Origin: Octopus vulgaris
Lineage: Eukaryota
Direction of reading: 5' to 3'
DNA: 64,000 bases
Assembly (NCBI GenBank): GCA_951406725.2
Contig: OX597841.1
Coordinates: 22,320,001 to 22,384,000, forward strand
Part shown: positions 1 through 64,000 of the stretch, one piece after another
Position numbering within the stretch: the first letter of the stretch is position 1
How the letters are laid out: each line of letters starts with the position of its first letter
Program-made: the position numbers and the translations under genes
The notes under the pieces: generated by a model
What the model was told of the DNA's origin: nothing
The model's input: the letters and a program-made list of their open reading frames with translations, nothing else
The model's database searches: none

Positions 1-1973
1 CCGGTTAAAGCGCTACTCTGGGAGAATGATTTGCCACAGATATCACAGTGATATGGTGTCTCTCCTGTATGAATACGTTTATGAGTAGTTAGGTTACTGC
101 TGGCAGAGAAGGATTTGTTACAGATGTCACAGTGATGTGGCTTCTCTCCTGTATGAATACGTTTATGATCTGTCAAAGCACAGTTGCGAGGGAATGATTT
201 ACCACATATATTACAAGAATATGGTTTCTCTCCTGTATGTGTACGTTTGTGAGAAGCGAGAGCACTACAACGTGAGAATGATTTACTACAGATGTTACAC
301 TGATATGGCTTCTCTCCTGTATGAATGCGTTTGTGAGAATTGGAAGCACTTTGGTCAGAGAAAGATTTACCACACACATCACAGTGATATGGCTTCTCGC
401 CAGTATGAATACGTTTGTGTCTAGTCAATTTGTTATTTGCAGAGAATGATTTACCACAAATGTCACAGCGAAATCGCTTTTCCCCTGTATGAACAATCGT
501 GTGTGAATTTAAAGCACTCTGTTGAGAGAATGATGTACCACAGACATCACAGTGAAAGGGCTTCTCTCCTGTATGAATACGTTTGTGTACAAGCAATTCG
601 TAACTTGTACAGAATGATTTACCACAGATATCACAGTGGTATGGCTTTTCTCCTGTATGGAAACGTTTATGGATAGCTAAGTTGCCAAGTTGAAAGAATG
701 ATTTACCACAGATTTCACAGTGAAATGGCTTCTCTCCTGTATGAATGCGTTTGTGTTTAGTTAGGGTACTTCTACGAGAGAAAGTTTTATTACAGACATC
801 ACAGTGAAATGGCTTCTCTCCGGTATGGATATATTTATGTTCAGCTAAGTTGTCATTTCGGGAGAATGATTTACCACAGATATCACAAGAATAAGGTGTC
901 TCTCCTCTATGAATACGCTTGTGAATAGTCAGAATACTACTTACAGAGAAAGACTTGTTACAGATGTTGCAGCGATATGGCTTCTCACCCGTATGAATAC
1001 GTTTGTGAGAAGTTAAACTGCTTTTGCTTGAGAGCGATTTGCCACAGATATTACAGGAATATGGTGTCTCAACTGAATGAATATGTTTGTGCCTATCCAA
1101 GCCACCCTTTTGTGAGAATGATTTACTACAGATGTTACACTGATATGGCTTCTCTCCTGTATGAATACGCTTGTGAGAAATGACAACACTTCGGTCAGAG
1201 AATGATTTACCACAGATGACACAGTGAAATGGCTTCTCCCCTGTATGAATACGTTTATGAGTAATTAGGGTATTACTCTGAGAGAAAGATTTGTTACAGA
1301 TGTTGCAGTGATATGGCTTCTCCCCTGTATGAATACGTTTATGAGAAGTTAGCTGATTACTGACACAAAAAGATTTGTTGCAGATGTCACAGTGATATGG
1401 TTTCTCTCCTGTATGAACACGTCTGTGAGCAGTCAAAGAACTGCTGAGAGAAAATGATCTACTGCAGATATTACAAGAATATGGTGTCTCTCCTGTGTGA
1501 ATACGTTTATGATCAGTTAAAGTATTACTGTGAGAGAATGATTTACCACAGATGTCACAGTGAAATGGCTTCTCTCCTGTATGAACACGTTGGTGTGAAA
1601 TCAACTCCATTTTCTGAGAGAATGATTTACCACAAACATCACAGTGAAATGGCTTCTCTCCTGTATGAATACGTTTGTGTGTAGTCAATCTGCTATTTGC
1701 AGAGAATGATTTACCACAAATGTCACAGCGAAATGGCTTCTCTCTTGTATGAATACGTTTGTGTCTAGTCAATTTGCTATTTGCAGAGAATGATTTACCA
1801 CAAATGTCACAGTGAAATGGCTTTTCACCTATATGAATACATTTCTGCTTATTCAAGTTACCCTTTTCAGAGAAGGACTTTTTACAGACATCACATTCGT
1901 GTGACAATATACGTCTCTTCTTCACTTTGTCTTCTAGAAAAGTCAAATCCTTTGGTTCCTCACTATTTTCCAT
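1..1973 (-). CDS. C2H2 zinc-finger protein, gene 1 (3' end outside window; at least 22 finger units)
   Basis: ATG at 1973 gives [21 protein letters not shown], followed by 84-bp finger repeats with TGEKP linkers running off the left edge. Absent from the ORF track, consistent with no stop in the window; frame only spot-checked. Confidence 0.88.
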   Translation of the reverse strand, partial: MENSEEPKDLTFLEDKVKKRRILSHECDVCKKSFSEKGNLNKQKCIHIGEKPFHCDICGKSFSANSKLTRHKRIHTREKPFRCDICGKSFSANSRLTTHKRIHTGEKPFHCDVCGKSFSQKMELISHQRVHTGEKPFHCDICGKSFSHSNTLTDHKRIHTGETPYSCNICSRSFSLSSSLTAHRRVHTGEKPYHCDICNKSFCVSNQLTSHKRIHTGEKPYHCNICNKSFSQSNTLITHKRIHTGEKPFHCVICGKSFSDRSVVISHKRIHTGEKPYQCNICSKSFSQKGGLDRHKHIHSVETPYSCNICGKSLSSKSSLTSHKRIHTGEKPYRCNICNKSFSVSSILTIHKRIHRGETPYSCDICGKSFSRNDNLAEHKYIHTGEKPFHCDVCNKTFSRRSTLTKHKRIHTGEKPFHCEICGKSFFQLGNLAIHKRFHTGEKPYHCDICGKSFCTSYELLVHKRIHTGEKPFHCDVCGTSFSQQSALNSHTIVHTGEKRFRCDICGKSFSANNKLTRHKRIHTGEKPYHCDVCGKSFSDQSASNSHKRIHTGEKPYQCNICSKSFSRCSALASHKRTHTGEKPYSCNICGKSFPRNCALTDHKRIHTGEKPHHCDICNKSFSASSNLTTHKRIHTGETPYHCDICGKSFSQSSALT

Positions 1974-2490
1974 TTTATTTCTTTGAAAATCACAATAAAT
2001 ATATTTTTTCCTTCTCTTTGCTTCTACACTATTTTGTTTACAAATGTTTCAACTGCTGTATTTCTGTCCAGTAAATTTATCCAAGTTTAATTTCCACACA
2101 GACACATCTTGTAGACACTCCAGCCAGTGAAGTCCAGAAAGTTTGCTAAGAACACATTTCAAAGTGGAATTCTATGACACATTTTCAGAAACAATCTTAT
2201 ACATCTGTTCTGTACAATATTTTGGTCTTTAAAAGATGATAAATAATGAGAATGTATCTTCAGTTATGCCAATGTCATCTGATATTCTGAAATAATAAAG
2301 AAACAACAGTGTAAGATATAGAGGCTACTTAAAAAATACAGATTCAACATTTCCATAAAGATAAACTCTAGAAATAAACATTTAACTGAACAACAGAATT
2401 TTAAATTTATTAAAATTTACATCTTATGTGAAGCTAACATATTTGTAAACTCCAATTACACATTCACATTTAAAAATAAATACACACACA

Positions 2491-2890
2491 AGGCACAGGA
2501 GTGGCTGTGTGGTAAGTAGCTTGTTTACCAACCACATGGTTCCGGGTTCAGTCCCATTGCATGGCACTTTGGGCAAGTGTCTTCTACTATATCCTCAGGC
2601 CGACCAATGCCTTGTGAGTGGATTTGGTAGACGAAACTGAAAGAAGCCCGTCGTATATATGTATATATATATATATATATGTGTGTGTTTGTGTTTGTCC
2701 CCCTAGCATTGATTGATAACCGATGCTGGTGTGTTTATGTCCCCGTTACTTGGCGCTTCGGCAAAAGAGACCCATAGAATAAGTACTGGGCTTACAAAAG
2801 TATAAGTCCCGGGGTCGAGTTGCTCGATTAAAAAGGCGGTGCTCCAGTATGACCGCAGTCAAAATGACTGAAACAAGTAAAAGAGAAAAG
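2491..2890 (+). mobile_element. tRNA-derived SINE family A; copies at ~10328-10735, 18350-18680, 22435-24662 (interrupted), 34951-35350, 42204-44425 (interrupted), 60540-60946, 60970-61131
   Basis: A box GTGGCTGTGTGGTAAG, B box GGTTCAGTCCC, internal (TA)n/(TG)n tract; resembles described octopus SINEs, family name not verified. Confidence 0.75.
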
Positions 2891-3327
2891 AGTACACACA
2901 CACACACACACACAGTGAGAACAGTCAAAATCAAAATCAAAGGAAATGAAATCAGATATCAGAAAGCAGAACCAAAATCGAGGTCGATCAACATCAGTGG
3001 AAGTTGCAGCAGTGGTTAAGCGAACCATCCGATCGTGGTCGCTGCCGGCGCCGCCTGGCCCCCGGGCCAGTGGCACGTAAAAGCACCATCCGTTCGTGTC
3101 CGCTGCCAGCCTCGCCTGGCCCCCGGGCCGGTGGCACGTAAAAAGCACCCACTACACTCATTGGAGACAAGATCGGGATTCGTAGTGGGTGGGAAAAACA
3201 AATGGGGAAACGATGGAGCGTGTAGAAGGTAGGCTCCATAGCTAGAAATAGCAGCCAAATGTCGCACACATCAAAGGACATCTAAAACACCAAAGTATTG
3301 AAAGATTAAACGATTTCATTGTTTAAT

Positions 3328-3500
3328 ACTTACGGAAATGTCTTTATAAAGGATGGTGTTGTTGTTAGAAGTGCGTCAGGTGGTTGAGAAATGTATTATA
3401 AATGTGTTTGGGAGTGAATTGAGAGAAATTCTGGCACCAGACATGTGCGCAGAGATTTCAGGAATGGAGGCGGAAATACGCTTAGTGCGCATGCGTATGA
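3328..3500 (-). promoter_or_regulatory. Putative promoter and non-coding exon 1 of gene 1
   Basis: TGCGCATGCG (NRF-1 consensus) at ~3486, GGCGGAAAT nearby, minus-strand donor TCC|GTAAGT at 3333; matching acceptor TTTCTTTATTATTTCAG at 2288-2287. Confidence 0.65.
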
Positions 3501-3589
3501 AACATTCATTTCACATTTTGTCACAAGGCCAGCAATTTCGGTGACAGTGGGTGGGTCCCTAAAGTCGATTACACGAAGCTTAATGGGTT

Positions 3590-3973
3590 GAAGCACTCCG
3601 TCGGTTACGACGACGAGGGTTCCGGTTGATCCGAATCAACGGAACAGCCTGCTCGTGAAATTAAAGTGTAAGTGGCTGAGCACTCCACAGACACGTGTAC
3701 CCTTAACGTAGTTCTAGGGGATATTCAGCGTGACACAGAGAGTGATAAGGCCGGCCCCTTGAAATACAGGTACAACAGAAACAGGAAGTAAGAGTGAGAG
3801 AAAGTTGTGGTGAAAGAGTACAGCAGGGATCACCACCATCCCCTGCCGGAGCCTCGTGGAGCTTTTAGGTGTTTTCGCTCAATAAACACTTAGAACGCCC
3901 AGTCTGTGAATCGAAACCGCGATCCTATGACCGCGAGTCCGCTGCCCTAACCACTGGGCCATTGCGCCTCCAC
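3590..3973 (-). mobile_element. tRNA-derived SINE family B; copies at ~11380-11760, 19515-19897, 21355-21737 (+), 35990-36374, 45085-45466; related element at 61225-61516
   Basis: tRNA-like head GGCGCAATGGCCCAGTGGTTAGGGCAGCGGACTCGCGG...GTTTCGATTC followed by a conserved body. Confidence 0.75.
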
Positions 3974-4376
3974 TAACGAACCTTAGTAGTCAACTGGTAA
4001 TTTATTTTATTGACCCGCCAAAAAAAAGGCGAAAGGCAAACCTGACCCCGAAACGATGAAAGGCACAGTCGACTTCCCCGTAGTTTCGGTATACGTAGAA
4101 AAGGTGCACCCTGCCTACTGGATCGATTCAATCTGACGTGTGATTTAGGTAGGGGGATACTTTGGCTGCTATTTTTAGCGAGTCGAGCGGCCAGGTAGAG
4201 GCTCTTTCATTGGTTTGATTGCGTGATGAGATTTTTTGACACCTATACGTACGTATATATATATATATCATCGGCAGAAGTCTGAGAGTAAGTCAAAAGA
4301 TAAGAGTTTCAAGTATTGGCACTCATGAAACACGAATTTGGCCATTGTCACTCTGAAACTTCTGCCTATCATTAAC

Positions 4377-4408
<32 letters not shown>

Positions 4409-4410
<2 letters not shown>

Positions 4411-4690
4411 CATCATCATCACCATCATCGTTTAACGTCCGTTTTAAGTGCTAGCATGGGTTGGACGGTTCGACCGGGGTCTCGTAAGCCATGGAGGCTG
4501 CACCAGGCTCCAGTCTGAATTGGCAGTGTTTCTACAGCTGGATGCCCTTCCTAACGCCAACCACTCCGTGAGTGTAGTGGGTGTTTTTTACGTGCCACTG
4601 GCACAGGAGACAGAGCAGGGTGGCAAACAGCCACGATCGGTTGGTGCTTTTACGTGTCACCGACACAGACGCCAATCAGGCGACGCTGAC
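4409..4690 (-). mobile_element. RTE LINE 3'-end fragment; copies at ~12190-12475, 20327-20505, 20635-20910 (+), 23555-23970 (+), 36813-37092, 42902-43316, 45912-46190
   Basis: Matches 56560-56735, including GGCGTTAGGAAGGGCATCCAGCTGTAGAAA and the (GAT)n tail. Confidence 0.8.
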
Positions 4691-4717
4691 AAGAATAAAA
4701 TTCTAATCATTCTGGAT

Positions 4718-5895
4718 TATGCATTAACTGGTGTAGTAGGTGTCCCTGGAGTTACCATAAGTAAACAAATGACAAGAAGATCTAGGACTGTTATTTATTA
4801 CAAACCCTTATAAAAATACATGGCAAATGTCTTACAAATTGTGAAGTAACAGGTTTGGCAAGTTTTAACGAATTCTATCTGGAACAGTGGGAGTTGTATC
4901 ACAGTTGAAATTCTGTAGCATGTTCATGGTTTGGTTCCGTGTGTTGGGCAGCATCTGTTGTTGTGATCTGTCTGTTGCTGTAGAGGAAGTACAAGTTTAC
5001 CAGGCCAGAGAGAGAGAGATGAGGAATGAAGACAGAAACGGGTGTGCCGCCACAAAGGAGATACATGGTTACCCAGCCTGAGGGAAATGCAGGAGAAGGA
5101 GATAGAGGGTGGGAGACAACACGATGGAGATACTGGCAAAATGATGGGCGTATTCACTAGGGAGGGGATCAGAACATAAATGGGGATGGTTGAGTAAGGG
5201 AAGAAAGAGATATAGATGGTGGCAAGGGCCAGGACATACCCTTAAGGTTCAAACGTCATAATATAAGGGACAGGATACTGTAAATGTGGCGAGCTGGCAG
5301 GAACGTTAGGCTCTGAGTTCAAATTCCGCTGAGGTCGACATCCTTTTGGGGTCGATTAAATAAGTACCAGTTACGCGCTGGAGTCGATGTAATCGACTTA
5401 ATCCCTTTGTCTGTCCTTGTTTGATTCCTCTCTGTGTTTAGCCCCTTGTGGGTGGTAAAGGAATAGGATACTGCAAAGGAAGCATGATTAGAGCGTAGGG
5501 GGTGTTGAGTTTTAACGAACTCTATCTGGAACAGTGGAAGTTGTATCACAGTTGAAATTCTGTAGCATTGGTTATGAGTTTTGCTTGCGAGTTAACTGTG
5601 GCTGGTTCATCTTGATGTACCTGTGTGTTGGTTATGCATTCACTGGTCTAGTCTGTCTGCCTGGAGTTACCGAATACAAAAGAATGACAAGAAGAACCAC
5701 GTAAATTCAATGCGATTTATTTATTACAACCCTTTATAAAAATACATGGCAAATGTCTTACATATTGTGAAGTAACAGGTTTGGCAAGTTTTAACGAACT
5801 CTATCTGGAACGGTGGAAGTTGTATCACAGTTGAAATTCTGTAGCATCTTCCTGGTTTGGTTCTGTGTGCTGGGCAGCATCAGTTGTCCTGATCT
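4718..5895. repeat. Intra-unit dispersed direct repeat (~250 bp twice, 57-bp core three times)
   Basis: TTTTAACGAAYTCTATCTGGAAC...GAAATTCTGTAGCAT at ~4863, 5510 and 5789; repeated in each complete unit. Confidence 0.75.
5288..5470 (+). mobile_element. SINE family C; further copies at ~6803-7030 (-), at equivalent positions in each unit, and 62440-62720
   Basis: Head GGCGAGCTGGCAG...GAGTTCAAATTCC and body TCCTTTxGGGGTCGAT...AAGTACCAG. Confidence 0.7.
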
Positions 5896-6042
5896 CATCT
5901 CCATCTCTCCTTCTTTCTCTCTGCACAAAAACGGTAAGGACCATTCCTTATATAATGACTGGTGGTCCGGAAGAGAAACTAGTATCTTCAGTGCTTGCAA
6001 TTTCACTTGCCTTCATGTACCTTCTCATTTGTAATAATTTAA

Positions 6043-6615
6043 CACATTCGTTACTGCATTTATTTTGAGATGCTCTGTTTCTTTCAATTACTTTAAATAT
6101 AACAAAGAATTTAGTAAAATAACTTAGTTACCATTGAGCTAGTGTTAGGAGCATATATTGTGACTAAGATTTAGTGGAAGATTTGAATTCAAAACTTCTG
6201 AAAACAAGACATTTGTACTCAGAACCAGAGCCGGTTTCAGCCGGGTTGGTATTGAAGGGGTTAAACACACCTCTACATTTGGGCAGATGGACATAAGAAG
6301 TTGGAAGGGTGTGAACTGAAGGAAATTAGGCTGTTATTTCTAGCATATAGAATGACCACACTGAGGTCTCCATCTCTCATGTCTTCTGCTGATTAATTTT
6401 CTTCTTAACCCTTTCATTACTGTATTTATTTTGAGATGCTCTGTTTCTTTCAATTACTTTAAATATAACAAAGAATTTAGTAAAATAACTTAGTTATCAT
6501 TGAGCTAGTGTTAGGAGCATATATTGTGACTAAGATTTGGTGGAAGATTTGAATTCAAAACTTCTGAAAACAAGACATTTGTACTCAGAGCCAGAGTCGG
6601 TTAGTAACGAAAGGG
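6043..6615. mobile_element. Pair of piggyBac-like MITEs (6043-6260, 6409-6615); also at ~13825-14031, 28752-28906, 31000-31561, 38447-38653, 47541-48475
   Basis: TTAA-flanked, with CCCTTTCRTTAC...GTAACGAAAGGG termini. Confidence 0.75.
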
Positions 6616-7995
6616 TTAAAGATTAATAGCCAGGAAGACAATATGCTTCCTATAAATATAAATGTTGGGTTTCTTTCAGTTTCCCTCTAAAAAACCCACT
6701 CACAAGGGTTTGTTCAGCTTAATGTTCTAGTAGAATAGACTTGCATAAGGTGCCATGTAGTGGGACTGATCCCAGAAGCATGCAGTTGCGAAGCAAGGTT
6801 CATACCTATTTCTTTACTACCCACAAGGGGCTAAACACAGAGAGGACAAACAAACGAATTAAGTCGATTATATCGACCCCAGTGCGTAACTGGTACTTAT
6901 TTAATCGACCCCGAAAGGATGAAAGGCAAAGCGGACCTCAACCGAATTTGAACTCAGAACGTTAGTGGCAGATGAATTACTGCAAAGCGTTTCGCCCGGC
7001 ATGCTAACGGTTCTGCCAGCTCGCTGCCTTGCTTAGGAAGCAAGGTTCAAACCACACGGCCACACCTATTGGTTTTAACAGATTCTTAAAATTCATGCAA
7101 GACAAAATTTAAAATATGCAAAAAAGTTGCTTTTAATAAAAATAAAAATATCCCACAGGTGAGTTACCTGAGATGTGGTGAAATAAACTCTGAAGTAAGG
7201 AGGCTGATATCACACACAGCTCTATCTCCTCTCCTGGGTGATTACATTTATAGTTAGAGAGAGTGTTCCTTATTCTTTATGTTTTGGTATAGAAGGAACT
7301 TCCACAATTACAACAATTCCCTGATGAATAGTTTGGTTAATGCCATGGAGAAAGCCCACAACACTACCACAATTTCAGAAGCTCAAAATGCTTATTGTTC
7401 TTATGAATTGTCACATTGATAGTCATACATCTATATGAATAGAAACACATTTAGTAAACACCAGAAGTACCGAGCGGTCATTTTTCACCAATTCTGCTTA
7501 TTACTTTTTAATTCCTACAACTGTATTGAATGTGCAATCATGAGCATCATATCAAGTATATGTGCATAGATATATATTTTTCACATGTAAATAAATGCTA
7601 AAAGAATGTATTTTCAAATCCTTTATTCAATGCATTTGCTGATATTTAAAATAAATTGTATTAAATGTGATTTTCAATGACAGTCAGAAATGGTCCCCTA
7701 TGGTCCTTGTAGGAAGTAAGAAATGTTGTTACTTGTAGGGTTAGCTCTTTAGCATTTAAAGTGGCCATACCTGGTCCAAATTTTCTATCTATCTTACAGT
7801 CAAACTAGCCAGAGTTGGCCTCTTGCACCTACCCTACAATGTCATTCTAAATACAAACAATCATATCGTAAAAACTTGAAAGCTGTGAGATAATGTAAGA
7901 CAATTTGAAAATAATGTGAATAAATAAACATCACATTCGACAAAATATCCTGCATGGTAAAGGGTTCAGTCACCACTCACAGAGAAAAAGTTTTC

Positions 7996-9822
7996 TCATG
8001 TATGAATACGCTTGTGAGAAGTTAAGTTACTAGTTTGAGAGAATGATTTGCCACAGCTATCGCAGTGATATGGCTTCTCTCCTGTATGAATATGCTTGTG
8101 CATAGTCAAAGAAGAACTTACAGAAAATGATAGACCACAGATGTCACAGTGGTATGGCTTCTCACCTGTATGAATACGCTTGTGCATAGTCAAAGAAGAA
8201 CTTACAGAAAATGATAGACCACAGATATCACAGTGGTATGGCTTCTCACCTGTATGAATACGTTTGTGATAAGTTAAAGTGTTGTTGCGAGGGAATGATT
8301 TACCACATATATTACAAGAATATGGTTTCTCTCCTGTATGTGTACGTTTATGATAAGTTAAAGAGGAGTTGCGAGGGAATGATTTACCACATATATTACA
8401 AGAATATGGTTTCTCTCCTGTATGTGTACGTTTGTGAGAAGTGAGAGAACTACTATGAGAGAATGATTTACTACAGATGTTACACTGATATGGCTTCTCT
8501 CCTGTATGAATGCGTTTGTGAGAATTGGAAGCACTTTGGTCGGAGAAGGATTTACCACACACATCACAGTGATATGGCTTCTCTCCAGTATGAATACGTT
8601 TGTGTTTAGTCAAGTTATTATTTTGAGAGAATGATTTACCACAAATATCACAGCGAAATCGCTTTTCCCCTGTATGAACAATCGTGTGTGAATTTAAAGC
8701 ACTCTGTTGAGAGAATGATGTACCACAGACATCACAGTGAAAGGGCTTCTCCCCTGTATGAATACGTTTGTGTACAAGCAATTTGGAACTTTTACAGAAT
8801 GATTTACCACAGATATCACAAGAATATGGTGTTTCTCCTGTATGAATACGTTTATGAGTAATTAGGTTACTACTGGTAGAGAGAGATTTGTTACAGACAT
8901 CACAGTGAAATGGCTTCTCTCCCGTATGGATATATTTATGTTTAGCTAAGTTGTCATTTCGGGAGAATGATTTACCACAGATATCACAAGAATAAGGTGT
9001 CTCTCCTGTATGAATACGCTTGTGTACAAGCAATTTGGAACTTTGAGAGAATGATTTACCACAGATATCACAAGAATATGGTGTTTCTCCTGTATGAATA
9101 CGTTTATGACTAATTAGGTTACTACTGGTAGAGAGAGATTTGTTACAGACATCACAGTGAAATGGCTTCTCTCCCGTATGGATATATTTATGTGTAGCTA
9201 AGGTGTCATTTCGGGAGAATGATTTACCACAGATATCACAAGAATAAGGTGTCTCTCCTGTATGAATACGCTTGTGAATAGTAAGATTACTAATTACAGT
9301 GAAAGACTTGTTACAGATGTTGCAGCGATATGGTTTCTCTCCTGTATGAACACGTTTGTGAGCAGTCAAAGAACTGCTGCTAGAAAATGATTTACTACAG
9401 ATATTACAGGAATATGGTGTCTCTCCTGTGTGAATACGTTTATGATGCGTTAAAGTACTACTGTGAGAGAACGATTTACCACAGATGTTACAGTGAAATG
9501 ACTTCTCTCCTGTATGAACACGTTGGTGTGAAATCAACTCCATTTTTTGAGAGAATGATTTACCACAGATATCACAGTGAAATGGTTTCTCTCCTGTATG
9601 AATACGTTTGTGTCTAGTCAAGTTGCCATTTGCAGAGAATGATTTACCACAAATGTCACAGTGAAATGCCGTTTCACCTGTATGAATACATTTCTGCTTA
9701 TTCAAGTTACCCTTTTCAGAGAAGGACTTTTTACAGACATCACATTCGTGTGACAATATACGTCTCTTCTTCACTTTGTCTTCTAGAAAAGTCAAATCTT
9801 TTGGTTCCTCACTATTTTCCAT
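7996..9822 (-). CDS. C2H2 zinc-finger protein, gene 2 (21 finger units)
   Basis: ORF 7996..9876 (GTG start); the first ATG at 9822 matches the paralogous start MENSEE. Pattern CxxC-x12-H-x3-H with TGEKP linkers. Confidence 0.95.
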   Translation of the reverse strand: MENSEEPKDLTFLEDKVKKRRILSHECDVCKKSFSEKGNLNKQKCIHTGETAFHCDICGKSFSANGNLTRHKRIHTGEKPFHCDICGKSFSQKMELISHQRVHTGEKSFHCNICGKSFSHSSTLTHHKRIHTGETPYSCNICSKSFSSSSSLTAHKRVHTGEKPYRCNICNKSFTVISNLTIHKRIHTGETPYSCDICGKSFSRNDTLATHKYIHTGEKPFHCDVCNKSLSTSSNLISHKRIHTGETPYSCDICGKSFSQSSKLLVHKRIHTGETPYSCDICGKSFSRNDNLAKHKYIHTGEKPFHCDVCNKSLSTSSNLITHKRIHTGETPYSCDICGKSFCKSSKLLVHKRIHTGEKPFHCDVCGTSFSQQSALNSHTIVHTGEKRFRCDICGKSFSQNNNLTKHKRIHTGEKPYHCDVCGKSFSDQSASNSHKRIHTGEKPYQCNICSKSFSHSSSLTSHKRTHTGEKPYSCNICGKSFPRNSSLTYHKRTHTGEKPYSCNICGKSFPRNNTLTYHKRIHTGEKPYHCDICGLSFSVSSSLTMHKRIHTGEKPYHCDICGLSFSVSSSLTMHKHIHTGEKPYHCDSCGKSFSQTSNLTSHKRIHT

Positions 9823-10498
9823 TTTATTTCTTTGAAAATCACAATAGATATATTTTTTCCTTCTCTTTGCTTCCACACTGTTTTGTTTACAAATATTTCA
9901 ACTGCTGTATTTCTGTCCAGTAAATTTATCCAAGTTTAATTTCCACACAGACACTCCAGCCAGTGAAGTCCAGAAAGTTTGCTAAGAACACATTTCAAAG
10001 TGGAATTCTATGACACATTTTCAGAAACAATCTTATACATCTGTTCTGTACAATATTTTGGTCTTTAAAAGATGAAAAATAATTAGAACGTATCTTCAGT
10101 TATGCCAATGTCATCTGATATTCTGAAATAATAAAGAAACAACAGTGTAAGATATAGAGGCTACTTAAAAAATACTGATTCAACATTTCCATAAAGATAA
10201 ACTCTAGAAATAAACATTTACCTGAACAACAGAATTTTAAATTTATTAAAATTTACATCTTATGTGAAGCTAACATATTTGTAAACTCCAATTACACATT
10301 CACATTTAAAAATAAATACACACACAAGGCACAGGAGTGGCTGTGTGGTAAGTAGCTTGTTTACCAACCACATGGTTCCGGGTTCAGTCCCGTTGCATGG
10401 CACTTTGGGCAAGTGTCTTCTACTATATCCTCAGGCCGACCAAAGCCTTGTGAGTGGATTTGGTAGACGGAAACTGAAAGAAGCCCGTCGTATATATG

Positions 10499-10533
<35 letters not shown>

Positions 10534-11113
10534 TTGTGTTTGTCCCCCTAGCATTGATTGATAACCGATGCTGGTGTGTTTATGTCCCCGTTACATGGCG
10601 GATCGGCAAAAGAGACCCATAGAATAAGTACTGGGCTTACAAAAGTATAAGTCCCGGGGTCGAGTTGCTCGATTAAAAAGGCGGTGCTCCAGTATGACCG
10701 CAGTCAAAATGACTGAAACAAGTAAAAGAGTAAAGAGTACACACACACACACACACACACAGTGAGAACAGTCAAAATCAAAATCAAAGGAAATGAAATC
10801 AGATATCAGAAAGCAGAACCAAAATCGAGGTCGATCAACATCAGTGGAAGTTGCAGCAGTGGTTAAGCGAACCATCCGATCGTGGTCGCTGCCGGCTCCG
10901 CCTGGACCCCGGGCCGGTGGCACGTAAAAAGCACCCACTACACTCATTGGAGACAAGATCGGGATTCGTAGGGGGTGGGAAAAACACTTGGGGAAACGAT
11001 GGAGCGTGTAGGAGGTTGCCGCCATAGCTAGAAATAGCAGCCAAATGTCGCACACATCAAAGGACATCTAAAACACCAAAGTATTGAAAGATTAAATGAT
11101 TTCATTGTTTAAT

Positions 11114-11290
11114 ACTTACGGAAAAGTCTTTATAAAGGATGGTGTTGTTGTTAGAAGTGCGTCAGGTGGTAGAGAAATGTATTATAAATGTGTTTGGGAG
11201 TGAATTGAGAGAAATTCTGGCACCAGACATGTGCGCAGAGATCTCAGGAATTGAGGCGGAAATGCGATTAGTGCGCATGCGTATGAAATA
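11114..11290 (-). promoter_or_regulatory. Putative promoter and exon 1 of gene 2
   Basis: Same module; donor at 11119, acceptor at 10124-10123, YY1-like ATGGCGGC at ~11018-11025. Confidence 0.65.
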
Positions 11291-14200
11291 TTCATTTCAC
11301 CTTTTGTCACAAGGCCAGCAATTTCGGTGAGGGGGGAGGAGTGGTGCCTAAAGTCGATTACACGAACCTTAGTGGATGGAAGCACTCCGTCGGTTACGAC
11401 GACGAGGGTTCCGGTTGATCCGAATCAACGGAACAGCCTGCTCGTGAAATTAACGTGTAAGTGGCTGAGTACTCCACAGACACGTGCACCCTTAACGTAG
11501 TTTTCGGGGATATTCAGCGTGACACAGAGTGACAAGGGCGGCCCCTTGAAATACAGGTACAACAGAAACAGGAAGTAAGAGTGAGAGAAAGTTGTGGTGA
11601 AAGAGTACAGCAGGGATCACCACCATCCCCTGCCGGAGCCTCGTGGAGCTTTTAGGCGTTTTCGCTCAATAAACACTCACAACGCCCGGTCTGGGAATCG
11701 AAACCGCGATCCTATGACCGCGAGTCCGCTGCCCTAACCACTGGGCCATTGCGCCTCCACTAACGAACCTTAGTAGTCAACTGGTTATTTATTTTATTGA
11801 CCCGCCAAAAAAAAGGCGAAAGGCAAAACTGACCCCGAAACGATGAAAGGCACAGTCGACTTCCCGGAGTTTCGGCATACGTAGAAAAGGTGCACCCTGC
11901 CTACTGGATCGATTCAATCTGACGTGTGATTTAGGTAGGGGGATTCTTTGGCTGCTATTTTTAGCGAGTCGAGCGGCCAGGTAGAGGCTCTTTCATTGGT
12001 TTGATTGCGTGATGAGATTTTTTGACACCTATACGTACGTATATATATATATATATCATCGGCAGAAGTCTGAGAGTAAGTCAAAAGCTAAGAGTTTCAA
12101 GTATTGGCACTCATGAAACACGAATTTGGCCATTGTCACTCTGTAACTTCTGCCTATCATTAACGTGTGTGTCTATATATATATATATATATATCATCAT
12201 CATCACCATCATCGTTTAACGTCCGTTTTAAGTACTAGCATGGGTTGGACGGTTCGACCGGGGTCTCGTAAGCCATGGAGGCTGCACCAGGCTCCAGTCT
12301 GATTTGGCAGTGTTTCTACAGCTGGATGCCCTTCCTAACGCCAACCACTCCGTGAGTGTAGTGGGTGATTTTTACGTGCCACCGGCACAGGAGCCAGAGT
12401 AGGCTGGCAAACAGCCACGATCGGTTGGTGCTTTTACGTGTCACCGACACAGACGCCAATGAGGCGACGCTGACAAGAATAAAATTCTAATCATTCTGGA
12501 TTATGCATTAACTGGTGTAGTAGGTGTCCCTGGAGTTACCATAAGTAAACAAATGACAAGAAGATCTAGGACTGTTATTTATTACAACCCCTTATAAAAA
12601 TACATGGCAAATGTCTTACAAATTGTGAAGTAACAGGTTTGGCAAGTTTTAACTAACTCTATCTGGAACAGTGGGAGTTGTATCACAGTTGAAATTCTGT
12701 AGCATGTTCATGGTTTGGTTCCGTGTGTTGGGCAGCATCTGTTGTTGTGATCTGTCCGTTGCTGTGGAGGAAGTACAAATTTACCAGGCCAGAGAGAGAG
12801 AGATCAGGATGAAGACAGAAACAGGTGTGCCGCCACAAAGGAGATACATGGTTACCCAGCCTGAGGGACATGCAGGAGAAGGAGATAGAGGGTGGGAGAC
12901 AACACGATGGAGATACTGGCAAAATGATGGGCGTATTCACTAGGGAGGGGATCAGAACATAAATGGGGATGGTTGAGTAAGGGAAGAAAGAGATATAGAT
13001 GGTGGCAAGGGCCAGGACATACCCTTAAGGTTCAAACGTCATAATATAAGGGACAGGATACTGTAAATGTGGCGAGCTGGCAGGAACGTTAGGCTCTGAG
13101 TTCAAATTCCGCTGAGGTCGACATCCTTTCGGGGTCGATTAAATAAGTACCAGTTACGCACTGGAGTCGATATAATCGACTTAATCCCTTTGTCTGTCCT
13201 TGTTTGTCTCCTATCTGTGTTTAGCCCCTTGTGGGTAGTAAAGGAATAGGATACTGCAAAGGAAGCATGATTAGAGTGTAGGGGGTGTTGAGTTTTAACG
13301 AACTCTATCTGGAACAGTGGAAGTTGTATCACAGTTGAAATTCTGTAGCATTGGTTATGAGTTTTGCTTGCGAATTAACTGTGGCTGGTTCATCTTGATG
13401 TACCTGTGTGTTGTTATGCATTCACTGGTCTAGTCTGTCTGCCTGGAGTTACCGAATACAAAAGAATGACAAGAAGAACCACGTAAATTCAATGCGATTT
13501 ATTTATTACAACCCTTTATAAAAATACATGGCAAATGTCTTACAAATTGTGAAGTAACAGGTTTGGCAAGTTTTAACGAACTCTATCTGGAACAGTGGGA
13601 GTTGTATCACAGTTGAAATTCTGTAGCATCTTCCTGGTTTGGTTCTGTGTGCTGGGCAGCATCAGTTGTCCTGATCTCATCTCCATCTCTCCTTCTTTCT
13701 CTCTGCACAAAAACGGTAAGAACCATTCCTTATATAATGACTGGTGGTCCAGAAGAGAAACTACTATCTTCAGTGCTTGCAATTTCACTTGGCTTCATGT
13801 ACCTTCTTGTTTGTAATGATTTAACCCTTTCGTTACTGTATTTATTTTGAGATGCTCTGTTTCTTTCAATTACTTTAAATATAACAAAGAATTTAGTAAA
13901 ATAACTTAGTTATCATTGAGCTAGTGTTAGGAGCATATATTGTGACTAAGATTTGGTTGAAGATTTGAATTCAAAACTTATGGAAACAAGACATTTGTAC
14001 TCAGAGCCAGAGGTGGTTAGTAATGAAAGGGTTAAAGATTAATAGCCAGGAAGACAATATGCTTCCTATAAATATAAATGTTGGGTTTCTTTCAGTTTCC
14101 CTCTAAAAAACCCACTCACAAGGGTTTGTTCGGCTTAATGTTCTAGTAGAATAGACTTGCATAAGGTGCCATGTAGTGGGACTGATCCCAGAAGCATGCA

Positions 14201-14330
14201 GTTGCGAAGCAAGGTTCATACCTATATCTTTACTACCCAGAAGGGGCTAAACACAGAGAGGACAAACAAGGACAAACAAACGAATTAAGTCGATTATATC
14301 GACCCTAGTGCGTAACTGGTACTTATTTAA

Positions 14331-14550
14331 CCCTTTAGTGTTCGCATTATTCTGCCAAAATTAATCCTTTTTTATCTAAATTGTTTTGAACTAATCATGC
14401 ATTATCCTGAATCTATGAGATTTTGATGAGGTACCTGTAATTTTTAAAACGATATTGTAGGGTTAGTGTGAGAGACCAGATCTGGCCAGTCTGACCATAA
14501 AATAGGTAGAATACTTTTGGCTGGATATGGCCGGTTTAAGTGCTAAAGGG
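14331..14550. mobile_element. piggyBac-like MITE (220 bp)
   Basis: TTAA|CCCTTTAG...CTAAAGGG|TTAA; empty TTAA site in paralogous units (e.g. 6901). Confidence 0.85.
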
Positions 14551-15645
14551 TTAATCGACCCTGAAAGGATGAAAGGCAAAGTCGACCTCAGCCGAATTTG
14601 AACTCAGAACGTTAGCGGCAGATGAGATACAGCAAGGCGTTTCGACCGGCATGCTAACGGTTCCGCCAGCTAGCCGCCTTGCTCAGGAAGCAAGGTTCAT
14701 GCCACACGGCCACACCTATTGGTTTTAACAGATTCTTAAAATTCATGCAAGACAAAATTTAAAATATGCAAAAAAGTTGCTTTTAATAAAAATAAAAATA
14801 TCCCACAGGTGAGTTACCTGAGATGTGGTGAAATAAACTCTGAAGTAAGGAGGCTGATATCACACACAGCTCTATCTCCACTCCTGGGTGATTACATTTA
14901 TAGTTAGAGAGAGTGTCCCTTATTCTTTATGTTTTGGCATAGAAGGAACTTCCACAATTACAACAATTCCCTGATGAATAGTTTGGTTAATGCCAAGGAG
15001 AAAGCCCACAACACTACCACAATTTTAGAAGCTTAAAATGCTTATTGTTCTTATGAATTTTCACATTGATAGTCATACATCTATATGAATAGATACACAT
15101 TTAGTTAACAGCAGAAGTACCGAGCGGTCATTTATCACCAATTCTGCTTATTACTTTTTAATTTCTACAACTGTATTGAATGTGCAATCATGAGCATCAT
15201 ATCAAGTATATGTGCATAGATATATATTTTTCACATGTAAATAAATGCTAAAAGAATGTATTTTCAAATCCTTTATTCACTGCATTTGCTGATATTTAAA
15301 ATAAATTGTATTAAATGTGATTTTCAATGACAGTCAAAAATGGTCCCCTATGATCCTTGTAGGAAGTAAGAAATGTTGTTACTTGTAGGGTTAGCTCTTC
15401 AGCATTTAAAGTGGCCATACCTGGTCCAAATTTTCTATCTGTCTTACGGTCAAACTAGCCAGAGTTGGCCTCTTGCACCTACCCTACAATGTCATTCTAA
15501 ATACAAACAATCATATCGTAAAAACTTGAAAGCTGTGAGATAATGCATGACCAGTTGAAAATAATGTGAATAAATAAACATCACATTCGACAGAATAACC
15601 TGCATGGTAAAGGGTTCAGTCACCACTCACAGAGAAAATGTTTTC

Positions 15646-17220
15646 TCATGTATGAATACGCTTGTGAGAAGTTAAGGCACTACTATGAGAGAATGATTTG
15701 CCACAGCTATCACAGGGATATGGCTTCTCTCCTGTATGAATACGCTTGTGACCAGTTAAAGCGCTACTCTGGGAGAATGATTTGCCACAGATATCACAGT
15801 GATATGGCTTCTCTCCTGTATGAATACGCTTGTGCATAGTCAAAGAAGTACTTAGAGAAAATGATAGACCACAGATATGACAGTGGTATGGCTTCTCACC
15901 CGTATGAATGCGTTTGTGACCAGTTAAAGCGCTACTCTGAGAGAAAGATTTGCCACAGATATCGCAGTGATATGGCTTTTCTCCTGTATGAATGCGTTTG
16001 TGATAATTAGAAGTACTTTTGTGAGAGAAGGATTTACCACACACATCACAGTGATATGGCTTCTCGCCAGTATGAATACGTTTGTGTCTAGTCAAACTGT
16101 CATTTGCAGAGAATGTTTTACCACAAATCTCACAGCGAAATGGCTTCTCTCCAGTATGAATATGTTTGTGTCGAGTCAATTTGTCATTTGCAGAGAATGA
16201 TTTACCACAAATGTCACAGCTAAATTGCTTTTCCCCTGTATGAACAATCATGTGGTAATTTAAAGCACTCTGTTGAGAGAATGATGTACCACAGACATCA
16301 CAGTGAAAGGGCTTCTCCCCTGTATGGAAACGTTTATAGGTAGCTAAGTTGTCATTTCGGGAGAATGATTTACCACAAATGTCACAGCTAAATCGCTTTT
16401 CCCTTGTATGAACAATCGTGTGTGAATTTAAAGCACTCTGTTGAGAGAATGATGTACCACAGACATCACAGTGAAAGGGCTTCTCTCCTGTATGAATACG
16501 TTTGTGTACAAGCAAATCGGAACTTGTACAGAATGATTTACCACAGATATCACAGTGGTATGGCTTCTCTCCTGTATGGAAACGTTTATGGGTAGCTAAG
16601 TTGTCATTTCGGGAGAATGATTTACCACAAATGTCACAGCGAAATCGCTTTTCCCCTGTATGAACAATCGTGTGTGAATTTAAAGCACTAAGGTTAGAGA
16701 ATGATGTACCACAGACATCACAGTGAAAGGGCTTCTCTCCTGTATGAATACGTCTGTGTACGAGCAATTCGGAACTTGTACAGAATGATTTACCACAGAT
16801 ATCACAGTGGTATGGCTTCTCTCCTGTATGGTAACGTTTATGAGTAGCTAAGTTGCAAAGGTGAAAGAATGATTTACCACAGATATCACAGTGGTATGGC
16901 TTCTCTCCTGTATGGCAACGTTTATGAGTAGCTAAGTTGCTACTTTGAGAGAACGATTTACCACAGATTTCACAGTGAAATGGCTTTTCGCCCGTATGAA
17001 TACGTTGGTGTGTGGTCAAGTTACTACTTACAGAAAATGATTTACCACAGACGTCACAGTGAAATGGCTTCTCTCCTGTATGAATACGTTTGTGCTTATT
17101 CAAGCTGCCCTTTTGAGAGAAAGACTTTTTACAGACATTACAATTATGCGATAATTTCAGTCTCCTCTTTGATTTTTCTTCTGGAAAAGTCAAATCCTTT
17201 GCTTTCTCACTCTTCTCCAT
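15646..17220 (-). CDS. C2H2 zinc-finger protein, gene 3 (18 finger units)
   Basis: 524-aa ORF of tandem C2H2 fingers with an MEKSEKAK leader variant. Confidence 0.95.
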   Translation of the reverse strand: MEKSEKAKDLTFPEEKSKRRLKLSHNCNVCKKSFSQKGSLNKHKRIHTGEKPFHCDVCGKSFSVSSNLTTHQRIHTGEKPFHCEICGKSFSQSSNLATHKRCHTGEKPYHCDICGKSFFHLCNLATHKRYHTGEKPYHCDICGKSFCTSSELLVHRRIHTGEKPFHCDVCGTSFSNLSALNSHTIVHTGEKRFRCDICGKSFSRNDNLATHKRFHTGEKPYHCDICGKSFCTSSDLLVHKRIHTGEKPFHCDVCGTSFSQQSALNSHTIVHTREKRFSCDICGKSFSRNDNLATYKRFHTGEKPFHCDVCGTSFSQQSALNYHMIVHTGEKQFSCDICGKSFSANDKLTRHKHIHTGEKPFRCEICGKTFSANDSLTRHKRIHTGEKPYHCDVCGKSFSHKSTSNYHKRIHTGEKPYHCDICGKSFSQSSALTGHKRIHTGEKPYHCHICGLSFSLSTSLTMHKRIHTGEKPYHCDICGKSFSQSSALTGHKRIHTGEKPYPCDSCGKSFSHSSALTSHKRIHT

Positions 17221-17837
17221 ATTTTTTCTTTCAAAATTACAATAGATATATTTTTTCCTTCTCTTTGCTTCTATACTGTTTTGTTTACAAATATTTCAAC
17301 TGCTGTATTTCTGTCCAGTAAATTTATCCAAGTTTAATTTCCACACAGACACATCTTGTAGACACTCCAGCCAGTGAAGTCCAGAAAGTTTGCTAAGAAC
17401 ACATTTCAAAGTGGAATTCTATTACACATTTTCAGAAACAATCTTATACATCTCTTCTGTACAATATTTTGGTTTTTAAAAGCTGATAAATAATGAGAAT
17501 GTATCTTCAGTTATGCCAATGTCATCTGATATTCTGAAAGAATAAAGAAACAATAGCGTAAGATACAGAGGCTACTTAAAAAAATACAGATTAAACATTT
17601 CCATAGAGGTAAATTCTAGAAATAAGCATTTACCTGAACAACAAAATTTTAAATTTATTAAAATTTACATTTGAAAATCTTATGTGAAGCTAAAATATTT
17701 CTAAACTCCAGCTACACATTCGCATTTAAAAATACATACACACACACATATATATATATATACTCAACTAATAAGGGTGAGAAAATTGGATACTAATTTA
17801 ATAGTCCCATCTTTTACCATATATATATATATGTATG

Positions 17838-17885
<48 letters not shown>

Positions 17886-17886
<1 letters not shown>

Positions 17887-18325
17887 TAGCAGAAATACCT
17901 GGTATTGCCCACTTATGGAAAATAACAAAATTTCAATATACCTTTTAGATCACTAACCTAAGATAGATTACAGAGGGGTTACTTCCCCGTAGCTAAGGTA
18001 CCAACTTTATGCATTAATAACCTAGTGTTTCCCAGGTTGTTGAAACTAATGAAATTTAAGTATGCCTTTTAAATCTTTCAGTAAAATGGAACATGGATTA
18101 TGTAGTTCTCGACAATTAGCTGAGGTACAAACTATTAATGTCAATAATATATTTTATCTGATGTTCTCACTGTTAGAAACCAGGTAGTTCTTTCTCTTTA
18201 CTATCACCTTCAATTGTCAGTACTTATTTGAAACACGTTCAACCTGAAAATACATAAATTTGAGAAGAACCGGCCTGTAGGTGCTCCCCTCCTCTTACTA
18301 AGTACATTTAACAAAACTTCAATAA
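17886..18325 (-). mobile_element. Probable non-autonomous Helitron remnant
   Basis: Minus-strand 3' end GGGCAATACCAGGTATTTCTGCTAG|T (short GC element then CTAG) inserted in a TA tract; 5' boundary uncertain. Confidence 0.45.
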
Positions 18326-18689
18326 TCAGATGACATGAGTATAAACAAGCACCTTGGGCAAGTGTCTTCTACCATAGCCTCGGGCCGACCAAAGCCTTGT
18401 GTGTGGATTTGGTAGACGGAAACTGAAAGAAGCCCGTCCTATATATGTATGTATATTTATGCGGGTGTGTGTTTGTGTGTCTGTGTTTGTCCCCCTAGCA
18501 TCGCTTGACAACCGATGCTGGTGTGTTTATGTCCCCGTTAGTTAGCGATTCGTCAAAAACAGACCGATAGAATAAGTACTGGGCTTACAAAGAATAAGTT
18601 CCTGGGTCGATTTGCTCGACTAAAGGCGGTGCTCCAGCGTGGCCGCAGTCAAATGACTGAAACAAGTAAAGGAGTAAAAATATTGACCG

Positions 18690-19080
18690 TAACCCGTGGC
18701 CTCTACCAAGGATGTAGCCAGTCCACTTATGCATAGCTTTGCTTCTTGGGACACAAAACTCTACTTATGAAGACCTGCTGAGGCAAGTGAAAATCAAAAT
18801 CGAAATCGATCAACATCAATGGAAATTTTAGCTGTGATACCAGTGCCGGTGGCACGTAAGAGAACCATCCGAACGTGGCCGCACCGCCTGGCCCCCGTCC
18901 CTATGGCACGTAAGAGAACCATCCGAACGTGGCCGCCCCGCCTAGCCCCCGTGCCAGTGGAACGTAAAAGAACCATCCGAACGTGGCTGCCCCGCCTGGC
19001 CCCCGGGCCGGTGGCACGTAAGAGAACCATCCGAACTGGCCCCCGGGCCGGTGGCACGTAAAAAGCACCCACTACACTCA
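18690..19080 (+). repeat. RTE 3'-UTR fragment with ~54-bp tandem units; shorter versions at ~2925-3160, 10770-10946, 22166-22400, 35388-35560, 44455-44650
   Basis: Repeated GTGCCGGTGGCACGTAAGAGAACCATCCGAACGTGGCC units homologous to 56320-56580. Confidence 0.75.
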
Positions 19081-19247
19081 TTGGAGACAAGATCGGGATT
19101 CGTAGTGGGTGGGAAAAACAAATGGGGAAACGATGGAGCGTGTAGGAGGTAGGCTCCATAGCTAGAAATAGCAGCCAAATGTCGCACACATCAAAGGACA
19201 TCTAAAACACCAAAGTATTGAAAGATTAAACGATTTCATTGTTTAAT

Positions 19248-19420
19248 ACTTACGGAAATGTCTTTAAAAAGGATGGTGTTGTTGTTAGAAGTGCTTCAGG
19301 TGGTTGAGAAATGTATTATAAATGTGTTTGGGAGTGAATTAAGAGAAATTCTGGCACCAGACATGTGCGCAGAGATTTCAGGAATGGAGGCGGAAATACG
19401 CTTAGTGCGCATGCGTATGA
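19248..19420 (-). promoter_or_regulatory. Putative promoter and exon 1 of gene 3
   Basis: NRF-1 motif 19406-19415, donor at 19253, acceptor at 17535-17534. Confidence 0.65.
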
Positions 19421-20917
19421 AATATTCATTTCACATTTTGTCACAAGGCCAGCAATTTCGGTGAGGGGGGGGGGAGTGGTGCCTAAAGTCGATTACACGA
19501 ACCTCAGTGGATGGAAGCACTCCGTCGGTTACGACGATGAGGGTTCCGGTTGATCCGAATCAACGGGACAGCCTGCTCGTGACATTAAAGTGTAAGTGGC
19601 TGAATACTCCACAGAGACGTGTACCCTTAACGTAGTTCTCGGGGATATTCAGCGTGACACAGAGAGTGACAAGGCCGGCCCCTTGAAATACAGGTACAAC
19701 AGAAACAGGAATTAAGAGTGAGAGAAAGTTGTGGTGAAAGAGTACAGCAGGGATCACCACAATCCCCTGCCGGAGCCTCGTGGAGCTTTTAGGTGTTTTC
19801 GCTCAATAAACACTTAGAACGCCCAGTCTGTGAATCGAAACCGCGATCCTATGACCGCCAGTCCGCTGCCCTAACCACTGGGCCATTGCGTCTCCACTAA
19901 CGAACCTTAGTAGTCAACTGGTAATTTATTTTATTGACCCGCCAAAAAAGGCGAAAGGCAAACCTGACACCGAAACGATGAAAGGCACAGTCGACTTCCC
20001 CGGAGTTTCGACATACGTAGAAAAGGTGCACCCTGCCTACTGGATCGATTCAATCTGACGTGTGATTTAGGTAGGGGGATACTTTGGCTGCTATTTTTAG
20101 CGTGTCAAGCGGCCAGGTAGAGGCTCTTTCATTGGTTTGATTGCGTGATGAGATTTTTTGACACCTATACGTACGTATATATATATATCATCGGCAGAAG
20201 TTTGAGAGTAAGTCAAAAGCTGAGAGTTTCATGTATTGGCACTCATCAAACACGAATTTGGCCATTGTCACTCTGTAACTTCTGCCCATCATTAACGTGA
20301 GTGTTTATATATATATATATATATATATCATCATCATCACCATCATCGTTTAACGTCCGTTTTAAGTGCTAGCATTGTTTGGACGGTTCGACCGGGGTCT
20401 GGTAAACCATGGAGGCTGCACCAGCCTCTTGTCTGATTTGGCAGTGTTTCTACAGCTGGATGCCCTTCCTAACGCCAACCACTCCGTGAGTGCAGTGGGT
20501 GTATTTTTATAAGGGGTTGTAATAAATAACAGTCCTAGATCTTCTTGTCATTTGTTTACTTATGGTAACTCCAGGGACACCTACTACACCAGTTAATGCA
20601 TAATCCAGAATGATTAGAATTTTATTTTTGTCAGCGTCGCCTGACTGGCGTCTGTGTCGGTGACACGTAAAAGCACCAACCGATCGTGGCTGTTTGCCAC
20701 CCTGCTCTGGCTCCTGTGCCGGTGGCACGTAAAAATCACCCACTACACTCACGGAGTGGTTGGCGTTAGGAAGGGCATCCAGCTGTAGAAACACTGCCAA
20801 ATCAGACTGGAGCCTGGTGCAGCCTCCATGGCTTACCAGACCCCGGTCGAACCGTCCAACCCATGCTAGTACTTAAAACGGACGTTAAACGATGATGGTG
20901 ATGATGATGATATAAAA

Positions 20918-20951
<34 letters not shown>

Positions 20952-21824
20952 GTTAATGATAGGCAGAAGTTTCAGAGTGACAATGGCCAAATTCGTGTTT
21001 CATGAGTGCCCATACATGAAACTCTCAGCTTTTGACTTACTCTCAAACTTCTGCCGATGATATATATATATATACGTACGTATAGGTGTCAAAAAATCTC
21101 ATCACGCAATCAAACCAATGAAAGAGCCTCTACCTGGCCGCTCAACGCGCTAAAAATAGCAGCCAAAGTATCCCCCTACCTAAATCACACGTCAGATTGA
21201 ATCGATCCAGTAGGCAGGGTGCACCTTTTCTACGTATGCCGAAACTACGGGGAAGTCGACTGTGCCTTTCATCGTTTCGGTGTCAGTTTTGCCTTTCGCC
21301 TTTTTTGGCGGGTCAATAAAATAAATTTACCAGTTGACTACTAAGGTTCGTTAGTGGAGACGCAATGGCCCAGTGGTTAGGGCAGCGGACTGGCGGTCAT
21401 AGGATCGCGGTTTCGATTCACAGACTGGGCGTTCTAAGTGTTTATTGAGCGAAAACACCTAAAAGCTCCACGAGGCTCCGGCAGGGGATGGTGGTGATCC
21501 CTGCTGTACTCTTTCACCACAACTTTCTCTCACTCTTAATTCCTGTTTCTGTTGTACCTGTATTTCAAGGGGCCGGCCTTGTCACTCTGTGTCACGCTGA
21601 ATATCCCCGAGAACTACGTTAAGGGTACACGTCTCTGTGGAGTGCTCAGTCACTTACACTTTAATTTCACGAGCAGGCTGTTCCGTTGATTCGGATCAAC
21701 CGGAACCCTCGTCGTCGTAACCGACGGAATGCTTCCATCCATTAAGGTTCGTGTAATCGACTTCGGCACCACCCCCCTCTCCTCAACGATATTGCTGGCC
21801 TTGTGACAAAATGTGAAATGAATA

Positions 21825-21999
21825 TTTCATACGCATGCGCACTAATCGTATTTCCGCCTCCATTCCTGAAATCTCTGCGCACATGTCTGGTGCCATTATT
21901 TCTCTCAATTCACTCCCAAACACATTTATAATACATTTCTCAACCACATGAAGCACTTCTAACAACAACACCATCCTTTATAAAGACTTTTCCGTAAGT
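21825..21999 (+). promoter_or_regulatory. Putative promoter and exon 1 of gene 4
   Basis: CGCATGCGCA 21832-21841, donor GTAAGT at 21994, acceptor AG at 24865-24866. Confidence 0.65.
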
Positions 22000-22643
22000 A
22001 TTAAACAACGAAATCATTTAATCTTTCAATACTTTGGTGTTTTAGATGTCCTTTGATGTGTGCGACATTTGGCTGCTATTTCTAGCTATGGCGGCAACCT
22101 TCTACACGCTCCATCGTTTCCCCATGTGTTTTCCCCACCCACTACGAATCCCGATCTTGTCTCCAATGAGTGTAGTGGGTGCTTTTACGTGCCACCGGCC
22201 CGGGGGCCAGGCGAGGCTGGCAGCGGACACGAACGGATGGTGCTTTTACGTGCCACTGGCCCGGGGGCCAGGCGGCGCCGGCAGTGACCACGATCGGATG
22301 GTTCGCTTAACCACTGCTGCAACTTCCACTGATGTTGATCGACCTCGATTTTGGTTCTGCTTTCTGATATCTGATTTCATTTCCTTTGATTTTGATTTTG
22401 ACTGTTCTCACTGTGTGTGTGTGTGTGTGTACTCTTTTCTCTTTTACTTGTTTCAGTCATTTTAACTGCGGTCATACTGGAGCACCGCCTTTTTAATCGA
22501 GCAAATCGACCCCGCGAGTTATACTTTTGTAAGCCCAGTACTTATTCTATGGGTCTCTTTTGCCGAAGCGCCAAGTAACGGGGACATAAACACACCAGCA
22601 TCGGTTATCAAGCAAAGCTAGGGGGACAAACACAAACACACAA

Positions 22644-22695
<52 letters not shown>

Positions 22696-22699
22696 ATAC

Positions 22700-24482
22700 G
22701 GTACTTGTCAAGTGTAGTGGTCCCGGATACGCACACGCGAATTCGCGCGCGCGCGCCAGACGCAAGTACTCAATACTCAAGATCCTACGAGGTGAGTTGC
22801 GCGATTCGCGCATGCGCGTCCCCCCCCCCCCCGATGGTGGTGTGAGGTTCTAATTTTTTTTTCTGATCTCTCTTTGCCCCCCTAGATGGAGGTGTGGTGG
22901 GGAGACAGATGAAAGATGTCTCATTCTCTACTATATACGTATATATATATATATATATATATATATTTCTTAAACCTACACGATATAGTCTATAAATTTT
23001 GGATGTTTTTGAAAGATAATATATTTTGTCATCAGAATATATATACTTTCTCACACTACAATTAAGATATATTTATTTTAAATCGTTCATCTTTTCCCGC
23101 GACAACAAAAATTGGGCGCGAAAATTTTTCTAAATATTAGCGGAATGAACAACTGAGGTAAAGAGGAGCAAAGAGAGATCAGAAAAAAAAATTAGAACCT
23201 CACACCACCACCACCACCACCACGTAATTCAAAGTTGTTCATTTTGATATGGCTCAAGAGGCATGATGGACTTTTAAATGGAGATTGAGAAAAATTGTTT
23301 CAATTAGAAAAGCAACATTTCTAGAAAATAGTAAATTGAAGTGTGAACACAGCACCTTACAGAGTATAAGTATATGACATTTATTTTTAAAATTTAACTT
23401 CATTTGTTTTATATTCTAAATAATATGCAATTTCAAAAAATATATTAATTTTGCGTTTTTTAATTTGATAAATTCTACGGAATAATTTTGCGCGTTTTTT
23501 GATAAATTCTACGGAAAGAATTTAGTGCGAAAAATTTATACATTTATACACAAAGACCTGTTGAGGCAAGCGAAGTTGATATCGAACCTCATCCGACGAC
23601 AGGCACCCATGCCAACCCCCTTTGCTTGCGAAGACATGTTGGGGCAAGTGTGGCACCCGGCAGATGCCAGGACCCCTGGACTGGTGGTACGTAAAAAGCA
23701 CTATCCGAATCGTGGCCGATGCCAGAGCTGCCTCGACTGGCACCAATCCGACCGTGGCCGTTGCCAGTCTCGCCTGGCACCTGTGCGGGTGGCATGTAAA
23801 AAGCACCCACTACACTCTCGGAGTGGTTGGCGTTAGGAAGGGCATCCAGCTGTAGAAACATTGCCAGATAAGACTGAAGTCTGGTGCAGCCTTCTGGCTT
23901 CCCAGATCCCCGGTCGAACCGTCCAACCCATGCTGGCATGGAGAACGGACGTTAAACGATGATGATGATGAGAAGAAATTAATTCATTAAGTTTACCAAA
24001 TTATATACGTCTGTAAAAAAAAAAAAAAAGGTTCACAAATTATATACGTTCGCATTTGTGTAAAAAAAATTATTATTCAAGTTTTATAAATTATTTACTT
24101 TGTTCAAAAAATATTATTAATATTAATTAATTTTCAAGAATTATTTAATTTATATAATTAATTCATTAATTTTCTTCTGTAAAATAGTAATTAATTCATT
24201 TATCTGTAAATCCGCGAGGAAAGCGACTATGTAATTTTTTTGTGTAAAATTGAAAATGTTATATATACACACACACACACATATATATTTTTAGTGAAAT
24301 CCAACACCTTTTTGTCTTAAAAAGCAGAAAGGTATCTAAAAAATCCGTATTTTTTTGGGGGGAGGGGGTTAACGCGCATGCGCAAGTCACCTCGTAGGAT
24401 CTCGAGTATCGATCGCCTACGTCTGGCGCATGCGCGCGAATTCGCGTGTGCGAAACCGGGACCACTACACTTGACAAGTACC
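22700..24482. mobile_element. Non-autonomous TIR DNA transposon, Merlin-like, in intron of gene 4
   Basis: Perfect 27-bp termini GGTACTTGTCAAGTGTAGTGGTCCCGG, imperfect to ~120 bp; splits a SINE at its TA tract; contains a nested RTE 3' fragment at ~23555-23970. Confidence 0.8.
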
Positions 24483-25179
24483 TATATATACATATATACG
24501 ACGGGCTTCTTTCAGTTTCCGTCTACCAAATCCACTCACAAGGCTTTGGTCGGCCTGAGGATATAGTAGAAGACACTTGCCCAAGGTGCCATGCAACGGG
24601 ACTGAACCCGGAACCATGTGGTTGGTAAACAAGCTACTTACCACACAGCCACTCCTGTGCCTTGCGTGTGTATTTATTTTTAAATGTGAATGTGTAATTG
24701 GAGTTTACAAATATGTTAGCTTCACATAAGATGTAAATTTTAATAAATTTAAAATTCTGTTGTTCAGGTAAATGTTTATTTCTAGAGTTTATCTTTATGG
24801 AAATGTTGAATCAGTATTTTTTAAGTAGCCTCTATATCTTACACTGTTGTTTCTTTATTCTTTCAGAATATCAGATGACATTGGCATAACTGAAGATACG
24901 TTCTCATTATTTATCATCTTTTAAAGACCAAAATATTGTACAGAACAGATGTATAAGATTGTTTCTGAAAATGTGTCATAGAATTCCACTTTGAAATGTG
25001 TTCTTAGCAAACTTTCTGGACTTCACTGGCTGGAGTGTCTACAAGATGTGTCTGTGTGGAATTTAAACTTGGATAAATTTACTGGACAGAAATACAGCAG
25101 TTGAAATATTTGTAAACAAAACAGTGTAGAGGCAAAGAGAAGGAAAAAATATATCTATTGTGATTTTCAAAGAAATAAA

Positions 25180-27258
25180 ATGGAAAATAGTGAGGAACCA
25201 AAAGATTTGACTTTTCTAGAAGACAAAGTGAAGAAGAGACGTATATTGTCACATAAACGTGATGTCTGTAAAAAGTCCTTCTCTGAAAAGGGTAACTTGA
25301 ATAAGCAGAAATGTATTCATACAGGTGAAAAGCCATTTCACTGTGACATTTGTGGTAAATCATTCTCTACAAATAGCAAATTGACTATACACAAACGTAT
25401 TCATACAGGAGAGATGCCATTTCACTGTGAAATCTGTGGTAAATCATTCTCTCAAAAAATGGAGTTGATTTCACACCAACGTGTTCATACAGGAGAGAAG
25501 CCATTTCACTGTGACATCTGTGGTAAATCGTTCTCTCAGAGTAGTTCTTTAACTGGTCATAAACGTATTCACACAGGAGAGACACCATATTCTTGTAATA
25601 TCTGCAGTAAATCATTTTCTAGCAGCAGTTCTTTGACTGCTCACAGACGTGTTCATACAGGAGAGAAACCATATCACTGTGACATCTGCAACAAATCTTT
25701 TTGTGTCAGTAATCAGCTAACTTCTCATAAACGTATTCATACAGGGGAGAAGCCATATCACTGCAACATCTGTAACAAATCTTTCTCTCGGAGTGATAAC
25801 CTAATTACTCATAAACGTATTCATACAGGGGAGAAGCCATTTCACTGTGTCATCTGTGGTAAATCATTCTCTGACCGAAGTACTTTCATTTCTCACAAGC
25901 GTGTTCATACAGGAGAGAAGCCATATCAGTGTAACATCTGTAGTAAATCATTCTCTCAAAAAGGTGGCTTGGTTAGGCACAAACATATTCATTCAGTTGA
26001 CACACCATATTCTTGTAATATCTGTGGCAAATCGCTCTCATGCAAAAGCAGTTTAACTTCTCACAAACGTATTCATACGGGTGAGAAGCCATATCGCTGC
26101 AACATCTGTAACAAGTCTTTCTCTGTAAGTTGTAATCTGACTATTCACAAGCGTATTCATAGAGGAGAGACACCTTATTCTTGTGATATCTGTGGTAAAT
26201 CATTCTCCCGAAATGACTACTTTGCTAAACATAAATATATCCATACAGGAGAGAAGCCGTATCACTGTGATGTGTGTAAAAAGTCTTTCTCACAAAAAGG
26301 TCTCTTAAATAGTCACAAGCGTATTCATACAAGAGAGAAGCCATTTCACTGTGAAATCTGTGGTAAATCATTCTTTCAACTTGGCAACTTAGCTACCCAT
26401 AAATGTTTCCATACAGGAGAGAAGCCATACCACTGTGATATCTGTGGTAAATCATTCTGTACAAGTTACGAATTGCTTGTACACAAACGTATTCATACAG
26501 GAGAGAAGCCCTTTCACTGTGATGTCTGTGGTACATCATTCTCTCAACAGAGTGCTTTAAATTCACACACGATTGTTCATACAGGGGAAAAGCGATTTCG
26601 CTGTGACATTTGTGGTAAATCATTGTCTACAAATAACAATTTGACTAGACACAAACGTATTCATACTGGCGAGAAGCCATATCACTGTGTCATCTGTGGT
26701 AAATCTTTCTCTGACCAGAGTGCTTCCAATTCTCACAAACGCATTCATACAGGAGAGAAGCCATATCAGTGTAACATCTGTAGTAAATCATTCTCACGTA
26801 GTAGTGCTCTCGCTTCTCACAAACGTACACATACAAGAGAAAAACCATATTCTTGTAATATATGTGGTAAATCATTCCCTCGCAACACCGCTTTAACTTA
26901 TCATAAACGTATTCATACAGGTGAGAAGCCATACCACTGTGATATCTGTGGTCTATCATTTTCTGGAAGTACTTCTTTGACTATGCACAAGCGTATTCAT
27001 ACAGGAGAGAAGCCATATCACTGTGATATCTGTGGCAAATCATTCTCTCAGAGTAGCGCTTTAACTGGTCACAAGCGTATTCATACAGGGGAGAAGCCAT
27101 ATCACTGCGATATCTGTGGCAAATCATTTTCTCTAAGTACTTATTTAATTAGTCACAAGCGTATTCATACAGGAGAGAAGCCATATCCCTGTGATAGCTG
27201 TGGCAAATCATTCTCTCGTAGTAGTGCCTTAACTTCTCACAAGCGTATTCATACATGA
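25180..27258 (+). CDS. C2H2 zinc-finger protein, gene 4 (24 finger units; inverted copy)
   Basis: 692-aa ORF; the only plus-strand ZNF CDS in the window; first 18 fingers nearly identical to gene 6. Confidence 0.95.
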   Translation: MENSEEPKDLTFLEDKVKKRRILSHKRDVCKKSFSEKGNLNKQKCIHTGEKPFHCDICGKSFSTNSKLTIHKRIHTGEMPFHCEICGKSFSQKMELISHQRVHTGEKPFHCDICGKSFSQSSSLTGHKRIHTGETPYSCNICSKSFSSSSSLTAHRRVHTGEKPYHCDICNKSFCVSNQLTSHKRIHTGEKPYHCNICNKSFSRSDNLITHKRIHTGEKPFHCVICGKSFSDRSTFISHKRVHTGEKPYQCNICSKSFSQKGGLVRHKHIHSVDTPYSCNICGKSLSCKSSLTSHKRIHTGEKPYRCNICNKSFSVSCNLTIHKRIHRGETPYSCDICGKSFSRNDYFAKHKYIHTGEKPYHCDVCKKSFSQKGLLNSHKRIHTREKPFHCEICGKSFFQLGNLATHKCFHTGEKPYHCDICGKSFCTSYELLVHKRIHTGEKPFHCDVCGTSFSQQSALNSHTIVHTGEKRFRCDICGKSLSTNNNLTRHKRIHTGEKPYHCVICGKSFSDQSASNSHKRIHTGEKPYQCNICSKSFSRSSALASHKRTHTREKPYSCNICGKSFPRNTALTYHKRIHTGEKPYHCDICGLSFSGSTSLTMHKRIHTGEKPYHCDICGKSFSQSSALTGHKRIHTGEKPYHCDICGKSFSLSTYLISHKRIHTGEKPYPCDSCGKSFSRSSALTSHKRIHT

Positions 27259-28353
27259 GAAAACCTTTTCTCTGTGAGTGGTGACTGAACCCTTTACCAT
27301 GCAGGTTATTCTGTCGAATGTGATGTTTATTTATTCACATTATTTTCAAATTGTCTTACATTATCTCACAGCTTTCAAGTTTTTACGATATGATTGTTTG
27401 TATTTAGAATGACATTGTAGGGTAGGTGCAAGAGGCCAACTCTGGCTAGTTTGACCATAAGATAGATAGAAAATTTGGACCAGATATGGCAACTTTAAAT
27501 GCTAAAGACCTAACCCTACAAGTAACAACATTTCTTACTTCCCACAAGGACCATAGGGGACCATTTTTGACTGTCATTGAAAATCACATTTAATACAATT
27601 TATTTTAAATATCAGCAAATGCATTGAATAAAGGATTTGAAAATACATTCTTTTAGCATTTATTTACATGTGAAAAATATATATCTATGCACATATACTT
27701 GATATGATGCTCATGATTGCTCATTCAATAGAGTTGTAGAAATTAAAAAGTAATAAGCAGAATTGGTGGTAAATGACCGCTCGGTACTTCTGGTGTTAAC
27801 TAAATGTGTATCTATTCATATATATGTATGACTATCAATGTGACAATTCATAAGAACAATAAGCATTTTGAGCTTCTAAAATTGTGGTAGTGTTGTGGGC
27901 TTTCTCCTTGGCATTAACCAAACTATTCATCAGGGAATTGTTGTAATTGTGGAAGTTCCTTCTATACCAAAACATAAAGAATAAGGGACACTCTCTCTAA
28001 CTATAAATGTAATCACCCAGGAGAGGAGATAGAGCTGTGTGTGATAACAGCCTCCTAACTCCAGAGTTTATTTCACCACATCTCAGGTAACTCACCTGTG
28101 GGATATTTTTATTTTTATTAAAAGCAACTTTTTTGCATATTTTAAATTTTGTCTTGCATGAATTTTAAGAATCTGTTAAAACCAATAGGTGTGGCCGTGT
28201 GGCATGAACCTTGCTTCCTGAGCAAGGCGGCTAGCTGGCGGAACCGTTAGCATGCCGGTCGAAACGCCTTGCTGTATCTCATCTGCCGCTAACGTTCTGA
28301 GTTCAAATTCGGCTGAGGTCGACTTTGCCTTTCATCCTTTCAGGGTCGATTAA

Positions 28354-28573
28354 CCCTTTAGCATTTAAACCGGCCATATCCGGCCAAAAGTATTCTACCT
28401 GTTTTATGGTCAGACTGGCCAGATCTGGTCTCTCACACTAACCCTACAATATCGTTTTAAAAATTACAGGTACCTCATCAAAATCTCATAGATTCAGGAT
28501 AATGCATGATTAGTTCAAAACAATTTAGATAAAAAAGGATTAATTTTGGCAGAATAATGCGAACACTAAAGGG
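28354..28573. mobile_element. piggyBac-like MITE, same insertion as 14331-14550
   Basis: Reverse complement of the 14331 copy at the identical site. Confidence 0.85.
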
Positions 28574-28751
28574 TTAAATAAGTACCAGTTACGCACTAGG
28601 GTCGATATAATCGACTTAATTCATTTGTTGGTCCTTGTTTGTCCTCTCTGTGTTTAGCCCCTTGTGGGTAGTAAAGAAATAGGTATGAACCTTGCTTCGC
28701 AACTGCATGCTTCTGGGATCAGTCCCACTACATGGCACCTTATGCATGTCT

Positions 28752-31150
28752 AAGTTTTGAATTCAAATCTTCAACCAAATCTTAGTCACTATATATGCTC
28801 CTAACACTAGCTCGATGATATCTAAGTTATTTTACTAAATTCTTTGTTATATTTAAAGTAATTGAAAGAAACAGAGCATCTCAAAATAAATACAGTAACG
28901 AAAGGGTTAAATCATTACAAACAAGAATGTACATGAAGCCAAGTGAAATTGCAAGCACGGAAGATAGTAGTTTCTCTTCTGGACCACCAGTCATTATATA
29001 AGGAATGGTCCTTACCGTTTTTGTGCAGAGAGAAAGAAGGAGAGATGGAGATGAGATCAGGACAACTGATGCTGCCCAGCACACAGAACCAAACCAGGAA
29101 GATGCTACAGAATTTCAACTGTGATACAACTCCCACTGTTCCAGATAGAGTTCGTTAAAACTTGCCAAACCTGTTACTTCACAATTTGTAAGACATTTGC
29201 CATGTATTTTTATAAAGGGTTGTAATAAATAAATCGCATTGAATTTACGTGGTTCTTCTTGTCATTCTTTTGTATTCGGTAACTCCAGGCAGACAGACTA
29301 GACCAGTGAATGCATAACAACACACAGGTACATCAAGATGAACCAGCCACAGTTAACTCGCAAGCAAAACTCATAACCAATGCTACAGAATTTCAACTGT
29401 GATTCAACTTCCACTGTTCCAGATAGAGTTCGTTAAAACTCAACACCCCCTACACTCTAATCATGCTTCCTTTGCAGTATCCTATTCCTTTACTACCCAC
29501 AAGGGGCTAAACACAGAGAGGAGACAAACAAGGACAGACAAAGGGATTAAGTCGATTACATCGACTCCAGTGCGTAACTGGTACTTATTTAATCGACCCC
29601 GAAAGGATGTCGACCTCAGCGGAATTTGAACTCAGGCGACGCTGACAAAAATAAAATTCTAATCATTCTGGATTATGCATTAACTGGTGTAGTCGGTGTC
29701 CCTGGACTTACCATAAATAAACAAATGACAAGAAGATCTAGGACTGTTATTTATTACAACCCCTTATAAAAATACATGGCAAATGTCTTACATATTGTGA
29801 AGTAACAGGTTTGGCAACAGGTTTTAACGAACTCTATCTGGAACAGTGGGAGTTGTATCACAGTTGAAATTCTGTAGCATGTTCATGGTTTGGTTCCGTG
29901 TGTTGGGCAGCATCTGTTGTTGTGATCTGTCCGTTGCTGTAGAGGAAGTACAAGTTTACCAGGCCAGAGAGAGAGATCAGGATGAAGACAGAAACAGGTG
30001 TGCCGCCACAAAGGAGATACATGGTTACCCAGCCTGAGGGAAATGCAGGAGAAGGAGATAGAGGGTGGGAGACAACACGATGGACATACTGGCAAAATGA
30101 TGGGCGTATTCACTAGGGAGGGGATCAGAACATAAACGGGGATAGTTGAGTAAAGGAAGAAAGAGATATAGATGGTGGCGAGGGCCAGGACATACCCTTA
30201 AGGTTCAAACGTCATAATATAGGGAACAGGATACTGTAAATGTGGCGAGCTGGCAGGAACGTTAGGCTCTGAGTTCAAATTCCGCTGAGGTCGACATCCT
30301 TTCGGGGTCGATTAAATAAGTACCAGTTACGCACTGGAGTCGATGTAATCGACTTAATCCCTTTGTCTGTCCTTGTTTGTCTCCTCTCTGTGTTTAGCCC
30401 CTTGTGGGTAGTAAAGGAATAGGATACTGCAAAGGAAGCATGATTAGAGTGTAGGGGGTGTTGAGTTTTAATGAACTCTATCTGGAACAGTGGGAGTTGT
30501 ATCACAGTTGAAATTCTGTAGCATTGGTTATGAGTTTTGCTTGCGAGTTAACTGTGGCTGGTTCATCTTGATGTACCTGTGTGTTGGTTATGCATTCACT
30601 GGTCTAGTCTGTCTGCCTGGAGTTACCGAATACAAAAGAATGACAAGAAGAACCACGTAAATTCAATGCGATTTATTTATTACAACCCTTTATAAAAATA
30701 CATGGCAAATGTCTTACATATTGTGAAGTAACAGGTTTGGCAAGTTTTAACAAACTCTCTCTGGAACGGTGGAAGTTGTATCACAGTTGAAATTCTGTAG
30801 CATCTTCCTGGTTTGGTTCTGTGAGCTGGGCAGCATCAGTTGTCCTGATCTCATCTCCATCTCTCCTTCTTTCTCTCTGCACAAAAACGGTAAGGACCAT
30901 TCCTTATATAATGACTGGTGGTCCAGAAGAGAAACTAGTATCTTCAGTGCTTGCAATTTCACTTGGCTTCATGTACCTTCTCATTTGTAATAATTTAACA
31001 CTTTCGTTACTGTATTTACTTTGAGATGCTCTGTTTCTTTCAATTACTTTAAATATAACAAAGAATTTAGTAAAATAACTTAGTTACCATTGAGCTAGTG
31101 TTAGGAGCATATATTGTGACTAAGATTTGGTGGAAGATTTTTATTCAAAA
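28752..31150. repeat. Inverted repeat (arms ~28752-29635 and ~30270-31150)
   Basis: Mirrored spurious ORFs 29399..29629(+)/30275..30505(-) and 28943..29158(+)/30747..30962(-). Confidence 0.85.
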
Positions 31151-32941
31151 CTTATGGAAACAAGACATTTGTACTCAGAACCAGAGCCGGGTTGGTATTG
31201 AAGGGGTTAAACACACCTCTACATTTGGGCAGATGGACATAAGAACTTGGAAGGGTGTGAACTGAAGGAAATTAGGCTGTTATTTCTAGCATATAGAATG
31301 ACCACACTGAGGTCTCCATCTCTCATGTCTTCTGCTGATTAATTTTCTTCTTAACCCTTTCATTACTGTATTTATTTTGAGATGCTCTGTTTCTGTCAAT
31401 TACTTTAAATATAACAAAGAATTTAGTAAAATAACTTAGTTATCATTGAGCTAGTGTTAGGAGCATATATTGTGACTAAGATTTGGTGGAAGATTTGAAT
31501 TCAAAACTTATGGAAACAAGATAATTGTACTCAGAGCCAGAGTCGGTTAGTAACGAAAGGGTTAAAGATTAATAGCCAGGAAGACAATATGCTTCCTATA
31601 AATATAAATGTTGGGTTTCTTTCAGTTTCCCTCTAAAAAACCCACTCACAAGGGTTTGTTCAGCTTAATGTTCTAGTAGAATGGACTTGCATAAGGTGCC
31701 ATGTAGTGGGACTGATCCCAGAAGCATGCAGTTGGGAAGCAAGGTTCATACCTATTTCTTTACAACCCACAAGGGGCTAAACACAGAGAGGACAAACAAA
31801 CGAATTAAGTCGATTATATCGACCCCAGTGCGTAACTGGTACTTATTTAATCGACCCCGAAAGGATGAAAGGCAAAGCGGACCTCAACCGAATTTGAACT
31901 CAGAACGTTAGTGGCAGATGAATTACTGCAAAGCGTTTCGCCCGGCATGCTAACGGTTCTGCCAGCTCGCTGCCTTGCTTAGGAAGCAAGGTTCAAACCA
32001 CACGGCCACACCTATTGGTTTTAACAGATTCTTAAAATTCATGCAAGACAAAATTTAAAATATGCAAAAAAGTTGCTTTTAATAAATATAAAAATATCCC
32101 ACAGGTGAGTTACCTGAGATGTGGTGAAATAAACTCTGGAGTTAGGAGGCTGTTATCACACACAGCTCTATCTCCTCTCCTGGGTGATTACATTTATAGT
32201 TAGAGAGAGTGTCCCTTATTCTTTATGTTTTGGCATAGAAGGAACTTCCACAATTACAACAATTCCCTGATGAATAGTTTGGTTAATGCCAAGGAGAAAG
32301 CCCACAACACTACCACAATTTTAGAAGCTCAAAATGCTTATTGTTCTTATGAATTGTCACATTGATAGTCATACATCTATATGAATAGATACACATTTAG
32401 TTAACAGCAGAAGTACCGAGCGGTCATTTTTCACCAATTCTGCTTATTACTTTTTAATTCCTACAACTGTATTGAATGTGCAATCATGAGCATCATATCA
32501 AGTATATGTGCATAGATATATATTTTTCACATGTAAATAAATGCTAAAAGAATGTATTTTCAAATCCTTTATTCAATGCATTTGCTGATATTTAAAATAA
32601 ATTGTATTAAATGTGATTTTCAATGACAGTCAAAAATGGTCCCCTATGATCCTTGTAGGAAGTAAGAAATGTTGTTACTTGTAGGGTTAGCTCTTTAGCA
32701 TTTAAAGTGGCCATACCTGGTCCAAATTTTCTATCTATCTTACAGTCAAACTAGCCAGAGTTGGCCTCTTGCACCTACCCTACAATGTCATTCTAAATAC
32801 AAACAATCATATTGTAAAAACTTGAAAGCTGTGAGATAATGTAAGACAATTTGAAAATAATGTGAATAAATAAACATCACATTCGACAGAATAACCTGCA
32901 TGGTAAAGGGTTCAGTCACCACTCACAGAGAAAAGGTTTTC

Positions 32942-34432
32942 TCATGTATGAATACGCTTGTGAGAAGTTAAGTTACTAGTTTGAGAGAATGATTTGCCAC
33001 AGCTATCGCAGTGATATGGCTTCTCTCCTGTATGAATACGCTTGTGCATAGTCAAAGAAGAACTTACAGAAAATGATAGACCACAGATATCACAGTGGTA
33101 TGGCTTCTCACCTGTATGAATACGTTTGTGATAAGTTAAAGTGTTGTTGCGAGGGAATGATTTACCACATATATTACAAGAATATGGTTTCTCTCCTGTA
33201 TGTGTACGTTTATGATAAGTTAAAGAGGAGTTGCGAGGGAATGATTTACCACATATATTACAAGAATATGGTTTCTCTCCTGTATGTGTACGTTTGTGAG
33301 AAGTGAGAGAACTACTATGAGAGAATGATTTACTACAGATGTTACACTGATATGGCTTCTCTCCTGTATGAATGCGTTTGTGAGAATTGGAAGCACTTTG
33401 GTCGGAGAAGGATTTACCACACACATCACAGTGATATGGCTTCTCGCCAGTATGAATACGTTTGTGTTTAGTCAAGTTATTATTTTGAGAGAATGATTTA
33501 CCACAAATATCACAGCGAAATCGCTTTTCCCCTGTATGAACAATCGTGTGTGAATTTAAAGCACTCTGTTGAGAGAATGATGTACCACAGACATCACAGT
33601 GAAAGGGCTTCTCCCCTGTATGAATACGTTTGTGTACAAGCAATTTGGAACTTTTACAGAATGATTTACCACAGATATCACAAGAATATGGTGTTTCTCC
33701 TGTATGAATACGTTTATGAGTAATTAGGTTACTACTGGTAGAGAGAGATTTGTTACAGACATCACAGTGAAATGGCTTCTCTCCCGTATGGATATATTTA
33801 TGTGTAGCTAAGTTGTCATTTCGGGAGAATGATTTACCACAGATATCACAAGAATAAGGTGTCTCTCCTGTATGAATACGCTTGTGAATAGTCAGATTAC
33901 TAATTACAGTGAAAGACTTGTTACAGATGTTGCAGCGATATGGTTTCTCTCCTGTATGAACACGTTTGTGAGCAGTCAAAGAACTGCTGCTAGAAAATGA
34001 TTTACTACAGATATTACAGGAATATGGTGTCTCTCCTGTGTGAATACGTTTATGATGCGTTAAAGTACTACTGTGAGAGAACGATTTACCACAAATGTTA
34101 CAGTGAAATGACTTCTCTCCTGTATGAACACGTTGGTGTGAAATCAACTCCATTTTTTGAGAGAATGATTTACCACAGATTTCACAGTGAAATGCCTTCT
34201 CTCCTGTATGAATACGTTTGTGTCTAGTCAAGTTGCCATTTGCAGAGAATGATTTACCACAGATGTCACAGTGAAATGGCTTTTCACCTGTATGAATACA
34301 TTTCTGCTTATTCAAGTTACCCTTTTCAGAGAAGGCCTTTTTACAGACATCACATTCGTGTGACAATATACGTCTCTTCTTCACTTTGTCTTCTAGAAAA
34401 GTCAAATCCTTTGGTTCCTCACTATTTTCCAT
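32942..34432 (-). CDS. C2H2 zinc-finger protein, gene 5 (17 finger units)
   Basis: ORF 32942..34486, first ATG at 34432; close paralogue of gene 2. Confidence 0.95.
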   Translation of the reverse strand: MENSEEPKDLTFLEDKVKKRRILSHECDVCKKAFSEKGNLNKQKCIHTGEKPFHCDICGKSFSANGNLTRHKRIHTGEKAFHCEICGKSFSQKMELISHQRVHTGEKSFHCNICGKSFSHSSTLTHHKRIHTGETPYSCNICSKSFSSSSSLTAHKRVHTGEKPYRCNICNKSFTVISNLTIHKRIHTGETPYSCDICGKSFSRNDNLATHKYIHTGEKPFHCDVCNKSLSTSSNLITHKRIHTGETPYSCDICGKSFCKSSKLLVHKRIHTGEKPFHCDVCGTSFSQQSALNSHTIVHTGEKRFRCDICGKSFSQNNNLTKHKRIHTGEKPYHCDVCGKSFSDQSASNSHKRIHTGEKPYQCNICSKSFSHSSSLTSHKRTHTGEKPYSCNICGKSFPRNSSLTYHKRTHTGEKPYSCNICGKSFPRNNTLTYHKRIHTGEKPYHCDICGLSFSVSSSLTMHKRIHTGEKPYHCDSCGKSFSQTSNLTSHKRIHT

Positions 34433-35728
34433 TTTATTTCTTTGAAAATCACAATAGATATATTTTTTCCTTCTCTTTGCTTCCACACTGTTTTGTTTAC
34501 AAATATTTCAACTGCTGTATTTCTGTCCAGTAAATTTATCCAAGTTTAATTTCCACACAGACACATCTTGTAGACACTCCAGCCAGTGAAGTCCAGAAAG
34601 TTTGCTAAGAACACATTTCAAAGTGGAATTCTACGACACATTTTCAGAAACAATCTTATACATCTCTTCTGTACAATATTTTGGTCTTTAAAAGATGATA
34701 AATAATGAGAACGTATCTTCAGTTATACCAATGTGATCTGATATTCTGAAATAATAAAGAAACAACAGTGTAAGATATAGAGGCTACTTAAAAAATACTG
34801 ATTCAACATTTCCATAAAGATAAACTCTAGAAATAAACATTTAACTGAACAACAGAATTTTAAATTTATTAAAATTTACATCTTATGTGAAGCTAACATA
34901 TTTGTAAACTCCAATTACACATTCACATTTAAAAATAAATACACACACAAGGCACAGGAGTGGCTGTGTGGTAAGTAGCTTGTTTACCAACCACATGGTT
35001 CCGGGTTCAGTCCCATTGCATGGCACTTTGGGCAAGTGTCTTCTACTATATCCTCAGGCCGACCAAAGCCTTGTGAGTGGATTTGGTAGACGGAAACTGA
35101 AAGAAGCCCGTCGTATATATGTATATATATATATATATGTATGTGTGTGTTTGTGTTTGTCCCCCTAGCATTGCTTGATAACCGATGCTGGTGTGTTTAT
35201 GTCCCCGTTACTTGGCAGATCGGCAAAAGAGACCCATAGAATAAGTACTGGGCTTACAAAAGTATAAGTCCCGGGGTCGAGTTGCTCGATTAAAAAGGCG
35301 GTGCTCCAGTATGACCGCAGTCAAAATGACTGAAACAAGTAAAAGAGTAAAGAGTACACACACACACACACACACAGTGAGAACAGTCAAAATCAAAATC
35401 AAACGAAATGAAATCAGATATCAGAAAGCAGAACCAAAATCGAGGTCGATCAACATCAGTGGAAGTTGCAGCAGTGGTTAAGCGAACCATCCGATCGTGG
35501 TCGCTGCCGGCTCCGCCTGGCCCCCGGGCCGGTGGCACGTAAAAAGCACCCACTACACTCATTGGAGACAAGATCGGGATTCGTAGTGGGTGGGAAAAAC
35601 ACATGGGGAAACGATGGAGCGTGTAGAAGGTAGGCTCCATAGCTAGAAATAGCAGCCAAATGTCGCACACATCAAAGGACATCTAAAACACCAAAGTATT
35701 GAAAGATTAAACGATTTCATTGTTTAAT

Positions 35729-35900
35729 ACTTACGGAAATGTCTTTATAGAGGATGGTGTTGTTGTTAGAAGTGCTTCAGGTGGTTGAGAAATGTATTAT
35801 AAATGTGTTTGGGAGTGAATTGAGAGAAATTCTGGCACCAGACATGTGCGCAGAGATTTCAGGAATGGAGGCGGAAATACGCTTAGTGCGCATGCGTATG
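35729..35900 (-). promoter_or_regulatory. Putative promoter and exon 1 of gene 5
   Basis: Donor at 35734, NRF-1 motif at ~35887, acceptor at 34747-34746. Confidence 0.65.
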
Positions 35901-36775
35901 AAACATTCATTTCACATTTTGTCACAAGGCCAGCAATTTCGGTGACGGGGGGTGGGTCCCTAAAGTCGATTACACGAACCTTAGTGGATGGAAGCACTCC
36001 GTCGGTTACGACGATGAGGGTTCCGGTTGATCCGAATCAACGGAACAACCTGCTCGTGAAATTAAAGTGTAAGTGGCTGAGCACTCCACAGACACGTGTA
36101 CCCTTAACGTAGTTCTCGGGGATATTCAGCGTGACACAGAGAGTGACAAGGCCGGCCCCTTGAAATACAGGTACAACAGAAACAGGAAGTAAGAGTGAGA
36201 GAAAGTTGTGGTGAAAGAGTACAGCAGGGATCACCACCATCCCCTGCCGGAGCCTCGTGGAGCTTTTAGGCGTTTTCGCTCAATAAACACTCACAACGCC
36301 CGGTCTGGGAATCGAAACCGCGATCCTATGACCGCGAGTCCGCTGCCCTAACCACTGGGCCATTGCGCCTCCACTAACGAACCTTAGTAGTCAACTGGTA
36401 ATTTATTTTATTGACCCGCCAAAAAAAAGGCGAAAGGCAAACCTGACCCCGAAACGATGAAAGGCACAGTCGACTTCCCCGTAGTTTCGGTATACGTAGA
36501 AAAGGTGCACCCTGCCTACTGGATCGATTCAATCTGACGTGTGATTTAGGTAGGGGGATACTTTGGCTGCTATTTTTAGCGAGTCGAGCGGCCAGGTAGA
36601 GGCTCTTTCATTGGTTTGATTGCGTGATGAGATTTTTTGACACCTATACGTACGTATATATATATATCATCGGCAGAAGTCTGAGAGTAAGTCAAAAGAT
36701 AAGAGTTTCAAGTATTGGCACTCATGAAACACGAATTTGGCCATTGTCACTCTGTAACTTCTGCCTATCATTAAC

Positions 36776-36812
<37 letters not shown>

Positions 36813-39800
36813 ATCATCATCACCATCATCGTTTAACGTCCGTTTTAAGAGCTAGCATGGGTTGGACGGTTCGACCGGGGTCTCGTAAGCCATGGAGGCT
36901 GCACCAGGCTCCAGTCTGATTTGGCAGTGTTTCTACAGCTGGATGCCCTTCCTAACGCCAACCACTCCGTGAGTGTAGTGGGTGTTTTTTACGTGCCACC
37001 GGCACAGGAGACAGAGCAGGCTGGCAAACAGCCACGATCGGTTGGTGCTTTTACGTGTCACCGACACAGACGCCAGTCAGGCGACGCTGACAAGAATAAA
37101 ATTCTAATCATTCTGGATTATGCATTAACTGGTGTAGTCGGTGTCCCTGGAGTTACCATAAGTAAACAAATGACAAGAAGATCTAGGACTGTTATTTATT
37201 ACAACCCCTTATAAAGATACAAGGTAAATGTCTTACAAATTGTGAAGTAACAGGTTTGGCAAGTTTTAACGAACTCTATCTGGAACAGTGGGAGTTGTAT
37301 CACAGTTGAAATTCTGTAGCATGTTCATGGTTTGATTCTGTGTGTTGGGCAGCATCTGTTGTTGTGATCTGTCCGTTGCTGTAGAGGAAGTACAAGTTTA
37401 CCAGGCCAGAGAGATAGAGATCAGGATGAAGACAGAAACAGGAGTGCCGCCACAAAGGAGACACATGGTTACCCAGCCTGAGGGAAATGCAGGAGAAGGA
37501 GATAGAGGGTGGGAGACAACACGATGGAGATACTGGCAAAATGATGGGCGTATTCACTAGGGAGGGGATCAGAACATAAATGGGGATGGTTGAGTAAGGG
37601 AAGAAAGAGATATAGATGGTGGCAAGGGCCAGGACATACCCTTAAGGTTCAAACGTCATAATATAAGGGACAGGATACTGTAAATGTGGCGAGCTGGCAG
37701 GAACGTTAGGCTCTGAGTTCAAATTCCGCTGAGGTCGACATCCTTTCGGGGTCGATTAAATAAGTACCAGTTACGCACTGGAGTCAATGTAATCGACTTA
37801 ATCCCTTTGTCTGTCCTTGTTTGTCTCCTCTATGTGTTTAGTCCCTTGTGGGTAGTAAAGGAATAGGATACTGCAAAGGAAGCATGATTAGAGTGTAGGG
37901 GGTGTTGAGTTTTAACGAACTCTATCTGGAACAGTGGGAGTTGTATCACAGTTGAAATTCTGTAGCATTGGTTATGAGTTTTGCTTGCGAGTTAACTGTG
38001 GCTGGTTCATCTTGATGTACCTGTGTGTTGGTTATGCATTCACTGGTCTAGTCTGTCTGCCTGGAGTTACCGAATACAAAAGAATGACAAGAAGAACCAC
38101 GTAAATTCAATGCGATTTATTTATTACAACCCTTTATAAAAATACATGGCAAATGTCTTACATATTGTGAAGTAACAATATGGTTTGGCAAGTTTTAACG
38201 AACTCTATCTGGAACGGTGGAAGTTGTATCACAGTTGAAATTCTGTAGCATCTTCCTGGTTTGGTTCTGTGTGCTGGGCAGCATCAGTTGTCCTGATCTC
38301 ATCTCCATCTCTCCTTCTTTCTCTCTGCACAAAAACGGTAAGGACCATTCCTTATATAATGACTGGTGGTCCGGAAGAGAAACTAGTATTTTCAGTGCTT
38401 GCAATTTCACTTGGCTTCATGTATTTTCTCATTTGTAATAATTGAACCCTTTTGTTACTGTATTTATTTTGAGATGCTCTGTTTCTTTCAATTACTTTAA
38501 ATATAACAAAGAATTTAGTAAAATAACTTAGTTATCATTGAGCTAGTGTTAGGAGCATAAATTGTGACTAAGATTTGGTGGAAGATTTGTATTCAAAACT
38601 TATGGAAACAAGACATTTGTAATCAGAGCCAGAGCCGGTTAGTAACGAAAGGGTTAAAGATTAATAGCCAGGAAGACAAATATAAATGTTGGGTTTCTTT
38701 CAGTTTCCCTCTAAAAAATCCACTCACAAGGGTTTGTTCGGCTTAGTTTTCTAGTAGAATAGACTTGCATAAGGTGCCATGTAGTGGGACTGATCCCAGA
38801 AGCATGCAGTTGGGAAGCAAGGTTCATACCTATTTCTTTACTACCCACAAGGGGCTAAACACAGAGAGGACAAACAAGGAAAGACAAACGAATTAAGTCG
38901 ATTATATCGACCCCAGTGCGTAACTGGTACTTATTTAATCGATCCCGAAAGGATTAAAGGCAAAGTCGCCCTCAACCGTATTTGAACTCAGAACGTTAGC
39001 GGCAGATGAATTACCGCAAAGCGTTTCGCCCAGCATGCTAACGGTTCTGCCAGCTGGCCGCCTTGCTTAGGAAGCAAGGTTCATACCACACGGCCACACC
39101 TATTGGTTTTAACAGATTCTTAAAATTCATGCAAGACAAAATTTAAAACCTACACAAAAGTTGCTTTTAATAAAAAAAAAATATCCCACAGGTGAGTTAC
39201 CTGAGATGTGGTGAAATAAACTCTGGAGTTAGGAGGCTGTTATCACACACAGCTCTATCTCCTCTCCTGGGTGATTACATTTATAGTTAGAGAGAGTGTC
39301 CCTTATTCTTTATGTTTTGGCATAGAAGGAACTTCCACAATTACAACAATTCCCTGATGAATAGTTTGGTTAATGCCATGGAGAAAGCCCACAACACTAC
39401 CACAATTTTAGAAGCTCAAAATGCTTATTGTTCTTATGAATTGTCACATTGATAGTCATACATCTATATGAATAGATACACATTTAGTTAACAGCAGAAG
39501 TACCGAGCGGTCATTTACACCAATTCTGCTTATTACTTTTTAATTTCTACAACTGTATTGAATGTGCAATCATGAGCATCATATCAAGTATATGTGCATA
39601 GATATATATTTTTCACATGTAAATAAATGCTAAAAGAATGTATTTTCAAATCCTTTATTCAATGCATTTGCTGATATTTAAAATAAATTGTATTAAATGT
39701 GATTTTCAATGACAGTCAAAAATGGTCCCCTATGGTCCTTGTAGGAAGTAAGAAATGTTGTTACTTGTAGGGTTAGCTCTTTAGCATTTAAAGTGGCCAT

Positions 39801-40027
39801 ACCTGGTCCAAATTTTCTATCTATCTTACAGTCAAACTAGCCAGAGTTGGCCTCTTGCACCTACCCTACAATGTCATTCTAAATACAAACAATCATATCG
39901 TAAAAACTTGAAAGCTGTGAGATAATGTAAGACAATTTGAAAATAATGTGAATAAATAAACATCACATTCGAAAGAATAACCTGCATGGTAAAGGGTTCA
40001 GTCACCACTCACAGAGAAAAGGTTTTC

Positions 40028-41686
40028 TCATGTATGAATACGCTTGTGAGAAGTTAAGGCACTACTACGAGAGAATGATTTGCCACAGATGTTACACTGA
40101 TATGGCTTCTCTCCTGTATGAATGCGTTTGTGAGAATTGGAAGCACTTTGGTCAGAGAAAGATTTACCACAGATGACACAGTGATATGGCTTCTCGCCAG
40201 TATGAATACGTTTGTGTCTAGTCAAATTGTTATTTGTAGACAATGATTTACCACAAATGTCACAGCGAAATCGCTTTTCCCCTGTATGAACAATCGTGTG
40301 TGAATTTAAAGCACTCTGTTGAGAGAATGATGTACCACAGACATCACAGTGAAAGGGCTTCTCTCCTGTATGAATACGTTTGTGTACAAGCAATTCGTAA
40401 CTTGTACAGAATGATTTACCACAGATATCACAGTGGTATGGCTTCTCTCCTGTATGGAAACATTTATGGGTAGCTAAGTTGCCAAGTTGAAAGAATGATT
40501 TACCACAGATTTCACAGGGAAATGGCTTCTCTCTTGTATGAATACGTTTGTGACTATTTAAGAGACCTTTTTGTGAGAAAGACCTTTTACACACATCACA
40601 GTGATACGGCTTCTCTCCTGTATGGATATATTTATGTTTAGCAAAGTAGTCATTTCGGGAGAATGACTTACCACAGATATCACAAGAATAAGGTGTCTCT
40701 CCTCTATGAATACGCTTGTGAATAGTCAGATTACAACTTACAGAGAAAGACTTGTTACAGATGTTGCAGCAATATGGCTTCTCACCCGTATGAATACGTT
40801 TGTGAGAAGTTAAACTGCTTTTGCTTGAGAGCGATTTGCCACAGATATTACAAGAATATGGTGTGTTAACTGAATGAATATGTTTGTGCCTAACCAAGCC
40901 ACCTTTTTGAGAGAATGATTTACTACAGATGTTACACTGATATGGCTTCTCTCCTGTATGAACACGCTTGTGAGAAATGAAAGTACTTCGGTCAGAGAAT
41001 GATTTACCACAGATGACACAGTGAAATGGCTTCTCCCCTGTATGAATACGTTTATGAGTAATTAGGTTATTACTCAGAGAGAAAGATTTGTTACAGATGT
41101 TGCAGTGATATGGCTTCTCCCCTGTATGAATACGTTTATGAGAAGTTAGCTGATTACTGACACAAAAAGATTTGTTGCAGATGTCACAGTGATATGGTTT
41201 CTCTCCTGTATGAACACGTCTGTGAGCAGTCAAAGAACTGCTGCTAGAAAATGATTTACTGCAGATATTACAAGAATATGGTGTCTCTCCTGTGTGAATA
41301 CGTTTATGACCAGTTAAAGAACTACTGTGAGAGAACGATTTACCACAGATGTCACAGTGAAATGGCTTCTCTCCTGTATGAACACGTTGGTGTGAAATCA
41401 ACTCCGTTTTTTGAGAGAATGATTTACCACAGATTTCACAGTGAAATGGCATCTCTCCTGTATGAATACGTTTGTGTATAGTCAATTTGCTATTTACAGA
41501 GAATGATTTACCACAAATGTCACAGTGAAATGGCTTTTCACCTGTATGAATACATTTCTGCTTATTCAAGTTACCCTTTTCAGAGAAGGACTTTTTACAG
41601 ACATCACATTCGTGTGACAATATACGTCTCTTTTTCACTTTGTCTTCTAGAAAAGTCAAATCCTTTGGTTCCTCACTATTTTCCAT
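40028..41686 (-). CDS. C2H2 zinc-finger protein, gene 6 (19 finger units)
   Basis: 552-aa ORF; paralogue of gene 4 lacking 5 fingers. Confidence 0.95.
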
Positions 41687-42383
41687 TTTATTTCTTTGAA
41701 AATCACAATAGATATATTTTTTCCTTCTCTTTGCCTCTACACTGTTTTGTTTACAAATATTTCAACTGCTGTATTTCTGTCCAGTAAATTTATCCAAGTT
41801 TAAATTCCACACAGACACATCTTGTAGACACTCCAGCCAGTGAAGTCCAGAAAGTTTGCTAAGAACACATTTCAAAGTGGAATTCTACGACACATTTTCA
41901 GAAACAATCTTATACATCTGTTCTGTACAATATTTTGGTCTTTAAAAGATGATAAATAATGAGAATGTATCTTCAGTTATACCAATGTCATCTGATATTC
42001 TGAAAGAATAAAGAACCAACAGTGTAAGATATAGAGGCTACTTAAAAAATACTGATTCAACATTTCCATAAAGATAAACTGTAGAAATAAACATTTACCT
42101 GAACAACAGAATTTTAAATTTATTAAAATTTACATCTTATGTGAAGCTAACATATTTGTAAACTCCAATTACACATTCACATTTAAAAATAAATACACAC
42201 ACAAGGCACAGGAGTGGCTGTGTGGTAAGTAGCTTGTTTACCAACCACATGGTTCCGGGTTCAGTCCCGTTGCATGGCACTTTGGGCAAGTGTCTTCTAC
42301 TATATCCTCAGGCCGATCAAAGCCTTGTGAGTGGATTTGGTAGACGGAAACTGAAAGAAGCCCGTCGTATATATGTATATATA

Positions 42384-43897
42384 GGTACTTGTCAAGTGTA
42401 GTGGTCCCGGTTTCGCACACGCGAATTCGCGCGCACGCGCCAGACGTAGGTGGTCGATACTCGAGATCCTACGAGGTGACTTGCGCATGCGCGTTAACCC
42501 CCTCCCCCAAAAAAAAATACGGATTTTTTAGATACCTTTCTGCTTTTTAAGACAAAAAGGTGTTGGATTTCACTAAAAATATATATGTGTGTGTGTCTGT
42601 GTGTGTATATATAACATTTTCAATTTTACACAAAAAAATTACATAGTCGCTTTCCTCGCGGATTTACAGATAAATGAATTAATTACTATTTTACAGAAGA
42701 AAATTAATGAATTAATTATATAAATTAAATAATTCTTGAAAATTAATTAATATTAATAATATTTTTTGAACAAAGTAAATAATTTATAAAACTTGAATAA
42801 TAATTTTTTTTACACAAATGCGAACGTATATAATTTGTGAACCTTTTTTTTTTTTTTTACAGACGTATATAATTTGGTAAACTTAATGAATTAATTTCTT
42901 CTCATCATCATCATCGTTTAACGTCCGTTCTCCATGCCAGCATGGGTTGGACGGTTCGACCGGGGATCCGGGAAGCCAGAAGGCTGCACCAGACTTCAGT
43001 CTTATCTGGCAATGTTTCTACAGCTGGATGCCCTTCCTAACGCCAACCACTCCGAGAGTGTAGTGGGTGCTTTTTACATGCCACCCGCACAGGTGCCAGG
43101 CGAGACTGGCAACGGCCACGGTCGGATTGGTGCCAGTCGAGGCAGCTCTGGCATCGGCCACGATTCGGATAGTGCTTTTTACGTACCACCAGTCCAGGGG
43201 TCCTGGCATCTGCCGGGTGCCACACTTGCCCCAACATGTCTTCGCAAGCAAAGGGGTTGGCATGGGTGCCTGTCGTCGGATGAGGTTCGATATCAACTTC
43301 GCTTGCCTCAACAGGTCTTTGTGTATAAATGTATAAATTTTTCGCACTAAATTCTTTCCGTAGAATTTATCAAAAAACGCGCAAAATTATTCCGTAGAAT
43401 TTATCAAATTAAAAAACGCAAAATTAATATATTTTTTGAAATTGCAAATTATTTAGAATATAAAACAAATGAAGTTAAATTTTAAAAATAAATGTCATAT
43501 ACTTATACTCTGTAAGGTGCTGTGTTCACACTTCAATTTACTATTTTCTAGAAATGTTGCTTTTCTAATTGAAACAATTTTTCTCAATCTCCATTTAAAA
43601 GTCCATCATGCCTCTTGAGCCATATCAAAATGAACAACTTTGAATTACGTGGTGGTGGTGGTGTGAGGTTCTAATTTTTTTTTCTGATCTCTCTTTGCTC
43701 CTCTTTACCTCAGTTGTTCATTCCGCTAATATTTAGAAAAATTTTCGCGCCCAATTTTTGTTGTCGCGGGAAAAGATGAACGATTTAAAATAAATATATC
43801 TTAATTGTAGTGTGAGAAAGTATATATATTCTGATGACAAAATATATTATCTTTCAAAAACATCCAAAATTTATAGACTATATCGTGTAGGTTTAAG

Positions 43898-43945
<48 letters not shown>

Positions 43946-44182
43946 GTATATAGTAGAGAATGAGACATCTTTCATCTGTCTCCCCACCACACCTCCATCT
44001 AGGGGGGCAAAGAGAGATCAGAAAAAAAAATTAGAACCTCACACCACCATCGGGGGGGGGGGACGCGCTTGCGCGAATCGCGCAACTCACCGCGTAGGAT
44101 CTTGAGTATCGAGTACTTGCGTCTGGCGCGCGCGCGCGAATTCGCGTGTACGTATCCGGGACCACTACACTTGACAAGTACC
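42384..44182. mobile_element. Same Merlin-like element in intron of gene 6
   Basis: Reverse complement of 22700-24482 at the same insertion point; flanks GTATATATA / GTATATGTA resemble a 9-bp TSD. Confidence 0.8.
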
Positions 44183-44818
44183 GTATATGTATATATATAT
44201 ATATATGTATGTTTGTGTGTTTGTGTTTGTCCCCCTAGCATTGCTTGATAACCGATGCTGGTGTGTTTATGTCCCCGTTACTTGGCGCTTCGGCAAAAGA
44301 GACCCATAGAATAAGTACTGGGCTTACAAAAGTATAAGTCCCGGGGTCGATTTGCTCGATTAAAAAGGCGGTGCTCCAGTATGACCGCAGTCAAAATGAC
44401 TGAAACAAGTAAAAGAGTAAAGAGTACACACACACACACACACACAGTGAGAACAGTCAAAATCAAAATCAAAGGAAATGAAATCAGATATCAGAAAGCA
44501 GAACCAAAATCGAGGTCGATCAACATCAGTGGAAGTTGCAGCAGTGGTTAAGCGAACCATCCGATCGTGGTCGCTGCCGGCGCCGCCTGGCCCCCGGCCG
44601 GTGGCAGCCTCGCTGGCCCCGGCCGGTGGCAAAAAGCACCCACTACACTCATTGGAGACAAGATCGGGATTCGTAGTGGGTGGGAAAAACAAATGGGGAA
44701 ACGATGGAGCGTGTAGAAGGTAGGCTCCATAGCTAGAAATAGCAGCCAAATGTCGCACACATCAAAGGACATCTAAAACACCAAAGTATTGAAAGATTAA
44801 ATGATTTCGTTGTTTAAT

Positions 44819-44990
44819 ACTTACGGAAAAGTCTTTATAAAGGATGGTGTTGTTGTTAGATGTGCGTCAGGTGGTTGAGAAATCTATTACAAATGTGTTT
44901 GGGAGTGAATTAAGAGAAATAATGGCACCAGACATGTGCGCAGAGATATCAGGAATGGAGGCGGAAATACGTTTAGTGCGCATGCGTATG
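44819..44990 (-). promoter_or_regulatory. Putative promoter and exon 1 of gene 6
   Basis: Donor at 44824, NRF-1 motif at ~44977, acceptor at 42001-42000. Confidence 0.65.
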
Positions 44991-45865
44991 AAACATTCAT
45001 TTCACATTTTGTCACAAGACCAGCAATTTCGGTGAGGAGGGGGGTGTGGTGCCCAAGTCGATTACGCGAAGCTTAATGGGTGGAAGCATTCCGTCGGTTA
45101 CGACGACGAGGGTTCCGGTTGATCCGAATCAACGGAACAGCCTGCTCGTGAAATTAAAGTGTAAGTGACTGAGCACTCCACAGAGACGTGTACCCTTAAC
45201 GTAGTTCTCGGGGATATTCAGCGTGACACAGAGAGTGACAAGGCCGGCCCCTTGAAATACAGGTACAACAGAAACAGGAAGTAAGAGTGAGAGAAAGTTG
45301 TGGTGAAAGAGTACAGCAGGGATCACCACCATCCCCTGCCGGAGCCTCGTGGAGCTTTTAGGTGTTTTCGCTCAATAAACACTCACAACGCCCGGTCTGG
45401 GAATCGAAACCGCTCTCCTATGACCGCGAGTCCGCTGCCCTAACCACTGGGCCATTGCGCCTCCACTAACGAACCTTAGTAGTCAACTGGTAATTTATTT
45501 TATTGACCCGCCAAAAAAAAGACGAAAGGCAAACCTGACCCCGAAACGATGAAAGCACAGTCGACTTCCCGGAGTTTCGGCATACGTAGAAAAGGTGCAC
45601 CCTGCCTACTGGATCGATTCAATCTGACGTGTGATTTAGGTAGGGGGATACTTTGGCTGCTATTTTTAGCGAGTCGAGCGGCCAGGTAGAGGCTCTTTCA
45701 TTGGTTTGATTGCGTGATGAGATTTTTTGACACCTATACGTACGTATATATATATATCATCGGCAGAAGTCTGAGAGTAAGTCAAAAGATAAGAGTTTCA
45801 AGTATTGGCACTCATGAAACACGAATTTGGCCATTGTCACTCTGTAACTTCTGCCTATCATTAAC

Positions 45866-45912
<47 letters not shown>

Positions 45913-48900
45913 CATCATCACCATCATCGTTTAACGTCCGTTTTAAGTGCTAGCATGGGTTGGACGGTTCGACCGGGGTCTCGTAAGCCATGGAGGCTGC
46001 ACCAGGCTCCAGTCTGATTTGGCAGTGTTTCTACAGCTGGATGCCCTTCCTAACGCCAACCACTCCGTGAGTGTAGTGGGTGTTTTTTACGTGCCACCGG
46101 CACAGGAGACAGAGCAGGCTGGCAAACAGCCACGATCGGTTGGTGCTTTTACGTGTCACCGACACAGACGCCAATCAGGCGACGCTGACAAGAATAAAAT
46201 TCTAATCATTCTGGATTATGCATTAACTGGTGTAGTCGGTGTCCCTGGAGTTACCATAAGTAAACAAATGACAAGAAGATCTAGGACTGTTATTTATTAC
46301 AACCCCTTATAAAGATACAAGGTAAATGTCTTACAAATTGTGAAGTAACAGGTTTGGCAAGTTTTAACGAACTCTATCTGGAACAGTGGGAGTTGTATCA
46401 CAGTTGAAATTCTGTAGCATGTTCATGGTTTGGTTCCGTGTGTTGGGCAGCATCTGTTGTTGTGATCTGTCTGTTGCTGTAGAGGAAGTACAAGTTTACC
46501 AGGCCAGAGAGAGAGAGATCAGGATGAAGACAGGAAAGGGTGTGCCGCCACAAAGGAGATACATGGTTACCCAGCCTGAGGGAAATGCAGGAGAAGGAGA
46601 TAGAGGGTGGGAGACAACACGATGGAGATACTGGCAAAATGATGGGCGTATTCACTAGGGAGGGGATCAGAACATAAATGGGGATGGTTGAGTAAGGGAA
46701 GAAAGAGATATAGATGGTGGCAAGGGCCAGGACATACCCTTAAGGTTCAAACGTCATAATATAAGGGACAGGATACTGTAAATGTGGCGAGCTGGCAGGA
46801 ACGTTAGGCTCTGAGTTCAAATTCCGCTTAGGTCGACATCCTTTCGGGGTCGATTAAATAAGTACCAGTTACGCGCTGGAGTCGATGTAATCGACTTAAT
46901 CCCTTTGTCTGTCCTTGTTTGATTCCTCTCTGTGTTTAGCCCCTTGTGGGTAGTAAAGGAATAGGATACTGCAAGGGAACCATGATTAGAGCGTAGGGGG
47001 TGTTGAGTTTTAACGAACTCTATCTGGAACAGTGGGAGTTGTATCACAGTTGAAATTCTGTAGCATTGGTTATGAGTTTTGCTTGCGAGTTAACTGTGGC
47101 TGGTTCATCTTGATGTACCTGTGTGTTGGTTATGCATTCACTGGTCTAGTCTGTCTGCCTGGAGTTACCGAATACAAAAGAATGACAAGAAGAACCACGT
47201 AAATTCAATGCGATTTATTTATTACAACCCTTTATAAAAATACATGGCAAATGTCTTACATATTGTGAAGTAACAGGTTTGGCAAGTTTTAACGAACTCT
47301 ATCTGGAACGGTGGAAGTTTTATCACAGTTGAAATTCTGTAGCATCTTCCTGGTTTGGTTCTGTGTGCTGGGCAGCATCAGTTGTCCTGATCTCATCTCC
47401 ATCTCTCCTTCTTTCTCTCTGCACAAAAACGGTAAGGACTATTCCTTATATAATGACTGGTGGTCCGGAAGAGAAACTAGTATCTTCAGTGCTTGCAATT
47501 TCACTTGGCTTCATGTACCTTCTCATTTGTAATAATTTAACACTTTCGTTACTGTATTTATTTTGAGATGCTCTGTTTCTTTCAATTACTTTAAATATAA
47601 CAAAGAATTTAGTAAAATAACTTAGTTACCATTGAGCTAGTGTTAGGAGCATATATTGTGACTAAGATTTGGTGGAAGATTTGAATTCAAAACTTCTGAA
47701 AACAAGACATTTGTACTCAGAACCAGAGCCGGTTTCAGCCGGTTGGTATTGAAGGGGTTAAACACACCTCTACATTTGGGCAGATGGACATAAGAACTTG
47801 GAAGGGTGTGAACTGAAGGAAATTAGGCTGTTATTTCTAGCATATAGAGTGACCACACTGAGGTCTCCATCTCTCATGTCTTCTGCTGATTAATTTTCTT
47901 AACCCTTTCATTACTGTATTTATTTTGAGATGCTCTGTTTCTTTCAATTACTTTAAATATAACAAAGAATTTAGTAAAATAACTTAGTTACCATTGAGCT
48001 AGTGTTAGGAGCATATATTGTGACTAAGATTTGGTGGAAGATTTGAATTCAAAACTTCTGAAAACAAGACATTTGTACTCAGAACCAGAGCCGGTTTCAG
48101 CCGGGTTGGTATTGAAGGGGTTAAACACACCTCTACATTTGGGCAGATGGACATAAGAACTTGGAAGGGTGTGAACTGAAGGAAATTAGGCTGTTATTTC
48201 TAGCATATAGGGTGACCACACTGAGGTCTCCATCTCTCATGTCTTCTGCTGATTAATTTTCTTCTTAACCCTTTCATTACTGTATTTATTTTGAGATGCT
48301 CTGTTTCTTTCAATTACTTTAAATATAACAAAGAATTTAGTAAAATAACTTAGTTATCATTGAGCTAGTGTTAGGAGCATATATTGTGACTAAGATTTGG
48401 TGGAAGATTTGAATTCAGAACTTATGGAAATAAGACGTTTGTACTCAGAGCCAGATCCGGTTAGTAACGAAACGGTTAAAGATTAATAGCCAGGAAGACA
48501 ATATGCTTCCTATAAATATAAATGTTGGGTTTCTTTCAGTTTCCCTCTAAAAAACCCACTCACAAGGGTTTGTTTGGCTTAGTATTCTAGTAGAATAGAC
48601 TTGCATAAGGTGCCATGTAGTGGGACTGATCCCAGAAGCATGCAGTTGGTTCATACCTATTTCTTTACTACCCACAAGGGGCTAAACACAGAGAGAACAA
48701 ACAAGGAAAGACAAACGAATTGTCGATTATATCGTCCCCAGTGCGTAACTGGTACATATTTAATCGACCCCGAAAACACGAAAGCCAAACTCGACCTCAG
48801 CCGAATTTGAACTCAGAACGTTAGCAGCAGATGAATTACCGCAAAGCGTTTCGCCCGGCATGCTAACGGTTCTGCCAGCTGGCCGCCTTGCATAGGAAGC

Positions 48901-49850
48901 AAGGTTCATACCACACGGCCACACCTATTGGTTTTAACAGATTCTTAAAATTCATGCAGGACAAAATTTAAAATATGCAAAAAAGTTGCTTTTAATAAAA
49001 AAAAATATCCCACAGGTGAGATACCTGAGATGTGGTGAAATAAACTCTGGAGTTAGGAGGCTGTTATCACACACAGCTCTATCTCCTCTCCTGGGTGATT
49101 ACATTTATAGTTAGAGAGTGTGTCCCTTATTCTTTGTTTTGGCATAGAAGGAACTTCCACAATTACAACAATTCCCTGATGAATAGTTTGGTTAATGCCA
49201 TGGAGAAAGCCCACAAAACTACCACAATTTTAGAAGCTCAAAATGCTTATTGTTCTTATGAATTGTCACATTGATAGTCATACATCTATATGAATAGATA
49301 CACATTTAGTTAACACCAGAAGTGCCGAGCGGTCATTTTTCACCAATTCTGCTAATTACTTTTTAATTCCTACAACTGTATTGAATGTGCAATCATGAGC
49401 ATCATATCAAGTATATGTGCATAGATATATATTTTTCACATGTAAATAAATGCTAAAAGAATGTATTTTCAAATCCTTTATTCAATGCATTTGCTGATAT
49501 TTAAAATAAATTGTATTAAATGTGATTTTCAATGACAGTCAAAAATGGTCCCCTATGGTCCTTGTAGGAAGTAAGAAATGTTGTTACTTGTAGGGTTAGC
49601 TCTTTAGCATTTAAAGTGGCCATACCTGGTCCAAATTTTCTATCTATCTTATGGTCAAACTAGCCAGAGTTGGCCTCTTGCACCTACCCTACAATGTCAT
49701 TCTAAATACAAACAATCATATCGTAAAAACTTGAAAGCTGTGAGATAATGTAAGACAATTTGAAAATAATGTGAATAAATAAACATCACATTCGACAGAA
49801 TAACCTGCATGGTAAAGGGTTCAGTCACCACTCACAGAGAAAAGGTTTTC

Positions 49851-52181
49851 TCATGTATGAATACGCTTGTGAGAAGTTAAGGCACTACTATGAGAGAATG
49901 ATTTGCCACAGCTATCACAGGGATATGGCTTCTCTCCTGTATGAATACGCTTGTGTTTAGTCAAAGAAGGATTTACAGAAAATGATAGACCACAGATATC
50001 ACAGTGATATGGCTTCTCTCCTGTATGAATACGCTTGTGATTAGTCAAAGAAGGACTTACAGAAAATGATAGACCACAGATATCACAGTGGTATGGCTTC
50101 TCACCTGTATGAATACGCTTGTGACTAATTAAAGCACTACTTACAGAAAATGATAGACCACAGATATCGCAGTGATATGGCTTTTCTCCTGTATGAATAC
50201 GTTTATGAGTAGTTAAAACGCTACTCCGAGAGAATGATTTGCCACAGATATCACAGTGGTATGGCTTCTCACCTGTATGAATACGTTTATGATAAGTTAA
50301 AGCGGTGTTGCGAGGGAATAATTTACCACATATATTACAAGAATATGGTTTCTCTCCTGTATGAATACGTTTATGATAAGTTAAAGCGGTGTTGCGAGGG
50401 AATGATTTACCACATATATTACAAGAATATGGTTTCTCTCCTGTATGTGTACGTTTGTGAGAAGTGAGAGAACTACTATGAGAGAATGATTTACCACATA
50501 TATTACAAGAATATGGTTTCTCACCTGTATGTGTACGTTTGTGAGAAGTTAAAGTGGTGCTGAGAGGGAATGATTTACCACATATATTACAAGAATATGG
50601 TTTCTCTCCTGTATGTGTACGTTTGTGAGAAGTGAGAGAACTACTTCGAGAGTATGATTTACCACATATATTACAAGAATATGGTTTCTCTCCTGTATGA
50701 ATACGCTTGTGACTACTTAAAGCAGCTTGGTCGGAGAAGGATTTAGCACAGACATCACAGTGATATGGCTTCTCTCCAGTATGAATACGTTTGTGTTTAG
50801 TCAAGTTATAACTTTGAGAGAATGATTTACCACAAATATCACAGCCAAATCGCTTTTCCCCTGTATGAACAATCGTGTGTGAATTTAAAGCACTAAGGTT
50901 AGAGAATGATGTACCACAGACATCACAGTGAAAGGGCTTCTCTCCTGTATGAATACGTTTGTGTACAAGCAATTTGGAACTTTCACAGAATGATTTACCA
51001 CAGACATCACAGTGGTATGGCTTCTCTCCTGTATGAACACGTTTGTGATTCATTAGGGTACTTCTATGAGAGAAAGATTTATTACAGACATCACAGTGAT
51101 ACGGCTTCTCTCCTGTATGGAAACGTTTGTGATTAGTTAATGTGTCACTTCGGGAGAATGATTTACCACAGATATCACAAGAATATGGTGTCTCTCCTGT
51201 ATGAATACGCTTGTGAATAGTCAGATTACTACTTACAGAGAAAGACTTGTTACAGATGTTGCAGCAATATGGCTTCTCACCCGTATGAATACGTTTGTGA
51301 GAAGTTAAACTTCTTTTGCTTGAGAGCGACTTGCCACAGATATTACAGGAATATGGTGTCTCAACTGAATGAATATGTTTGTGCGTATCCAAGACACCCT
51401 TTTGAGAGAATGATTTACTACAGATGTTACACTGATATGGCTTCTCTCCTGTATGAATACGCTTGTGAGAAATGAAAACACTTCGGTCAGAGAATGATTT
51501 ACCACAGATGACACAGTGAAATGGCTTCTCTCCTGTATGAACACGCTTGTGAGTAGTTAGGGTACTCAAGTGACAGAAAGATTTGTTACAGATGTTGCAG
51601 TGATATGGCTTCTCCCCTGTATGAATACGTTTATGAGAAGTTAGCTGACTACTGACACAAAAAGATTTGTTGCAGATGTCACAGTGATGTGGTTTCTCTC
51701 CTGTATGAACACGTCTGTGAGCAGTCAAAGAACTGCTGCTAGAAAATGATTTACTGCAGATATCACAAGAATATGGTGTCTCTCCTGTGTGAATACGTTT
51801 ATGATCAGTTAAAGTATTACGGTGAGAGAATGATTTACCACAGATTTCACAGTGAAATGGCTTCTCTCCTGTATGAACACGTTGGTGTGAAATCAACTCC
51901 ATTTTTTCAGAGAATGATTTACCACAAACATCACAGTGAAATGGTTTCTCTCCTGTATGAATACGTTTGTGTCTAGTCAAGCCATCTTTTCGAGAGAATG
52001 ATTTACCACAGATGTCACAGTGAAATGCCTTTTCACCTGTATGAATACGTTTGTGCTTATTCAAGTTACCCTTTTCAGAGAAGGACTTTTTACAGACATC
52101 ACGTTTATGTGACAATATACGTCTCTTCTTCACTTTGTCTTCTAGAAAAGTCAAATCCTTTGCTTCCTCACTATTTTCCAT
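49851..52181 (-). CDS. C2H2 zinc-finger protein, gene 7 (27 finger units; no adjacent exon 1)
   Basis: ORF 49851..52235, first ATG at 52181; intact frame; splice acceptor retained at 52522-52523. Confidence 0.93.
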   Translation of the reverse strand: MENSEEAKDLTFLEDKVKKRRILSHKRDVCKKSFSEKGNLNKHKRIHTGEKAFHCDICGKSFSRKDGLTRHKRIHTGEKPFHCDVCGKSFSEKMELISHQRVHTGEKPFHCEICGKSFSHRNTLTDHKRIHTGETPYSCDICSKSFSSSSSLTAHRRVHTGEKPHHCDICNKSFCVSSQLTSHKRIHTGEKPYHCNICNKSFCHLSTLTTHKRVHTGEKPFHCVICGKSFSDRSVFISHKRIHTGEKPYQCNICSKSFSQKGVLDTHKHIHSVETPYSCNICGKSLSSKRSLTSHKRIHTGEKPYCCNICNKSFSVSSNLTIHKRIHTGETPYSCDICGKSFSRSDTLTNHKRFHTGEKPYHCDVCNKSFSHRSTLMNHKRVHTGEKPYHCDVCGKSFCESSKLLVHKRIHTGEKPFHCDVCGTSFSNLSALNSHTIVHTGEKRFGCDICGKSFSQSYNLTKHKRIHTGEKPYHCDVCAKSFSDQAALSSHKRIHTGEKPYSCNICGKSYSRSSSLTSHKRTHTGEKPYSCNICGKSFPLSTTLTSHKRTHTGEKPYSCNICGKSFSHSSSLTSHKRTHTGEKPYSCNICGKSFPRNTALTYHKRIHTGEKPYSCNICGKLFPRNTALTYHKRIHTGEKPYHCDICGKSFSRSSVLTTHKRIHTGEKPYHCDICGLSFSVSSALISHKRIHTGEKPYHCDICGLSFSVSPSLTNHKRIHTGEKPYHCDICGLSFSVNPSLTKHKRIHTGEKPYPCDSCGKSFSHSSALTSHKRIHT

Positions 52182-52725
52182 TTTATTTCTTTGAAAATCA
52201 CAATAGATATATTTTTTCCTTCTCTTTGCTTCCACACTGTTTTGTTTACAAATATTTCAACTGCTGTATTTCTGTCCAGTGTTACTTTTGTCTGAATACT
52301 CTCTAGTAAACTTATCGAAGTTTAATTTCCACACAGACACATCTTGTAGACACTCCAGCCAGTGAAGTCCAGAAAGTTTGCTAAGAACACATTTCAAAGT
52401 GGAATTCTATGACACATTTTCAGAAACAATCTTATATATCTGTTCTGTACAATATTTTGGTCTTTAAAAGATGATAAATAATGAGAATGTATCTTCAGTT
52501 ATGCCAATGTCATCTGATATTCTGAAAGAATAAAGAAACAATAGCGTAAGATACAGAGGCTACTTAAAAAAATACAGATCAAACATTTCCATAGAGGTAA
52601 ATTCTAGAAATAAGCATTTACCTGAAGAACAGAATTTTAGATTTATTAAAATTTACATTTGAAAATCTTATGTGAAGCTAAAATATTTCTAAACTCCAGC
52701 TACACATTCACATTTAAAAATAAAT

Positions 52726-52795
<70 letters not shown>

Positions 52796-52847
52796 TCAAC
52801 TAATAAGGGTGAAAAAATTGGGTACTAATTTAATAGTCCCATCTTTT

Positions 52848-52921
<74 letters not shown>

Positions 52922-52922
52922 G

Positions 52923-54221
52923 AGGCTGCCTAACACAGCTCCTGCAACACTATGACTGGGTGTTGAAACAGCTACTAAATGGCTCAAATGTGGATGTAAT
53001 ATATCTCGACTTTGCAAAAGCCTTTGATAAGGTCGACCATGGTATGATCTGTCACAGGTGGAGAACTTGGAGAGTGGCTGCACAACTTCCTAAAAGACAG
53101 AGAACAGGCAGTTCTGAGCAAGGAAACGCAAGTAACAAGCGGTGTCCCACAGGGCACTGTCTTGGGGCCACTGATGTTCGTAGTGGCCCTTTCAGACATG
53201 CCTTCAGTTGCTACGATGACCACCCTTGCTAGCTATGCAGATGACACAAAAGTCTCCCACGCAATACAAAACCCTGAAAATATTGCGCATCTCCAACAGG
53301 AGTTGGATTCAATATACAGGCAGGCTGAGGACAACAACATGCAGTTTAATGCAGCTAAGTTCCAGGCCCTGTGCTACCGGCACACAAAGGTAAACGACGT
53401 GCAGACTGGATACACTGGCCCAGGAAGAATTGCAATCCCTGAGTCAAAATCAGTGCGTGACCTGGGCATTGACATGAGCAATGATGCATCTTTCCAAATG
53501 CATATTGCTAATCTGGTGATGAAATGCAGACGGCTAGCTGGATGGATTCTCCGAACTTTCAGAACAAGAGAGAAGGAGACACTGATGGTCCTATGGAAAA
53601 CATTCGTCCTCAGCCGCTTGGACTACTGCTCCCAACTGTGGTCACCACACAATATAAAACTAACAGCAGAACTTGAAGCAATTCAGAGAAGCTACACAAA
53701 GAAAATCGTCTCAATGCAAAATATCAGCTACTGGGAAAGACTGAAGGTATTAAACCTCTTCTCCCTAGAGCGGAGGCGGGAGAGATATGCGGTGATATAC
53801 ATCTGGAAAATCCTGGAGGGTCTTGTCCCAAACTTTGGCATTCAAAGTTACCCCAACCGCAGAACGGGGCGCCACTGCATGGTGCCAAAGATTCCAACAT
53901 CACCATCAAAATACAGGTCTAGATACTGCAACAGCTTGGGTTTCAGAGGACCACAGCTCTTTAACATCCTCCCTAAATGCCTGAGAGACTTACATGGTGT
54001 GGATGTGGGTTTCTTTAAAACTAAACTGGATCTCTTCTTGTCGGGAGTCCCAGATGAACCTACCTCACGACAGGAGATGCGGACGCGGGCAGCAGCATCG
54101 AACTCCCTTGTTGATCAAGTGCCACATATCAGAAGTAGATTCACAAATTAGTGTAGTTCATTCAGCGGTGGTGCCCCAGCATGGCTGCGGCCTTCGGGCT
54201 AATACATTTTTAAGGATTTAA

Positions 54222-54226
<5 letters not shown>
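52923..54226 (+). mobile_element. 5'-truncated, degenerate CR1/L2-group LINE (reverse transcriptase C-terminal part and 3' UTR)
   Basis: RT motifs VIYLDFAKAFDKV, SGVPQGTVLGP (across a frameshift), YADD, RDLGI, RLDYCSQLWSP and SLERRR; flanked by (TA)n. Confidence 0.85.
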
Positions 54227-54267
<41 letters not shown>

Positions 54268-54270
<3 letters not shown>

Positions 54271-56735
54271 AATGTCCTGCGCTGTGAGGATGAAAGACTT
54301 GAGGCATTTCGTGTTGCAAGACAGTGTGTGAGAGAGAATCGTGACGTGGTAGGAGAGAAATGTGTTCGCAAGGATGACGGTTCACTTGCGCTAAATGAGG
54401 ATGCCAAGAGAGAGGCTTGGAGACGCCACTATGAAAGGTTGCTGAATGAGGAAAATGAATGGGATAAAGAGAGTCTGCCGAATGTCGACCCAACAGAGGG
54501 ACCAGCAATCCGAGTTAACAGCTCCTTAGTAGTTAAGGCAATTAGAAGCATGAAAACAGGGAAAGCCCCAGGCCCATCAGGAATTACTGCAGAGATACTC
54601 AAAATATCTGGTAGTGTCGGCTATAGCATAGTCACCCGTATAGTTAACCAGGTGATACACGAAGGAGTCATACCCAATGACTGGTGTAGCAGCATAATAG
54701 TCAACTGCTACAAAGGTAAAGGTGACACCCTAGATACAAATAACTACAGGGGCATCAAGCTGCTGGATCAGGTAATGAAGGTTACGGAGAGGGTTATAGC
54801 CCAATTAATTAGAGAGAGAGTTAGCTTAGATGATATGCAGTTTGGGTTCGTGCCAGGGAAAAGTACTACTGATGCTATATTCCTGGTAAGACAGCTGCAG
54901 GAGAAATACCTAGCCAAAGATAAGCCCTTGTACCTGGCTTTTGTTGACTTGGAGAAAGCCTTTGACAGAGTCCCCCGATCCCTTATCTGGTGGTCAATGA
55001 GGAAACTAGGGATAGATGAATGGTTAGTGAGAGCTGTGCGAGCCATGTACAGAGACGCTGCTAGTAAGGTGAGGGTTGGCAACGAGTACAGTGAAGAATT
55101 CCGAGTAGAGGTTGGGGTCCACCAAGGTTCAGTCCTCAGTCCCCACCTATTTATCATAGTCCTCCAGGCAATAACGGAGGAATTCAAGACAGGATCCCCC
55201 TGGGAGCTCCTCTATGCTGATGACCTTGCTCTAATTGCTGAGTCACTATCAGAACTGGAGGAGAAGTTTCAGGTGTGGAAACAAGGATTATAATTGAAGG
55301 GCCTTAGAATCAACCTAGCCAAAACCAAAGTCCTAATAAGTAAGAAGGTGAACCAATCACAAACGACTTCAGGTAGATGGCCCTGCTCGATCTGTAAAAA
55401 AGGTGTAGGTAGAAACTCTATAAGGTGCACCAAGTGTAAGCTATGGACACATAAGAGGTGCAGCAATGTCAAAGGAGGGCTAACTAGGAAAATAGTTTTT
55501 GTCTGTGGCAGATGCTCAGGAGCAATAAACACTGGAAATGTGCAGAGACCAACTTCTACCACGTTCCAAGGAGACAAACTAGAAGTAGTTGATAGCTTCC
55601 GCTACCTAGGAGACCAAGTCAGTAGCGGGGGTGGGTGTGCTGAAAGTGTAACTGCTAGAGTAAGAATAGCCTGGGCAAAGTTTAGAGAGCTCTTACCCCT
55701 GCTGGTGACAAAAGGCCTCTCGCTCAGAGTAAAAGGCAGACTGTATGATGCATGTGTATGTACAGCCATGCTACATGGTAGTGAAACATGGGCCGTGACT
55801 GCTGAGGATATGCGTAAGCTCACAAGAAATGAAGCCAATATGCTCCGATGGATGTGTAATGTCAGTGTTCATAATCGTCAGAGTATAAGTACCTTGAGAG
55901 AAAAGTTGAACCTAAGAAGTGTCAGTTGTGGTGTGCAAGAGAGACGGCTGCGCTGAAATGGTCATGTGACGAGAATGGCTGAAGATAGTTGTGTGCAAAA
56001 GTGCTACACCCTAGCAGTTGAGGGAACCTGTGGAAGAGGTAGACCCAGGAAAACCTGGGACAAGGTGGTGAAGCACGACCTTCGAACTTTAGGTCTCACC
56101 AAGGAAATGACTAGAGATCAAGACCTATGGAAGTATGCTGTGCGTGAGAAGACCCGGCAAGACTAGACAGGCCATAATCCGTGGCCCCTACCTGGGACGT
56201 AGTCAGTCCACCTGTGCATACCTTCCTTCTTGTGACACTTGTTAAGACCTGTTGAGGCAAGTGAAAATCAAACCAAATCAAAATAGATGAACATCAATGG
56301 AATTTGTATCTTTGTGGTACCAGTGCCGGTGGCACACAAGGAAACCATCCGAACGTGGCCGTAGCCAGTACCGCATAACACCATCCGTTGTGGCCGTTCG
56401 CCAGCCTCATCTGGCACCTGTGTCGGTGGCACATAAAAAACACCATCCGAGTGTGGCCGTCTGCCAGCCTCATCTGGCACCTGTGTCGGTGACACATAAA
56501 AAACACCATCCGAGCATGGCCATTCGCCAGCCTCGTCTGGCACCTGTGTCGGAGGCACATAAAATCACCCACTACACTCTCGGAGTGGTTGGCGTTAGGA
56601 AGGGCATCCAGCTGTAGAAACACTGCCAGATCTGACTGGCCTGGTGCAGCCTTCGGGCTTCCCAGACCCCAGTTGAACCGTCCAACCCATGCTAGCATGG
56701 AAAGCGGACGTTAAATGATGATGATGATGATGATG
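54268..56735 (+). mobile_element. 5'-truncated RTE-clade LINE with in-frame stops, internal PHD-like finger, repetitive 3' UTR and (GAT)n tail
   Basis: Three collinear in-frame ORFs (54328-55293, 55294-55956, 55966-56166) carrying KAPGPSG, NYRGI, QFGF, FVDLEKAFD, GVHQGSVLSP, YADD, FRYLG and RGRPRKTW. Confidence 0.88.
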
Positions 56736-56760
56736 ATATATATATATATATATATATATA

Positions 56761-57068
56761 CTAGCAGAAATACCTGGCATTGCCCACTTATGGAAAATAA
56801 CAAATTTTCAATATACCTTTTAGATCACTAACCTAAGATAGATTACAGAGGGGTTACTTCCCCGTAGCTAAGGTACCAACTTTATGCATTAATAACCTAG
56901 TGTTTCCCAGGTTGTTGAAACTAATGAAATTTAAGTATGCCTTTTAAATCTTTCAGTAAAATGGAACATGGATTATGTAGTTCTCGACAATTAGCTGAAG
57001 TACAAACTATTAATGTCAATAATATTTTTTATCTGATGTTCTCACTGTTAAAAACCAGGTAGTTCTTT
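56761..57068 (-). mobile_element. Second copy of the Helitron-like remnant, cut by the gene 7/8 deletion
   Basis: Near-identical to 17886-18195. Confidence 0.5.
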
Positions 57069-57979
57069 GGCTTCTCTCCTGTATGAATACGTTTGAGTAC
57101 AAGCAATTCGTAACTTGTACAGAATGATTTACCACAGATATCACAGTGGTATGGCTTCTCTCCTGTATGGAAACGTTTATGAGTAGCTAAGTTGCCAAGT
57201 TGAAAGAATGATTTACCACAGATTTCACAGTGAAATGGCTTCTCTCCTGTATGAATGCGTTTGTGATTAGTTAGGGTACTTCTTTGAGAGAAAGATTTAT
57301 TACAGACATCACAGTGATACGGCTTCTCTCCTGTATGGAAACGTTTGTGATTAGTTAATGTGTCATTTCGGGAGAATGATTTACCACAGATATCACAAGA
57401 ATAAGGTGTCTCTCCTCTATGAATACGCTTGTGAATAGTCAGATTACTACTTACAGAGAAAGACTTGTTACAGATGTTGCAGCGATATGGCTTCTCACCC
57501 GTATGAATACGTTTGTGAGAAGTTAAACTTCTTTTGCTTGAGAGCGATTTCCCACAGATATTACAAGAATATGGTGTCTCAACTGAATGAATATGTTTGT
57601 GCCTATCCAAGCCACCCTTTTGAGAGAATGATTTACTACAGATGTTACACTGATATGGCTTCTCTCCTGTATGAATACGCTTGTGAGAAATGAAAACACT
57701 TCGGTCAGAGAATGATTTACCACAGATGACACAGTGAAATGGCTTCTCTCCTGTATGAATACATTTGTGTATAGTCAATCTGCCATTTGCAGAGAATGAT
57801 CTACCACAGATGTCACAGTGAAATGCCTTCTCTCCTGTATGAATACGTTTGTGCTTATTCAAGTTACCCTTTTCAGAGAAGGCCTTTTTACAGACATCAA
57901 GTTCGTGTGACAATATACGTCTCTTCTTCACTTTGTCTTCTAGAAAAGTCAAATCCTTTGGTTCCTCACTCTTCTCCAT
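57029..57979 (-). pseudogene. 3'-truncated C2H2 zinc-finger gene 8 (10 finger units, first and last degenerate)
   Basis: The finger array breaks at ~57068 (TGEKP|KNYLVFNSENIR*) into sequence matching gene 3 intron 17886-18195. The last finger has H->L. It could still encode a 316-aa protein. Confidence 0.75.
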
Positions 57980-58654
57980 ATTTTTTCTTTCAAAATTACA
58001 ATAGATATATTTTTTCCTTCTCTTTGCGTCTATAGTGTTTTGTTTACAAATATTTCAACTGCTGTATTTCTGTCCAGTGTTACTTTCGTCTGAATACTCT
58101 CTAGTAAACTTATCCAATTTTATTTTCCTCACAGACTCATCTTGTAGACACTCCAGCCAGTGAAGTCCAGAAAGTTTGCTAAGAACACATTTCAAGTGGA
58201 ATTCTACGACACATTTTCAGAAACAATCTTATATATCTGTTCTGTACAATATTTTCATTTTGGTCTTTAAAAGATGATAAATAATGAGAATGTATCTTCA
58301 GTTATGCCAATGTGATCTGATATTCTAAAATAATAAAGAAACAACAGTGTAAGATATAGAGGCTACTTATATCCGTAACTGCAGACGTAGATTTCTGGAT
58401 AACAAAAAAAAAAGGGGAAAAAAAACCGAAGGGCCTATGGTGATGATCCCTCTATAATTGTATAGGGAAAAAAAGCAGAGAAAAGAATATTGAATGAAAA
58501 TTTCTTGAAAATAAAAAGGACCTGCCACCTGACCATGTCTCGGACTTCAAGTTCAACAACTGTGATCGCCAATTTTCAGTCCTAAACACAATGTAACAAT
58601 GATCAAAATGTAACGATATCAAACAAGGTAGATGGAAAAGTAAGAATAAAGTGG

Positions 58655-59035
58655 AAATTACTCATTTTGCCCCGCTTACTAATTTCGCTTCCATCCTCCT
58701 ATCAAGAAACAAGCATTCGATAAATCATAAGAAAGCATTGGATTCTCAACATTTCTGTGGTTGGAGTTTATTTGGGAATATTTCTCAAACTAAAATACAA
58801 CGAACGAACGTGGAAATGATGGAGCGTGTAGGAAGAAATGAGGAATTACTCATTTTGCCCCGCTTACTAAGTATGTCCCTTACCTTATATTAAGAAACAA
58901 GGGTTCGATGAATTATAATAAAGCATTGGATTCTCAGCATTTCTGTGGTTGGAGTTTATTTTAAGAACATTTCTCCACCTAAAACACACAACAAACAAAC
59001 TTAAAGAAGAAACGATGGAGCGTGTGGGAGGTTGC
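58655..59035. repeat. ~190-bp tandem duplication in the gene 8 intron
   Basis: AATTACTCATTTTGCCCCGCTTACTAA...GATGGAGCGTGT occurs twice; mirrored at 63060-64000. Confidence 0.7.
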
Positions 59036-59129
59036 CGCCATAGCTAGAAATAGCAGCCAAATGTGGAACAGATCAAAGGACATCTGAGACACCAAAGTAT
59101 TAAAAGATTAAATGTTTTCATTGTTTAAT

Positions 59130-59275
59130 ACTTACGGAAATGTCTTTATAAAGGATGGTGTTGTTGTTAGAAGTGCGTCAGGTGGTTGAGAAATGTATTA
59201 TAAATGTGTTTGGGAGTGAATTGAGAGACATTGATGAATGGAGGTAGAAGTACGTTTAGTGCGCATGCGTATGAG
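59130..59275 (-). promoter_or_regulatory. Putative promoter and exon 1 of gene 8 (possibly shared with gene 7)
   Basis: Donor at 59135, NRF-1 motif 59260-59269, YY1-like ATGGCGGC at ~59034-59041, acceptor at 58326-58325. Confidence 0.62.
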
Positions 59276-59409
59276 AGATTGCTTTCACATTTCGTCACAA
59301 AGAACCGCGAGTCGACTTGGCCAGAGAATATGGGAGAATACCATTAAAAATCAATGTTTTCAAAATTTCTATTTCCCTACCTCGGCACCGCAAGTTCTTA
59401 AATTTTAGC

Positions 59410-60370
59410 GGGCCTTTTCACTTTGACCGGCAGATTTTTAAAATAATTTCTTTGTAACTAAACACTTTTAAACTTCGTATACTGTTAGAATGTGTTTATA
59501 AAACATCTTTGGGTCTTTTCGGTTTGAACGGCAGTTTTTAACAATTTCTAGGTAACTAAAAATTTTTAAACTTCGTATACCGGTAGAATGTGTTTATAAA
59601 ACATTTTTTTGCTCTTGGCTTTCTTGAGAAATTCTGTAGTTTGTAAGCTTAATTAGTTGCTTAATTTTTTGCATTTCGGCAATTTCAACCAATCAATGAC
59701 GTCTATTGAGGTGAATACAATTTCTGCCGTAGTTTGTCAACAACTTCCTGCACAGATACACACATTATACATATTATATATTCGTTTAAGAATCAGAATG
59801 GGGATCTTTTCGGTTTGAACGGCAGTTTTTTAAAATAATTTTTTTGTAACTAAACACTTTTAAACTTTGTATACTGGTACAAAGTGTTACATAAAACATC
59901 TTTTTCTCTTGGCTTCCTTGAGAAAATTCTGTAGTTTGTAAGCTATTTGTTGTTTAATTGTTTGCATTTCGGCAATTTCAACCAATCAATGACGTCTATT
60001 GAGGTGAATACAATTTCTGCCGTAGTTTGTCAAAAACTTCCTGCACAGATACACACATTACATATTATATATTCGTTTAAGAATCAGAATGGGGATCTTT
60101 TCGGTTTGACCGGCAGATTTTTAAAATAATTTCCACGTAACTAAACACTTTTAAACTTCGTATACTGGTAGAAAGTGTTACATAAAACATCTTTTCCTCT
60201 TGGCTTTATTGAGAAAATTCTGTAGTTTGTAAGCTATTTGTTGCTTAATTTCTTGCATTTCGGCAATTTCAACCAATCAATGACGTCTATTGAGGTGAAT
60301 AAAATTTCTGCCGTAAACATTTTCTGGCGGTGTCATATCAATGCGTATTGAAATTGTATTCACCTCAATA
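59410..60370. repeat. ~290-bp tandem repeat (about 3 copies plus a partial)
   Basis: Units start GGG(A)TCTTTTCGGTTTGA at 59511, 59801 and 60091, with a partial unit at 59411. Confidence 0.85.
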
Positions 60371-60708
60371 GAGGTATGCAAGGCAACTGTCTGAATGCCA
60401 TGGAAGGTGGGGTGACTACTCCATAATAGGGTTCCCTCACAGGAACCCAATAAAGATAATCGATACACTGAGTGTCTTCACCCCAACCCTACGATACATG
60501 CAACTAAGCAAAGCAATAGATCTGGCTTCAAAGAAAATACTCTTTTACTTGTTTCAGTCATTTGACCGCCTTTAATCGAGCAACTCGACCCCGGGACTTA
60601 TTCTTTGTAAGCCCAGTACTTAATCTATCAGTCTCTTTTTTGCCGAACCGCTAAGTAACGGGGACATAAACACACCGGCATCGGTTGTCAAGCAATGCTA
60701 GGGGACAA

Positions 60709-60781
<73 letters not shown>

Positions 60782-61884
60782 TACGACGGGCTTCTTTCAG
60801 TTTCCGTCTACCAAATTCCACTCACAAGGCTTTGTTCGGCCCGAGGCTATAGTAGAAAAACTTGCCCAAGGTGCCACGCAGTGGGACTGAACCCGGAACC
60901 ATGTGGTTGGTAAGCAAGCTACTTACCATAGAGCCACTCCTGCGCCTATATGTATGTGTCATATACATATATACGACGGGCTTCTTTCAGTTTCCGTCTA
61001 CCAAATCCACTCTCAAGGCTTTGGTCGGCCCGAGGCTATAGTAGAAGAAACTTGCCCAAGGTGCCACGCAGTGGGACTGAACCCGGAACCATGTGGTTGG
61101 TAGACAAGCTACTTACCACACAGCCACTCCTGTTATTTTCCACCCACAAAAATAAAGAAATAATTTTTTTTTTACATAATCCTTTCTACTAAAGGCTTCT
61201 TCTTCTTCTCACCCTTTTCAAGCCTAGCCAGGCTCATGGGCCCTGTTTCCCGGTTTTTGTGGTGTATGTGTTCCCCCCAGCTGGACGGGACGCCAGTCCA
61301 TCGTAGCGTTACTCATGAAACAGGAAGAAAGAGTGTGAGGAAGTTGGGGCGAAAGAGCACAACAGGGGGTCGCCACCCCCCCCCCTGCCGGAGCCTTGTG
61401 AAGATTTATGTGTCTTCGCTCAATAAACACACACAACGCCCCCGGTCTGGGAATCGAAACCGCGATCCTTCGACCGCGAGTCCGCTGCTCTAACCACTGG
61501 GCCATTGCGCCTCCACTTCAACTAAAGGCGCAAGGCCTGAAATTTAGGGGGGAAGGGCGTAGTCAATTACATCTCCCCCTTCCCCCAGTGTTTCACTGGT
61601 ACTTAATTTATCGATCCCGAAATGATGAAAGGCAAAGTCGACGTCGGTGACGAGTCTCTTTCACAATGCTAAGCATTCAATTTTACTCCCCATATAAATT
61701 CTACAATATAAGTACAGTACCGACTTTTCGGATCCTGGTGGTCCGAAACCTCTTATAATCCGCACTAATTTATCAGCATCAACTTCAAATTTCAGCAGCC
61801 GTATCTATGGTAACAGCTGAGTTGCATGAACACACCTTCGAGTCAAAACCAAAGATTGCCATCAACACCATATGAACGTATTTA

Positions 61885-62395
61885 AAAAGACTTTCTCTCC
61901 CGTCCCATTTCATCCCAATTTTATTTATTTAAAAAAATTTTTTGGCAAAAACCCCCGTTTTTGGATACAGAGGTTCCAGAAAATTGCCAAAAATCAGCAT
62001 TATGAAATTTTGACCCCTTCCCCTTTACTCCCCAATTTCATCATTTCTGACTTTGTTCCCTAACCCTAACCCAAAAACCCTAACCCCAAAACCCTCCCTA
62101 ACGCTAACCCTAAAACCATAACTCTAACCCCCAAACTCTAACACTAACCGTAACCATAACTACAAAAATTTTTGCAATTTTTTTTGAGGATCATTATCTC
62201 CGTATTTTTTCGCATGTTTTGAAAAAAAAAATTCTGAAAAAAAGTTATTTAGGGGTGAGGGAGGGGTAATTTCAAAATCCCGATTTTTGCCTTTTTTTTT
62301 TTGCAGATTCATGTATTCCGTTGTCGAAAACGGGGGTTTGTGTAGAATAAAAAAAGATTTTTAAAGCGGGGGGTCGGGGTATAAAAGGAAGTCCT
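61885..62395. mobile_element. Decayed fold-back/MITE-like element with central degenerate telomeric repeats (62058-62160)
   Basis: (CCCTAA)-like array flanked by imperfect inverted blocks, e.g. AAACCCCCGTTTT / AAAACGGGGGTTT. Confidence 0.5.
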
Positions 62396-62794
62396 GCCAT
62401 ACCAGTTAACTACCAGGGTCCAGGTAATACTTAACGGTATTTCGGCTGCCGTTACTTTCTGGGTTCAAATTCTGCTGAGGTCGACTTTGCCTTTCATCCT
62501 TCCGGGGTCGATAAATTAAGTACCAGTTACGCACTGAGGTCGATGTAATCGACTTAATACCTATGTCTGTCCTTGTTTGTCCCCTCTATGTTTAGCCCCT
62601 TGTGGGTAGTAAAGAAATAGGTATTTCGTCTGCCGTTACGTTCCGAGTTCAAATTCCGCCGAGGTCGACTTTGCTTTTCATCCTTTCGGGGTCGATAAAT
62701 TGTGGGTAATAAAGAAATAGGTAATCGACATACGTACCACCCCTCCCCCGAAATTGCTAACCCCGGGCCAAAATTTAAAACAAGGATTTAATAC

Positions 62795-62966
62795 GAGACA
62801 CATGCGCACTAAACGTTCTTCCGCCTCCATTCATTACATCAGGACGAACATGTCTGGTGCCAGAATTTCTCTCAATTCACTCCCAAACACATTTATAATA
62901 CATTTCTCAACCACCTGAAGCACTTCTAACAACAACACCATCCTTTATAAAGACATTTCCGTAAGT
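62795..62966 (+). promoter_or_regulatory. Putative promoter and exon 1 of a ninth ZNF gene lying beyond the right edge
   Basis: Reverse-orientation copy of the exon-1 module: CATGCGCA at ~62801, donor GTAAGT at 62961, then intron sequence homologous to 58780-59130. Confidence 0.55.
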
Positions 62967-63148
62967 ATTAAACAATGAAAACATTTAATCTTTCGATACT
63001 TTGTGAATCAGATTTTGTTCCACATTTGGCTGCTATTTCTAGCTATGGCGGCAACCTCCTACACGCTCCATCGTTTCTTCTTTAAGTTTGTTTGTTGTGT
63101 GTTTTAGTTGGAGAAATGTTCTTAAAATAAACTCCAACTACAGAAATG

Positions 63149-63820
63149 GGTACTACTAGCGAACAGTGGTCCCTGTTGTCGCATCCGAGCTAGCTAGTCG
63201 TGACTAGTCGATCCTACAACGACCACCTAGCAAAGTGAATAAAACACAAAATATATAATTTTTTGGCAATCTTTCGTCTCTAGTAGACCTTTCCGTCGAT
63301 TTCCGTAAAAACCTTTTATTATTTTACATATGGGCTTGCGGGAACTTTTGAAGTAATGAGAGCGAAAGAGACTAAGAGAAAGCGATTGTATGACGAGGGA
63401 AGTTCTTTTGAAGTTACCGTGCATGGCAAGCATTGATGTACATGTGTGTGTGTGTGTGTGTTTGATGGGGTGTGGGAGACAGACAGTATGTTGTGTAAGT
63501 GAAGTGCTTCTGTTAGTGTGTGTGAAGAGACAGAGTAATGTGTGAAAGAGAGAGATGACTGAAATTTTTTACTCGGTGTATGTGTATATGTATGTATATT
63601 ACTTCAAAAGTTCCCGCAAGCCCATATGTAAAAAGAAAAAAAATTTTTTACGGAAATCGACGGAAAGGTCTACTAGAGACGAAAGATCGCCAATTTTTTT
63701 TTACACAAAGTAACTAATTTTTGTTAAACAAAGTAAATGACACAAAAACACAAAGGATCGACTAGTCATGACTAGCTGGCGCGTGTGCGCGCACCGGGAC
63801 CACTGTTCGCTAATAGTACC
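63149..63820. mobile_element. Merlin-like MITE with 8-bp TSD
   Basis: TIRs GGTACTACTAGCGAACAGTGGTCCC / GGGACCACTGTTCGCTAATAGTACC; TSD CAGAAATG at 63141-63148 and 63821-63828; empty paralogous site at ~58938-58945. Confidence 0.85.
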
Positions 63821-64000
63821 CAGAAATGTTAAGAAGCCAATGCTTTATTATAATTTGTCGAGTGTTTGTTTCTTGATATAAGGTAAGGGACATAATTAGT
63901 AAGCGGGGCAAAATGAGTAATTCCTCATTTCTTCCTACACGCTCCATCGTTTCCACGTTCGTTTGTTGTGTTTTAGTTGGAGGAATATTCCCAAATAATC

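Follow-up and report, generated by a model that had tools for sequence, protein, structure and literature searches.

In this study, a window of 64,000 nucleotides from Octopus vulgaris (contig OX597841.1, assembly GCA_951406725.2, positions 22,320,001 to 22,384,000 of the forward strand) was analysed, in which eight tandem C2H2 zinc-finger genes with 160 finger units in total lie at positions 1..57979. These genes are probably young duplicates of one poly-C2H2 gene whose DNA contacts are under positive selection, and they likely form a fast-diversifying set of sequence-specific DNA readers, because one ancestral finger order has been kept, fingers have been gained and lost, and the contacts change at about three times the neutral rate. 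An initial annotation of this DNA had described a multi-finger array, and eight multi-finger open reading frames were indeed present between 1 and 57979. Canonical fingers account for 151 of the 160 units in the eight genes, with an 84-base period, TGE[K/T]P linkers at 77% and a Pfam zf-C2H2 match. The proteins are of the tandem (poly) C2H2 type, containing C-x2-C-x12-H-x3-H repeats with TGEKP-type linkers and at least five fingers each. The genes and their 5' elements are as follows:

1..1973, minus strand, g1 coding sequence: 692 aa, 24 units, the final two units and the stop lying outside the window, some 105 bases to its left
3334..3544, minus strand, g1 non-coding exon 1 copy: 96% identity to g2 exon 1, GT donor present
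7996..9822, minus strand, g2 coding sequence: 608 aa, 21 units; relative to g5, an internal three-finger duplication and a one-finger duplication
9745..9822, minus strand, g2 leader of 26 residues (MENSEE...LSHE type), no Pfam match
10123..11119, minus strand, GT-AG intron in the g2 5' untranslated region, its joint 10122-11120 seen in probable RNA runs
11120..11330, minus strand, g2 non-coding exon 1, 5' limit approximate
15646..17220, minus strand, g3 coding sequence: 524 aa, 18 units, with a large 5' deletion and repeated blocks of 2-3 fingers
19254..19464, minus strand, g3 non-coding exon 1 copy
21783..21993, plus strand, g4 non-coding exon 1 copy
25180..27258, plus strand, g4 coding sequence: 692 aa, 24 units, an inverted copy
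32942..34432, minus strand, g5 coding sequence: 496 aa in 17 units, almost identical to its sister g2
35735..35945, minus strand, g5 non-coding exon 1 copy
40028..41686, minus strand, g6 coding sequence: 552 aa, 19 units, sister of g4 minus five fingers
44825..45035, minus strand, g6 non-coding exon 1 copy
49851..52181, minus strand, g7 coding sequence: 776 aa in 27 units, with many contact changes of its own
57029..57979, minus strand, g8 coding sequence: 316 aa, 10 units, 3' end cut and joined to intron-like sequence
59136..59300, minus strand, g8 non-coding exon 1 copy

The duplicated unit spans about 6-10 kb and comprises non-coding exon 1, an intron, and a single exon that carries a short leader together with the complete array. 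No exon 1 copy belonging to g7 was found. Non-coding divergence among the window paralogues (3' flank and 5' untranslated region) is mostly 1-5% and is higher upstream of g8, reaching 6-10%; g8 is probably a dying copy. The surroundings of the eight-gene set are a large Octopus zinc-finger cluster.

Between genes, whole 84-base units have been lost or duplicated in frame, and the last finger of g6 is a chimaera created by the five-finger deletion that separates it from g4. The initial annotation had read the array as a shared, shuffled vocabulary of fingers. The recurrence was recovered in full: all 11 named motifs recur, each in 2-6 of the eight genes; the finger-2 series occurs as ANGNLTR (g2 and g5), TNSKLTI (g4), VNSKLTI (g6), RKDGLTR (g7) and ANGRLTI (g8); the RNDT, RNDN, RNDY and RSDT variants are present; and 144 of 160 units fall into classes common to at least two genes at 10% nucleotide distance. 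The shuffling was not: order is conserved, with every one of the 1142 informative finger pairs concordant. Across three thresholds, concordant and discordant single-copy shared pairs in the window genes numbered 1142/0, 1176/0 and 1009/4, and randomised finger orders (run on 10 genes) gave about 50% concordance. The assembly of interchangeable finger modules in new orders is thus contradicted by these counts and, with exact helix donors on 0 of 48 edges, is very improbable, even though isolated departures occur. In both g1 and g4, finger 2 shares 92-96% identity with finger 17/18 of its own gene (ectopic events), an RNDNLAK finger is out of position in a neighbouring gene left of the window, 3 of 204 units are chimaeric, and 12 of 1656 pairs were discordant at one threshold in the 10-gene set. 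Shuffled finger order was rejected on the concordance counts and is largely refuted for the window. The eight genes are deletion and duplication derivatives of one master array of about 24 fingers, with some in-register exchange between paralogues.

Positive selection on the DNA-contact residues of this rapidly diversifying repertoire is supported, and an attempt to refute it failed. The expectation that differences cluster at helix positions -1, 2, 3 and 6 stood, while the accompanying statement that scaffolds stay nearly fixed was overstated: near-fixation is limited to the zinc ligands and the hydrophobic core (omega about 0.12-0.18, a value biased low by counting the canonical fingers alone, 151 of 160 units), and the remaining scaffold lies at about 0.5-0.8. 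The dN/dS comparison proposed in the initial annotation was run with four methods and gave about 3.1-3.6 at contacts vs about 0.6 at variable scaffold. Spanning-tree counting within finger classes (kappa 4.3) yielded 89 nonsynonymous and 6 synonymous changes at contacts, with an omega of 4.4 [2.7-7.1] and 0.62 at non-contact positions; with kappa 2, the values were 3.09 at contacts vs 0.47. The four highest of 24 positions were exactly -1, 2, 3 and 6 at both thresholds. Codon-model likelihood gave an omega of 3.07-3.57 and a 2dlnL of 46-61 against omega=1, for which the p-values are too small because spanning-tree edges were treated as independent. When homology was assigned without the helix, contact pN exceeded pS in 27 of 28 gene pairs, and two sets of four independent gene pairs gave ratios of 3.28 and 3.19. 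The synonymous rate at contacts was normal (0.77-0.96 of the pooled rate), and 160 null simulations, including 120 with conversion from non-homologous fingers, had means of 1.08-1.15 and a maximum of 1.77.

The signal is unevenly distributed. The youngest pair, g2 and g5, has no contact excess (pN 0.007 vs pS 0.010). Flanking genes carry a weaker signal, with an omega of 1.56-1.67 near the upper range of smaller null simulations. Some finger classes barely vary, such as the QQSALNS class with 3 distinct sequences in 9 copies. Small contact residues are common, serine occupying +2 in 83 and +6 in 53 of the 151 canonical fingers; under recognition rules, small contact residues read bases weakly. 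Within g7 units 5-22, 7 of the 10 listed differences between animals or species hit contact codons; the contigs of 70-165 bases mix paralogues so that alleles are inseparable from paralogues, and these differences were left out of the evidence for selection.

Neutral or relaxed turnover of redundant copies, in which gene conversion or mutation bias produces the helix excess without selection, is quite improbable. It could draw on the mosaic nature of the paralogues, on the broken copies within the cluster, and on several edges where 4-7 helix changes accompany 0-1 scaffold change, the donor search having covered 464 kb. Recombination among paralogues is detectable, nearby silent sites being more compatible than distant ones (p=0.007; 42 sites, six of eight genes). 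However, the synonymous rate does not rise at contacts, the interleaved helix positions +1, +4 and +5 are far lower than the contacts, omega is still 3.61 on edges with at most three changes, and conversion simulations never exceed 1.8. CpG exposure differs little (0.099 vs 0.068), and transversions are frequent among the contact changes. A whole-helix exact donor in a different scaffold was found for 0 of 48 edges and a tract donor for 4 of 23, and removing those four left an omega of 3.05. Within the 464 kb searched, the donor search and the simulations led us to reject the idea that the signal comes from helices swapped in from unrelated fingers.

Transcription of the family is supported by the splice joint 10122-11120, which was present in runs X3, X5 and X8 (three studies), probable RNA runs whose label is a guess, and had a depth of 0 in the DNA run X2, where some joints were uncounted; reads over this joint may derive from any paralogue. 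Run X3 also contained a perfect match of 72 bases that, within the 464 kb, is unique to g7. The spliced 5' region has in-frame stops upstream of the ATG, and the observed splice adds no upstream coding exon because g2 exon 1 has stops in the zinc-finger frame.

The fingers are preceded only by an Octopus-restricted leader, 24-26 residues long and encoded by the array exon. This leader occurs in 44 open reading frames within the 464 kb, has at least 129 genome matches at E<=1, and was found in three Octopus species; P0155, one of seven leader-profile matches, was discounted as an unrelated repeat. The first 101 aa of g4 are identical to the Octopus sinensis protein P0081. Close full-length orthologues were not found in the other Octopus species searched, where the leader occurred only on fragments. 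The statement that the genes have no effector domain agrees with our scans: the open reading frames consist of leader and fingers, and no known effector domain was found in the proteins scanned. KRAB was not among the Pfam matches listed for g2, nor for the first 50 aa of g2 and g3; the leader alone had no Pfam domain match, and no KRAB, SSXRD or SET match was obtained in the proteins scanned. The leader, with an omega of 0.61 similar to that of variable scaffold, may be a decayed linker. A bolder proposal is that its core K-[ED]-L-[IT]-F-P-E serves as a cryptic motif for recruiting a corepressor, that hundreds of octopus genes constitute a third, independent KRAB-like transposon-silencing system in an active arms race, and that the eight-gene subcluster is its current hot spot; we regard this as doubtful. 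The CtBP-binding consensus is of the PxDLS type, and 'PKDLT' in the leader was set aside as a CtBP-binding motif, its proline occurring in only 9 of 44 leaders.

The selection pattern suggests that these proteins would bind specific DNA sequences through positions -1, 2, 3 and 6. Copies of the gene, and gains and losses of fingers within them, would have arisen by unequal crossing-over; paralogues would have been mixed by in-register conversion or crossing-over, and selection would favour point changes that alter binding specificity. By analogy with the KRAB and FiNZ families, the moving targets may be young repeats or transposons, to which we give about an even chance, and silencing might rely on occlusion or on some unknown partner, as no known effector domain accompanies the fingers. 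Real selection with other targets, whether regulatory DNA of the host (diversification of neural cell types) or satellites, is a serious possibility that falls somewhat short of even. Expanded cephalopod C2H2 genes are described as expressed mainly in nervous tissue and divided among co-expression modules (PMC12513265), and the octopus proteins scanned yielded no repressor domain; however, an omega of about 3 at few-percent divergence would fit conflict better than developmental tuning, and predicted octopus zinc-finger motifs are reported as enriched in transposon consensus sequences (PMC10547256). Published zinc-finger motif predictions are weak. The host-target explanation shares the mechanism of the preferred one and differs in the target alone. 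In 2025, the choice between neural regulation and a transposon arms race in the cephalopod C2H2 expansion was called an open question (PMC12513265). The pairs g4/g6 and g2/g5 are near-identical except for a few contacts and finger counts, and therefore provide a ready-made panel for binding assays that could name the targets.

The initial annotation had likened the dynamics to both PRDM9 and KRAB zinc-finger proteins. A PRDM9-like reader of recombination hotspots with its effector in trans is extremely improbable. Selection at -1, 2, 3 and 6 is common to both systems, but PRDM9 has KRAB/SSXRD/SET and a homogenised array whose diversity is confined to contact residues, and the octopus genes have neither: KRAB, SSXRD and SET gave no match in the proteins scanned, and the observed splice joins no upstream coding exon. 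Octopus diversity lies between paralogous genes, with within-gene identity of 70% for whole fingers and 79% for scaffold, and 146 of 160 units closest to a unit in another gene. The within-array contact share of 0.31-0.35, from a calculation not identical to the cited one, is at the bottom of the full-length PRDM9 range, quoted as 0.29/0.33 to 1.0 in the available text (bioRxiv 10.64898/2026.09.07.749791). The match of g4 to the O. sinensis protein over 101 residues also counts against this reading.

The octopus dynamics match those of vertebrate KRAB/FiNZ poly-zinc-finger paralogues, with contact selection and finger gain and loss among recent paralogues, and this part of the annotated likeness is upheld. 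Vertebrate poly-zinc-finger and KRAB expansions, including mouse KRAB clusters (PMC5363842), are described as sharing tandem young paralogues, contact selection, whole-finger gain and loss and some gene conversion (PMC2604467, PMC5363842); the octopus genes differ in being a mollusc family without a KRAB domain. Emerson and Thomas (2009) are reported to have found the contact signal in vertebrates but in neither of the two insects examined (PMC2604467). Zebrafish FiNZ-ZNFs are similar in their independent expansion outside tetrapods, in base-contact selection and in a short N-terminal sequence, which in octopus may be family-specific (Wells et al. 2023, PMC10547256). The dN/dS and knockdown work described there concerns zebrafish, and the octopus leader of 24-26 residues differs in lying in the array exon under weak constraint; the metazoan survey of zinc fingers and transposons in that paper took in octopus with predicted transposon binding and per-position entropy. 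Hemipteran ZF271-like/APEZ genes are likewise invertebrate, effector-less and arranged in tandem clusters of 4-8 genes that vary in finger number and show turnover, but they have varied gene structures, and no codon-level selection result is reported in the available text (PMC6444547). As the initial annotation stated, cephalopod C2H2 clusters are known, and the window cluster belongs to this expansion, for which the available text covers phylogeny, chromosomal clustering and expression with no codon-level selection test (PMC12513265, PMC9068888). The evolutionary mechanism itself is already known; our literature search returned no dN/dS analysis of cephalopod zinc fingers, and the present result therefore extends the known vertebrate pattern to molluscs, strong codon-level selection in an invertebrate family without KRAB favouring conflict-like dynamics.

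Six-frame scans of the window (22320001–22384000 of C28, within the 2.8-Gb Octopus vulgaris genome) identified eight C2H2 zinc-finger open reading frames (ORFs), named g1 to g8 in window order. All but g4, which is inverted, lie on the minus strand.

Number of 84-base finger units per gene
g1, minus strand: 24
g2, minus strand: 21
g3, minus strand: 18
g4, inverted: 24
g5, minus strand: 17
g6, minus strand: 19
g7, minus strand: 27
g8, minus strand: 10

The gene copies sit in multi-kilobase duplicated units, in which long blocks are 91–97% identical between copies. In each unit, an intron separates a non-coding first exon from a single further exon, which carries approximately 300 untranslated bases, the leader of 26 residues and the entire finger array. 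Non-coding divergence among the window paralogues was 1.5–4.2% in the 3′ flank and 0.9–5.7% in the 5′ UTR; therefore, the window copies are young. The same leader begins 44 ORFs, each with 7–26 canonical fingers, in 464 kb around the window. Leader-bearing subclusters elsewhere on C28 (22.24–22.30, 22.44–22.63, 2.3–3.3 and 6.4–11.6 Mb) include broken copies and presented weaker contact selection where tested. A 291-base tandem repeat (window 59410–60315; 2.8 copies, 91% matches) lies between g8 and the next gene, and a short degenerate (CCCTAA)n telomere-like repeat (62058–62160) occurs near a divergent first-exon pair (59136–59300, 62748–62960).

The 11 finger motifs named in the initial annotation were all found again in the window genes. 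These fingers had been described as shuffled; instead, the order of shared fingers was conserved, with concordant/discordant pairs of 1142/0, 1176/0 and 1009/4 at three clustering thresholds and approximately 50% concordance in randomised orders. For 146 of the 160 units, the best hit lay in a different gene (median identity 98.6%; own-gene best match 80.6%). The window genes are read as deletion and local-duplication derivatives of one master array of approximately 24 fingers: g5 is without one three-finger and one one-finger duplication of g2, and g6 is without five fingers of g4, its last finger being a chimaera created at the deletion. Ectopic events were rare, with chimaeras in 3 of 204 units; fingers 2 and 17/18 are highly similar. 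Units 2 and 18 of g1 (window ~1749–1811 and ~405–467) and units 2 and 17 of g4 are 92–96% identical within the array, which suggests that sequence was converted over a long range or that a block was duplicated long ago. The paralogues are mosaics: across 42 informative sites, silent or non-coding, from six of the eight genes, adjacent sites were more compatible than far ones (p = 0.007).

Selection was estimated from 151 canonical fingers, with 9 non-canonical units dropped, using minimum spanning trees within finger classes. At 10% clustering, the helix contacts (positions −1, 2, 3 and 6) carried 89 nonsynonymous and 6 synonymous changes (dN/dS, omega, 4.4; bootstrap over classes 2.7–7.1), and omega was 0.62 over all non-contact positions; the values at 15% were 3.7 and 0.57. 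The fastest 4 of 24 positions were exactly these contacts at both thresholds. The synonymous rate at contacts was 0.77–0.96 of the pooled rate, and contact omega was 3.09 with kappa fixed at 2. A codon model gave 3.07–3.57 at contacts, 0.11–0.12 at structural sites and 0.56–0.61 at other sites, with p-values that are optimistic because edges were treated as independent. Circularity was avoided by pairing homologous fingers through collinear alignment of non-helix bases only; contact pN exceeded pS in 27 of 28 gene pairs, the exception being the youngest pair, g2/g5. Restricting the comparison to four independent pairs, in two separate sets, gave ratios of 3.28 and 3.19. As controls against conversion, an exact whole-helix donor in a different scaffold within the 464 kb was found for none of 48 edges, and tract donors were found for 4 of 23, whose removal left an omega of 3.05. 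Edges with three or fewer changes gave 3.61, and 160 simulations without positive selection, 120 of them with conversion, reached at most 1.77. The proposed concentration of differences in the recognition helix is thereby confirmed (approximately 3.1–3.6 at contacts versus approximately 0.6 in the variable scaffold). The signal was weaker in flanking genes (codon-model omega 1.56–1.67). Finger classes also differ in rate: the finger-2/17 class is the most variable (13 contact signatures in 16 copies), and the QQSALNS class has 3 in 9. The QQSALNS finger (e.g. window 489–551, 8674–8736, 26518–26580) is nucleotide-identical in six of the eight genes and its neighbours diverge, reflecting recent conversion or strong constraint.

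Among the 15 of 970 splice joints listed, 10122–11120 (minus strand, GT-AG ends) was present in runs X3, X5 and X8 from three studies, which we guess to be RNA, and had zero depth in DNA run X2, where joints were counted in part; its source may be any paralogue. Translation through this joint meets stops 5′ of the ATG, and therefore that splice adds no upstream effector exon. Above cut-off, the Pfam matches listed for g2 were zinc-finger families only, besides spurious repeat-driven ones, and the leader had no Pfam match. On these observations, the initial annotation's view that an effector domain is absent holds for known domains. Unit 1 is degenerate yet kept in g1, g2 and g4–g8 (first His or first Cys lost; e.g. 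window 9670–9750) and intact in g3. The g8 gene is cut after unit 10 and continues into intron-like sequence, and no first exon belongs to g7 itself, whose frame is intact over 27 units. A deletion appears to have taken the g8 3′ half and the g7 first exon, thereby fusing g8 coding sequence to intron-like DNA (window 52181–59300); g7 may use the first exon of g8 by splicing or may lack a promoter. Two LINE-type reverse-transcriptase fragments (Pfam RVT_1; window 53048–55956) lie upstream of g7, the second broken by a stop.

The leader (24–26 residues) had an omega of 0.61 over 34 distinct sequences, and a few of its positions are nearly fixed. A single-query genome search returned at least 129 matches at E ≤ 1, including 120 on C28. 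Its profile matched 7 of 1.84 billion representatives. Five of these are named Octopus proteins (three species), another is a zinc-finger protein that carries the leader, and the seventh is an unrelated repeat. The leader may serve as a FiNZ-like accessory motif or be just a decayed linker with a basic stretch that is possibly nuclear-localising.

The cluster displays tandem duplication, order-preserving gain and loss of whole fingers, exchange between paralogues and excess amino-acid change at contacts. Unequal crossing-over would generate the copies and the finger gain and loss, the fingers would bind DNA sequence-specifically, and selection would favour new specificities at contacts. By analogy, there is roughly an even chance that the targets are young repeats or transposons, and host regulatory DNA or satellites would be about equally plausible targets.

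Cephalopod C2H2 clusters are already known (PMC9068888 and PMC12513265). For octopus, PMC10547256 already reports zinc fingers that are predicted to bind transposons and that vary strongly at base-contacting positions; its dN/dS test is on zebrafish. For cephalopod zinc fingers, the full texts searched, mostly main texts outside subscription papers, yielded no paper that tests selection at the codon level. The octopus genes follow the same pattern as zebrafish FiNZ-ZNFs (PMC10547256) and vertebrate poly-ZF/KRAB paralogues (PMC2604467 and PMC5363842), in agreement with the suggested KRAB-ZFP-like dynamics. The suggested likeness to PRDM9 was not upheld, because KRAB, SSXRD and SET had no match in the proteins scanned, the arrays are not homogenised, the within-array contact share is 0.31–0.35, and 101 residues of g4 are identical in an O. 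sinensis protein where g4 paralogues differ by 4–16 residues. KRAB-like adaptive diversification of an effector-less mollusc zinc-finger family is real and well supported.

What the first reader, a model, noticed from the sequence alone, without database searches (positions are those of the whole stretch)
49851..59275. Largest gene has no first exon of its own: a deletion may have made a two-cassette locus under one promoter
Seen: gene 7's intron matches gene 3's intron (52520-52850 vs 17530-17820; 56761-57068 vs 17886-18195). At ~57068 it joins directly to the middle of gene 8's finger array (GTAGTTCTTT|GGCTTCTCTCC). The SINEs, exon 1 and NRF-1 promoter expected for gene 7 are missing, as is gene 8's 3' end. 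Gene 7 keeps an intact 776-codon frame and acceptor (52523). Inference: exon 1 at 59136+ could splice to acceptor 58326 (10-finger truncated protein) or acceptor 52523 (27-finger protein), giving alternative whole-array cassettes.
Basis: partly seen in the sequence, partly recalled or inferred. Interest (0 to 1): 0.7.

Follow-up and report, generated by a model that had tools for sequence, protein, structure and literature searches.

The report
Deletion leaves zinc-finger gene promoterless
In a young octopus zinc-finger gene cluster a real deletion removed one gene's promoter and its neighbour's tail, so the intact gene likely borrows the neighbour's first exon; this is a known kind of rearrangement, and whether both products are made is untested.

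Summary
Observation confirmed. A blunt breakpoint at 57068/57069 joins gene 8's tenth finger repeat to the middle of a dispersed repeat in gene 7's intron (303/308 identical to gene 3's). No exon-1 module or promoter motif lies between the two acceptors. A 335-nt contig from an independent run bridges the junction, so mis-assembly is unlikely. The two-cassette reading is not shown. The 59136->52521 splice joint is in four runs, but 15 of 50 normal paralogue splice products are identical over 30 nt each side, so it is not diagnostic. The short 'cassette' is a remnant: 8 canonical fingers, six nearly copies of gene 7's, no 3' end of its own, and the only TAG acceptor of 56. Promoterless exon 2s recur (6 of 56 in 594 kb). 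Best reading: gene 7 (776 aa, largest of the 56) likely uses gene 8's exon 1 by skipping the remnant (0.45); silent orphan 0.27; useful two-product locus 0.12. Precedent: human OR51E2 splicing to the first exon of pseudogene OR51C1P.

The parts
59136..59270 (-). Gene 8 promoter motif (CGCATGCGCA, 134 nt from the donor) and non-coding exon 1; donor GT at 59135. The only same-strand exon 1 upstream of both acceptors. Transcription start not mapped.
   Evidence: motif present upstream of 49 of 51 family donors
58325..59135 (-). Gene 8 intron 1 (811 nt), of a different lineage from genes 1-7; ends in TAG, the only non-CAG acceptor of 56
57069..58324 (-). Remnant of gene 8 exon 2: 345-nt leader, then ORF from 57979 with 10 finger repeats (8 canonical); ORF runs 40 nt past the breakpoint to a stop at 57031-57029 (316 aa)
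57068..57069 (.). Blunt deletion breakpoint, about 5.7-6.1 kb estimated lost
   Evidence: bridged by a 335-nt contig of run X7
56761..57068 (.). Internal fragment of a dispersed repeat; insertion shared only with gene 3's intron (303/308)
56172..56760 (.). High-copy short repeat (SINE-like; label not tested) and microsatellites, inserted in gene 7's intron relative to gene 3
54214..55953 (+). Broken LINE fragment with RVT_1 match, antisense to the ZNF genes
53048..54148 (+). Second LINE fragment with RVT_1 match, antisense to the ZNF genes
52522..52917 (-). Proximal intron of gene 7, gene-3 type, with intact CAG acceptor
52182..52521 (-). 340-nt untranslated start of gene 7 exon 2; holds a 27-nt segment found locally only in genes 7, 8 and the gene at -13307, useful as a marker
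49851..52181 (-). Gene 7 ORF, 776 aa, 26 canonical C2H2 fingers plus a degenerate first repeat; longest ORF of 56 in 594 kb
47899..49850 (-). Gene 7 3' flank, 95-96% like its paralogues, with AATAAA at 49482 (use as poly(A) signal inferred)
17534..19253 (-). Gene 3 intron 1: reference for the state before the deletion

Best explanation
A blunt deletion, estimated at about 6 kb, removed the 3' half of gene 8 and the promoter and first exon of gene 7, and gene 7 is likely now transcribed from gene 8's promoter, with exon 1 predicted to skip the gene 8 remnant and splice to 52521. Shown: the breakpoint, the loss of the exon-1 module, one promoter motif and donor upstream of two acceptors, and an intact 776-codon ORF with an intact 3' flank. 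Inferred: repair by end joining; promoter activity; skipping of the remnant, favoured by its TAG acceptor and lack of its own 3' end. Transcripts that use the near acceptor probably also arise, but would carry a truncated ORF with a long repeat-filled tail and are best read as by-products. The protein would be unchanged, because exon 1 is non-coding; only its control would change.
For: Breakpoint cuts a dispersed repeat internally: of 40 scored copies only gene 7's (query 1-304) and one other (1-340) end before query base 389, and no second gene-3-type upstream piece exists, so this is loss, not inversion. Run X7 contig 56792-57126 bridges it with 277 and 58 letters on the two sides and 2 other letters, one equal to gene 3's state and one shared with run X20, so it is another haplotype. 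No exon-1 hit or promoter motif in 52521-58324. Donor 59135 and acceptor 52521 are of family type; acceptor 58324 is the only TAG of 56. First AATAAA/ATTAAA after gene 8's stop is at 53350. Neutral simulation: ORF plus all 26 fingers survive with probability 0.22-0.37 at 0.3% and 0.01-0.07 at 0.8% divergence: modest support for continued use. Only 2 of 36 amino-acid differences to nearest fingers hit the 7 structural positions of 21. One X7 contig (52065-52193) is nearest to gene 7: 1 difference against 2 for the next paralogue. Precedent: OR51E2 splices to the most 5' exon of adjacent OR51C1P (PMC7055050, passages).
Against: No locus-specific splice evidence: the joint 52521->59136 has shorter sides of only 25-41 nt, and 15, 13 and 6 of 50 normal paralogue pairs are identical over 30, 33 and 41 nt each side; gene 1's product is identical over 93 and 84 nt. 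Four listed gene 7-region pieces from X7 and X18 match genes 4, 6 or the gene at -5506 exactly and gene 7 less well. The near acceptor comes first and only 811 nt from the donor, so it may win. An intact ORF is common here: 6 of 6 orphans and 39 of 50 others, Fisher p 0.33. Gene conversion among these genes can keep a silent ORF looking constrained. The age interval is wide: 2/335, 95% CI 0.07-2.2% pairwise.
Confidence: 0.45

Rival explanations
1. Gene 7 is a silent or nearly silent orphan. Exon 1 splices to the near acceptor (58324), or the promoter is weak, and gene 7 is a young unexpressed copy whose frame has not yet decayed.
For: No gene 7-specific splice joint could be shown. Orphan exon 2s recur, 6 of 56. 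11 of 50 non-orphan units were scored as disrupted, so the cluster turns over. Neutral survival is 0.58-0.72 if divergence since the deletion is only 0.1%. The X7 contig across the junction fits transcripts that use the near acceptor.
Against: ORF and all 104 zinc ligands intact although about 3.8 kb of further insertions sit in the same intron (order relative to the deletion unknown). Junction shared with another haplotype. Near acceptor changed to TAG.
Confidence: 0.27
2. One reading: one promoter makes two useful alternative products, a 316-aa protein with 8 canonical fingers and the 776-aa protein, by choice of acceptor.
For: Both acceptors have an AG and a pyrimidine tract; the short ORF is open for 316 aa; a contig from a run with spliced joints crosses the junction.
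Against: The short product lacks its own 3' end, has lost a histidine ligand in repeat 10, and six of its fingers nearly repeat gene 7's.
Confidence: 0.12
3. Gene 7 is transcribed from a new start between the two acceptors (antisense side of a LINE or of the short repeat), using a cryptic donor such as 53993 or 54063, or starting unspliced.
For: Donor-like sites exist on the minus strand in 52522-57068; two LINE fragments and other repeats lie there.
Against: No family promoter motif there; the LINE pieces are internal, reverse-transcriptase-region fragments on the other strand.
Confidence: 0.1
4. The junction is an assembly error in a repetitive cluster.
For: The cluster is highly repetitive; only 35% of gene 7's 31-mers are unique within 264 kb. 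Only one listed contig, at depth 3.27, bridges the junction.
Against: An independent run bridges it with a different haplotype. The join is blunt between unrelated sequences, not between similar copies. Gene 7- and gene 8-specific pieces both occur in DNA run X8.
Confidence: 0.03

Closest known systems
Olfactory receptor genes that share 5' UTR exons, e.g. human OR51E2 with pseudogene OR51C1P (PMC7055050; passages seen)
   Same: Tandem paralogue family with the ORF in one downstream exon; a non-coding first exon of an upstream dead gene can be spliced to the next intact gene. The paper counts 7 human and 7 mouse loci with shared 5' UTR exons, and warns that paralogue mis-mapping fakes chimeric transcripts.
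   Different: There the joints have transcript support; here the joint is not locus-specific. Here the downstream gene has lost its own first exon, and a defined breakpoint explains it.
Regulatory shuffling and chimeric structures after tandem duplication in Drosophila yakuba (PMC5460883; abstract and outline seen)
   Same: A rearrangement puts an ORF under a neighbour's 5' region, changing control and not necessarily the protein.
   Different: That study concerns duplications with measured expression; this is a deletion between paralogues with expression unmeasured.
Drosophila lola and mod(mdg4) (PMC7299341 passage; PMC13490949 and PMC6237743 abstract starts in listing)
   Same: Common 5' exons joined to alternative 3' exons; in lola these encode zinc fingers.
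   Different: Their common exons code for a BTB domain (shown for lola in the passage; recalled for mod(mdg4)), there are 20-30 or more isoforms and trans-splicing is involved. Here exon 1 is non-coding, there are two acceptors, and one product is a truncated remnant.
Expanded cephalopod C2H2 zinc-finger gene clusters (PMC9068888; passages seen)
   Same: Large clustered C2H2 families; the paper says cephalopod protocadherin diversity arose by full gene duplication, not shared-exon splicing.
   Different: The passages seen say nothing on exon sharing or promoter loss in C2H2 clusters.

Membership tests
Octopus tandem C2H2-ZNF cluster gene | Tandem zf-C2H2 array with TGEKP-type linkers | tested here: met
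   Pfam PF00096 and PF13465 for both ORFs, no KRAB or BTB hit; finger list
Octopus tandem C2H2-ZNF cluster gene | Lies in a cluster of close paralogues; Octopus relatives | tested here: met
   56 acceptors and 51 donors in 594 kb; the three best hits to gene 8's last 40 aa are named Octopus proteins. Species not determined.
Shared 5' UTR exon pair (OR51E2/OR51C1P type) | Adjacent same-strand paralogues, upstream non-coding exon with donor, downstream acceptor and whole ORF | tested here: met
Shared 5' UTR exon pair (OR51E2/OR51C1P type) | Upstream partner disabled | tested here: met
   Gene 8 truncated at repeat 10, 3' end lost
Shared 5' UTR exon pair (OR51E2/OR51C1P type) | Locus-specific transcript evidence for the cross-gene splice | tested here: inconclusive
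   Joint present in X1, X6, X7, X18 but identical to normal paralogue products
Deletion-derived promoter capture | Real breakpoint joining two non-allelic positions, no reciprocal product | tested here: met
Deletion-derived promoter capture | Downstream ORF expressed from the captured promoter | tested here: inconclusive
   One contig nearest to gene 7 by 1 vs 2 differences; contigs cannot show starts or levels
lola/mod(mdg4)-type variable 3' exon locus | Common coding exons (BTB) fused to variable exons | tested here: not met
   ORFs start inside exon 2; no BTB hit
lola/mod(mdg4)-type variable 3' exon locus | Many complete, distinct variable exons | tested here: not met
   Two acceptors; short one truncated and six fingers 0-7 nt from gene 7's
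lola/mod(mdg4)-type variable 3' exon locus | Regulated or trans-spliced exon choice | not testable with these tools
   Only assembled contigs were offered

The most novel reading that the evidence does not exclude
Octopus zinc-finger clusters are turning tandem genes into shared-promoter cassette arrays. Six of 56 exon 2s in this cluster have lost their first exon, yet all six keep open multi-finger ORFs: gene 7 and the unit at -108061 would be fed by skipping from an upstream exon 1, and the four head-to-head orphans by the back side of a neighbour's palindromic promoter motif or by a distant exon 1. This would be an early stage of a lola-like system arising from a whole-gene array.
Probability: 0.1. 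Interest if true: 0.6.

Novelty: new member of a known kind. Interest (0 to 1): 0.27.

Why it matters
If gene 7 is expressed through gene 8's exon 1, it is a clean, datable case of a transcription factor changing promoter with no change in protein, in a family thought to grow by whole-gene duplication. It also warns annotators: gene counts and splice joints in these clusters cannot be assigned from short reads, since up to 93+84 nt around the joint are identical between loci. If gene 7 is silent, this is ordinary birth-and-death debris.

Tried and rejected
1) Run search: 24 runs listed, all assembled contigs, no RNA holder on record, shares 0.43 or less; no evidence on expression either way. 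Eight run slots were laid (X1, X2, X6, X7; then X7, X18, X8, X20): 7 of the 24 runs. 2) The splice joint 52521->59136 first looked like proof and was rejected as non-diagnostic. 3) The joint 58324->59136 would be diagnostic (0 of 50 pairs identical over 30 nt) but is not among the 15 of 204 and 15 of 55 joints shown; the tables are cut, so this says nothing. 4) At 57023 no contig with the assembly's letter appears in X1, X2 or X6, and no junction-bridging piece is among the 8 shown for X18, X8 or X20; lack of cover is not absence, and it is unknown whether those animals carry the junction. X8 and X20 do hold pieces nearest to gene 7's intron that stop about 50 nt short of it. Contig depths were not used to rank genes. 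5) Neither protein is in the exact-sequence collection. A search with gene 8's last 40 aa gave 28 hits; none of the 9 read carries the junction-derived tail. A search with gene 7's first 120 aa gave generic finger proteins only. 6) Inversion or translocation: no reciprocal piece in 594 kb or among 40 scored genome hits. 7) Insertion of a copied gene 8 front end: no near-identical source; best 87-89% over most of intron plus exon 1 in the cluster, 94% over 576 nt elsewhere on the contig. 8) In-frame fusion by the weak donor at 57045 to 52521 is out of frame by arithmetic (934+340 nt). 9) Literature: six searches listed no paper on shared or lost first exons in cephalopod zinc-finger clusters; mostly listings were seen and no supplements were read, so gene models in supplements may bear on this. 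10) No earlier scan note near this place.
Full report
Setting. The window is G000:C28:22320001-22384000 in a 2.8-Gb genome. It holds eight long C2H2 ORFs. Octopus is inferred from the best named protein hits and the wording of earlier scan notes; the species was not determined. I extended the view to 594 kb. The family unit is a non-coding exon 1, one intron, and an exon 2 holding the whole ORF; a scan found 56 acceptors and 51 donors. Positions outside 1-64000 are window-relative.

Observation. Gene 7's ORF is 776 aa with 27 finger repeats, 26 canonical; gene 8's is 316 aa with 10 repeats, 8 canonical, ending in 12 residues from non-finger sequence. Gene 7 is the longest ORF of the 56. Its proximal intron matches gene 3 at 194 of 199 positions, against 172-174 matches for seven other local genes and 126 for gene 8; 56761-57068 matches gene 3's 17886-18193 at 303 of 308. 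Between the two matching blocks lie about 3.8 kb of inserts in a TA repeat, with two RVT_1-positive LINE fragments on the opposite strand. At 57068/57069 the gene 3-like sequence meets gene 8's finger array with no shared base. A profile of all 51 exon-1 modules finds nothing in 52521-58324, and the promoter motif present upstream of 49 of 51 donors is absent there. Calling it NRF-1 is recalled, not tested.

The breakpoint is real and is a loss. The gene 3-like piece is part of a dispersed repeat. Searching the genome with gene 3's 456-nt version gave 40 scored matches; gene 7's copy stops at query base 304, one other at 340, and the rest run to 389 or further, at 76-85% identity apart from gene 3 itself. 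So the cut falls inside the element. No second copy of the gene 3-type upstream piece exists in 594 kb. Using neighbouring units as rulers, about 5.7-6.1 kb was lost. Run X7 has a 335-nt contig over 56792-57126 with two other letters; one equals gene 3's state and the other is shared with run X20. It is one contig at depth 3.27, but from another haplotype, which an assembly error would not give. X7's type is not on record; it shows CT..AC joints, so it holds spliced RNA (inference). DNA run X8 holds pieces nearest to gene 7 (51355-51424, 52262-52341) and to gene 8 (57746-57853), and X20 one nearest to gene 8.

RNA does not decide the splicing question. A joint 52521->59136 with CT..AC ends appears in X1, X6, X7 and X18, not in X2, with shorter sides of 25-41 nt. 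But 15 of 50 normal donor-acceptor pairs are identical to this product over 30 nt each side, 13 over 33 and 6 over 41; gene 1's normal product is identical over 93 nt upstream and 84 nt downstream. The joint is therefore expected without any cross-gene splicing. Of the seven listed X7 and X18 pieces in gene 7's exon, four match genes 4, 6 or the gene at -5506 exactly, one ties, one could not be resolved, and one (52065-52193) is nearest gene 7 by 1 against 2 differences. In one search the pieces of X1, X2 and X6 at that place fit other paralogues better.

Which acceptor should be used? Shown: the near acceptor is 811 nt from the donor and is the only one of 56 ending in TAG rather than CAG. 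After gene 8's stop the first AATAAA/ATTAAA is at 53350, 3.7 kb on, while gene 7 keeps its 3' flank and an AATAAA at 49482. Inferred from general splicing knowledge: an exon with neither a good donor nor a poly(A) site is poorly defined and tends to be skipped, but a near acceptor can also be used first. Both products probably arise; only the skip gives a normal mRNA. The short product is poor as a cassette: repeats 3-8 differ by 0, 2, 3, 3, 1 and 7 nt from gene 7's repeats 8-13, and repeat 10 has lost a histidine.

Is gene 7 under selection? The junction haplotypes differ at 2 of 335 sites and genes 3 and 7 at 5 of 308, bracketing roughly 0.3-0.8% per lineage with wide intervals. Neutral simulation keeps the ORF and all 26 fingers in 22-37% of trials at 0.3% and 1-7% at 0.8% (indel rates assumed). 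Two of 36 amino-acid differences to nearest fingers are at structural positions. Against this, the genes are conversion mosaics, and intact ORFs are the rule: 6 of 6 orphans and 39 of 50 others by a rough automatic score, p 0.33. The support is modest.

Not unique. Six of 56 acceptors lack their own donor: -108061, 52521, 121621, 136347, 153003, 163953. Four face a plus-strand gene whose palindromic motif lies 1.7-4.5 kb away. First-exon loss thus recurs in this cluster, which lowers the surprise of this case and is the basis of the novel case.

Known systems. Closest is the sharing of 5' UTR exons among olfactory receptor genes, with OR51E2 splicing to the first exon of pseudogene OR51C1P (PMC7055050, passages); that paper also warns of false chimeras from paralogue mis-mapping. 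Regulatory shuffling after tandem duplication is described in D. yakuba (PMC5460883, abstract and outline). The locus resembles lola or mod(mdg4) only loosely and fails membership: no common coding exon, two acceptors, one truncated. Cephalopod C2H2 expansions are known (PMC9068888, passages).

Verdict. Real deletion, anatomy as described, mechanism of a known kind. Promoter capture by skipping 0.45, silent orphan 0.27, useful two-product locus 0.12, new internal start 0.10, mis-assembly 0.03. Interest 0.27.

Noticed in passing
G000:C28 acceptors at 22441621, 22456347, 22473003, 22483953 (window-relative 121621, 136347, 153003, 163953): Four minus-strand ZNF exon 2s with open ORFs (278-418 aa) lack a same-strand exon 1; each is head-to-head with a plus-strand gene whose palindromic promoter motif is 1.7-4.5 kb away. 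Possible use of the promoter's back side.
   Followed up: partly
G000:C28 near 22211939 (window-relative -108061): Another orphan acceptor with a 503-aa ORF, downstream of an intact same-strand gene; same topology as gene 7 but without a truncated neighbour.
   Followed up: partly
window 62864-62993 (+) versus 59103-59232 (-): Gene 9's exon 1 is 98.5% identical to gene 8's in inverted orientation, while genes 1-6 are about 80% over the wider module; suggests inverted duplication or conversion in this head-to-head pair.
   Followed up: no
window-relative -21655 and -20210; partial copy at -21242 to -21401: One acceptor (-23742) has two exon-1 modules upstream, the mirror case of gene 7.
   Followed up: no
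window-relative 106311-106477: Decayed exon-1 module on the minus strand with no acceptor nearby.
   Followed up: no
window 59410-60315: Tandem repeat of about 290 nt units upstream of gene 8's promoter; similar-looking units lie upstream of other promoters in the cluster.
   Followed up: no
window genes 1-8: Finger arrays are mosaics: successive gene 7 fingers have nearest relatives in six or more different genes, pointing to frequent conversion or finger shuffling.
   Followed up: partly
window-relative -189647 and -166548: Acceptor whose nearest same-strand donor is 23 kb away, against 0.8-6.2 kb for the others; may be a seventh orphan.
   Followed up: no
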